From Verrucomicrobiales bacterium (GTDB taxonomy: Bacteria; Verrucomicrobiota; Verrucomicrobiia; Verrucomicrobiales; V1-33), in the NCBI GenBank assembly GCA_046155625.1, contig JBJXFS010000112.1, positions 46,841 through 110,840 on the forward strand: DNA of 64,000 nt, in the 5' to 3' direction. The translations under genes and the position numbers were made by a program. This document shows, one piece after another, positions 1 to 64,000 of the stretch. Under the pieces are notes generated by a model. That model had not been told where the DNA came from, searched no databases, and saw only the letters and a program-made list of their open reading frames with translations. Each line of letters begins with the position of its first letter. Within the stretch, counting starts at the first letter, position 1.

Positions 1-1
1 G

Positions 2-490
2 CCACAATCGCTCGCCCTCGGCGGCCTGAGCGCCCACACTCCCGCCTGGAACGCCCCCGCCGGATGGTCGCTCACTTCGACCCGCGCCGTGCTGCAAAGT
101 GTCGCCGGCGAATACTTCGATGTCGGCACCGGGCTGCCGTACCACCCGCAATCATACGAGCTGGCGGAAGCCGCCACTGGTCTCACCTACCGCTACGAAC
201 GCGGCGCCTCGGGTGCCTACACACTCGCGGAAATCACGACCGCCGCCGGTGACCGGCTCGTCCATTCCGATAGCGGACTTGTTTCCGTGAAATCGGGCCA
301 GCGGCTCGGGTTTACCCGGGACACCGCCGGCCGCCTGACTGCCATCACGCTGCCTGACGGCGCCCAAGTCCGCTACGCCTACACCGTGTCGGGCGGCCTG
401 CTCTCGGTAACCAAAACGGCCACCGGCGCCCGCACCCTCTACGGCTACCGCACCGAACACGACCACCTCCTCACCGCGCTCGCTCCGCCC
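2..490 (+). other. Paralog A: short N-proximal YD-like island (partial at window edge)
   Basis: YD-type beta-hairpin repeats: LTYRYERGASGAYTLAEIT, RDTAGRLTAITLPDGAQVRYAYTVSGGLLSV, TLYGYRTEHDHLLTAL. ~90% nt identity to 41101-41590 of paralog B. Confidence 0.6.
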
Positions 491-3400
491 GCGCCGGAGA
501 ATGGAACACTCATCGACTACGACAACGCCGGCCGGTTCCTCGCCGCTCATTCCGTCCCCGTTCGTCTCGGCACCGCCACCGAGTTCCTCGGCCAAGTCCG
601 CCCCGTCACCACCGCCGCCGGCTCGACCGACCGCTTCCTCTTCTTCTTAAGCCCCGGCGAACTCCACTCGTCTGTCGCCGGCCAGCTCACCCTCGGGTTC
701 CAAACGATCGGTGCCACCGAGGCCGCCATCGTCAGCGGCGCCGCCACCGCCGGTGCCACCGTGGTCGATGGCGACCGCCGGGTGCGGTTCTACACGTTCA
801 ACACCGCCGGTCCGTTCATCCTCAGCGTCCCGTCCGGCTCCTACTCACTGGAAGTCTTCGTCCCAGGCGACATCGATGGCGACCGCGACGTCGATGGCAC
901 CGACACCCTGACCACTCAAGCGGACGTCAACCGCGATAGTGCCATCAACGCCGCCGATACCGCCCTGCGCGACGCCACTTTCGGATTCATCGCCAATCGT
1001 CCGCCCGCCGTCACTCCCGCCCCCGTCACCACCATCCGCGACTTCGCGGTCAGCGTGGATTTGAGCGCCATCGCCACCGATGCCGATGGCGATGCGCTGC
1101 GTTACCTCGTCTTCGGTGCGCTCAACGGCACCGTGGCACTCACCGGAGGCACGGTCGCGATCTTCACTCCTTCGCCAGGTTTTACCGGCGCCGCCAGTTT
1201 CCAAGTGATGGCGGATGACGGCGTCATACTCTCCGCTCCCGCCACCGCATCGGTTTCCGTTTCCGCCGCCACGGTGACCCGCCTGGCTGTCACGCCCGAA
1301 GATCGCCTCATGGTCGCAGGCCGTAGCGCAACTCTGGAAGTGACCGCCACCTTCTCCGACGGCCAAACACGCGTCGTTCCCGCCTCCCTCGTCTTGTTCA
1401 CCAGCCTGCGCCCCGAGGTCGCCGCCGTCACGTCGGCCGGGTCGATCCTCGCTCTCCAAAACGGCTACGGCGTCATTACCATCCGGGCGCTCGGCCTGAC
1501 CATCGCGACCACCGTGACCGTGGGCGCCGCGGATTCGCGCAATCTCGAGTTCTTCCCGCTGTCGTACACTTTGGCGCCCGGTGAATCACGTCAGTTCATG
1601 GTGCGCGAACGCGTGCCCACCGAAGTTCGCGACCTCTCCAGCGGGCAGTCAGGCGCCCTCTACTTCGTCTCCAACCCAGCCATCGGTACCATCTCCGCCA
1701 ACGGTCGGTTCGTCGCGATCGCGCCCGGCGAGGTCGACGTGACGATCGTTCATGGAGGCCAAAGCGTCATCGTCCCAATCCTGGTGGCGGCGCCGCAGTC
1801 TGGAACCGTCACCGTCGATGAACGGGGCGCCATGCTCGCCACCGGTGACGGAATTCAGGTCGGCGTCCCACAGGGCGCGCTTACCAGCCCGAGCCACCTG
1901 TCGGTCAGTCAACTCCAAGAAACCGACTTCGACTACGGAGCGCCCTATGGATGGGCATTCGCCGGAGCGCTCGAAATCGACGGCTTCGATGGACTGACCG
2001 ATGGCATTCCCTTGAGCGTGATCATGCCGGCTCCGGCCGGCGTTCTGCCCGGAACGGTGCTGCCTCTGCTGCAACCAGTGACCGTCAACCACGCCGACGG
2101 CCGGCGCGAAAACACCTGGCTCCTCGTCGATACCTTGCTCGTGGGCAGCGATGGTTTCATGCGCACTACCTCGCCCCCTAACATGGGCCTCGGATCGCGC
2201 GCCTACGCCAGTTCGTTCGGCATTGGCATCAACTATACTCAAGGCATGCGCGCCATGGCCGCCCAGGGTAGCTTCGGGCTCACCGGACTGCTTTACGCAA
2301 GCGCTGATATCGACCAGAGCACCCGAACCTTAAGCAGTAGTAGCGTGCGGGACAAGAAGGGCAAGGCCAAGGCGGTCGCTGCACCCGGCATCGTGGATCT
2401 TGAGATCGCGGGGGGACCAGGGTTGGGAGAAACCAAAGTGTTCGCGGCCGCGAGTCCCTTCGCGGATGTGTTTGTCCCGATCGTCACCTCATTTAATATT
2501 CGGATCAATTTCCACGTCGTGGGCAACAATGGATTGATACCAGCAGGCGAGACGGACGTACTCCTGCAAGAAGACCAGGTGGGTCAGGTGCTTTCCAAGG
2601 GATTCGGTCAGGCATTCCGCTTCTCGCTCCTAGGAACACAGAACGTGCCCGCTCCAGTCCTCACGGAGATGGAGTTCAAGTTTGACGAAATCGAGGAAAC
2701 TCTGCGCCCGGTTCTTCGCTTCGAAGGCCACCATTTTCTCATGGAAAGCCCCTGGGACCTCGCACCAGAACCCGAACTTGGCAATCGGCTCGAAGATTTG
2801 CGGGTGACGTTCGAGATCGGCGGCCGCGACAGCTTCAATCCGGATGGTACGCGCTTGATCAACGGCGGCCTCGATATCGTCGCGGAGGGTGACGATCTTT
2901 TGGAGATCAATTTGCTCGATGAGACGGAATCCAGATGGGAACTGATCGTCGCGTTGCCGCCAGAGGCCAGCCTGGGCGATGCCTTCATCACCCTGACCCG
3001 TCCCAATCAGGAGCCGCTCGACGGCGTCTTTGAGCGCCGCGAGTTCACGAGCAATCCGCTTCGCATTTTGAGCAACAATCGGTACGCTTTCGCCAGCAGC
3101 GGCGGCGCGGACAGCGTTTCCGTGATCGACACGCTGGCCACCACGGGGTCGGAAAACGACGAAGACGAGGAGGAGGAGGAGGAAGAGAGCGAGGAAGAGA
3201 AGCGCCTGCGCCCGGACGAGATTGCGCGGATCACGCTGGTCCAGTCGTCGACGGAAGGTCAACTCGGGCCCGGACAGATTGCAGCCACCGCCAACGGCGC
3301 GAGAGCCTACGTGGCGCTCACCTTGGCTGGATCGATCGCGGTGATCGATGCGGTCGGCCTACAGCAGGTGGACCTCGACCCGGATACTGACGGAGTGCAA

Positions 3401-6400
3401 ACGATCCTTCTCCCCACAGGGGCGGCTCCGTTCAAGCTGGCCCTCAGCCCGGACAACACACTGCTCTATGTGACCGACAGTCTGGCCCCGATGGTCTACG
3501 TCATCGACGTCAATCCGTTTTCCAACACATATCACCAGTTGCTCGAAACCATCGCGGTGGATCCCATTGTGGCGAAGCTTGGGCTGCGCGGCATCGCGGT
3601 GACATCCGACAACCGCAAAGTCGTCGTGGCGGCTCCCGGTCGCACGCTTTTCGGGGGATACGGAAGCGATCTGGGGAATCTCGTCCTCTTTACGTCGAGG
3701 TCCGAAGTCGCCAAAGGACATGATCGTGAGTTTCAGTTCGTGACCGCTGGGCCAAACCCCTATGAAGTCATCGCGACGGAAGACCCATTGGTCGTGCTCT
3801 ACAGCGACCGGCTCAGTTCCGCGCACACCCTGGGAATTCTGCGCCTCGACGCAGAATCAGACTTGGTGGAAACGAATTACGTCGACGCCACCCAGTTCGG
3901 CATCATCCCCCGCCTCATCGAGGGCCGCGCCACTCACGTCTTTGGGTTCCGAAACGCCCAAGGCATCGCTTACCTCCCAGCCAACACCTTCGAGGATCTG
4001 CAAATCGGGGAAGACGAAGAGAAGAAACCGATTCTTTTTGGCCCTCACCCTTCTTATGCCTTCGTGACCGGCTACAAGAAGTTCGTTCAGGGGGACACGC
4101 TGACCGACGCCAATTTCGCGCCAGTATTCGCCTACAATGCCTACTATCGTGATCCGGAACTCAACAGCGTCATTGGCGTGCCGCTGGCGGCGGGCGGCAA
4201 TATCGGCGTGATCCGCAATGTGCTGGGCGATTTCACCGATTCGCTCGAGAAACCCCGCATGGTAGCGGCCACGTCGCCGATCATGAATTCGTTCCCGGAC
4301 AACATCGTGATCTCGGGAACAACGGGTATGCTCTTCGCCGCTTATCAAGGCATTAACGCCGTGATGGCCTACGACGCGCTCAGCATGATCCGAATGATCG
4401 AGGAGGCGGTCGACTCGGAGTTCCTTCCCCAGTGGTCCCAGTTTCCCGAATCTGATTCGCTCGCTTACGCTGCCATGTCCGGGTTGCTGCGCGGTCCGCT
4501 TTCGACCGTGCCCATCGATGCCCTCAACCCGCTTCTGGCGGTGCGGGCCGATGTGAGGTTTTATTCAGCGATCGTGGAGCAAATTCTGGCGGTTGATGAG
4601 ACAACCCAAGAGCCGAAATTCACAGAAGATGGCTTACGTGAAGTACAGAGTGTCACAACCTATATGGTGTACGGGATTCCGCCCACCGATCTGTTTGGCG
4701 AATCTCCCAATCTCTTTGCTCCCATCTCGCTGCCACGACTCCCCCGAGGGCTGGCGATTCAGCCGACTCTGGACCAGACTGTCGTATCCCTGGTCTCGAC
4801 TCCCTACAACCAGGCACCGACCCTTAATAGTTTCCCGACTCCTCCACTCACCGTCGAGGCCGGCAAGGATGCCGAGGTTGAGGTCCACTCCGGCGCGTAC
4901 CACACGGAACACTCGCTTGTAACCTACCAGTCACTCGGGCGAATTAACGGGTTGCAGCTCCACTACGACTCTCTGCGCGCCAATCCAATCCAGATTTTCT
5001 ACGTGGCCTTCGCGGGTCTGGAGGAAGCCACTCAGATCAAGGATCCCGACACGAAAAACGTGGTGGAAAAGGATCGTGAATCGTTGCGCGTGTTCGTGCG
5101 GCTCACGGCCCGTCTCGGCGACAGGGTCATAACGCTGCGTGGATTGGATCCGGAAACCGCGGAGGAACTCGGATTGGAAGAGGACCTGCTCCGGACCGGC
5201 TTGGATCCTGTGGCTGCCGCAAAAGTGGGATTGCAGGGGAACGAGTTGATCTTTAAGTTCCCTGAGGAATTCGTCGAGGGCGAAACCTATGGCGCCGGCA
5301 TCCCGATCGACCTCCGGGACTTGGAAGGGGAAGTCGAGCCGGGTCTGTATACATTAATCGTCGAATACGGCGTTTTCGAATTCAACGGCGCAAGGTGGCA
5401 GGGGCGGTGGATCACGGAAAATCAGCCGATCGCCGTGGCGGGGGACGACGACGGCCTATTCGGCGCCGGCTGGGGCCTCAACGGCTACTCGCGAATCATT
5501 TCCGGCGATGGCGGCGCCCTGCTGGTTGAAGGAAACGGCACGGAACAGATCTTCCTGGCTCCCAACGACCGCACCCAACCATGGACGTCGATCTCCCTCG
5601 ACTACTCAAGGCTCGTCCTCACCGAGGATGGCAAGTTCCAACGCCGGATGCTCGACGGGACGACGTACGACTACGACTTGGACGGCTATCTGGAGACCAT
5701 CACCGACCGGCATGGCAACGTCACCGAGTTCGAGCATGCCGACGGAAAATTGGTCCGAGTGATCGATCCAGTCGGGTTGGAGACGGAGTTGGAGTATACG
5801 GGAGATCATGTCACGAAGGTGATCGATCCAGCCCGGCGGAAAACCGAGTTCGAGTATGACGGCACGCGCCTGATCTCCATCACGGACCCCGATGGCACCA
5901 AACGGACATTCCACTACGAACACGAAGAACTCGAGGGTGTAATGACAGGCCAAACCTACAAGCGGGGCAACGATGACGATCCGTATCAGTCCTCGTTCCG
6001 GGAAGATCTGGTGGTTGATGACCTCGGTCGCACCCGCGGAGGAACGCGCGTCGACGGCAGGGAGTTCACCCTGGATCCGGCGCAATCCCATGCCATCGCC
6101 GACCTGGAAGAAATGTTCGAAGTATGGGAGGAGACAGTGGATCCGGAGAAAATACCAGGCACTTTCCTGGAGCGTGTCGCCTGGACCAAGGAACTTCCGG
6201 CCAACGTGCGGCCCGATCACCCGGCCTTGGAAGACTTGGAAGACATCCAAGAGGGAAAAGTCCCAGCCTTTGCCGAGGCGGTTTACAAGGACTTCCGCGG
6301 AGTGGAAATCACCTTCGAGCTCGACGCCTTCGGGTTCTTCCTCTCGTCCGAAGACAAACTCGACCGCGAAGAAGGAAAACGGCAGTTCACCACCCGTACC

Positions 6401-9400
6401 GGCAGCGGACAAATTACCGCCGTGATCGACAAGGAGGAAAATGTGGTGCGCTACGAATACGACGCCTTCGGCAATGTCATAAAAATCACCGACTACCCCG
6501 ATGGACCGGATGGGGATCCCGCCGTCCAGGAATTCCGTTACGACCACGAAAAATTCAACCAGCTCGAATACGAGAAGGACGCCGTTGGCCGGGAGAAGGC
6601 TTACACCTTAAGCGACGCCGGAGATGCCACCGAAATTGAGGTGAACTGGTCCGTTGCTGTGGAGGGATCGCCATCCAGCGTTACCAGCCGGTTCACCTAC
6701 CTGGCCAATGGGCTTCTGGAGTCGTCCACCGACGGTGAACGCCACACCACCGAGTACATGTACGATGACCTGGGACGGCTCACCGAAATCGTGCAGGCCG
6801 ACGGCTCGCGCGTCCGCTATGAGCTCGACGGCGAGCCGGGCAATATTTCCGCCATCATCGACGAGGTAGGCAATCGAGTCGAAGTCGAAAGCGACGAAAT
6901 GAACCGCATTGTGAAAATTCGGCATGTCGTCGGCGGTGTCGCATACACCTCCACGCAGGATTACGACGCTGAAGGCAACGAGGTCGAACGGATTGACCGC
7001 AACGACGTGGAGATCACCTTCGCTTTCGATGCACTTGACCGGCGGATCGAGCGCCGTGAGGACGTCGATGGGGTGAATATCGTGACGCGATTCGGCTACG
7101 AATACGATTCGCTCCCCACCCCAGGATACAGTGATGTCGTAAGCAATGACACCCATGAGTATTTTTACGAACAAGATGCTCGCGGGTTTACCATGGTCCA
7201 AGTATTTGACCACCGCGGCAATCTCATAGACGTGTATGACACACTTGGCCGGAATACCCATTTTACATACAACAAGGCGGATCAGTTGATCGAGACGCGC
7301 CGACCCGATGGAAGCGTGGTGGAACTTGAGGTCGACGGCCGCGGGCGGGTAACGCAAGAAAAAGGTCCTACGGTCGAAAGAACCGAATACAGTTACGACA
7401 AAGCCAACAACTTGATTTCCCGAACAGTGAAAAACAATTTGGGATTCCTGGCGGGCGGCGACCAGGAGACGACCTGGACATACAATCTTTTCGATCTGGT
7501 CGCCTCAGAAACCAATCCTGAAACCGTGATCAGCCGTTATTATTACAACAGCAACGGTTTAGTCACTGCCGTGTATCTGGCCGCCAGGACCAATGATGAG
7601 TTCGTTCACGAGTATACTTACGATGAGCGTGGGCGCGAGCTATCGCACTCTCGACAGGGGATCGCCACGACCCGGACCGAGTATAACTCCAATGGAACCA
7701 TTATGGCTGTGATCGATGCGATAGGCAACCGAACCGAGTATGAGTACGACGAGCTTCGGCGACCCGTGCTCGTGCGAAACCCCATGGGCGAGGAAGTTCG
7801 TTATGTGCTCGATGGCAACGGAAATGTCCTGATCGAAATCGATCCCATGGGCAACGAATGGGAATTCTCCTATGACGGACTCAATCGTCGGACGCATGCT
7901 CGAAATCCGCTGGGCGACGAAACAATCGTCGAATATGATGAGCTCGGGAACAAGGTATCATTCACTGACGCCCTGGGGCATGTCACTACGTGGGAGTACG
8001 ACGAGGCCAGCCGCCTGGAGGAGCAGGTGAACGCGGACGGGGGCAGGATGGAATTCCGCTATGACACCAACGACAACGTCATTTGGCAAATGAATGCGCG
8101 CGGATTCGTGACCGAGCAGTTTTTTGACTCTTCTGGTCGGGCCCAGTGGTCAACCGACGCGCTAGGCGGCAGGACAACTATTAGCCACGATCAGGCGGGC
8201 AATGTGACTGGGCTTTTTGGGCCCGGCGGATCAGAAGACGACTTTCATTTTGAGTTCGACAAACTCAATCGGGTGGTCCGCATGATCCAGGCACCCGATA
8301 CTCCGCTGGCCTTGGTGACGCTAACAGAATATGATGCGATGGGTCGCATGACGACCAAGGTTGAGGCGGACGGAAGTGATGAAGCCCGCCGAAGCGAATG
8401 GACGTTCGACACCCTCGGTTTTGATCGCACTCAGACAATGGCAGCTGGCACGACGGCCGAGGCTACCACAAGGTACGTTCACGGGCTTACTGGATTACTC
8501 TTGAGCGTGATCGACGCGAGAGGGGAGTACTTCAAGACGACTATGCAGTATGACAGGGCCGATCGACTTGTCCTTGTGACATTTCCGACCGGTTCACCGG
8601 ATTCCGAGGAGACATACGCGGACATCGTTTACACTTACGATCCGGCGGGCCGCAAATTGACGGAAAGCGATCCGCGGAACAGCCAGTGGTTGACCAAGTT
8701 CACTTACGACGACGCCGGTCGGTTGATCGAGGAGGAGGATGCGAAAGGATTCAGGACCGAGTACACTTACGATGAAAATGGCAATGTCGAAACCGTGACC
8801 GATGCACGGGGAGGTGCAGCGGTGACGCGCCTCGAGTACGATACGATGAATCGCAGGAACCGAGCGACCGATCCGTACGGAGACAGCGAATCCGTGGTGT
8901 ACGATCTGAATGGCAACGTTGTGCGAGCCATCGGAAAGCGGGGGGGGGTAACGTCGTGGACATTCGACGCACTCGATCGGCTGGAATCGATGATCGATGC
9001 GGAGGGGAACGAGACGCGCTACACCTATCTGGCCGGCGGCCTGCTCCATCAGGTCATCGATGCGCGCGGATTCGTCTCCACCACGACCTATGACGCGCTA
9101 GGGCGCGTTTCCACGGAGTCGCGTGAAATCGGTCCGACCGTGCTGGATGCGCCGGGCTCGGCGACGGGAACAGTGACGGCCACCTTTACGTACGATCGTT
9201 TGGGCTACCTGCGTCGGACGACCGATCCGCGCGGGGCGGAATACTGGAGCGGGATGGACTATGACGCGATGGGCCGGGTGACAGAAAAGCGCGTTAACGT
9301 GGTGGCTCCTGAGCGGGAAGCCGAAGTTTACGTGAGCCGGATTACTTATGATTTGGTGGGGAACAAGCTGACGGAATCGGACCCACGCGGCAATGCGTTC

Positions 9401-12400
9401 ACGACCGTCTGGACCTACGACGCGCGCAAATTAATGCTCACCGAAACTCGTCCTTATGGGGAAACGAACGCTCTGGCGACCTGGCGGTGGACGTATGACG
9501 CTCTGGGTAACCGGACCAGCGAGACGGACCCGCGGGGCGATTACACACGGTCGGAGTTGTCCTATGATGAAATCGGGCGGCTTATCATCAAGTCGACCGC
9601 AATGGGGGATACCACGAGCGAACCGGAGTTCGCTGTCGTCAGGTACGACCATGACGAGGTCGGCAATGTGGTCACTATTCACCATGCGAGGCCCGGATTG
9701 ACGACCGAATACGTGTATGACTTGTTGAACCGGCCCATTGAGGGTACGGACGCGGAGGGGAACGTCACACTCTGGGGTTACGACGCGGCGGGCAATGTTG
9801 AAGTCATGACCGAGCAATCAGTGTCGAATTTCACGCCTACGAGGGTCACCTTCAGTGAGTACGACCTGTTGGATCGGCAGATACGCGTGACCAATCCATT
9901 GGGACACGTGGCGGAATACGAGTACGATGAAGTAGGTAACGTTACCCTGGTTCGTGGGCCATTCGCGGACGCGGGCGGACGCGCCCACGAAGTGACGAGA
10001 ACATTTGATGCCTTGGGGCGGATGACCAGCGAACGGGATCCCGAAGGGTTCTTGACGCGATGGGCCTACGACGCGATGGGAAATGCCGTTGGAGTTCAGG
10101 ATGATCGGGGCTTCCTGACTCGCGCCTCCTTCGACAGCCTGAACCGCCGCGTGAAGTTTGAACTCCCGATCCAAGAAGGCTCGTGGCAGGCGACAGAGTT
10201 CTTCTATGATGGCGCGTCCAACCTGATTCGCGAGGTGGATGCTCGGAACGTCGCTAACGAATATGTGTACGACGCTTCCAACAAACTGCTGCAGCTTGTC
10301 CGCGCCGCCGCCACCCCGGTCGAACAGAGCGAATCGTTCGAGTATGACGCGGTGGGCAATTTGGTCCGCTGGGTGGGGCCGCGCGGTCCGCCGTGCTTCA
10401 CGACATACACTTACGACGCTCGCAATCTGGTGCTCAGCACAGAAATGGAGACCGGCGCGCCACATCTTGATAATTTTCCGTCGGTGCGGCTGACCGAGTA
10501 TCGGATTTACGATGAAGAGGGCAATTTGATCGAGACGATTGGTGCCGGAGGCGACGATTTCCGGACCTCGCTTGAATACAATGGTCTGAATCAACTCATC
10601 CGCCGGATCGACCCGGAAGGCCGCGTGACGGAATGGGATTACGATCGCTATGGAAACATGTTGTCAGAGACCGATCCGTATGGCACGACGACCCGGCGGT
10701 TCGACGCCCTGAATCGGGAGACCCTGACCATCGATGCGGAGGGGAACCGCACGCGTCAAGAGTGGACCCTCAATCACCTGGAACTGAGGGTGGTGGATGC
10801 CCGGGGCAACGACACCCTGGTGCACCTGGATTCAAAGGGACGAGTGACCTGGGAGCGCGACGCGCTTGGAGGGATCATCACGCGGAGCTACGATGCGGCG
10901 GGGAATCTGGTCAGCGAAGTCAACAAGCGCGGGGTGCTGACCACCATGGAATACGATGGGCGCAATTTGCTGACCGAGTTGGTCGAGGCCGACGGCACGC
11001 TGGAGCGGCGGCGCACGTCCTATTTCTACAATGTCGTCGGCTGGCTGCTTACGGAAACGCCGCCCCGCGGATTGGAGTTCAATCGGTTGTATGAGTACGA
11101 TGATCTGAGCCGGGTGACGGCAAGATTCGTGAAGCTTGGGGGTGACGGATCGGAGATCGTCGAGAGATTCGCCTACGATTCCGCGGGCAACCTGGTGCGG
11201 ACGATTGATGGGAGGGGCGAGCCTTATGCGACGTCCAGTGAATTCGACGGCCTCAACAGGCTCGTGAGGACTGAGGTGTTCATTGGTGATGAGGGGAGCC
11301 TGGCCCCGACGGCGGTGGAACGACGGAGCTATGACGACCAGGGGCGCCTGTCCGGGATCGTTGATGCCCTGGGTTTCGTCACGACCATGGCCTATGATCG
11401 CGTCGATCGCATGACCGAAAGGCGCAGCCAACTGGAGGACGGGAGCGAGTGGCTTGAAACATGGGCTTATGACGATGCTGTCGGGGGCTTGGTCGTCGAG
11501 TATCGCGATGCGCTCCGCACCGTCGCCTCCGTGGCGATCCACGATGCCCTCGGGCGGGAAACGAGCCGCCAGACGCGCGAACTTGGGCTCACCACGACAA
11601 CCTACGATGCCAACGGTAACCGAACCGAGGTGGTGGCCAGCGGCGTGCGCACAACCTACGAATACGACCGGCTGAATCGGATGACGGCGACGATCGATGC
11701 GGATGGCAACCGGGTGACGTACAGTTACGATGCGAACGGCAATGTCGAGAGGATCACCGATCCGCGGCCCAATGTCGGTGTGACTAGCCAACATTACGAC
11801 TCCTTCGACAGGTTGGTCCGCATCGAACAGCCGGACGGTTCGACGCAATCCCAGACGTACGACGCGCACGACAACCGGACGTCTTTTACCGACGGGGCGG
11901 GCAACGTGACTCGGTTTGATTTTGACGGCGCCGACCGGATGATCCGCGAGTCGAATGCCGTCGGAGCGCGGCAATTCACGTATGATGGAGCCGGGAACCT
12001 GGTCCAGACGATCGACCGCAATGGACGGACGATACGCTACACAGTGAGCGGCCTCGGGCTGGTCGTCCGAGAAACGTGGATCCGAGGGATCGACGAAGTG
12101 GAGAGGGAAATCGATTTCGTGTATGATGTGGCGGGCAAACTGGTGCGAGCCGATGACGGGACCGCCGTCATCACACGGACGTACACTCAGGACATTCGCC
12201 AGGCGCTGAAGCAGGAGACATCGAGCCAGCTGGGAGCGAACCGTCTGGTGGTCATCGATCACACTCGCGACGCCCGTGGGCAGACCGCCACCCTCCGATT
12301 GGAAGTCGGCGGCACGCTGATCTTCAGCGAATCCCATGGCCGTAACGCGTTGAACCGGCTGGAATTTATCGAGCAGAACGGAGGCTTGGTGGCGTCCAAA

Positions 12401-18400: not shown

Positions 18401-20035
18401 GGTGACCCGGCGATCCTCGCGACGACGCATCGATTCGCCTCGCCCGGCGTGTTTACCGTCACGCTCCTGGCGCGGGATCAGGATGGGGCGGTGTCGCAGG
18501 CCTCCACGATCATCAGCGTGGTCGCTGGCGGGACGCTGGAGATCGTGGGATTCGAAATCAATGGAGGCGATCCCCAACGGTCGATGGTGACCCGGCTGAC
18601 GGTGACGTTCAACAGCGACGTGGCGGCCAGCCTGCAGTCGGTCGATTTCCGGTTGCTTAATACCACGACAGGGCTGGAAATCTCCGCCGGTGCCCTCTCG
18701 CTGCAGTGGATGAGCGCGGATAGCGCCGTGGTGATCACGTTCCCGAGTCTGGTCGGCCGGAGCCTCGCGGACGGCAACTACCGGTTGACCATCGACGCCG
18801 CGGGTATCGCGGACGCGGCAGGCCGCACGCTGGGGTCGGAGTCATCGGGCGATCCGACTTTTGTGTTCCACCGCCTCTTCGGCGATCAGGATGGCGATCG
18901 CGACGTCGATTTCCTCGACACGTTCCATTACCAGAGGACGCACGGGAAGGCGTCCACTGATGCGGCCTACGACGCGCGCTTCGACTGGGATGCGGACACC
19001 GATGTCGACGCGCTGGATCTTTTCCACTTCTCGCGAAATTACTTCACCACACTGCCGATGGTCCTGTTGATTCCCGATGGGCTGGATCGCGGAACCCAGG
19101 CGGACGCCGCTGACTCCGGGTTCAGCGCGCCGGTCCTGCCACCGGTGGCGGGCGGCGAGTCGGCCCCAGCACCGGGTGATGGTGACATGCTTCCCGTTCC
19201 GTCCGGGGATCGCGCGCGGGCCCCCGAACGGGTGCGGCGTCTAGCGGTCAAGCAAGGTGAGGCGATAAAACCGGCGGTCACCGGGCGTGAAATCAAGGTA
19301 ATGACCGCTGTTGTGCGGGGCGCCAGGGAGGTCCTGCCACTCACCCTGGGCCATCGATCGACTCCATTGCACCACGGCATCGGCTCCCGATGGGACGACG
19401 AACGTGAGCCGAACGTGCGGCTGGACACCGGTCACCCATTCCACGCGGGGTGGATCGAGCCGGATGATGACGCTCGGGCGTGGCACGATCTCGGGGTCGA
19501 TTTCGCTGCCCAGACCATTCACGAAGACGGATTCGTTGGGAGTCTGGAGGAAGACTTCGACAGTCAATGGGGTGGAAACGGGCGGGGTGCCGGTCGACCG
19601 GAGGCGGATCGTGGCCAGCCGGTTTCCGGTCCAGGGATTGGCAACCGGATTGATGTTCCCCTTGACCGCCACAAATCCGTGGCCCACCGAGATTTGGGCG
19701 CCGGCCGAGAAGCCGAAAAAATCCAGGGCTGGATCAATCAAAAGGGCGTTGGCCGGAGCCGGCTGCCATCGCGCACCATCGAACCTCACGACAAACCCGT
19801 AGCTGAAAAGGCCATGAGGCACCGGTTGGCGCCCCGGGGCCTCGACATCGCCGTCGAGCATCACTGGCAGCTCAATTTCGCCACCGCCCGCCGCCCCGAT
19901 GCCATACTGACCCCGCTCAAATTCCAGGCCGATATCGGCCCGCGACCCGTCCATTGTCAGGAGGATCGAAACAACGCCCAGCCACCATCGAAGCTGCCGG
20001 GCACCAAGGAGGCAAACCATGCAACCCAAGAATAA
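2..20035 (+). CDS. Giant RHS/YD-repeat multidomain protein, paralog A (5'-partial; 6,677 codons inside the window)
   Basis: The frame is open from base 2. Its translation PQSLALGGLSAHTPAWNAPAGWSLTS aligns with paralog B at 41101, so the GTG at 89 in the ORF track is not the start. It contains abundant YD repeats (YDxxGN, RYxYD), an Rhs core end motif, WGDG PKD motifs and DGDRDVD dockerin-like repeats. The first in-frame stop is at 20033-20035. The last ~0.8-1 kb is suspect (see findings). Confidence 0.92.
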   Translation, partial: PQSLALGGLSAHTPAWNAPAGWSLTSTRAVLQSVAGEYFDVGTGLPYHPQSYELAEAATGLTYRYERGASGAYTLAEITTAAGDRLVHSDSGLVSVKSGQRLGFTRDTAGRLTAITLPDGAQVRYAYTVSGGLLSVTKTATGARTLYGYRTEHDHLLTALAPPAPENGTLIDYDNAGRFLAAHSVPVRLGTATEFLGQVRPVTTAAGSTDRFLFFLSPGELHSSVAGQLTLGFQTIGATEAAIVSGAATAGATVVDGDRRVRFYTFNTAGPFILSVPSGSYSLEVFVPGDIDGDRDVDGTDTLTTQADVNRDSAINAADTALRDATFGFIANRPPAVTPAPVTTIRDFAVSVDLSAIATDADGDALRYLVFGALNGTVALTGGTVAIFTPSPGFTGAASFQVMADDGVILSAPATASVSVSAATVTRLAVTPEDRLMVAGRSATLEVTATFSDGQTRVVPASLVLFTSLRPEVAAVTSAGSILALQNGYGVITIRALGLTIATTVTVGAADSRNLEFFPLSYTLAPGESRQFMVRERVPTEVRDLSSGQSGALYFVSNPAIGTISANGRFVAIAPGEVDVTIVHGGQSVIVPILVAAPQSGTVTVDERGAMLATGDGIQVGVPQGALTSPSHLSVSQLQETDFDYGAPYGWAFAGALEIDGFDGLTDGIPLSVIMPAPAGVLPGTVLPLLQPVTVNHADGRRENTWLLVDTLLVGSDGFMRTTSPPNMGLGSRAYASSFGIGINYTQGMRAMAAQGSFGLTGLLYASADIDQSTRTLSSSSVRDKKGKAKAVAAPGIVDLEIAGGPGLGETKVFAAASPFADVFVPIVTSFNIRINFHVVGNNGLIPAGETDVLLQEDQVGQVLSKGFGQAFRFSLLGTQNVPAPVLTEMEFKFDEIEETLRPVLRFEGHHFLMESPWDLAPEPELGNRLEDLRVTFEIGGRDSFNPDGTRLINGGLDIVAEGDDLLEINLLDETESRWELIVALPPEASLGDAFITLTRPNQEPLDGVFERREFTSNPLRILSNNRYAFASSGGADSVSVIDTLATTGSENDEDEEEEEEESEEEKRLRPDEIARITLVQSSTEGQLGPGQIAATANGARAYVALTLAGSIAVIDAVGLQQVDLDPDTDGVQTILLPTGAAPFKLALSPDNTLLYVTDSLAPMVYVIDVNPFSNTYHQLLETIAVDPIVAKLGLRGIAVTSDNRKVVVAAPGRTLFGGYGSDLGNLVLFTSRSEVAKGHDREFQFVTAGPNPYEVIATEDPLVVLYSDRLSSAHTLGILRLDAESDLVETNYVDATQFGIIPRLIEGRATHVFGFRNAQGIAYLPANTFEDLQIGEDEEKKPILFGPHPSYAFVTGYKKFVQGDTLTDANFAPVFAYNAYYRDPELNSVIGVPLAAGGNIGVIRNVLGDFTDSLEKPRMVAATSPIMNSFPDNIVISGTTGMLFAAYQGINAVMAYDALSMIRMIEEAVDSEFLPQWSQFPESDSLAYAAMSGLLRGPLSTVPIDALNPLLAVRADVRFYSAIVEQILAVDETTQEPKFTEDGLREVQSVTTYMVYGIPPTDLFGESPNLFAPISLPRLPRGLAIQPTLDQTVVSLVSTPYNQAPTLNSFPTPPLTVEAGKDAEVEVHSGAYHTEHSLVTYQSLGRINGLQLHYDSLRANPIQIFYVAFAGLEEATQIKDPDTKNVVEKDRESLRVFVRLTARLGDRVITLRGLDPETAEELGLEEDLLRTGLDPVAAAKVGLQGNELIFKFPEEFVEGETYGAGIPIDLRDLEGEVEPGLYTLIVEYGVFEFNGARWQGRWITENQPIAVAGDDDGLFGAGWGLNGYSRIISGDGGALLVEGNGTEQIFLAPNDRTQPWTSISLDYSRLVLTEDGKFQRRMLDGTTYDYDLDGYLETITDRHGNVTEFEHADGKLVRVIDPVGLETELEYTGDHVTKVIDPARRKTEFEYDGTRLISITDPDGTKRTFHYEHEELEGVMTGQTYKRGNDDDPYQSSFREDLVVDDLGRTRGGTRVDGREFTLDPAQSHAIADLEEMFEVWEETVDPEKIPGTFLERVAWTKELPANVRPDHPALEDLEDIQEGKVPAFAEAVYKDFRGVEITFELDAFGFFLSSEDKLDREEGKRQFTTRTGSGQITAVIDKEENVVRYEYDAFGNVIKITDYPDGPDGDPAVQEFRYDHEKFNQLEYEKDAVGREKAYTLSDAGDATEIEVNWSVAVEGSPSSVTSRFTYLANGLLESSTDGERHTTEYMYDDLGRLTEIVQADGSRVRYELDGEPGNISAIIDEVGNRVEVESDEMNRIVKIRHVVGGVAYTSTQDYDAEGNEVERIDRNDVEITFAFDALDRRIERREDVDGVNIVTRFGYEYDSLPTPGYSDVVSNDTHEYFYEQDARGFTMVQVFDHRGNLIDVYDTLGRNTHFTYNKADQLIETRRPDGSVVELEVDGRGRVTQEKGPTVERTEYSYDKANNLISRTVKNNLGFLAGGDQETTWTYNLFDLVASETNPETVISRYYYNSNGLVTAVYLAARTNDEFVHEYTYDERGRELSHSRQGIATTRTEYNSNGTIMAVIDAIGNRTEYEYDELRRPVLVRNPMGEEVRYVLDGNGNVLIEIDPMGNEWEFSYDGLNRRTHARNPLGDETIVEYDELGNKVSFTDALGHVTTWEYDEASRLEEQVNADGGRMEFRYDTNDNVIWQMNARGFVTEQFFDSSGRAQWSTDALGGRTTISHDQAGNVTGLFGPGGSEDDFHFEFDKLNRVVRMIQAPDTPLALVTLTEYDAMGRMTTKVEADGSDEARRSEWTFDTLGFDRTQTMAAGTTAEATTRYVHGLTGLLLSVIDARGEYFKTTMQYDRADRLVLVTFPTGSPDSEETYADIVYTYDPAGRKLTESDPRNSQWLTKFTYDDAGRLIEEEDAKGFRTEYTYDENGNVETVTDARGGAAVTRLEYDTMNRRNRATDPYGDSESVVYDLNGNVVRAIGKRGGVTSWTFDALDRLESMIDAEGNETRYTYLAGGLLHQVIDARGFVSTTTYDALGRVSTESREIGPTVLDAPGSATGTVTATFTYDRLGYLRRTTDPRGAEYWSGMDYDAMGRVTEKRVNVVAPEREAEVYVSRITYDLVGNKLTESDPRGNAFTTVWTYDARKLMLTETRPYGETNALATWRWTYDALGNRTSETDPRGDYTRSELSYDEIGRLIIKSTAMGDTTSEPEFAVVRYDHDEVGNVVTIHHARPGLTTEYVYDLLNRPIEGTDAEGNVTLWGYDAAGNVEVMTEQSVSNFTPTRVTFSEYDLLDRQIRVTNPLGHVAEYEYDEVGNVTLVRGPFADAGGRAHEVTRTFDALGRMTSERDPEGFLTRWAYDAMGNAVGVQDDRGFLTRASFDSLNRRVKFELPIQEGSWQATEFFYDGASNLIREVDARNVANEYVYDASNKLLQLVRAAATPVEQSESFEYDAVGNLVRWVGPRGPPCFTTYTYDARNLVLSTEMETGAPHLDNFPSVRLTEYRIYDEEGNLIETIGAGGDDFRTSLEYNGLNQLIRRIDPEGRVTEWDYDRYGNMLSETDPYGTTTRRFDALNRETLTIDAEGNRTRQEWTLNHLELRVVDARGNDTLVHLDSKGRVTWERDALGGIITRSYDAAGNLVSEVNKRGVLTTMEYDGRNLLTELVEADGTLERRRTSYFYNVVGWLLTETPPRGLEFNRLYEYDDLSRVTARFVKLGGDGSEIVERFAYDSAGNLVRTIDGRGEPYATSSEFDGLNRLVRTEVFIGDEGSLAPTAVERRSYDDQGRLSGIVDALGFVTTMAYDRVDRMTERRSQLEDGSEWLETWAYDDAVGGLVVEYRDALRTVASVAIHDALGRETSRQTRELGLTTTTYDANGNRTEVVASGVRTTYEYDRLNRMTATIDADGNRVTYSYDANGNVERITDPRPNVGVTSQHYDSFDRLVRIEQPDGSTQSQTYDAHDNRTSFTDGAGNVTRFDFDGADRMIRESNAVGARQFTYDGAGNLVQTIDRNGRTIRYTVSGLGLVVRETWIRGIDEVEREIDFVYDVAGKLVRADDGTAVITRTYTQDIRQALKQETSSQLGANRLVVIDHTRDARGQTATLRLEVGGTLIFSESHGRNALNRLEFIEQNGGLVASKRVGFVFDPANYRPLEVTRTSSLVGSVAVVSTWTYNTRGFVASLTHRAGAVTRNAYSFEYNQTGFVSRRTDGDGTADFSYDPVNQVSGVVYSDPAFRDESFVYDGAGNRVDSADHGPAYVTGPDNRLLNDGVFAYAYDAEGNLIRRTEVSTGLVRSFAWDYRNRLTEITDLSAAAVVTRTIRYTYDALDRRIAADTETANAGRAVRHFVYSGDDVVLELTASGPDATATPSMAYLHGLGTDEVFAQDNLNGTVLWLLADDNMTIRDVVSHTGALVEHYKVNAFGNVVGKLNAGWVTRYILQSREFDADTSLYFFRARYYDPSTGRFISRDPIGFDSGEQNLYRFTANNPVNDRDPSGTKGLLKSAIQNLHYALVGVQVMFDKGEISGWQAGLFAFGAATLLGGAELTGLVYDTAQLGVNVTFAPEYVGSTETQSSLGTAWRDHLAGIEGNPWKRTVAFAGEFVAGFVGLLALLPAAPVINAALSGLAFSALISGEPVIAGEMLAGVVTLGGITKGLRVGGSRVAGFLSNRYPGLSKVTDSKIYKFYANANAKVEKWSHKNWTSARSWINDRVKNWHPDWNTPVTKLMRATMDRITAKVNAKLEPYEWRGNGLIASMRAFNAKYNPLASTYKNAFESSYTTGGLISKERMSEAYTILSKQSNMGRQTQAAQAMGDRPDRTARWLEHAIHEGGVDRNTAGELREIMKGMHKVGYEDITAMGGATTRTINKSREIVAAFAEGEIGNITLNSKFAWANIRSAYETLRDNPSLLGNRYASAEEFLKDVLTTKAKVYAHEKAHFRTFDRLASDIARRFNLNLTNARNWLAEAGSKKANGRARNAEVLARVEFEAERQARRWLGASDEAAVALTLEAHLPKYGRRGVTGQHIEDLNQRASAVFRAQAQAKAQAAQASNATRAALGGISLGSPLTGAERAARATGEARAALGGISLGATLTGAERAARATSEARAALGGMSLGAPLTGAELAAQRVRAGVFSNTPWVDGSVRAGLRSILDNDFVKASIGFGNHKAMSASRGGAQRGAEFAAADASVSSWMNRLLGNGGGSIGPSHAQIPLLNSAPMAARPTWRGNVLGGLKSGEMPTFAAPPPRPAPLSVFGAAAPVPGRSVASGGGQIDDAGPSGAGFDEASPLMNWLIQSDPTLTSSGDPSTPVDGSAWAGRLDDMSRRALGMWEGALGWLPEVGIEVVWTDLPAGQIGMSLITSSGARGEALTGRVFLDRDADGFGWWSGDEGEAGLWTASTGGASSAAAGTEAAGRIDLLTVMTHEFGHLLGFNSFFQGFAARTTVRGDGSAYFTAEGGPYVLTGDLSHLDSGVHPWDLMNATIRPGERKLPSAANVAMLEAAWTGYTGETTTASGVRFFYILADTFAVPEGGFVLLADAVAEQLAGDVPTGLQDGGFAAPGHPDWDVIGEVEFQGGTVRLGEDPDRIFSSLSQVFRLPAGARFLEFTISDLVLGGGGRTPADAFEISLLHAGTFAPVVGVVSGLSHTDALLNVQPGGVVFAADTVALTGSVAEGDFGVRIDLAGVPAGTPLLLTFDLIRFGVADSTVTINSALVKGEPVVESTPPVVTGGQPVAVRQGDRFEATGSFTDAGGADVWTGLVDFGDGSGPRPLVLSGSGFVLDHVFLKAGVWSVVVTITDSRGDSGSTTWEVTVENVAPVVAAVADQAVKTGRPVTVTTTFTDPGDDTFTAVIDWGDGTVVPAVVDAAGRIVSGGHVYATPGTFTAVLRLSDGTTDVTVPFLVTAEADVTRVLVTGAASVVEGSAYVIALTAEGPRAEAITSWTINWGDGSVTTYNGALRLAAHVYGRPQSAYTITAVASDGVAQFESGPLSVEVLNSAPRMLRFIPGNRVAEGSPVRLTVVFDDRGWSDQHVVTAHWGDDTTSTTTLPEGLRRFDLTHVYTNNRPNGAPYDVRIVLTDSGQNAIEILTIAEVINVAPDVSVAGPATGSSGSEVTFTGSVGDAGLTDAIEVSWDFGDGVVLPFAPAGDPAILATTHRFASPGVFTVTLLARDQDGAVSQASTIISVVAGGTLEIVGFEINGGDPQRSMVTRLTVTFNSDVAASLQSVDFRLLNTTTGLEISAGALSLQWMSADSAVVITFPSLVGRSLADGNYRLTIDAAGIADAAGRTLGSESSGDPTFVFHRLFGDQDGDRDVDFLDTFHYQRTHGKASTDAAYDARFDWDADTDVDALDLFHFSRNYFTTLPMVLLIPDGLDRGTQADAADSGFSAPVLPPVAGGESAPAPGDGDMLPVPSGDRARAPERVRRLAVKQGEAIKPAVTGREIKVMTAVVRGAREVLPLTLGHRSTPLHHGIGSRWDDEREPNVRLDTGHPFHAGWIEPDDDARAWHDLGVDFAAQTIHEDGFVGSLEEDFDSQWGGNGRGAGRPEADRGQPVSGPGIGNRIDVPLDRHKSVAHRDLGAGREAEKIQGWINQKGVGRSRLPSRTIEPHDKPVAEKAMRHRLAPRGLDIAVEHHWQLNFATARRPDAILTPLKFQADIGPRPVHCQEDRNNAQPPSKLPGTKEANHATQE
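860..985 (+). other. Paralog A: dockerin/EF-hand-like Ca-binding repeat pair
   Basis: GDIDGDRDVDGTDTLTTQADVNRDSAINAADTAL, i.e. two DxDxDG-type loops as in type I dockerin repeats. Confidence 0.7.
995..1790 (+). other. Paralog A: cadherin-like domain followed by two Big_2-type Ig-like domains
   Basis: NRPPAVTP...ATDADGDALRY...FTPSPGFTGAASF is cadherin-like/VCBS style. The Big_2-like signatures are LEVTATFSDGQTRVVPASLVLFTS...AAVTSAGSILALQNGYGVITI and YTLAPGESRQF...ISANGRFVAIAPGEVDVTIVHGG. Confidence 0.65.
3075..4390 (+). other. Paralog A: YVTN/lactonase-type beta-propeller
   Basis: Blade-like repeats: GARAYVALTLAGSIAVIDAVG, PFKLALSPDNTLLYVTDSLAPMVYVIDVNP, GIAVTSDNRKVVVAAPG, GMLFAAYQGINAVMAYD. 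Confidence 0.65.
3152..3205 (+). repeat. Acidic low-complexity insertion (ENDEDEEEEEEESEEEK) inside the propeller of paralog A
   Basis: GAG/GAA/GAC codon run gaaaacgacgaagacgaggaggaggaggaggaagagagcgaggaagagaag. Paralog B has no counterpart at the aligned position (~44230). Confidence 0.9.
5650..13471 (+). other. Paralog A: main YD-repeat array (~2,607 aa) ending in the Rhs-associated core
   Basis: Continuous YD repeats run from YDYDLDGYLETITDRHGNVTEFEH onward (e.g. RYEYDAFGNVIKITD, YTYDENGNVETVTDARG, YSYDANGNVERITDPR). The array ends with FRARYYDPSTGRFISRDPIGFDSGEQNLYRFTANNPVNDRDPSGT. Confidence 0.92.
13340..13471 (+). other. Paralog A: Rhs core C-terminal boundary motif (putative aspartyl autoprotease site)
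   Basis: RARYYDPSTGRFISRDPIGF-x19-DPSGT matches the canonical R-x-RYYDPxxGRFxxxDPIG ... NLYxYxxNNPxxxxDPxG end of Rhs/TcC cores. The residue after the last G is T rather than the usual L/W. Confidence 0.85.
13472..15934 (+). other. Paralog A: post-core, paralog-specific cassette (~821 aa) with Gly/Ala-rich hydrophobic segments
   Basis: Hydrophobic stretches at ~13500-13640 and 13760-13935 (TVAFAGEFVAGFVGLLALLPAAPVINAALSGLAFSALISG). A more A/T-rich unknown region follows, containing a lone HEKAH pentapeptide at 14774-14788. I could not recognise any similarity to the equivalent segment of paralog B (54304-56724). Confidence 0.6.
15137..15358 (+). repeat. In-frame 78-nt tandem repeat, ~2.8 copies (26-aa unit RAALGGISLGxxLTGAERAARATxEA)
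   Basis: Unit starts at 15137, 15215 and 15293, each beginning with an Arg codon. Protein: RAALGGISLGSPLTGAERAARATGEA / RAALGGISLGATLTGAERAARATSEA / RAALGGMSLGAPLTGAELAA. Absent from paralog B. Confidence 0.9.
15935..16500 (+). other. Paralog A: conserved HEFGH (zincin-like) module
   Basis: EVVWTDLPAGQIGMSLI...GRVFLDRDADGFGWW...GRIDLLTVMTHEFGHLLGFN (HExxH at 16238-16252) ...HPWDLMNATIRPGERKLPS. About 70% aa identity to 56725-57300 of paralog B. Confidence 0.6.
17135..18523 (+). other. Paralog A: five tandem PKD domains
   Basis: Five ~90-aa units carry the PKD hallmark: VDFGDGSG, IDWGDGTV, INWGDGSV, AHWGDDTT, WDFGDGVV. Each is followed by HVY/HRF...G.YTV.L...D. Confidence 0.85.
18524..19050 (+). 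other. Paralog A: terminal Ig-like domain plus dockerin-like repeat pair (last recognisable domain)
   Basis: LEIVGFEINGGDPQRSMVTRLTVTFNSDV...DGNYRLTIDAAGIADAAGRTL, then FHRLFGDQDGDRDVDFLDTFHYQ...FDWDADTDVDALDLFHFSRNY. Confidence 0.7.
19241..20029 (-). CDS. Secreted hypothetical protein, paralog of the adjacent PEP-CTERM protein, with an RFYRL-type C-terminal beta-sandwich motif. Lies wholly antisense within the tail of paralog A
   Basis: Signal-peptide-like N-terminus (MVCLLGARQLRWWLGVVSILLT). Clear homology to the 20118-20744 product: LFSYGF/LFSYGI, PALDFFGFSAG/AALDFNGVAGPG, GFVAVKGNIN/EFIGVKGTVN, GNRLATIRL/GGRVLAEFQL. The C-terminus reads VVQWSRSMAQGEWQDL...RRFYRLTLL. The start could be ATG 20029 or ATG 20020. 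Confidence 0.75.
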   Translation of the reverse strand: MGCMVCLLGARQLRWWLGVVSILLTMDGSRADIGLEFERGQYGIGAAGGGEIELPVMLDGDVEAPGRQPVPHGLFSYGFVVRFDGARWQPAPANALLIDPALDFFGFSAGAQISVGHGFVAVKGNINPVANPWTGNRLATIRLRSTGTPPVSTPLTVEVFLQTPNESVFVNGLGSEIDPEIVPRPSVIIRLDPPRVEWVTGVQPHVRLTFVVPSGADAVVQWSRSMAQGEWQDLPGAPHNSGHYLDFTPGDRRFYRLTLLDR

Positions 20036-20117
20036 GTTTGATCAATCCCCAAGTCAACGGCGCCCGAGCCGCGCGGGGAACCGATGGTTTGAAATGCCGG
20101 CCCGACACCTGAGGTCG

Positions 20118-20744
20118 ATGGGCGGCGGGTGGATTCCAATGGCGTGCGCAGCAGGGGTATCATTTCTACTGGCGAGTCCCGCCCGATCTGTCGTGATTAG
20201 CTTCGTGGACCCACAGCCGGTGGTGCTGGTGAACGATCCGGTGCGGATGACGGTGACGATCGACCACGAGGGGAGCGATACGGACGCGTTGTTCAGCTAC
20301 GGCATCTCGGTCGTCGGGGATTGGGAAGCTCAGGCCATCTTTCCTCAGGGCGTGGACGTTCCCGCCGCACTCGATTTTAACGGGGTGGCCGGTCCGGGCG
20401 CGTTTATCGGGCTGGGCGACGAGTTCATCGGAGTGAAGGGAACGGTGAACCTTTCGGTCAACCCGATCGAGATGTACGGGGGGAGGGTGCTGGCGGAGTT
20501 TCAGCTCCGCTTCGCGCAGCCCGGATCGTACGAATTGAGGCTGGACTTCTTCAACACACTCGGTCCCACGGAAGACATCTTCGTGAACCAGGATGGTATC
20601 GCGATCGATGACCAGATCGAGTTCAGACCCGGCCTTGTCCAAGTGGTCATCCCTGAACCGCGGATTCCCACCCTGCTGCTGGCCGCGGCTGTCTCCCTGC
20701 TCGTGCGGCGCTCGCGAATTCGTCCCGCCCCCGCGCAAGGTTAG
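20118..20744 (+). CDS. PEP-CTERM sorting-domain secreted protein
   Basis: Signal-peptide-like MGGGWIPMACAAGVSFLLASPARS. The C-terminus VIPEPRIPTLLLAAAVSLLVRRSR gives a PEP motif, a TM helix and a basic cluster. I prefer the start at ATG 20118 (gagg 3 nt upstream) over the track start at 20019. ATG 20139 is also possible. Confidence 0.8.
   Translation: MGGGWIPMACAAGVSFLLASPARSVVISFVDPQPVVLVNDPVRMTVTIDHEGSDTDALFSYGISVVGDWEAQAIFPQGVDVPAALDFNGVAGPGAFIGLGDEFIGVKGTVNLSVNPIEMYGGRVLAEFQLRFAQPGSYELRLDFFNTLGPTEDIFVNQDGIAIDDQIEFRPGLVQVVIPEPRIPTLLLAAAVSLLVRRSRIRPAPAQG
20646..20720 (+). other. PEP-CTERM motif (exosortase recognition signal)
   Basis: PEP is encoded at 20652-20660 (cctgaaccg). A 15-aa hydrophobic helix follows, then RRSR at 20706-20717. 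Confidence 0.8.
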
Positions 20745-20755
20745 AGCACGGAGAT

Positions 20756-20878
20756 GGGGAACCACGAAAAACACGAAATACACGAAACCCGTGGGCTCTG
20801 GACGGGGGAAATTGGATGACGGACTCCGGTTCAGAATGGTCCATCGTTTTCGTGTGGTTCGTGCCTTTGGTGGTTGAT
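20756..20878. repeat. Intergenic imperfect inverted-repeat element built from cacgaa-rich arms (copy 1)
   Basis: Left arm: ggggaaccacgaaaaacacgaaatacacgaaa (20756-20787). Right arm: cgttttcgtgtggttcgtgcc (20845-20865), an approximate reverse complement. The 22-mer gggaaccacgaaaaacacgaaa recurs exactly at 62364-62385. Confidence 0.75.
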
Positions 20879-20989
20879 CCAGCGCGCAGCCAATCGCCAT
20901 TGAGGGTGGAAAGTGATTTGCCCGTCCCTCTGAGGTTTCGGCAATTCGAATCCGCTTGTCACTGCCAGGCTGGGCGGGTTAGTGGCCGC

Positions 20990-21568
20990 ATGTTGATTCG
21001 ACTTCTTGCGCCCTGGATTCTGCTGGGGGCGGCAGCCTGGCTCTCGGCGTGGCTTTTTCGCCGGCCCCAGTCGGCGGCGGCGCGGGATGGCGAGTGGCGG
21101 TCCTGGGTGGATCCGGCCACTGAGGGTCTCTTCAAAAAAGGCGCCTGGGCTTATGCGTTCGAGAATGCCGGCGCCGGGGTGTCGCTGGTCAGCCTGCTGG
21201 TCGGGGGCAGCTATTATCTATTCGATGAACCGACCAAGGGGGCGATTTTCGCCTGGCTGGCTGTTCTCTTTGTCGCCCTGTGCTGGCCGGTGACCGTACG
21301 CCGCCCGTGGCTTCGTGTGTCGCCGCAGGGGGTCACGTGGAAGCCGTTGCAGGCGTCGGGGGTCCAGGAAATCCCCTGGAATGAGGTCAGTTCCGTCGGA
21401 TTGGCCTGGCACGCGCGGCTCAGCGGTCAAGTCGTGGTCCACCGCCGATCATCCCGCCGGGCGATTCGCATCCACGCGCGGCACCTCAATGTTTCGCCCG
21501 CAGCGCTGGCGCAACTGCTCGAGAAGCGGGCGGCAATTTCAAAATCCATTTCTGCCCGGCGAGCCTAA
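20990..21568 (+). CDS. Small membrane protein (3 predicted TM helices) with a PH-like C-terminal domain
   Basis: Start taken as MLIRLLAPWILLGAAAWLSAWLF (ATG 20990). Two further hydrophobic helices: GAGVSLVSLLVGGSYYLF and AIFAWLAVLFVALCWPVTV. The C-terminus LRVSPQGVTWKPL...IPWNEVSSVGLAWH...VVVHRRSSRRAIRIHARHL resembles bacterial PH (bPH) domains. The track ORF start at 20816 overlaps the repeat element and is unlikely. Confidence 0.6.
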   Translation: MLIRLLAPWILLGAAAWLSAWLFRRPQSAAARDGEWRSWVDPATEGLFKKGAWAYAFENAGAGVSLVSLLVGGSYYLFDEPTKGAIFAWLAVLFVALCWPVTVRRPWLRVSPQGVTWKPLQASGVQEIPWNEVSSVGLAWHARLSGQVVVHRRSSRRAIRIHARHLNVSPAALAQLLEKRAAISKSISARRA

Positions 21569-21598
21569 ATTGCCTGTCCCTTTATGGGCGGCGCATTC

Positions 21599-21696
21599 TT
21601 GAAAGTTTAATGTCAGAATGAACAATTTTTTCTCTCAATTCGATTGGCAGCGGTGGAGCGATGGAGTAGAAGGGTGCTGCGTCGAGGATCCGGCGC
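21599..21696 (+). promoter_or_regulatory. A/T-rich island and Shine-Dalgarno-like GAGGA upstream of paralog B
   Basis: The only strongly A/T-rich intergenic stretch I noticed: ttgaaagtttaatgtcagaatgaacaattttttctctcaattcgatt, with a TTGAAA -35-like hexamer at 21599-21604. GAGGA at 21684-21688 lies 8 nt before GTG 21697. I could not assign a convincing -10 hexamer. Confidence 0.3.
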
Positions 21697-24600
21697 GTGA
21701 TTCGGATGATTATTTCCCCCAGCGAGAGCTTGGAGGACCGGCAGGATTCGCTATGGCGAATGCCGGAACGGGAAGCGTTGTTGGGGCCGCGGCGTGAGCG
21801 GTCGGGGCGGCGGCGGTGGAATCAGCCGTATGAATTTGAGGCGTTGGAGCCGCGGATTTTGTTGTCGGCGGCGGCGGCGGCGGTGCCCTTTGTGGAGGCG
21901 GCGGCGGGCAAGGATGCGACGCGGATCGAGCAGCCGGAGGCCGTGAAGGAGGCGGCGGGCGAGGGGGGGCAAGGCGGGTCGGAACGGGTCGATGGCCGGG
22001 GGCAGGGGAACGACTCCGCCGGGTCGGTTGACGAGCATCCGCGGTCGTCGTTGGGGAGTCTGTTTGACGTGCCGGAGGACGCGCATTTTGCGTCGGCGGC
22101 GGGGGCGGATGGGGTGATTCCTGTGGCGGATGTCGTGGCGCTGGGGGCGGGGCCCGGGGTGTTGGAAGCGGCTTCGTCGAGCGACATTTTGGCCGACAAG
22201 GGGACGGATCGTGAGGACGACGACGCGTCGAAGGCTGGACTCTTGGTCGCCGCGAACGAGCTGCCGATCGACGCGGGTGGACCGGTCATCGTCGGACCCG
22301 CGTCCGATCGAACGGACGAGTCCGAGGACGAGGGAGTGGTGGAAGTGGGCGGCTTGATCGCGGCGGATACAGCGTGGTCGGGGACGATCCACGTGACGGA
22401 GGATGTGACGGTGCAGCCAGGGGTCACGCTGACGCTGGCGCCGGGCACGGTGGTGAAATTTGGGCAAGGTCGGTACCTTCTCGCGCGCGGGTCGCTGATG
22501 GCGGATGGGGACCTCGCGAGCCCGATCTACTTTACATCTGTCAATGACGATTCAGTGGGCGTGGATGTCTCTGGCGAGGGGATTTCCACGCCTTTGCGCG
22601 GTGAGTGGAATGGCCTGTATTTTGACGGTGGATCGGACGCCTCGGTGCTGGATGAGGTGGTGGTCCGATACGGTGGAAGCGACGGGAATTGGGCGACGGT
22701 AAATGTGCGCGGGAGCAGCCCAAGGATTGAGGACGCGACGATCACACAGGTCGCGGGTCGGGGGGTGCGGATAACGGCCGGAGCGCCGACTTTGACGCGG
22801 GTGGCGGTGACGAATGCGGGGGGTGTGGCGTTTGATGCGGCGTGGGGGACAGGTGGTCAATTTGACGCGCTCTCGGCGGCCAACACGGCGGGCAATCATT
22901 TCAGTTTGCCAGGCGGTGATGTGGCGGGCGGGGCGGTGGACAACCGCATTTGGAATTATGGCGGACTGCCCGTTCATGTGAACGGAAATGTACGTATTTT
23001 CAATAGTGCCTCATTGACGGTAGCCGCGGGCCAAATTGTCAAAATGAACGGGGCGGCGATCTCGGTTCTCAGCGCGAGCGGGGCGGGCCGGTTGATCGCG
23101 GAGGGTACGGCGGGTGCGCCGGTTATTTTCACATCAATGTCGGACGATTCGGCCGGGGGTGATTCGAATGGCGATGGGAACGCGACGGCGCCGGCGCGCG
23201 GCCAGTGGGGTGGCCTATTTATCGATGCCGGGAATGGCGGGCTGGCGAACATGGAGGTCCGGTACGCGGGCAGCGACGGCAATTGGGGAGGTGTCTCGCT
23301 GCAGGGCGGATCTCCTGCATTGACCCATGTGCTGGTTCGCGAGAGCGGTGCCTTCGGGGTGCGAATCACGGGGGGCACGCCGGTGCTCAACGGGATGCGG
23401 GTCGAGGGGGCAACCAATGTGGCATTTTTTTCCGACTGGAATGTGCGAGGCGATTATGAAGGGCTGTCCGCGGTGAACACGTTGGGCAACCGGTTTCAAC
23501 TGACGGGCGGCGACTTGGCGAGTGCGGACTGGACTTGGGACTTCGGGGGCATGTCGGCGCTGGGGGTGACGGGCAATGTGCGCGTGTACAACAGTGCCAC
23601 CTTGACGATTCCCGCGGGGCTAGTCATCAAGATGGCGGGCGGGTTGTTCCAAGCCCTGAATTCGAGCGGGGCGGGCACGCTGATTGTGCAAGGGACACTT
23701 GGAGCGCCGGTGATTTTCACTTCCACCGCCGATGACACCGTGGGTGGGGATACCAATTCGGACGGCAACGCGTCCGCCCCGGCACGCGGCAACTGGAATG
23801 GAATTTACCTGGATTCAAGCAGCAACACGAGCCGACTGGAAAACGTGGAGGTCCGCTACGCGGGGTCGGATGGGAGTTGGGGTGGCGTGAGCTTGCGCGG
23901 GGGGACTCCGACGCTGCGGAACGTAACGATCCGCGAGAGCGCCGCCTTCGGCGTCCGGATCACGGGCGGGGCGCCGGTGCTGGACAGGGTGACGGTCATG
24001 GGGGCCTCCAACGTGGCGTTTTTCTCGGATTGGAACATTCGTGGCCGGTATACAAATATAACCGCCACCGCGACGCCTGGGAACCGTTTTCAGATGACCG
24101 GGGGCGACCTGGCCAACGAAGACTGGGCATGGGATTTCGGGGGGCTCTCAACGCTGTGGATCACCGGCAATGTGCGCGTGTACAACAGTGCCACCTTGAC
24201 GATTCCCGCGGGGCTAGTCATTAAGATGGCGGGCGGGTTGTTCCAAGCTCTGAATTCGAGCGGGGCGGGCACGCTGATTGTGCAAGGGACCGTCGGAGCG
24301 CCGGTGATTTTCACTTCCACCGCCGATGACACCGTGGGTGGGGATACCAATTCGGACGGCAACGCGTCCGCCCCGGCACGCGGCCACTGGAATGGAATTT
24401 ACCTGGATTCAAGCAGCAGCACGAGCCGACTGGAAAACGTGGAGGTGCGGTATGCCGGATCGGATGGCAATTGGGGAGCCGTGACGCTTCGCGGGGGCAC
24501 GCCGATCGTAAGAAATGTCTCTATCCGCGAGAGCGCCGCCTTCGGTGTCCGGATCACGGGCGGCGCGCCGATTTTGGACGGGATGACGGTCGTGGGCGCG

Positions 24601-27600
24601 TCCAACGTGGCGTTTTTCTCCGATTGGAACATCCGTGGCCGGTATGCCAACCTGACCGCGACCAACACGCCGGGGAACCGGTTTCAGATGAGCGGGGGCG
24701 ACCTGGCCAACGAAGACTGGGAATGGGACTTCGGTGGTCTGTCAACGCTGTGGATCACGGGCAATGTGCGCGTGTACAACAGTGCGACTCTGACGATTCC
24801 CGCGGGTCTGGTCATCAAGATGGCGGGCGGGTTGTTCCAAGCCCTGAATTCGAGCGGCGCTGGCACATTGATCGTGCGGGGGACACTTGGAGCGCCGGTG
24901 ATTTTCACGTCGACGGCGGATGACAGCGTGGGCGGGGATTCGAACTCGGATGGGGCGGCCACCACCCCGGCGCGGGGCGATTGGAACGGGGTGTATCTGG
25001 ATTCGGCCAGCGCTCGATCCCGCCTGGAGCATGTGGAGGTGCGCTACGCGGGGTCGGACGGCAACTGGGGGGGGGTGACAGTGCGGGGCGGGGCGCCGAC
25101 CTTGCTGAATGTGACGGTGCGGGATAGCAAGGCGTATGGCGTCCGCATTGCGGATGGCGCGCCGGTGCTGGAAAATGTGCGGGTCGATGGATCGGATAAT
25201 TCGGCGTTCCATTCCGATTGGAACGTGCGCGGCACGTACACCAACCTGAGCGCGGTGAACACGGCGGGAGGAAGCCGGTTCACGCTGACCGGGGGCGACC
25301 TAAGCAACAGCGACTGGACCTGGAGTTTCGGAGGGTTGCCGGTCATCGTCCTCGGCAATGTCCGCGTCTACAGCAGCACCACCCTCACCCTGAGCCCTGG
25401 GCTGGTGGTGAAAATGGCGGGGGGCTCCATCCAGACGATCAATTCCAGCGGTTCGGGGCACTTGGTGGCGGCCGGCACGGCCGAGGCGCCCATCATCATC
25501 ACCTCGGTCGCGGATGACACGGCGGGAGGCGACGCGAATGGCGATGGAATCGCCACCGCGCCGGGCCGGGGAAATTGGAACAGTCTTTACCTGGACTCGA
25601 ACAGCGAAATCACCCGCCTGGAGCACGTGGAAGTGCGGTATGCGGGATTAGACGGAAACTGGGGTGGGGTCTCGCTCCGCGGCGGGGCGCCCATGCTGAA
25701 GAATGTCACGGTGCGGGAAAGCGGCGCCTTCGGCGTGCGGATCACGGGGGGCGCGCCGGTCCTGGAGAACGTGCGGGTCGACGGGTCGAGCAATTCGGCG
25801 TTCCATTCCGATTGGAACGTGCGCGGTGCGTACACGAACCTCATCGCGGTGAATGCAGCGGGTGGCAGCCGGTTTACCCTAGACGGCGGCGACCTGAGCA
25901 ATGCCGATTGGACATGGCGGTTCGGCGGGCTGCCGCTCGTGCTTTTAGGCAACGTTCGGGTCTACAACAGCCAGACGCTGACCCTGCCGGCCGGCTTGGT
26001 CGTGAAAATCGCGGGCGGTTCGATCCAGACGATCAATTCGAGTGGTGCGGGGCGGCTCGTGACCACGGGCACCGCAGAAGCCCCGGTGATCATCACATCC
26101 GTGGCCGATGACACGGCGGGGGGCGATGCGAACGGCGATGGAGCGGCCTCCGCACCGGCCCGGGGCCAATGGAACGGCTTGTACCTCGACAGCGGCGCCA
26201 CCCATGAGTTTGCCTTTACCGACGTCCGGTACGGCGGCAGCGATGCGAATTGGGGGGCCGTGAACCTGCGCGGGTCGAGTCTGACCGCCAGTGGCCTGAC
26301 CATTCGCGAAAGCGCGGCGGACGGACTGCGCCTTGCTTCTGGAGGCACGGCGCAAGTCAATGGCGGCCTGCTGATCAACAATGCCTCGGCCGGGGTGCGG
26401 GTAGATGGGGGTGGGTTCACTGGCAATCGGCTCGGCATCTTCGGGTCGCCGACGGGCGTGCACATCAATGCGGGCTCGAGTGCCTCGGTCAGCGGGTCGG
26501 CGTTTGAAGGGAATAGCACGGCCGTCGTGCATCAGGGAAACAATGCGGCCAACGCCAACTTTAACGACAACTGGTGGGGTGATGCGGGCGGGCCGAATGA
26601 CGCCTCGAATGCCGACGGCGTGGTCAACCCCAATGCGGCGGGCCAGCCAGTCAGTGACTTCGTCCAATACCTGCCGTATGCCACGGTGCGCCCGGCGCTG
26701 CCGATTGGGCCGCTGGTGGTCAGCGTGAGCCCGGCTACGGCGGGAGCGGGCGGGGCGGGGGAAGTGCTGATTATTTTCTCCGAACCAGTCGAGCCCGCGA
26801 CTTTCACGGCGGAGGACATTTCGGTGACCGGCCCGCAGGGCGTGGCCGTCGCCAACATCGTGCTCGTTGCCGCCGCCACGTATCGCGCGACATTTTCCAC
26901 CGCCCTGACCGCGCCGGGCGAATACACGGTGCGGGTGGGGCCGGACGTGAAAGCGTTGGCGAGCGGGTTCCGCCTGGACCAGAACCGGAATGGGGTGGGG
27001 GCGGAGCCGGTGGCGGATGTTTTCACGCATTTGATGCGCATCGACACGGCGGCGCCGGTCGTCAGTGGCCACACGCCAACCGGCACGCAGACGGCGGCGG
27101 TGGGGGAAGTGGTCATTACCTTTAATGAGGCGATTGGCGAGCGCACCTTTGGTCCGGAGGACGCGGCCCTGACGGACCCCGGCGGGACGGCCATCCCGGT
27201 GCTGGCGGTCAACCGGATCAACGAGACGCAGTTCCGGGTGATTTTCCCGGTTCAGTTTCTCAATGGGACTTACAGCTTGAACGTGGGGCCCACGATTGCG
27301 GACTTGGCGGGCAACGCGATGACGGCGGCGTATGTGGGCAGTTTTGTGATCGACCGTCAGCCGCTGCGGGTGGTGACACAGAACCCCAGCGAGCTGGTGA
27401 CCAGCACGACCAGCAGTGTGACCGTGACCTTTTCGGCGCCGCTCAATCCAGGCAGCTTTACGGCGGCGGATGTGGCGTTGACCGGGCCGCGCGGGCTGGT
27501 GGCGATCACGGGGATCACGGCGGTCAATGCGACGACGTATGCGCTCTCCTTCGCGCCACAGAGCATTGAAGGACGGTATGAACTGCTGATTGGCCCTGAC

Positions 27601-30600
27601 CTGACGGATCTGGCGGGGATTTTGCTGGACCAGGACGGGGACGGAGTGGCGGGGGAAACGCAGGACCGGTATGCGGGAGAATTTGTGATCGACGGGGCGG
27701 GGCCGTATGTGTTGCGGCAATCGGCGAGCGGGTTGGAACCACGCGGACTTTCCCAGATTGACGTGGTCTTTTCCGAAACGCTGTTGGCAGGATCGGTGCA
27801 GGTCAGTGACTTTACGCTCACGGGTCCGTCTGGGCCGATCCCCGTGACCTCGCTGAGCGCGGTGGCGGCAGACACGTTCCGAATCACGTTCGCGCCGCTG
27901 CCGGCCGATGGGCTGTACACGCTCAGCGTGGGCCCGGATCTGACGGACTTGGGAGGGACGCGGATGGACCAAAACCAGAATGGGACGGAGGGCGAAGTGC
28001 CGGGGGATGTGTGGAATGGGAGCTTCACTATCGATGCGGCGCCGCCGCGGGTGGTGTCGACCAGTTTGAGCAATCCGATGACGGCGCCGTTTGTTCGGTT
28101 CACGGTGAGTTTCAGCAAGGAGATTGATTCGGCGAGCTTCACGGCGGAGGACGTCGTGTACAGCGGTCCGGCGCGGCCGAGCATTCCGGTGAGCGTGAAT
28201 CGACTGAATGCGACGACGTTTGAAATTGTTTCGGGCAACATCGGGGCCGCCATTGGCGATTACACGGTGGTGATCGGTCCGGATGTGCGGGATCTGGCCG
28301 GCAATGCCCTGGACCAGAATGGCAATGGGACGGCGGGCGAGGTGGAGGACGTTTTTACGCAGACCGTCACGTTGACCCTGCCGGACTTAGTGGCTTCGGA
28401 AGTGAGCGCGCTGGACACGGCGGTGGCTGGGCAGGCGATAAGCGTGAGCTGGCAGGTCACCAATTCCGGCAACCGGGCGGCCGAGTCGCCGTGGAATGAA
28501 GTGGTGATCCTGTCGGCCACTGGCGCGCCGACGGGTCCGTCCAGTCAAGTAATCGTGGTGGGCACGCTGACGACGACCTCACCTTTGGCCATTGGCGAAT
28601 CCGTTGTGCGCACCTTGGATCTCACGCTGCCGGTGACATTGAGCGGCAACCTGACGCTCTTTGTCGTGTTGGATCAAAGCCAGGCGCTCCCCGAGCCCGA
28701 TGACGCCAATAACATCGCCTCGCGGGCGATCGTGGTGTCGGGCGAGGAGGTGAGGGCGGACTTGGTTGTTTCCTCGGTCAGTGGACCGACCACGGCGACC
28801 GGAGGGCAAAGAGTCTCGGTAACCTACACGGTCACCAACCAGGGGACAGGGGCGACATTGACGGGCGCGTGGGACGACCGATTGTATCTATCCAGCGACG
28901 AGACGTTGGGCGCAGGCGACATTCAATTGGGCGGACTTGCACGCAGTGGGATGCTGGCCGCGGGTGGAGTCTATACTGAAAACATGAGCGGCTCTCTGCC
29001 GCTGACCGCGGAGGGGACGTATTATTTGATCGTGTTCACCGATGCGGCCAACGAGACCCTGGAAATCGGCGCCGAGAATAACAATACACGGGCTTCTGGA
29101 GCGGTGACGGTGGTGGCGGCGCCGTCACCGGACTTGGTGGTGACGGCGGTGGTGCCGCCGGTGGGAGCGCTGGCCGGTCGCACGGCGATGGTGTCCTATA
29201 GCGTGCGCAATCAGGGGAGCGAATCGACAGGCAGCGGGTGGCTCGACCGGGTTTATTTGTCGTTGGATGCTTCTTTTGGAGCGGCAGATTTGATTCTGGC
29301 CACACGGACGCGACCGGCCTCGCTGGAGGCGGGCGTCACGTACACGGAAAATTTGGATGTGGTATTGCCGGTGGCATTCAGCGGTGAGTTTTACTTGATT
29401 GTGGTGACGGACGCGGCGGGGGAAGTGGCCGAGTGGCGAGGGGACGCGGAAACGAACAATGCGTTGGCATCCGCAGTGTTTACGGTCGCCCTGCCGCCCT
29501 CGGCCGATTTGCGTGTCGACGGTGTGGTGGCGCCGGCGCGGGTGATCGGGGATCCGGCCGATGCGCGGATCACTTGGACGGTGAGCAACCGTGGGAGTGC
29601 GGCGACGGCGGTCGACCGGTGGGTGGACCGGGTGATTATTTCGGTGGACGAATTGGTGGGAAATAATGATGACCGGGTGCTGGGCACGGTGGAGCATTTT
29701 GGGTTGCTGCCGGCGGGTGCGGGTTACACGGAATCGCTGGTGGTGCTCTTGCCCATCGCGACCAACGAGCGGTTTTACGTGTATGTGGAGACGGATGCGG
29801 GAGATGCGGTGAGCGAGGTGCCTAACACTGAATCGAATCAGGCGCGGGCGCCGGAGCGGCTGGAAGTGATGACCATTCCGTACGCGGACTTGGTGGTGAC
29901 GAGCGTGCAGCCGGTGTCGGCCACGGTGACGGCGGGCGGGAAGCTTGAGGTGACATGGAGTGTCAAAAACCAGGGCATTGGGGTGACGAGCGATCCGACG
30001 TGGATTGACCAGGTGTTTATTTCGCGGACACCGCAGGGCGCAGAGGCGATCGTGCTCTCCAACGAGTCGCACATCGGGAACCTGGCGGTGGACGGGGCGT
30101 ACACGCGCACGGCGAGCTTGAATGTGCCGCTGGGGATTGGGGGCGAGTATTATGTGTTTGTGCGCACGGGCATCAACGGGCCCTTTGAATTTGGACTGAC
30201 GGGCAATAACACGACGCGGGCGGAGCAGGTGATTGAGATCACCTTTGTACCGTTGCCGCAGGGGGATTTGGAGCCGACGGCGATTTCGGCGCCGACGGCG
30301 GCGGTGGATGGCGAGCGGGTGACGGTGACTTGGACGGTGCGCAACAACGGACCGGATGCGTACGAGAACGGGGTGGAGTGGAGCGACCGACTCGTATTGG
30401 TTGACCTGGGTGGGGGGCCGGAGCGGGTATTGGACAGCTTCCCGCGTTCGATTGGCCTGGGGGTAGGCAACACGTATACGCGTTCGGAATCGGTTCTGTT
30501 GCCGCAGGTGCAGGGGGTTTTCCGCATTGAAGTGCGCACGGATGTGGGGGCCGGGCTGGCGGAGGCGGTGGAAATGAACAATGCGCGAGCCAGCGAGCTC

Positions 30601-33600
30601 CTCACGATCTCGCTGCGGCCGCGCTCAGACCTGCGGGTGGTGGAGCTTTCCGCTCCCGAGGTTGTGACGGCGGGCACGGTGATTGATGTTATTTTCCGTG
30701 TGACCAATGGCGGCTCGGCGGCTACGCCCAGTGGCGGGTCGCGCTGGAGCGACCGCGTGTATTTGAATAACACACCCACGGTGGGCGGGCGGCTTTTGGG
30801 CACGCTGCAAAATGGATCGGCCTTGGAAGTCGGCCAAAGCTATCAGACGACAGACACCTTCACGCTGCCGCGGGCTTCGGGGGGCAATTTGTTTATCGTG
30901 GTGGTGGCCGACGCGCTCGGCCAGGTGGATGAATTTCCCCAGGAAGGGAATAACTTCCTGGCGCGGGCGATTGCGATCGATGTCACCCCGGTGCCGCCGC
31001 CGGACCTGGTGGTGACGGCGGTGGCGGCGCCCTCGGAGGCCTTTGACGGGAGTTCGATCACGGTGCGCTACTCGGTGGAAAACAAGGGGACGGGGCCGAC
31101 CGTACCCGGGTCGTGGAGCGACCAGATTTGGCTGACGCGGGCGAAGGACCGGCCCAATCCGTCGCGGGGCGACGTGTATCTGGGGGCGGCGGGGCACAAT
31201 GGGGCGTTGGAGGTGGGAGAGTTTTACGACGGGGTGGCCACGGTGCGGTTGCCGGTCAACCTGGCCGGGCAGTTTTTCATCACGGTGTGGGCGGACGGCG
31301 GCCAGGGCGTGTATGAAACGGCATTGAGCACGAACGTGAATCCGGACGCGCCCAATGACTTGGAGGGGAATAATTTCAAGGCGGTGCCGATGCAGGTATT
31401 TTTCACTCCGCCCTCGGACCTGGTGGTGACGCGCGTCGAGGCGCCGGCCACGGCGCGGGGGGCTGAGGAGGTGACCATTTCGTGGACGGTGGCCAACCAG
31501 GGGGCGGTGACGACCAATCGCGACCGGTGGGCGGATGCGATCTGGCTTTCCACCGACGATGACCTGCACGATGGGCTTGGCCAGCAGTGGCTGGTCTTTG
31601 CCGTGCCGCATGCGGGCACGCTGGCGCTCAATCAAAGTTACTCGGAAACGGCCACCTTCACGTTGCCGCCCTCGGCTTTCGGGAGCCACTTTATCGTGGA
31701 AACCAATGTGAACCCGGATCTGGCGGCGCCGCACGAGGATCTCTTTTTGGAGCAGATCAGGGGGATACTGCAGCGGGCCGAACAGGCGCTGGGTCGCCCC
31801 TTGGCGGAGTTTTCCGTGGCCAGCCTGCCGCGCCTGAGTGCGAGCCAGGTGCTGCAAATCCTGACGGGCGGGAGCAAACCCACGCTGGAACTGGTCTTTG
31901 AGGGGCCGTGGACCGATAACAACACGCGGGCGGCGGCCAGCACGGTGACAAACACCCCGGCTGACTTGGTGGTCAGTTCCGTGGTCACGGTGCCCACGGC
32001 CTTTTCGGGCGAGCGGGTGGAAGTCACCTACACGGTGACCAACGCCGGGGCGGCGGCCGTGTACGCGGGCACGGAGCGGTGGCGCGATTATCTCTTCCTT
32101 TCCCCGGATGCCACTTTCATCGGCTCGCGCGCCGGCCTGGTTGGCTCGGTGGTGCATCAAAATACGGGCGGCTTGGGGGTGGTAGCCAGTTACACCGAGA
32201 GCACGGCGATTTCGCTGCCGGCCGGAATCCAGGGCAGGTGGTACGTGCATGTGTTTACGGACATCAGGATTTTCCACGGGCAACCGGTTTTAAGCGGGCT
32301 CTCGCCGGGCAGCTACCCTGACTGGCCTCAAGCCTTCCGCGAGCGGGTGTGGGAGGGGACGGGCGACAAGACCAATAACTACGGGCAGACGTCGCTGTCG
32401 GTGACGTTAAGCGAGCCGGACCTGCGGGTGACCGCCCTGACAGTGCCGGCCACGGCGGCCTCGGGCAGCACGATTGCGGTGAGCTTCACGGCATCGAACA
32501 CGGGCACGCGCGCGACCCGGGTCGATCAGTGGCGCGACCGGGTTTATTTAAGTCTGGATGGCTCGCTGGATATTTATGACATTCTCTTGGGCACATTCGA
32601 GCGCGAGGGTGTGCTGGGGGCCGGGGAAAGCTACACGGTCACGGGCGATGTGCGCCTGCCCGATAACATCAGCGGGCCATTCACGCTGCTGGTGTACATC
32701 GATTCGCCCTTCAGTGTGGCGCCGGTTTATGGGCCGGTTTACCCGTTCCCGATCGCGGCGGGCAACCCGCGCCTCTCCCAGGGCGGGCACCCGATGGGGG
32801 CGGTGCACGAATTCCAGAATGAAGCCAATGACATCACGGCCCGGGCCATCGAGGTGACGCCGGCGCCGGCGCCCGACTTGCGCGTGACCAGCGTGAGTGC
32901 GCCGGCCCGGGTGCTCACCGGTGAAACCTTCACGGTCACTTACTCGGTGACCAACACGGGCCTGGGGGTCACCCCCGAACGCCAGAACACGTGGAGTGAT
33001 CAAGTGTGGCTTTCGCGCGACACATTCCTTGATGTGCGCAGCGACCACTATCTCGGTGAGGTAAAGATCGAACAAACCCTCCAGCCCAATGGCACGTACA
33101 CGGTGACGCGCACGTACCGGCTGCCGCGCGGGTTATTAGCGCCGTATTACGTGATCGTGCTGACCGACGCGCCCAATGGCTACGTGCCGATCGGGACGGT
33201 CAATGAAAGCTCCGAATCGAACAACGCGACCCCCAGCGCGGATCCGATGCTCATCGAACTGCCCCCGCCGAGCGACTTGCAGGTGACCCAGGTGGCGGCC
33301 ACTTCGAGCGGCCGGGTGGGATCGGCGGTCACGGTCAATTGGACGACAACCAATCGCGGGACGACGGCGGCCAGCGGGGTGTGGGCCGACGCGGTGTACT
33401 TATCGACGGACGCGACCTGGGATTACGGGGATTTGTTAATTGGGAGCGTGGATTTTGCCTCGCGCACTTTGGCGGGTGGGGCGAGTTACACGGGCAGCTT
33501 GACGGCACTGTTGCCGCCCACGCTGCCGGGCGACTACCGGGTGATCGTGCGCACGGATATTTTCGATGACATTTTTGAGGCGCAGAATAATGCCAATAAC

Positions 33601-36600
33601 GCGACCCCATCCACGGATGTGTTAGGCCTCAACGTGGACGCGCTGACCCTGGGCGTGCCGACCACGGCACGGCTCAGTGGGGCGCGCGCCACGCTGCTCT
33701 ACCGGATCGCGGTGCCGACGGGCGAAACCCTGGAGTTGCGGGCGAGCGGGGGCAATGCCTCGATGGCCTTGGAGTTGTACGCGGGGCATGAAAAGTTGCC
33801 CAATTCGATTGTGAACGACGCGGCCTTTGAAGGGGCGCTTTTGTCCGACCAGCGGTTGCTCATTCCGAGCACGGTGGCGGGGTCGTACTATCTCTTGGTG
33901 CGGGCGCAGAGCGCGCCCGCGGATTCGCCGGTCACCCTGCTGGCGCGGCTCCTGCCGTTTTCGATTACCAATGTGAGCCCGGACGCGGTCGGCGACGGTC
34001 GGTACGTGACGGTGACCATACGGGGCGCAAAATTTAGCCCGCAGGCGGCGGTCAAACTGGTGCGTCCGACCTTTGGGGAATTTGCCCCGGTGTCCTACCA
34101 GGTGATCGATGCCACAAAGATCATTGCGACCTTTGATGTACGCGGGGCGGTCAACGGCCTTTACGACGTGCGGGTGACCAACCCGGACGGGGCCAGTGTG
34201 ACCGATCCGCACCGCTTGCAGATTGAGGCGGCGCAGCCCAATGACGCGGCCATTGGGTTGGGGGGGCCGAGCCGGATTGACATCGGCGACTCGGCCGTGT
34301 ACGCCGTCACCCTGCAGGGGACCTCGAACCTGGACATGCCGTATGTGCATGTGGCCTTTGGTGTCCCGCGCATCCGGAACGAAAGCGGGCTCATTCGGGG
34401 CGAGGCCCTGGTCTTTAACGGGAATTTCGGCGGGGCGCCCGGGGTCGAGGGCGTGCCGTGGAGCACGCTCGATGGGGTGCTCAATCTCAATGGCCGACTG
34501 ATTTCCGGAGGCTTTGCGCGCGACTTCGTAGTGGCCGGGGTGGGGGGCTTAAGTTTTGTCGTGCAGACGTACCCTGGGCTGGAGGATGAACTGCGCGAAA
34601 ACCCGCGGTTTCTGGACAGCCTCTTGCCCGGGCAACTGGAGGTGGCGGCCTTCGACATGTGGATCATGGCGGCGGCCACGCCGATGACGGCCGCGGAATT
34701 CTTAGCCTACCAGCGGGCGCAGGCCGAGAAGTTTCGACTGGCGGTGGTGGCCGACGCGAATGCGCCGCCCTCGATTGCGGCCTTGGCGGCGGACGCGGGC
34801 AATTGGGTGAACTTGTATTTGGCGGCGTTGGGTGAGGCGGGACTTTTGCGAGCCGAGGACACGCCACCGGCGATTCGGGAGCGAGCGGAATTTTTCAGTG
34901 AAGTGTCGGCGGTGCTGGCCGGGGTGCTGGCGGGACCGGGCGGCGGGGCGGTGGTGGCCGACAACGACTTGCCCTCGGAGTGGGAGGCCTTTTTCGGGCG
35001 CATCAAAGGGTATTTGGGCGACACACCGACGGCGTACTCGGGTGGCACTACACTGCCGACGCAAGGGGAATTTAGCCTCGGGCTTTCGGCGCCGACGCAG
35101 TTTGTGGTCTACAAGGTGCGAGTGGGGCCGGAGGAGGACGTGGGGGTTTTGCCGGTGGACGACCCGAATTTGGCGGACTTCTTCGGACTCTCCGGCGCCT
35201 TGAGTCGTCGGCTCACGCTGCGGGGCCCGAGCGGGTCGGGGGCGGCGAATTTCGTGCCGCGGGGGACGAGTCTGCCGTACTTGATTAACTACGAGCATGA
35301 GAGCGGGGCGGCGGGTGCGGTGAAGGAATTGCGGGTCGTGCAGCAGATGGACCAATCGAGCTTTGACATTCGCAGTTTCCGCTTGAGTGACATCTCGCTG
35401 GGCTCGCTGAAAATCGATGTGCCGGACGGGCGCGGCAGCTTCACGGCGGAGTACGACTTTACGCAGAGCCGGGGATTTGTGCTCCAGGTCACGGCCGGCA
35501 TGGAAATCATCAGCGGCACGGCCACGTGGCTTTTCCGGGCGGTCGATCCAGTCAGTGGCCAACTGGTCACCGACGAGGCGATAGGGATACTGCGGCCCGG
35601 GGATAAGGCGTCCTTTGGCTACGGGATCAACGCGCAGGCGGAGGGGGCGCGCACGGGCGATGCGTTGAGTGGCAGTGTGCGGGCGATTCTCGATGGCGGC
35701 GTACCGCTGGACAGCAACACGGTCGTGAACACCCTGGATGCCACGGCGCCGGTGAGCACGCTGGCGGTCACCCCGGTCAGTCCCGGCCGCTACCAACTGC
35801 GCTGGGCGGCCAGTGACGCGTCCGAGGGATCGGGACTGGCCAGCCACACGCTCTTTGTGGCCATTGGTGGCGGGCCGTACGTGGCGCTCCTGCGGCACAC
35901 CACGGAAACCAGCTATAACTTCGCGGGCGAGGCGAGCCGTAATTACTCGTTCTTGGTTCTAAGCGCGGACCAGGCGGGCAACGCGGAGGCGGCGCCGGCG
36001 GGGCTCTTGGTGCCGCCGTACGTGGCGGCCGTGAATCTCGGGGCGTTGCCGGACTTTGGCGGCGGCGGTAGCGCGGATGACATACCGGTGGCCGCGCCGC
36101 CGCTCTCCACGACACCAGCCAACGCACTCTTTATCCGGGCCCAACTCGGGGTGGCGACGATATTGAGCGCCTCCAGGCCTCCGGCGTATGCGGCGGCGCT
36201 GGAACCCTTTACGCTGGGCGCCTTTGCGCGTGCGGTGCCGGGAAGCGGGGCGGACATCGGGCCCTTGGGACTCGCGTTTTCGGCTGATGGCCAGACGATT
36301 TTCGTGTCCGGCGGCGCGGGCCGGAGCACGCTGTGGCGTTTTGGGGCGGCGGGGGGTGAAGCCACGGTGGCCACGGCGCTCATCACGCTCAATCAGCCGA
36401 TTTACGATCTGGCGGTTGATGGCACGGGGCAACTGTGGGCGAGCACGGGCGGGCTGGGGTTGGTGCGCTTGAGCGCGGGCACGGGTGAAATCCTGGAATC
36501 CTTTGGCTTCGGGCAAAGCCTGGGGCTGGCGATGGGACCGGACGGGCGCACGCTGTATGTGGCGACCACGGCCGGGATCAGCGCCTTTGACACGCAGACC

Positions 36601-39600
36601 AAATCCTTCGCGGCTTTCTCGCGCACGCGGGTCGATGGGCTGGCGGTGGCCCCCGATGGCACGGTGTGGGGGACGCGGTGGCCGCGCGGGGGTGAAGTGC
36701 TGCGCTTTGACGAGCGGGGCCGGGCCGAGGTGGTGATCACGTTCGAGCATCAGGCCGAGGGGCTGGCCTTTGGTCAGGCGGGCACGCCGATGGAAGGGCT
36801 GCTTTTTGTCAGCCACGACGCGGGCGGGTACGTGACCATGGTGGATTTGGCCTCGAGGCAGTCGATCAAAGTGGCCACCGGTGGCGGGCACGGGGAATTT
36901 ATCAAGATCGGCCCCGATGGCCGCCTGTACTTGACGCAACCGGGCCAGGTCGACGTGCTCCAGCCGGTGGTGGCACCGGAAATCATCGCCTCCACGCCGG
37001 TGAACAACTCGGGGGCGCTGCCACCCGTGCAGCGGGTCACGCTGACCTTTAACCAGAACATGCGCACGACGGGCGAGGGGTCGGTGCTGGACTTTACTCA
37101 TTATACATTGACCTCCACGGCGGGTGGGGGCGCCACGGCGGGTAGTGTGGCGATCCCAATTGGTTCGGTGAGTTACGATTTACTCTCACGCACGGTGACG
37201 CTGACCTTCGCCCCCCTCATTCCGGGTGACTACACGCTGCGGGTGGCCGCCGAACCGCGCAGCGCCACCGGGGTGAAACTGGCCGCGCCTTATTCGCTGC
37301 GCTTTACGGCCTTGGAGGAGGTGCTCTCGCTGCAGCCGACATTCACCAACACGCGGCTTAACCGCGCCGAGGGCACGGTGTCCATGGACATCGCGGTGAC
37401 CAACACGACGGGCTTTGATTTGAGTGCGCCGGTGCGGGTCGTATTCCGCGGGTTGGCTGGCCTGTCGAATGTATCGCTGGTCAATGCGGACGGGGTAACG
37501 GGCGACGGCGCGCCGTTCCTCAATTTGGCGGCGCCCAATGCGGCGGTGCGACTGGGCAATGGCCAGAGCACGGTGGTGAGCACGATCACGATTTCCAATC
37601 CACAGGCGGTGGCGATCACTCTCGATCCACTCATTCTGGTCACCGCGCCGCCCAACCAGCCACCGGCCTTTGCCACGGCGCCGGCGGCCACGGCCACGGC
37701 GGGCGGCACATACCGCTATGAGGCGCGGGCCAGCGATCCGGATGGAGCCAGTGTGGCCTACGCGCTGGTGTATGGGCCCCGAGGTGCTGTGGTCAATCCG
37801 TCGACGGGGGTGCTGACATGGACCCCAGGCGCGGGCGACGAGGCTTCGGCCATTTTTGAATTGCGCGCGTACGACGCTCGAGGCGGTTTTGCGGTGCAAA
37901 TGTGGCAGGTGGCGGTGAGCGGCGCCAATCGCGCGCCGGTGTTGGCTCCGATCGCCACGCCAACGGTGGCCGAGGGGCAGGCGCTGAGCGTTCCGGTGAG
38001 CGCCTTCGATCCCGAGGGAGCGGCCTTGGTGTACTGGGTGGATAACTTGCCGGCGGGGGCGGTTTTTGATGCGCGCCAAAATGCCATTGTATGGACGCCG
38101 GACGGCACGGCGGCGGGCCGGTACGAAGGGGTGAGAGTTTTCGCGAGCGACGGGGCGTTGGAGTCGTCGATCACCTTTGACATCGTGGTGAGTGACGCGC
38201 CGCAGGCGCCGGTCCTGCGCCCGCTCCTGGAGCGCACGATGCGCGAGGGCGACGCGATGGCCTTCGCCCTTGAGGCCACGCTCAGTGGCGGCGGTTCGCT
38301 CGTTTACGAGGCGCCGCTCCTGCCGCCGGGCGCCTACCTGCATCCCGCCACCGGAGTCTTCGAGTGGACGCCGCGCTTTGACCAGCACGGCGAGTACGCC
38401 ATTGAATTTATCGCCCGCAACGGGACGGCCGAGGCGCGCGCCACGCTGGAATTGACGGTGCTCAACGTGAATGGCCAGGTGCGCTTGGTGCGCCAGCCGG
38501 AGTTTGCGATTTTTGAAGGTCAATCACTCAGCCTGCGCGTGGCCGCCAATGACCCTGAATATCCCTTTTTCAACGCGGCCGCGCTGGGGCAGTCGCCCGA
38601 CGGGGACGTGGAAAATGGCGAATTTATCCCGCCGATCACGCTGAGTCATTCCGCGCTGCCCGCCGGCATGACGTGGGAGGCGGCCACGTGGTTGCTTTCC
38701 TGGACGCCGGGGGCGACGCAGGCCGGGCGGTACACGATTACGTTTGCCGCGCAGGACAATGGCGATGGGACGGGCACGCCGACCACGGACACGCGGGAAC
38801 TGGTGGTTACGGTGATCGACGCGAACATGACACCGGTGGTGGCTCCGATCGAGGCGGTGAGCCTGCCCGCGGGCCAAAGCCGCACGATCCCGGTAAGTGC
38901 GAGCGATGGCGATGGCGGGCCGCTTACGCTGCAGGTGGTGGGCTTGCCGTCCTTTGCCACTTTCACGGACAATGGCAACGGCGCCGGGGTGATCACCGTG
39001 GTGACCCAGCCGGGCAACCGGGGTGATTACGTCCTGAGTGTCCTGGCGACCGATGATGGCAATGGCGGGCAATCCGCGCCGCAGGCGGGGCTCTTGCAAT
39101 TTGTGTTATCGGTGACTTCGGCCAACGAGCCGCCGGTGATGGCGTCGGTGGGCCACAAGATCGCCGTGATTGGCCAGGAATTGGTCCTCAACGTCACGGT
39201 GACCGACGCCGATCAGGACACGCTGACTTTCGCCGCGGATGGATTGCCAGCGGGGGCCACCTTCGCGGGATTGACCAGCTACGGGGTGGCCCAGTTCCGG
39301 TGGCGGCCGGAAGCGGCGGCGACGGGCGTGCACACGGTGACTTTGCGAGTGAGCGACAACGGGGCGAATGGCACGGCCCCCGTCTTGAGCGATCAGGAGA
39401 CCATCACCCTCACCGTGCGCGCGGCCAATGCGGCGCCCGTGCTCGGCCCGGTCGGCAACCGCACGGTGAGCGCGGGCACGGAAGTCGTGATCCAACTTTC
39501 GGCCACCGACGCCGATGGCGATGCGTTAAGCTACCGCGCCACCGGCGTGCCCACGGGGGCTTCTTTTGACCCGGCCACCGGTCGTTTCAGCTGGACCCCG

Positions 39601-42600
39601 CGCGTGGTGGAAGCGGGCGCGTACCTCATGCGCTTTGAGGTCTCCGACGGGGCCGGGGTGACCGGCGATCCGATCACGCTGACAGTCACCGCGGCCAACG
39701 TGCCACCGCTCTTCGCGCCACTGCCGCCGCAGCGCACCGAGGAGGGAGTGACCCTCGCCTTCACGGTCGCCGCCGGGGATGGCAATGGCGATGCGCTCAC
39801 GTATTTTGTCGAATCCGGCCTGCCGGCCGGAGCCATCTTCGATTCGGCCAGCCAGTTCTTCCTCTGGACACCGGCCTTTAATCAAGCGGGGCCGCATGTC
39901 GTCACCTTTGCCGCCACCGACCCGGCCGGGCTGAAAGCCACGCTCGCCGTGACCATCGCGGTGAGCGACGTGAACCGCCCGCCAACACTGCCCACTCTGG
40001 GCGGACGGCAGGTCGTGATTGGGGAGGCGTTTTCCTTTGTCGTGGCCGGCGGCGACCCGGACGCGGACGATGCGGCCGGCCTGACGTATGCGGCCGAGTA
40101 CTTGCCGAGCGGGGCGACTTTTAATGCGGCCACGGCCACGTTGACCTGGACGCCGCTCGCCTCGCAGGTGGGGACGCACTTTGTGCAGTTTGTGGTCAGT
40201 GACGACAGCGGCGCCACGGCGCGCGGCACACTGAACCTGGAAGTGGTGGCGGCTCGTTCGGGTCCGGTGGTGCGCATCGATTTTACCCCCGGGTTCCCGG
40301 TGGGGGCGGGCACACCGGTCACGGTGCAACTGCAGACAGCGGGCACCACCCCGATTGCGAGCGTGGAAGTGCGCGTGGGTGGTGTCTTACAAACCCTCGA
40401 TGCCCAGCGGCGCTTTGTCTTCACGCCCACGGCCCCAGGCCACTACGACATCGTGGCGCGGGTCACCGACGTGTCTGGCGTGCTCACCGAATCATCAACC
40501 ACCCTGCGCGTGCGCGATCTCGCCGATGTGGCTGCACCGCAGGTGAGCATCTCGGTGCCGCCACCCGGCGCCATCCTGACCGCTCCCACCCCGGTCATCG
40601 CCACCGTGGCCGACACCAACCTCGACTTCTGGTCACTCACGCTATCCAGTATCGATGGGTCATTCACGCGCGCCCTCGCCTCCGGACGCACCGGATTTGC
40701 CGACGCCACCCTGGCCACGCTCGATCCGGGCGCTCTGCTCAATGGCGGCTACGCGCTGACCCTCGTGGCCACCGACATGGCCGGTCGCCGCGTAGAAATC
40801 ATCCGCATGATCGAAATCGACACCGCCACCAAACCGGCCGCCTACGCGCGCAGCGAGTCGGACCTTTCCGTCACCCTCAATGGCCAAGCGCTCACGCTGA
40901 CCCGCGTCTACGACAGCCTGCGCGCGGGTCAAAGCGGGCTGTCCGGCTACGGGTGGTACTTCCCGCTGCTCGAAGCCCGCCTGACGACCAACCGCCTGCC
41001 GACCGGTCGCGAAGCCGACGGTCTCTTTACCCCGCACGCCGAAGGGACACGCCTCTACCTCGATGCCCCCGATGGCACAAGCCTCGCCTTTGCCTTCGCG
41101 CCGCAATCGCTCGCCCTCGGCGGCCTGAGCGCCCACACCCCCGCCTGGAACGCCCCCGCCGGATGGTCGCTCACTTCGACCCACGCCGTGCTGCAAAAAG
41201 TCGCTGGTGAATACTTCGATGTTTCGACTGGCCTGCCGTACCACCCGCAATCATACGAACTATCTGAAGACGCCACCGGGCTGACGTACCGCTACGAACG
41301 CGGCACCTCGGGCATCTACGCGCTTTCCGAAATCACCACCGCCCCCGGTGACCGGCTCGTCCTCTCCGATAGCGGACTTGTTTCCGTGAAATCGGGCCAG
41401 CGGCTCGGGTTGACCCGAGACACGGCCGGCCGCCTGACCGCCATCACGATGCCCGACGGCGCCCAAGTCCGCTACGCCTTCACCGCGTCGGGCGACCTGC
41501 TCTCGGTCACGAAAACCGCTACCGGCGCCCGCGCACTTTACGGCTACCGCACCGAACACGACCACCTCCTCACCGCACTCGCTCCGCCCGCGCCGGAAAA
41601 TGGAACACTCATCGATTATGACGCCGCCGCCCGGTTCCTCGCTGCCCATTCCGTCCCCGTTCGCCTCGGCTCCGCCACCGAGTTCCTTGGCCAAGTCCGG
41701 CCCGTCACCTCCCCCACCGGTTCGACCGACCGCTTCCTCTTCCTCTTAAGCCCCGGCGAAATTCGCTCGCCTGTCAGCGGCCAACTCACCCTCGGGTTCC
41801 AAACAATCGGAGCCACCGACGCCGCCACCGTCAGCGGCGCCGCCATCGCCGGTGCCACCATAGTCGACGGGGACCGCCGCGTGCGGTTCTACACGTTCCA
41901 CACCGCCGGTCCGTTTGTCTTAGGCCTCCCATCCGGCTCTTACTCGCTGGAAATTTTCGTCCCCGGCGACATCGATGGCGACCGCGACGTCGATGGCACC
42001 GATACCCTGACCGCCCAGGCCGACGTCAACCGCGATGGCGCCATCAACGCCGCCGACACCGCCCTGCGCGACGCCACCTTCGGGTTCATCGCCAATCGGC
42101 CACCGGCCGTCACCCCGGTCCCCGTCACCACCATCCGCGACTTCGCCGTCAACGTGAATGTGAAATCATTCGCTGCCGACGCCGATGGCGACCCGCTCCG
42201 GTTCTTCGTTTTCGGCGCCACCAGCGGCACCGTCGCCCTGCTCGACGCCACCACCGCCCTCTTTACCCCGGCCCCAGGGTTCACCGGCCAGACCAGCTTC
42301 ACCCTCGCCGCCGATGACGGCCTCACCCTCGCCACCGCCACCATCACCGCCACCGTCGCCAACGTCACACCCACCCGACTCGACCTCGCCCAGCGCGACC
42401 CGGTCATCGCCGCCCCGGGCGCCACCACCACCCTCATCGTCACCGCCACCTTCTCCGACGGCCAGACCCGCGCCGTCCCCACCAGCCTCATCACCTTCTC
42501 CTCCCTCAACCCAGCCACCGCCGCCGCCACCGCCTCTGGCACTGTGTTAGCCATCGCCAATGGCTTCGCCACCATCAAAATCGACGCCCTCGGCCTTACC

Positions 42601-45600
42601 ACAGCCACCGCCGTCACCGTCGGGGCGAGAGATGCCAGGAATATCGATGTCTTTCCGCTCTCGTATACGCTCGCCCCGGGCGAGACGCGCCAATTCCTCA
42701 TACGGCAACGCGTTGAAGCGGGAATCAACGACCTCGCCTCCGCGGCCGCGGGTACGCGCTACTTCCTGTCCACTTCAAGCTTCGGCACTATCACCGCAAA
42801 TGGGCTATTCACCGCCACCGCCCCAGGGCGCGTCGACATCACCGTCGTCCAAGGAGGATTGAGCGTGCTCGTCCCCATGCTTGTCACCGTGCCCCAGACC
42901 GGTCAAGTGACGCTCAACGCCGAGGGCGGCCTGCTTTCGTCCGGCACCGGGATCACGGTGGGCGTGCCACAAGGCGCGCTGAAAGAACAGACCGCCATCG
43001 GGGTAAATGCGCTGCAGGAAAGCGACTTCGATTACGGCGCGCCTTACGGGTGGGCGTTTGCGGGCGGCTTCGAACTAGACGGATTCGATGAGCAGACGGA
43101 CTACCTCCCATTCAGCGTGATCATGCCGGCCCCCGCGGGCGTGACTCCAGGAACCGTGCTGCCCCTGCTGCAACCGACCACGGTGAGGCACTCGGATGGG
43201 ACAACCGAGGAAGCTTGGTTCCTGATCGACACGCTGCTGGTGGGGAATGATGGCTTCATGCGCACCACGTCGCCGCCTAATCTCGGCCTTTCGGCGCGCT
43301 CGTATTCCGGCCCTCTGAGTATCGGCCTCAACTACACGCAAGCCCCCCGTGCCATGGCCGCCGTGGGGGGAGCCGGATTGACCGGGCTGGTATTTGCCAT
43401 CGGGGACATGGCCCGAAGCCTCTTGACGCTTGGCTCGACCACGCTGGGATCGCGCGGCGTGAAGGGCCTGGGTGATCCGGTCACGGCTCCAGGGGTGGTC
43501 GACATGGATATCGCCGGCGGGCCAGGACTGGGCGAAACCAAAGTGTATGCGGCGGCAGGCATCTTTGGAGATGTGTACATCCCGATGGTCACGGGATTTG
43601 ATGTGCGCCTGACCTTCCGTGTCGCGACCAACGACGGATTGACTCGCGTCACGGATTCCACGGTGCTACTGGCGCCAGGGGAATACAAGACTCTCGGCAT
43701 CGGCCAGGCGTTCCGGCTGCCGGTTTCTTCGGTGCAGGAGATTCCGCCGCCGGTGGTCGCGAGCGCCGAGTTCCGGTTTGACAATTCCTCCGGCAGCCCG
43801 AAACCGGAAGTCCTGCTTACCGGGCTTAATTTCCTCCTCCGCAGCCCGTGGGAACTCGCCCCCGATCGCGATCTGGGCAACCGGGTGCTGGACTTGTACG
43901 TCACTTTCGAGATCGGAGGTCGAGACAGCACCAATCCCGATGGCACCCCACTCTACAATGGCGGACGCGATGTCACCGTGCTCGGCAGCCTGCTGAAGAT
44001 CGAGGGCAACGGAACAATCGCCTCGCCCCATGTGCTGACCGTCCCTCTGCCGGCCGGCATCAGCTTGGCCGATGCCTTCATTACCGTGACTCGGCCAACT
44101 CAGGAACCGCTCGATGGCCGCTTTGACCGCCGGGAATTTACCAGCAATCCGGCGCGCATTCTCAGCCAATCTCGTTACGCCTTTGCGCCGAATGGCGGAG
44201 CGGATCTGGTGTCGGTGATCGACACCCGCGCCACCACCGTGGTGGACAAAATCAGAGTGTCGTTCCCGAGCGAAATCGCCCGAATTCTCCTGGCCGCGAT
44301 TCCCGGCAAGTCGTCACTCTCGCCCCGGCAAGCGGTCGCCACCAACAACGGCGCCCGCGTTTACGTCACGCTGAACGGGGCCGGCGCGATCGCCGTGCTT
44401 GATGCCGTGGGCCTTCAGCAGGTGGACGTGGATGGCGAGGTGGCGGGCGTCCAAAGCCTCCTGCTCCCCAATGGGGCGCGCCCGTTCAAGCTGGCCCTGT
44501 CGCCGGATAACACATTGCTGTACGCCACCGATGAACTCGCGGGCACGGTGTATGTTATCGACAGTAATCCGTTCTCCGACACCTATCACACGCTGCTCAC
44601 CACCGTCTCCCTGCCCAAAGAACTGACGCCGCTCGGCCTCCGTGGTGTGGCCGTAAACGCCACCGGCACGGAGGTCATCGTCGCCGCGCCAGGCCGCGGA
44701 CTTTTCGGCCAATACGGAAAACCGGATGGGCATCTGATCACCTTTGCGTACCCATTGCAGAAGGTTTCTCCCGATGACGAAGGATATACCGCCATCGCGG
44801 TGGGTCCCGACCCATTTGATGTGATAGCCACCGAGGATCCCAATGTGATCCTGTTCACCGACCGTCTGAGCTCGACGCATGCGCTCGGCGTACTCCGCAA
44901 AGTCGGACCGGCTTACGATCCCGGATTTGTGGATGTCACGTCGTTCGGGATCATCCCGAGGATTGTCGAGGGGAGGGCGACGCAGGTTTTTGGGGTTCGC
45001 AATGCGCAGGGAGTCGTCTACGTACCGGCCAATTCATTGTCTGAGCGGGTGGTGGGGCAGGATGATGACGGGAATCCGGTCAAACTCGGCGAGCATCCGG
45101 CGTACGCCTTCATCACGGGCTTTAAAAAATTCGTCCCGGACGATCCCTTGGTCGACCCAGCGCTGGCGCCGGTCTGGGTGTACAATGCGTTCTTCACTTC
45201 GCCAGCGACCGGCATGACCATTGGGACACCGCTGGCGGCTGGCGGCAATATCGGGATCATTCGCAATGTGCTCGGGGATTTTGCCGATCCACTGGATCGT
45301 CCACGCCTCGTGGCCGCCACGTCACCAATCATCCACTCGTTCCCGGACAACCTCTCACTGTCGTTACAAACTGGCCACCTCTATGCAGCCTATTCCGGGA
45401 TCAATTCCGTAGTCGTTTACGATTCGGCCATGATGCTCCGGACGATCGAGAAGGCGGTTGATGGTCCGCCACTCCGGTCCTGGTCGCAATTTCCGGAAAC
45501 GGAAGCCTCGATCGTGTATCGCGAACTGTCTGGCCTGGTGCGCGGCCCCTTGTCCACGGTACCCATCGACGTGGTTGACCGGTCGGTTATCGTCCGCGCC

Positions 45601-48600
45601 GACATCCGTTTCTACAACACGGTCCTCCTTGATCAGGTTTTTCTGCTCGACGCGAATGGCAAAGAAGTTCTCGACAAGGACGGAAACAAAATCCTCATCG
45701 CCGCGGGTAGCGGCTTCCTGGTTTATGGCACGCCGACCCGGGGGCTGGACGGGACCACGCCCAATCGATTCGCTCCGATTCCGATGCCGCGTCTGCCTCG
45801 GGGGATCGTGGTGCAGCCGATCCTGAAGGATACGGCCATGCGCCTCAGTACCACGCCACTGAACCATAACCCGTCGCTCAATTCCTGGCCGAACAATCCG
45901 ATGACCGTTGAGGCCGGCAAAACATCCTCGGTCGAAGTGCAGACGGGTGCCTTTCACGAGATCCACAACTTGGTGACCTATCGCTCGCTGGGCACGGCTC
46001 AGGGGATCGTCCTGCACTACGATTCGCTGCGTGCCAACGACACGGTGCTGCATTACCTGGCGTTCTCCGGCGCCGAACTGCAACGGCTCATTCAAGGAAA
46101 GAACCGCATCAACCTCAGCCTGATCGCTCGCGTGACGGCCCGGCAGGGAGAAACCGTCGTCACGGTGAAGGGATTCCCGGCCGAACAGGCCGTCCCTGTC
46201 GGCTTGCTGGGCAATGAATTGTTCTTCCGACTGCCTGAGGAATTGAAGGCGGACCAAACCTACGGGGCGGGCATCCCAATCGATTTCGGCGACGCCGACC
46301 CCGGACTGTACACGCTGGTGGTCGAGTTCGGCCTTTTTGAATTGATCAATGGACGCTGGCAAGGCCGCTGGTTCGAAGAAACCCGTCCGCTGCCCTACCT
46401 GCGTGATCAGGAGGGGATTTTCGGGGTGGGCTGGGGGATGGCGAATTATTTCCGGATCATTTCAGGGGAATCCGGTGCCTTGCTGATCAACGGAAACGGA
46501 ACCGAGCAAATCTACCTCGCTCCCGACAATCCAAAGCAGCCGTGGGCGTCGCTGGCTCTCGACTATTCCACCCTGCGCTTGAACGACAATAATGTCTTCG
46601 AGCGGGTCATGCTCGACGGCACACGCTACCTTTTCGACCGCGAGGGATTGCTCGAGAAAGTCATCGACCGCAATAACAACGAGACAATCTACGCGCACTC
46701 AGGAGGTAAACTCATCAGCATCACCGATCCGGTGGGCCTGCGCACTGAGTTCACCTATGCCGGCGAAAGGGTAGTGTCGATCATCGATCCAGCCGGCAGA
46801 ATGACCAAGTTCACATACTCGGGAAACAACTTGGCCTCAATCACTGATCCGGATCAAAGCAATCGTACGTTTGCGTACGAGAATCCGGATTTCCCCGAAC
46901 TGATGACCTCTCAGGTCCACAAGCGGGGCAATGATCCGAACGAATCGTTCCCCTCGTCCTTCAAGGAGGAAATCGATTACGACGACTACGGACGCGTGAT
47001 CGGCGGCCTGCGCATCGACGAGAAATGGTTCACGCTCGAATACGCGCAGAGCCTGCTGATCGCGCCTCTCGAAGACGTGGCCGATCCGACCAAACGCGTC
47101 AATCTGGCCTCCCTGACCGAAGCCGCAGATCGGACTGACGCCGTCATTTCGACATACATCAACTTTAATGGGAAGACGATTCTTTTCTACAACGATGCCA
47201 ATGGGTCGTTCGTCTCGTCCGAAGAGGCGGAGGGTGGAAAGACACGGACGTTTGACCGGGATCCGCAGGGACTCCTCATCGCCGAGGAGGACGAAATTGG
47301 AAACCGCCGCGAGTACGCCTACGATGCCTTCCGCAACGTCGAGGCGGTCACCGACTACCCGAATGGATCTAACGCCGTCACCCGCTTCTACACGTACGGC
47401 GCGCCATTCAACTCGCTTCGCACCGAAGAGGATGGTCTTGGTCGTCAGACGACCCGGGAATACGACACCCGAGGGAATCTGATTGAGGTCACCAAGTTCG
47501 ATCCCCTGGCCCCCGAAGGATCACCGCAATCGGTCACTACCCGGTTTTCCTATGACATCCGAGGAATGGTGCTGAGCGAAACCGACGGACGTGGGCTGAC
47601 GACTTTCCACACCTACGATCAGTACAGCCGCCTCACGGGCACGCTCCATCCGGATGGCAGCACCATCGGCTACCAATACGACACGCTGGCCGGGAATCTG
47701 AATCGTGTCACCGACGAGGAGGGATTCGTGGTGGAAATGGTCTATGACGCCATGAATCGCCTCACCGGAGCGCGGCACTTCCTCGGTGGCAACCTCGGCG
47801 TGGCCGAAGCTGCCTTCGATTACGACGCTGAGGGAAACCAAATCGTCGAGAATAATCGGAACGACGTTCTTACATTGCGCCGATTTGACACGATGGACAG
47901 GGTGGTCAGCGAGGTCGTGGACCCAGCGGACCTCGCCCTGGAAACGCTCCACGCTTACGAACTTGGGGACATGCTTCTTCCTTATAGCCCGCCGACCGGT
48001 CCGGGATTCACCTACCACTTCATCCGCGACCCCGATGGTTATTTTCATGCCATGGTTTTCGATGACCGCGGGAATCTGCGCTACGAGATCGATCCGCTGG
48101 GGCAGACGACCGAAATTCTCTATGACGGCGCTTTCCGCCGTTCCGGCGTGAAGCTGCCAAACGGGGGAGTGATCAACGAGACCATTGACGGCCGTGGCCG
48201 CGTTACAGTGCGCACCGGCCCGACGGTGGAACGCGAGGAATTCGTCTACGACGACGAGGACCGCCTGAGTCAGCACACAGTGTTCAATGACGGCGAGAAC
48301 CAAGTGTGGCGATACGCCTACAATATCTTCAACAAAATCGCTCGGATCATCGACCCATTAGATCACGTCTTCCGCTTCGAGTACGACGGCAACGGGAATG
48401 TCGTCCGCACGATCGAATTCGCCGGACTCCAGGCCGAGTTGGTTACGCAGTACACATTCGACGAGCGGAATCGCGAGATCGAACGGCTCGTCGCCAACGC
48501 CGCCCTGTGGAAAACGGTCTATTGGAAAACGGGAACGGTCAGGCAAACGATTGACCCGCGTGGGGATGACTACGTGACGTCGTTTGAGTACGACGGCCTG

Positions 48601-64000: not shown

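Follow-up and report, generated by a model that had tools for sequence, protein, structure and literature searches.

Does the giant open reading frame A of the window (the whole 64,000-nt stretch of DNA analysed here) really run without a stop across a genuine gene on the opposite strand, and is such an arrangement maintained elsewhere? The features concerned are:

89..20035, plus strand: giant ORF A, 6648 codons plus stop
18539..19060, plus strand: conserved C-terminal module of ORF A, a beta domain (EINGG..QRSMV..LADGNY) then a dockerin-like pair
18860-19060, plus strand: dockerin-like pair of Ca-binding loops, FGDQDGDRDVD...DWDADTDVDALD...TTLPM
19061..19240, plus strand: linker from the dockerin-like module to the overlapped gene, 60 codons, Ala/Pro/Gly/Asp-rich
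19241..20035, plus strand: antisense part of the ORF A tail, opposite the small gene; stop TAA 20033-20035
19241..20020, minus strand: small gene, 259 aa; ATG 20020-20018, stop TAG 19243-19241
20029..20057, minus strand: small-gene promoter; -35 TTGACT 20057-20052, 17-nt spacer, -10 TATTCT 20034-20029
20006..20021, plus strand: Shine-Dalgarno-like site and start of the downstream gene, AAGGAGG-N6-ATG
20019..20744, plus strand: small-gene paralog, cohesin-like domain and C-terminal PEP-CTERM-like anchor (VIPEPRIPTLLLAAAVSLLVRRSR)

ORF A is a gene for a giant surface protein, in which Ig-like, cadherin-like, RHS and PKD repeats precede the C-terminal module, linker and read-through tail. The module, 78% identical to that of locus L008, has the dockerin 2vn5_B as the best match of its profile among solved structures (E 9e-6); Pfam Dockerin_1 was found in 10 of the 11 members of the module set, while ORF A itself scored 16.7 bits, under the 22.9 cut-off. 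The end of this last recognisable module, ...DALDLFHFSRNYFTTLPM, falls at nt 19060. Beyond it the frame indeed stays open up to the TAA at 20033-20035, as the first-pass annotation had stated, which gives 324 additional codons (60 of linker and 264 antisense to the small gene); the translations quoted in that annotation were reproduced.

The minus-strand gene is real and encodes a secreted cohesin-like protein, as indicated by homologues, coding-type substitutions, a conserved promoter and the predicted fold; the first-pass annotation was thus right that it is no shadow ORF. Four homologues (P0001-3 and P0019) share 45-65% identity, the substitution pattern is of the coding type (position 2 > 1 > 3), and L008 carries an intact copy. 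The product comprises a signal peptide, a cohesin-like beta-sandwich and, at the C-terminus, an Ig/FN3-like domain (QWS..W..LPGAPHNSG..RFYRL), whose W..W..RFYRL terminus, already singled out, is invariant among the homologues. The AlphaFold2 model (pLDDT 75.6), for which cohesins were the top Foldseek matches, predicts a cohesin plus Ig-like fold. The proposed homology to the neighbouring plus-strand PEP-CTERM protein was borne out (36% identity over 135 aa, E 3e-11). Of the proposed gene (19241-20029, 262 aa from TTG) the reading frame stands and the start does not: the conserved start is the ATG at 20020, and the TTG at 20029 lies within the gene's own -10 box.

With only 8 nt between this box and the ATG, the implied mRNA is leaderless or nearly so, and TTGAC(T/A)-16/17-TAnnnn-8-ATG is conserved in five loci (the window, L008, L001, L002 and L003). 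The TA of the -10 box coincides with the ORF A stop codon, and the small gene and downstream gene share the palindrome CATG at their starts. The downstream ATG lies 14 nt upstream of the ORF A stop, giving a 17-nt overlap; GGAG-N6-ATG-N11-stop is preserved in the window, L008, L001 and L002. L003 retains CATG-N11-TAA, but its plus ORF is 27 codons long and terminates in an ATGA that overlaps the start of the paralog. The L008 orthologue of the paralog (71% identical) likewise overlaps by 17 nt and has no other in-frame start ahead of its signal peptide.

Within the linker, the A frame lacks stops, both other plus frames contain them, and a search for a terminator-like site found none. The linker has diverged between the window and L008 (47 codons there) yet remains in frame, and the A frame shows the best coding periodicity in 4/4 loci. 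The antisense tail matches no Pfam family, in agreement with its reported want of domain character, and only the tail of the giant protein P0024 is related to it. The two overlapping frames share codon boundaries, position 1 of A facing position 3 of the minus gene. Tail identity to the orthologue is 51-54%, and protein-level conservation of the tail had been proposed as refutation; this identity, however, is imposed by the conserved minus-strand gene. Sense identity exceeds tail identity in 10/10 pairs, and of the three codon positions of the tail it is position 1 that varies most. By these comparisons, no separate selection acts on the amino-acid sequence of the tail. What is conserved is the read-through, and the tail does not constitute a conserved domain.

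In the window alone the open antisense frame is unremarkable, since ~14-15% of 262-codon stretches at its GC3 lack an antisense stop and shadow ORFs of 420-440 codons occur on the other strand of two ordinary genes (60.8-63.9 kb). What is remarkable is its stop-less joining to a real giant ORF and the conservation elsewhere. An unrelated metagenome contig encodes a giant protein of 4,453 aa with this layout: the dockerin module is shared, the linker has diverged but stays in frame, the ORF likewise runs without a stop opposite an intact small gene, and its end overlaps by the same 17 nt the plus-strand gene that follows, which is cohesin-like with a PEP-CTERM-type C-terminal motif. In 6/6 orthologues there are 0 codons of the kind that would create an antisense stop, against about 6-12 expected. 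The nested pair is thus a conserved one, maintained in a distantly related genome, and not an assembly error.

The best reading, to which we give a probability of roughly 45%, is that the ORF A stretch opposite the interspersed small gene would be kept translatable, acting as a "ribosome bridge". Its main rival, a neutral and tolerated stop-less extension, is considered only somewhat less likely. Loss of an original stop is correct solely as an event far in the past: in other proteins carrying the module the stop comes 5-8 residues after it, but the stop-less state predates the split between the window and L008 and has been retained since. The suggested assembly indel at ~19050-19240 is rejected, as Logan contigs from three other runs (X1, X2 and X3) span 18561-20204 with 0 insertions or deletions and L008, an independent contig from a different sample, is read through as well. 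With the "ribosome bridge" as the preferred reading, the locus would resemble a noncontiguous operon or excludon in its layout, a small gene being interspersed on the opposite strand.

The locus is a conserved 3′ cassette, composed of the dockerin-like end of a giant gene, a coding-like linker, a nested antisense cohesin-like gene (predicted to be leaderless) and a plus-strand paralog of the latter. Coding sequence runs along its plus strand without a break, and the small gene lies entirely inside it. The features concerned are (window coordinates):

89–20035, plus strand: A, a giant ORF of 6648 codons, closed by TAA at 20033–20035
19061–19240, plus strand: linker of 60 codons within A, following the dockerin-like module that ends at 19060
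19241–20029, minus strand: ORF of 262 codons, read from TTG
19241–20020, minus strand: the small cohesin-like gene, read from ATG at 20020
20018–20021: palindrome CATG, common to the start codons of the small gene and the paralog
20019–20744, plus strand: the paralog, cohesin-like, with a PEP-CTERM-like C-terminus
20816, plus strand: the gene after the paralog
21697–59988, plus strand: B, a second giant ORF, 12,763 codons
60777–62276, plus strand: sulfatase gene (Pfam E 8e-52), with a shadow ORF opposite it at 60819–62135 (minus strand)
62563–63882, minus strand: 3-keto-disaccharide hydrolase gene (E 2e-79), with a shadow ORF opposite it at 62653–63924 (plus strand)

As the first-pass annotation had it, the TAA at 20033–20035 is the first in-frame stop after the last recognisable module of A, which ends with residues ...DWDADTDVDALDLFHFSRNYFTTLPM. 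The resulting extension of 324 codons consists of the 60-codon linker and a stretch of 264 codons lying opposite the minus ORF. The frames of A and of the minus-strand gene have common codon boundaries (position 1 of A lies opposite position 3 of the minus gene), and therefore antisense stops arise only from the sense codons TTA, CTA and TCA. GC content within A falls from 0.667 (1–2000) to 0.556 (6001–8000) and returns to 0.64, and the sign of the GC skew switches along both giant genes, so their repeat blocks are compositionally heterogeneous. The second giant ORF, B, closes with PKD repeats and a C-terminal region unlike that of A; it was considered as a comparable case and rejected, as it has neither a dockerin-like module nor a read-through tail.

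The dockerin-like module of A contains two tandem EF-hand-like calcium-binding loops (DxDxDxxxD), GDQDGDRDVDFLD and DWDADTDVDALD, of the kind that a helix follows in type I dockerins, and in the alignment of the module family the Asp and Gly columns are invariant. A profile built from the 67 residues that precede the linker had the Clostridium cellulolyticum dockerin 2vn5_B as its best solved relative (E 9.4e-6). Pfam Dockerin_1 (PF00404) was matched at E <= 1 by 10 of 11 family members (best E 2.6e-7); the module of A itself remained below the gathering score of that model (16.7 bits vs a cut-off of 22.9, E 0.009). The chain ends 5–8 residues past the module in eight other proteins that carry it, so a canonical A would end near 19060–19070. 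The closest homologue of the module, P0004 (encoded on a contig of NCBI GCA_003704835.1), carries a highly charged tail of 95 residues, ending in ...DDDEEVPWF. This tail was rejected as a guide to the stop position in true orthologues, being unrelated and not antisense to any gene; extensions past the module may perhaps be common in this subfamily.

The first-pass annotation had claimed that A reads through a real gene on the opposite strand, and that the minus-strand protein is homologous to its plus-strand neighbour and thus unlikely to be a shadow. Both claims are borne out, the second by an identity of 36% over 135 aa (E 3e-11), and the lack of homologues or of coding signal that would have spoken against them was not encountered. 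The small protein has four database homologues (248–262 aa, 45–65% identity), annotated on short contigs (one alone in a different context), and a fifth copy, intact and uncalled, lies beneath the giant gene's tail on L008, a contig with an orthologous locus. In 10 of 10 pairwise codon alignments nucleotide identity in the minus frame decreased from position 2 to 1 to 3, and amino acid identity was higher throughout in the sense than in the antisense translation (0.65 vs 0.54 for the window and L008; 0.46 vs 0.29 for the window and L003, another orthologous contig). As judged from these substitution patterns, selection acts on the frame and protein of the small gene. Five loci, aligned on the start codon, have in common the minus-strand motif TTGAC(T/A)-16/17 nt-TAnnnn-8 nt-ATG, a predicted sigma-70-type promoter whose spacing indicates that the mRNA would be leaderless or nearly so; this spacing sets the start at ATG 20020 (259 aa).

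The AF2 model of the small protein (10-sequence alignment; mean pLDDT 75.6, pTM 0.71) has two beta domains behind an N-terminal helix (signal peptide), and the predicted structure agrees with the nine-stranded jelly-roll beta-sandwich of ~140 aa that defines the cohesin fold. Its best PDB matches are cohesins, namely 2w1n (cohesin and FN3), 1g1k, 2vn5_A, 6kgf_A and several cohesin-dockerin complexes (probability 1.0, target TM ~0.65–0.71). The protein matched no Pfam family at E <= 1, Cohesin (PF00963) included, and no NCBIfam model; hence the label 'cohesin-like' stands on the predicted fold. The C-terminal domain of ~65 aa, W..[LF]PGAPHNSG...RF[YF]RL, occurs as a tandem duplicate in distant relatives and also on otherwise different proteins (P0020, L006 10001–10999, and P0021), one protein with it being named 'T5SS/PEP-CTERM-associated repeat protein' by its source; it looks like a mobile Ig/FN3-like domain that has so far not been characterised.

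The paralog gave only a weak PKD match in Pfam. By motif, its C-terminus is of the PEP-CTERM type, with a PEP motif, a hydrophobic helix and a basic cluster (...VIPEPRIPTLLLAAAVSLLVRRSRIR... in the window; VIPEPRMATLLLAGIGWLLVRRGR in L008). It did not match the NCBIfam/TIGRFAM PEP-CTERM sorting-domain model at E <= 0.1, and no exosortase gene was seen within the window or on L008. Taken with the fold prediction, this suggests three linked products of the locus: the dockerin-like giant itself, a secreted cohesin-like protein from the opposite strand, and the paralog, also cohesin-like, which would be anchored through its PEP-CTERM-like C-terminus (by motif only). The two strands would thereby encode presumptive dockerin/cohesin binding partners. 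Non-cellulosomal cohesin/dockerin sets have been proposed for freshwater Planctomycetes (the 'planctosome', PMC6461901). The sulfatase and 3-keto-disaccharide hydrolase genes of the window, and the names given to weak homologues, are indirect hints of this phylum, and the lineage is probably planctomycete.

With only the tail as query, exhaustive searching by HMMER gave one true relative, P0024 (4,453 aa), the giant protein of L008 (53 kb, from a different JGI sample). Its last 286 residues align to the tail of A with 51% identity, up to 3 residues before the stop; a second match, P0025, was rejected as a repetitive, unrelated protein. The tail of the giant gene of L008 (10001–23362) covers an intact minus ORF of 262 aa (22568–23356). 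The opposite-strand gene is interspersed there as in the window (where the order is A, plus; small gene, minus; paralog, 20816 and B, plus), and the paralog overlaps the end of the giant ORF by the same 17 nt. A TolC-like OEP gene follows directly after the paralog on L008. Gene callers chose the giant ORF there and did not call the small gene; the public name of 10001–23362 is 'DNA-binding beta-propeller fold protein YncE', and the database sequence holds 286 residues of antisense translation. As regards the stop position in orthologues, the L008 giant likewise has no stop until past the paralog start. The earlier idea of a lost stop codon would apply only to an ancient loss: a stop is absent after the module of A, but the stop-less state is present in distant L008 as well.

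The giant bodies of the two loci are only 26–35% identical, with 71–78% identity in the last ~200 residues, 65% in the small protein and 68–71% in the paralog. Given 65–78% in the end, small gene and paralog against ~30% in the bodies, a cassette of ~2.3 kb has been kept at the 3′ side of otherwise different giant genes. Comparison of the bodies (89–19060 vs 10001–22426 of L008) suggests recombination or very fast body divergence.

On three shorter contigs with a small-gene orthologue (L001, L002 and L003) the antisense frame is open along the entire small gene and for a further 16, 2 and 41 codons, respectively, up to where the contig ends; at the other end it stops 2–15 codons beyond the small gene's annotated start. 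The copy on L005 is more distant (45% identity) and its surroundings differ, a transposase lying downstream. Its antisense frame is open as well, bounded 34 nt past the gene; within 10 kb, no giant gene, dockerin module or paralog was found. This contig is error-prone (fragmented genes, frameshift-like stretches in the small gene) and was used with caution. A mollusc metagenome run contributed only 151-nt fragments with a few substitutions, too little for dN/dS, and the locus did not occur in any RNA sequencing run. Searches of genome and metagenome contigs by small-protein alignment and by a degenerate DNA pattern for PGAPHNSG..LDF gave no further loci, so the orthologues number six. Both ORFs are intact in the window and L008, and the frame is open in L001–L003 and L005. 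Thus, by sequence comparison, at least one distant genome keeps the nested arrangement, and three more are compatible with it; the whole of it is seen in two loci only, and the finding of L008 by its tail biases the ascertainment.

At the downstream junction, the plus strand of the window, L008, L001 and L002 reads GGAG-N6-ATG-N11-TAA/TAG, where the ATG is the first codon of the paralog ORF and the stop is that of the giant; the geometry is constant in these four loci though the small-protein residues encoded there vary. In the window the stop of A lies 14 nt past the paralog start codon. The ORF from the junction ATG stays open in all four loci: it yields a complete paralog in the window and L008, reaches the paralog signal peptide and N-terminal sequence at the contig end in L002, and runs 50 codons to the contig end in L001. 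No other in-frame ATG, GTG or TTG precedes the paralog signal peptide in L008, so the junction ATG must be used there. In L003 CATG-N11-TAA is kept and GGAG is absent; a plus-strand ORF of 27 codons is found, its TGA overlapping the paralog ATG (ATGA). The small-gene promoter lies within the N-terminal coding extension of the paralog, and the Shine-Dalgarno-like GGAGG of the paralog within codons 3–5 of the small gene, each being kept in four or five loci. The junction geometry is suggestive of translational coupling; it is no proof of it, because the TA of the small-gene −10 box also accounts for where A stops. No promoter-like site was found on the plus strand in the 1.2 kb upstream of the paralog.

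The reading that we prefer, with a probability of roughly 0.45, is that the locus is similar to a noncontiguous operon or excludon and that the frame is held open because translation must cross the interspersed gene. Ribosomes past the dockerin-like module would continue across the antisense gene, spare the long plus-strand transcript both a non-stop end and premature (Rho-type) termination, and be handed to the start of the anchor-cohesin gene by translational coupling. Transcription of A, antisense to the soluble cohesin gene, would make production of the giant with the anchor and of the soluble cohesin-like protein mutually exclusive, and the tail would be selected only for 'no stop, same frame', its sequence being free. 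It is possible, though somewhat doubtful, that the tail is in this way a sequence-agnostic 'ribosome bridge', with a frame open over ~1 kb for accompaniment of the polymerase and hand-over of ribosomes, in a coding excludon that couples the giant dockerin to the anchored cohesin and silences the soluble competitor. Counted in favour of the bridge are: (i) the arrangement without indels, kept in L008, (ii) the antisense frame of L001, L002 and L003, which is open as far as these contigs reach, (iii) the lack of antisense-stop codons in six orthologues with other rare codons at expectation, (iv) a diverged linker that is still open, in frame and coding-like, (v) the lack of a terminator-like site before the small gene and of a plus-strand promoter-like site before the paralog, (vi) the GGAG-N6-ATG-N11-stop of four loci, which includes the sole usable paralog start in L008, (vii) the predicted functional link of the dockerin-like and cohesin-like sides and (viii) the precedent of noncontiguous operons and excludons (PMC7154746). 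Counted against it are the moderate stop depletion among orthologues that are not fully independent, the open frame of L005 without a giant gene nearby (from which chance or an intrinsic property can yield such a frame), synonymous-site identity as in the flank (no constraint beyond stops), the −10 box as a sufficient account of A's stop position, the absence of GGAG in L003, and the two full loci, one ascertained via its tail.

The strongest rival, which we regard as a tentative possibility, is a neutral passenger: the stop was lost or never present, the codon-aligned antisense of a GC-rich gene is stop-poor, and a harmless, disordered appendage of 324 residues persists by chance on a protein of 6,300. 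Open antisense frames are indeed common, as 262-codon stretches of real genes in these loci lack TTA, CTA and TCA in 14–15% of cases at GC3 0.65–0.78, 22% at 0.78–0.84 and 43% above. The open antisense frame in a single gene is therefore not beyond chance, and with ordinary core genes as reference the chance per gene is ~0.4–0.5. The two shadow ORFs at 60.8–63.9 kb, of 423–438 codons, give a base rate for long antisense frames in this genome. The open frame of L005, the tail of P0004 (extra C-terminal tails are tolerated) and the composition of A's own tail (rich in R, G, A, P, D, E and H, typical of antisense translation) point the same way, as does a tail with neither amino acid or synonymous-site constraint nor a domain match.

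Against a passenger stand the codon counts of the six small genes, in which TTA, CTA and TCA were observed 0 times vs 12.0 expected from giant-gene codon usage, and 16 other rare codons 128 times vs 122.7 expected. The observed-to-expected ratios for stop-making and other rare codons are 0.46 and 0.78 in core genes, and 1.17 and 1.51 in genes neighbouring the cassette. Scaled by these ratios, ~6–9 stops would be expected in the six genes, and ~6 in the four orthologues found without use of the tail (P ~0.0025); the empirical zero-stop product for these four is ~0.002, or ~0.01–0.03 with L005 excluded. The codons of closer orthologues share ancestry, the genes are heterogeneous and the sample is small; the stop depletion is taken as only moderately significant.

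The linker speaks against a passenger as well. Those of the window (60 codons) and L008 (47 codons) are almost unalignable, rewritten by substitutions and indels, yet wherever visible the linker is stop-free, in frame and coding-like, whereas a neutral linker of 50–60 codons would readily gain a stop or frameshift over such divergence. Both other plus-strand frames of the linker carry stops. A position-specific base-composition model trained on A and B, the window's two giant ORFs, favoured the A frame in four of four loci by 3–15 log units; the A-frame peptides (LIPDGLDRGTQADAADSGFSAPVLPPVAGGESAPAPGDGDMLPVPSGDR in the window) are rich in Ala, Pro and Gly, with no Cys and a single Trp in one locus, as opposed to the Arg/Trp/Cys-rich products of the other frames. 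Within 19061–19240 neither a terminator-like site nor unusual RNA structure (z-score 0.32) was found.

A tail that is functional within protein A, as a disordered spacer, a pro-region masking the dockerin until cleavage or an extreme C-terminal secretion signal, is unlikely. It would fit with a frame open to the very end, a linker like natural Ala/Pro-rich inter-domain linkers, the OEP gene after the L008 paralog and the last ~15 residues, KLPG[TD].EA[ND]H, which together with the underlying DNA are more conserved than the usual signal-peptide N-region. This conserved end may equally be due to the small gene's 5′ end and the ribosome-binding site of the paralog, and type I secretion genes (ABC or MFP) were not seen in the window or L008. 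In its own frame position 1 of the tail is the least conserved, and no domain or structure match was obtained, which agrees with the first-pass description of a tail without domain character. Protein-level conservation in an orthologue, named there as a sign to the contrary, is present in the 51% identity to the end of P0024, but the substitutions reveal no tail-frame selection. Identity at four-fold sites is 0.61 in the small gene vs 0.61–0.63 in the adjacent dockerin module; extra synonymous-site constraint was thus rejected as a sign of dual coding, since it equals that of the flanking module and its apparent excess over the paralog is no larger than noise and composition would give. On these grounds the amino acid sequence of the tail is judged a passenger with no selection of its own.

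An assembly artefact or decay (an indel at 19050–19240 that hides the true stop, as the first-pass annotation had suggested, or A as a pseudogene) is highly improbable: word depth is low (2–7x) and the source a metagenome, but 18561–20204 is reproduced without a single insertion or deletion by Logan contigs (not reads) of three other runs of the same biofilter study, one of them a single 1481-nt contig with 0 differences from the window, the ~6,300-codon body of A is intact, and the independent L008, of another sample and species, has the same read-through. Least probable of all is that the minus ORF is the shadow and the tail the selected frame, as the choice of the L008 gene callers would have it, because the paralog is encoded on the plus strand in the minus protein's own frame, homologues are called (one standing alone), and the codon-position pattern, the conserved promoter and the confidently predicted cohesin-like fold all belong to the small gene.

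In GC-rich genomes a long antisense ORF is usually discounted as a shadow, and gene callers delete one partner; on L008 this has left a real cohesin-like gene uncalled and placed an antisense translation of 286 residues in protein databases within a giant protein. Here neither ORF is discardable, as the small gene is real and the giant ORF has no stop ahead of it. Should the open frame be under selection, translatability alone would be the target, with the encoded sequence irrelevant, and the noncontiguous-operon/excludon idea would extend to coding sequence. The locus also ties a dockerin-like giant to two adjacent cohesin-like candidates, a testable predicted binding pair. Noncontiguous operons and shadow ORFs are already known, and so are long antisense overlaps whose translation is supported by evidence. 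What is new is that the clearly selected partner is the embedded gene and the overlapping frame the C-terminal continuation of a giant gene, that this continuation bridges exactly to the start of the next gene, and that the strands encode presumptive binding partners.

Among known systems, shadow ORFs and spurious antisense translations (the AntiFam concept, PMC3308159; ORF statistics, PMC3454372) resemble the tail in that it is the codon-aligned antisense of a real GC-rich gene, with the expected composition and lack of homologues, and with similar shadows in the window. Unlike them, it is joined without a stop to a 6,300-codon gene, so that it is translated if A is, and its junction is conserved across genomes. 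The antisense overlapping genes olg1 and olg2 of Pseudomonas aeruginosa (957 and 1536 nt; PMC8850804) and those of EHEC (PMC9927249) are likewise ORFs of several hundred codons that lie wholly opposite an established gene of a GC-rich genome and stay open in relatives. These are free-standing embedded ORFs with their own starts, for which translation and purifying selection were reported, whereas the overlapping ORF described here continues the C-terminus of a giant gene, its embedded partner is clearly selected and the tail shows no amino-acid selection.

Cohesin-dockerin systems, both cellulosomes and non-cellulosomal modules, share with this locus a C-terminal double calcium-loop module on a large secreted protein and cohesin-like neighbours, one of them surface-anchored. 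In contrast to cellulosomes, similarity of the window proteins to Pfam Cohesin and Dockerin is below threshold or absent, glycoside hydrolases are lacking, the anchor is a PEP-CTERM-like motif instead of SLH or sortase, and the pairing is a predicted one.

Noncontiguous operons and excludons have been described in Listeria and in Staphylococcus aureus (menE-menC-MW1733-ytkD-MW1731; reviewed in PMC7154746). As in these, a gene on the opposite strand lies between co-oriented genes with no terminator-like site between them, the long sense transcript would serve both as mRNA for the flanking genes and as antisense RNA to the interspersed one, and the strands carry related or opposing functions (here a dockerin protein and an anchored cohesin vs a soluble cohesin). 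In the described excludons an untranslated UTR or spacer lies opposite the gene, whereas in this locus the corresponding stretch is coding sequence of the upstream ORF, which closes 14 nt beyond the start codon of the next gene.

Follow-up and report, generated by a model that had tools for sequence, protein, structure and literature searches.

Analysis of a window of 64,000 nucleotides of Verrucomicrobiales DNA (the whole stretch examined here) reveals that its central 38-kb frame is a real gene encoding a predicted bacterial surface protein of 12,763 residues, and that this protein is a member of a conserved family in which an Rhs/YD shell is carried on a stalk. The family is apparently undescribed, and no account of it or of its tail was found in the literature searched, although "undescribed" applies to the family and not to the kind: the suggestion of an earlier note on this DNA that the architecture is not a described family stands at the first level and gives way at the second, where related architectures have been published. 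As to function, we infer with a probability of about 0.5 that the giant protein is an exported, stalked, contact-dependent polymorphic-toxin-like device akin to Rhs/Tc cocoons, bacterial teneurin-like proteins (TLPs) and mosquito SGS1.

The open reading frame (ORF) begins with GTG, and both the ORF listing and its translation, which contains a terminal stop only, bear out the claim of a single uninterrupted frame of 38.3 kb and 12,763 codons. ATG triplets at codons 4 and 22 are alternative starts, and all three candidates lie upstream of the LEPR motif. Because about 2.7% of random codons are expected to be stops at the base composition of this ORF, a chance origin of an open frame of 12.7k codons is excluded. 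In 26 of 26 blocks of 500 codons, GC3 is 0.72-0.82 and GC2 is 0.40-0.57, and the frame contains no cysteine codon, with 520 and 350 TGY triplets present in the other two frames. The uniform GC3 and the loss of Cys codons, confined to this frame, agree with the earlier view that the composition is coding rather than that of a shadow ORF. The complete lack of cysteine is consistent with export of the giant protein in an unfolded state, and it raises the question of why this residue has been wholly excluded from more than 12,000 positions. The features of the gene and its surroundings are collected in the table below.

Features of the giant gene and its upstream paralogue (nucleotide positions in the window; aa, residues of the giant protein)
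Feature	Position	Strand	Evidence
Upstream tandem paralogue, cut by window edge	1..20035	+	sequence comparison
Promoter-like sigma-70 site, AT-rich patch ~70 nt upstream of giant ORF	21599..21626	+	weak evidence
Whole ORF, 12,763 aa, without cysteine	21697..59988	+	ORF call, translation, codon statistics
LEPR-XLL N-terminal motif, aa 46-64	21832..21888	+	NF012209, 26.9 bits vs cut-off 17
Right-handed beta-helix region: units and terminal beta-helix	22309..26676	+	Beta_helix profile, self-comparison
Five Big_5 Ig-like domains, aa 1668-2212	26698..28332	+	profiles
Thirteen CARDB domains, aa 2229-3970	28381..33606	+	profiles
PPC domain (aa ~3998-4070), then ~770 aa without profile match	33688..36231	+	profiles
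First beta-propeller, SGL/WD40-like, ~aa 4,850-5,000	36232..36966	+	profiles
Nine He_PIG/Big_9 cadherin-like domains, aa 5320-6183	37654..40245	+	profiles
YD island (~aa 6441-6700), PPC-like and Ca-binding dockerin-like stretch, Big_9, Big_2	41017..42855	+	profiles
Conserved pre-shell region, invariant family motifs MRTTSPPN and VTFEIGGRDS	42874..44136	+	homologue alignment
Second beta-propeller, YVTN type	44137..45546	+	TIGR02276; PDB 1L0Q, E 3.7e-11
Continuous YD-repeat array (shell), ~2,550 aa, ~aa 8,245-10,790	46429..54066	+	RHS/YD profiles
Rhs-associated core, aa 10,791-10,868	54067..54300	+	Rhs_assc_core TIGR03696, 83.6 bits vs cut-off 32.5
Post-core hydrophobic/Gly-Ala helices	54301..54846	+	sequence, hydrophobicity
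Exchangeable cassette including orphan conserved domain X (aa 11,340-11,647; nt 55714-56637)	54847..56691	+	homologue comparison
Metzincin-like zinc peptidase, HEFGH aa 11,777-11,781 (nt 57025-57039)	56704..57276	+	motif, profiles
CBM/lectin-like jelly-roll beta-sandwich	57409..57921	+	AF2 model, Foldseek
PKD domains, about five	57934..59316	+	profiles
Pro-rich linker and C-terminal beta-rich domain	59317..59985	+	sequence

Profile searches show, as had been proposed, that one ORF encodes an adhesin-type stalk of ~6,400 aa, then a YD shell closed off by an Rhs core profile match, and finally an extended tail of several domains, and together with self-built HMMs they indicate that the domain order and repeat counts given earlier are essentially right. 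Almost the whole list of domain labels was recovered at profile thresholds; the exceptions in the giant protein are IPT, FN3, NHL-like and dockerin-like, which were not confirmed at these thresholds, and Dockerin_1 is present in the precomputed Pfam list of one homologue. The N-terminal LEPRxLL motif, which scores above the curated cut-off of the NCBIfam LEPR-XLL domain model, is followed by an acidic low-complexity linker up to aa 204. The beta-helix region comprises six full units of 198 aa (aa 304-1491) and two partial units, one at each end, and its repeats, spaced by 594 nt in the DNA, are up to 90% identical; TRF reported no tandem repeats, the 594-nt period being above its limit. The stretch of ~770 aa that follows the PPC domain is conserved in homologues at 42-80% identity, and one further He_PIG domain occurs besides the nine listed. 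The YD profiles place the island itself at ~aa 6,575-6,608. Ahead of the shell there were no NHL matches, the second propeller scoring as YVTN type, and no FN-plug was found by sequence or profile in aa 7,060-8,244. When the N-terminal and pre-shell parts were scanned with Pfam and NCBIfam, no PAAR, prePAAR, VgrG-binding or TcB-type delivery domain was detected, in line with the contrast that the earlier note had drawn to known Rhs toxins, which usually have a short N-terminal delivery domain.

RHS_repeat (PF05593) matches 33 stretches across aa 8,001-11,000 with E-values down to 2.5e-104, TIGR01643 also matches, and PDB sequence matches include T6SS Rhs cocoons and the bacterial teneurin-like protein 9pt5/9ifo (E 2e-30). 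The Rhs core keeps the R/D/D aspartyl autoprotease triad (R10828/D10841/D10865; DPMG-x20-DPRG), its last motif being DPRGT and not DPxGL, and the triad pattern R-x12-DPxG-x20-DPxG is conserved in 23 family sequences. The giant protein has the multiple YD repeats, the Rhs_assc_core and the aspartyl autoprotease residues by which the Rhs class is recognized, but not the short C-terminal toxin domain fitting the shell (its tail has 1,894 aa), the adjacent immunity gene or the recognized N-terminal delivery domain.

The tail, which ends with the PKD domains and a C-terminal domain, opens with helices in which hydrophobicity over 19 residues reaches its maximum for the entire chain (aa 10,990-11,008), and in both tandem paralogues the most hydrophobic segment lies ~125 aa past the Rhs core. 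The cassette that follows is roughly constant in length within the family (~720-880 aa), with unrelated sequences: in all but one of 23 members, 827-993 aa separate the end of the core from the HExGH motif, and the intervening sequences form at least eight unrelated BLAST clusters. The giant protein and its upstream paralogue differ exactly in this cassette. A word-indexed homologue search with aa 10,869-11,700 gave no matches, and an exhaustive HMMER search found 13 distant relatives; domain X is also present in a cultured relative, Pirellulaceae bacterium SH501 (locus L075). No toxin family was recognized in the cassette by Pfam, NCBIfam, PADLOC, PDB sequence and profile searches or Foldseek, and neither domain X nor the cassette of the paralogue had matches when searched against Pfam, NCBIfam, PADLOC and PDB profiles. 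For domain X, AF2 gave a model of low quality (pLDDT 55), whose Foldseek matches are meaningless. A nucleotidyltransferase-like assignment of domain X (G-x-G-[AS]-[ST] ... D-x-D ... E) was considered and is not claimed, as it is a motif resemblance only.

Downstream of the cassette, the H, E, H and G of HExxHxxG are invariant in 15 sequences, and 37 of the 39 PDB profile matches of the peptidase are metzincins (karilysin, MMPs and snapalysin among them) aligned on the active-site helix; family members additionally show weak matches to NF038122 and Peptidase_M10. As to the third zinc ligand and the Met-turn of metzincins, the canonical ligand position (H/D three residues past the Gly) is not conserved, and 40-55 aa further downstream there are an (H/E)-L-D that hardly varies and a conserved ...LM... 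motif. The AF2 model of the peptidase-CBM module has a pLDDT of 79.5, its beta-sandwich half matching CBM27/28/61 and lectins, and the Foldseek matches of the model were taken up by this CBM half. Since the peptidase-CBM module is also present in giant proteins without Rhs elements and as stand-alone proteins, its role need not be tied to toxin delivery.

The idea that the giant protein is an isolated oddity has to be corrected, for collinear homologues occur in several metagenomes and MAGs, and the search for collinear orthologues that the earlier note had proposed found them on independent contigs as uninterrupted ORFs. Uninterrupted ORF fragments of 4,878-7,033 aa on six distinct contigs (L085-L091) match aa 3,817-10,870 at 38-58% identity, another sequence (P0017) matches aa 6,049-7,715 at 37%, and a third (L005) matches aa 8,403-12,520 at 56%, cassette included. 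None of these fragments contains cysteine, every one of them gives a single HSP in the alignment, and collectively the collinear homologues cover aa 3,817-12,520 and are still open further upstream. Long tails of this type are found again past the core of Rhs proteins from Planctomycetota, Verrucomicrobiota, Lentisphaerae and beta/gamma-proteobacteria, in the order hydrophobic helices, cassette, metzincin-like peptidase, CBM-like jelly-roll, and PKD or dockerin domains, and HlyD-type genes adjoin the proteobacterial relatives. One candidate for a complete short member (L051) was rejected; its ORF, from an ONT-based MAG, starts inside YD repeats after junk sequence. The upstream tandem paralogue is collinear with aa 6,498-11,027 and 11,674-12,540 of the giant protein and carries a different cassette. 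It is 87-88% identical to aa 6498-6800, and its DNA is 63-75% identical to the giant ORF with a longest common exact run of 47 nt, which rules out a chimeric assembly between the paralogues. No immunity-like gene lies directly downstream of the giant ORF, which is followed by apt, scored as adenine phosphoribosyltransferase above the curated cut-off. An immunity function of apt was rejected, since the gene is a housekeeping equivalog of full length. The neighbours include a sulfatase and a 3-keto-disaccharide hydrolase, and no transporter genes were found in the window.

The reading of the protein as a contact-dependent device would imply the following course. The LEPR-XLL N-terminus may direct export, retention at the cell or both, and the beta-helix, Ig-like, CARDB and cadherin-like domains, ~6,400 aa in total, would form an extended sugar- and surface-binding stalk that holds the propeller and the ~2,550-aa YD shell, presumably closed, away from the cell. 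The Rhs core would plug the shell, and its R/D/D triad may cut the chain after G10868. By analogy with mosquito SGS1, the hydrophobic helices past the cut may be kept inside the shell, from which the chain would continue into the ~800-aa exchangeable cassette as a polymorphic payload, here the enzyme-like domain X. The cassette is payload-like because it combines constant length and unrelated sequence with a position directly past the Rhs core and a difference between paralogues, which is the signature of polymorphic toxins. The chain would then leave the shell and end in the conserved peptidase/CBM/PKD module, which might bind and attack a target surface and thereby trigger or assist payload release, the overall outcome being that neighbouring cells, either competitors or prey, would be attacked or manipulated on contact. 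If the capacity of Tc and Rhs cocoons is roughly scaled, a cargo of ~800 aa exceeds what a shell of 2,550 aa should hold, and the tail of 1,894 aa cannot be fully encapsulated. A more specific version, which we regard as speculative and unlikely, is a "threaded" Rhs cocoon, in which a fixed-length internal payload cassette lies between the shell and core on its N-terminal side and an external peptidase-lectin-PKD/dockerin module on its C-terminal side; this module would be a target-binding handle that, on contact, pulls out or proteolytically frees the helices and the cassette, with a stalk of several thousand residues and without a T6SS or TcA-type injector. If this were true, the orphan domain X would represent a new family of effector enzymes. 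The absence of an immunity-like gene next to the giant ORF, of a recognized toxin family in the cassette and of an identified plug domain was counted against the toxin-device reading, as were the size of the cargo relative to the shell and the occurrence of the peptidase-CBM module outside Rhs proteins.

It is possible, though we consider it doubtful, that the protein is a non-toxic surface scaffold, that is, a giant adhesin and carrier of extracellular enzymes resembling teneurins or cellulosomes, in which the YD shell would have a structural role as a hub. The enzymes of the tail would then act on polymers, or on the surface of the cell itself, in the service of attachment or feeding, and nothing would be delivered into another cell. 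The lack of a downstream immunity gene, the sulfatase and 3-keto-disaccharide hydrolase neighbours, the occurrence of the peptidase-CBM module in non-Rhs giant proteins and the many carbohydrate- or surface-binding modules (beta-helix, CARDB, CBM-like, PKD and the dockerin-like stretch) would all suit such a scaffold, as would the facts that the YD shell of metazoan teneurins can serve adhesion alone (PMC13018210) and that giant PVC proteins have been interpreted as degradative surface structures (PMC12057145). However, metazoan teneurins have lost the autoprotease triad whereas the 23 members strictly retain it, hydrophobic helices directly follow the core, and the polymorphic-toxin signature of the cassette is hard to accommodate in a scaffold.

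Classical Rhs logic, under which the whole 1,894-aa tail would be an encapsulated and autoproteolytically released toxin with the stalk in place of PAAR/VgrG, could draw on the intact cleavage motif directly ahead of the tail and on the unusual length of the YD array, but it is very improbable: known Tc and T6SS Rhs cocoons hold roughly 15-35 kDa, too little for a tail of ~200 kDa, this tail contains folded modules of extracellular type (peptidase, CBM-like, five PKD) that also exist outside Rhs proteins, and exit of a chain from its shell has a precedent in SGS1 (PMC9935623). Hardly credible is an artefact, whether a chimeric or mis-assembled join, a mis-counted repeat or a decaying pseudogene taken as one ORF. 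The highly similar 594-nt repeats could indeed have been mis-assembled in copy number, the N-terminal 3,800 aa are without direct homologue support, and the exact proteins of the window are absent from the collections searched; against this stand the stop-free frame with its uniform GC3 and frame-specific loss of Cys codons, the uninterrupted collinear homologues, and the lack of any common exact DNA run longer than 47 nt between the paralogues.

Rhs/YD cocoons are known as containers for cargo whose injection depends on a separate apparatus (T6SS or TcA), or as adhesion hubs in animals (teneurins). The present family extends the bacterial spectrum of these cocoons to the PVC superphylum, joins the cocoon covalently to a very long adhesin stalk, and has its polymorphic cassette flanked by the Rhs core on one side and by a conserved outer module of peptidase and lectin type on the other, an arrangement not found in the literature searched. 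It raises the questions of how the chain leaves the YD shell, why the length of the cassette is conserved but not its sequence, and what the function of domain X is. The cultured strain SH501, with its own copy of domain X, could make these questions testable.

Comparison with known systems shows which parts are shared. T1SS RTX adhesins (LapA, SiiE and MpIBP) are exported unfolded and have a very long tandem Ig-like stalk, Ca-binding motifs, almost no cysteine and no Rhs shell; the giant protein likewise has a long Ig-like stalk, Ca-binding motifs and no cysteine, and neither RTX nonapeptide repeats nor a C-terminal T1SS signal was identified in it. With Rhs/YD polymorphic toxins (T6SS effectors such as RhsA, Tse5 and Tse15, and the BC cocoons of Tc toxins) it has in common the YD shell, the core with the R/D/D motif and a variable region directly past the core. 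In contrast to these toxins, it lacks a PAAR/VgrG/TcA-type partner and an adjacent immunity gene, has a LEPR-XLL N-terminus with an adhesin stalk of 6,400 aa after it and a YD array of ~2,550 aa, and its variable region is internal (~800 aa) and followed by a conserved peptidase/CBM/PKD module of ~1,000 aa. TLPs (BiTLP, PDB 9pt5/9ifo), which were reported from six phyla not including Planctomycetota and Verrucomicrobiota, resemble it in displaying at the surface a YD shell with a propeller and adhesion domains on its N-terminal side, and they have the same R/D/D spacing (BiTLP catalytic residues R2103/D2116/D2140) and a polymorphic region past the shell (PMC13018210). Unlike in TLPs, the propeller is of YVTN type and not NHL by sequence, no FN-plug was detected, the polymorphic region consists of the ~800-aa cassette plus ~1,000 conserved aa whereas TLP C-terminal domains average ~15 kDa (PMC13018210), and the giant protein is about six times longer.

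SGS1 of mosquitoes also combines an Rhs/YD shell with two beta-propellers, CBM- and lectin-type domains and an aspartyl-protease site followed by TM-like helices; these hydrophobic helices past the Rhs cleavage site are enclosed by the shell, from which the chain emerges to form one more C-terminal domain (PMC9935623). It is eukaryotic, has 3,364 aa and carries a single Tox-SGS domain past the helices in place of a cassette with peptidase, CBM and PKD. Verrucomicrobiota and Planctomycetota are reported to encode proteins of at least 10,000 aa frequently (bioRxiv 10.1101/2023.11.21.568195). Among the giant PVC surface proteins (NF012209 LEPR-XLL proteins, Menyafoubacter and Omnitrophota giants), which were compared by their published domain inventories, none is described with the order stalk, propeller, long YD shell, core, cassette, peptidase and CBM. 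They share with the giant protein a length of at least 10,000 aa, beta-helix, Ig and adhesin repeats and the LEPR-XLL motif, and in the giant protein of Ca. Menyafoubacter an Rhs segment is reported in combination with CASH beta-helices and adhesin domains (PMC12057145).

The earlier note had described a single uninterrupted ORF at window positions 21697-59988 on the plus strand, which was confirmed: the frame (hereafter the giant, whose residues are meant by aa numbers) contains 12,763 codons, starts with GTG, and has its sole stop at the end. Alternative in-frame ATG starts are present at codons 4 and 22, every candidate start is located upstream of the LEPR motif, and a weak promoter-like site lies ~70 nt upstream of the ORF inside an AT-rich patch. 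The coding signature is uniform along the giant, with GC3 of 0.72-0.82 and GC2 of 0.40-0.57 in all 26 blocks of 500 codons. Nearly every item of the domain list proposed in that note was recovered using Pfam, NCBIfam, and self-built HMMs, with the exception of the IPT, FN3, NHL-like, and dockerin-like labels, which stayed below profile thresholds.

Features of the giant, its neighbouring genes, and a cyanobacterial relative of its peptidase module (aa, residues of the giant; other positions, window or named accession)
Feature	Location	Strand	Details
LEPR-XLL	aa 46-64	+	profile match
Right-handed beta-helix	giant		six full 198-aa units and two partial; 594-nt spacing; DNA identity between units 66-90%
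Big_5 (5), CARDB (13), He_PIG (9)	giant		self-built HMMs
Tenth He_PIG	aa 6,800		self-built HMMs
PPC domain	giant		profile match
First beta-propeller	~aa 4,850-5,000		
Small YD island	~aa 6,575		
Big_9 and Big_2	giant		profile matches
YVTN propeller	giant		NCBIfam profile; PDB 1L0Q, E 3.7e-11
Continuous YD array	~aa 8,245 to 10,790		
Rhs_assc_core	aa 10,791-10,868		83.6 bits vs cut-off 32.5
Tail after core			1,894 aa
241-aa ORF	20019-20744	+	signal-like N-terminus, PEP-CTERM-like C-terminus ..VIPEPRIPTLLLAAAVSLLVRRSR
250-aa predicted membrane protein	20816-21568	+	just upstream of giant; sole match STM3941 family, sub-threshold, E 1.4e-4
Downstream neighbours	60223-63882		adenine phosphoribosyltransferase (equivalog, above cut-off), sulfatase, 3-keto-disaccharide hydrolase (DUF1080-type, minus strand)
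L092, Calothrix brevissima NIES-22 plasmid1	AP018208.1, 33921-65210		31-kb CDS annotated 'polymorphic membrane protein'; peptidase-CBM module near C-terminus

Whether such an ORF could be an artefact was judged from its homologues. A tandem relative (the upstream paralogue) fills the first 20 kb (window 1-20035, plus strand), running off the left edge with its frame open from base 2, and aligns with aa 6,498-11,027 of the giant at 45.5% identity and with aa 11,674-12,540 at 58.8%, the longest exact DNA run common to both being 47 nt. By scanning metagenomes with the seeds MRTTSPPN and DL[YR]VTFEI, both invariant in three sequences, seven loci (L085-L091) were detected, carried by 47-125-kb contigs; L088 and L089 are apparently one sequence. 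Each locus holds an uninterrupted ORF fragment of 4,878-7,033 aa, which forms a single HSP against approximately aa 3,817-10,870 of the giant (38-58% identity) and extends to the right-hand boundary of the retrieved locus in all seven cases and to the left-hand boundary in six. The exception is L086, whose fragment starts after a vector-like polylinker at the contig start. The polylinker-like string GAATTCCAAGCTTCGGATCC opens this contig (L086 1-25), and its apparent stop and single Cys are thus probably vector-derived. In addition, collinearity with aa 6,049-7,715 is shown by P0017, a fragment of Verrucomicrobiota MAG origin (37% identity), and collinearity with aa 8,403-12,520, including the cassette (the exchangeable region after the core), by L005, a fragment on a MAG contig of 63% GC (56% identity). 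According to these collinear fragments, at least six organisms share a conserved domain order between the last CARDB domain and the PKDs; five distinct contigs (six loci) extend beyond this stretch in the upstream direction, and homologue support is missing for aa 1-3,800 only. Three kinds of independent sequence therefore indicate that the giant is a real gene, and an artefactual ORF is very unlikely.

Identity with these relatives was also compared by region. L085 shares 79% identity with the giant in aa 3,980-5,330 (window 33634-37686) and 58% overall, and its C-terminal half is nearer to the upstream paralogue (61%) than to the giant. The family appears to have undergone mosaic evolution. 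Between the giant and the upstream paralogue, protein identity is 87-88% over aa 6,498-6,800 (window 41188-42096 versus 89-990; YD island and PPC-like stretch) and only 31-39% across the YD array; the former value suggests that this segment has undergone gene conversion or is under exceptionally strong constraint. A minus-strand 262-aa ORF (window 19241-20029) overlaps the terminal ~265 codons of the upstream paralogue, whose translation at 19241-20035 looks shadow-frame-like, and the true end of the paralogue may lie earlier, via a lost stop or an indel. This 262-aa ORF is homologous to the plus-strand 241-aa ORF (36% identity, E 3e-9), for which Pfam and NCBIfam gave no matches. A homologue of the 241-aa ORF is located immediately 3' of an Rhs-tail gene in a Limisphaerales MAG (L007 12709-13083; 45% identity across 85 aa), which makes this ORF a candidate conserved partner.

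The giant's frame contains no cysteine codon in 12,763 residues; TGY triplets number 520 and 350 in its other two frames, and proteins from neighbouring genes contain 0.4-1.4% Cys. Only two Cys occur in the 6,648 aa of the upstream paralogue, and the collinear fragments (L005, L085-L091, and P0017; up to 7,033 aa) are likewise cysteine-free, apart from the polylinker-derived Cys of L086. Giant T1SS adhesins are exported as unfolded chains, and total exclusion of Cys would fit export of an unfolded chain here as well. No description of this cysteine-free property in the giant Rhs family was found in the literature searched.

The C-terminal end of the Rhs core reads ...RYFDPATKRFISADPMGFAAGDANLYRYAGNNPVRFTDPRG|T, and R10828, D10841, and D10865 show the same 13/24 spacing as the catalytic triad R2103/D2116/D2140 of a Bacillus teneurin-like protein (TLP) (PMC13018210). 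This triad is kept in 23/23 family sequences examined, which, together with the TLP spacing, makes autoproteolysis after the second DPxG plausible. Searched exhaustively with HMMER, aa 10,869-11,700 matched 13 proteins, and the peptidase module was detected at more than 371 loci in a genome scan, many inside very long ORFs. Among these, 23 Rhs-linked sequences (Planctomycetota, Verrucomicrobiota, Lentisphaerae, and beta/gamma-proteobacteria) have a common tail order, namely a YD array of ~2,500 aa, Rhs core, hydrophobic Gly/Ala-rich helices, a ~720-880-aa region, an HExxHxxG peptidase, a beta-sandwich, and a dockerin or PKD. In 22 of these 23 sequences, HExGH lies 827-993 aa beyond the end of the core, and the intervening sequences form at least eight clusters that are mutually unrelated at the BLAST level. 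In the giant, the most hydrophobic 19-mer of the entire protein (aa 10,990-11,008) lies ~125 aa after the core, and the upstream paralogue has an equivalent segment. The orphan cassette domain of the giant (domain X, aa 11,340-11,647) is shared with L005 and L075 (Pirellulaceae bacterium SH501, complete genome); its invariant positions are G, G, R, G, R, D, K, P, D-x-D, E-x-Y, and G, and an alpha/beta pattern is predicted. The upstream paralogue carries a different cassette in place of domain X; an HEKAH motif is present in it, and the domain X HMM does not detect the paralogue even when run without filters. For domain X itself, no matches were detected in Pfam, NCBIfam, PADLOC, or PDB sequences, or by Foldseek with a low-confidence model, and no description in the literature searched.

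The cassette is followed by a conserved module (aa 11,670-12,075), in whose alignment (A7 numbering) H108, E109, G111, H112, and G115 are invariant in 15 sequences. The matches of its profile in the PDB are almost exclusively metzincins (karilysin, E 0.004; MMPs, snapalysin, and ADAMTS-5), every one aligned on the active-site helix, and family members show sub-threshold matches to NF038122 ('metallo_LGF') and Peptidase_M10. In the AF2 model of the module (pLDDT 79.5), the C-terminal half has matches to CBM27/28/61 and legume-type lectins (E ~2e-5). This peptidase-CBM module also exists in stand-alone proteins of 564-714 aa and close to the C-terminal end of giant cyanobacterial proteins that are not of the Rhs type.

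The set of genes downstream of the giant is typical of PVC genomes. Together with the LEPR-XLL motif and the labels attached to the nearest homologues, the neighbouring genes suggest an origin in the PVC superphylum. In proteobacterial relatives, a ~100-aa DUF3467 gene adjoins the Rhs-tail stop in four loci (L017, L018, L048, and L074) and a ~606-aa, GAF-containing adaptor of the HlyD family is encoded downstream of the Rhs-tail gene in four (L048, L051, L064, and L074), a hint of a dedicated export system.

The giant resembles Rhs polymorphic toxins in its shell (the YD array), core, and variable region straight after the core. A classical kin-directed toxin is disfavoured by the absence of an immunity gene (no candidate among the downstream neighbours in the window), the lack of a recognised toxin fold, and the apparently excessive size of the cassette for complete encapsulation. 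A non-toxic adhesion and degradation scaffold is credible and represents the main rival. Considering the Rhs-toxin logic together with the likeness to TLPs and the precedent of SGS1 (a mosquito salivary protein with an Rhs/YD shell), we favour a stalked, contact-dependent device. In such a device, the shell would shield some or all of the cassette as well as the hydrophobic helices, with the module of peptidase, CBM, and PKD domains remaining outside to bind and attack the target.

Giant PVC proteins, LEPR-XLL proteins, Rhs cocoons, TLPs, and SGS1 are already known, and a PVC giant protein containing an Rhs segment was noted earlier (PMC12057145). The family order of stalk, propeller, long shell, core, fixed-length polymorphic internal cassette, and conserved peptidase-lectin module is undescribed in the literature searched. 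Like TLPs (PMC13018210), the giant has N-terminal adhesion domains and a propeller preceding the shell. The best structural precedent for its tail is SGS1, in which the aspartyl-protease site is succeeded by TM-like helices (~230 aa) lying inside the shell, and the chain then exits to a further domain via an opening at mid-shell (PMC9935623).
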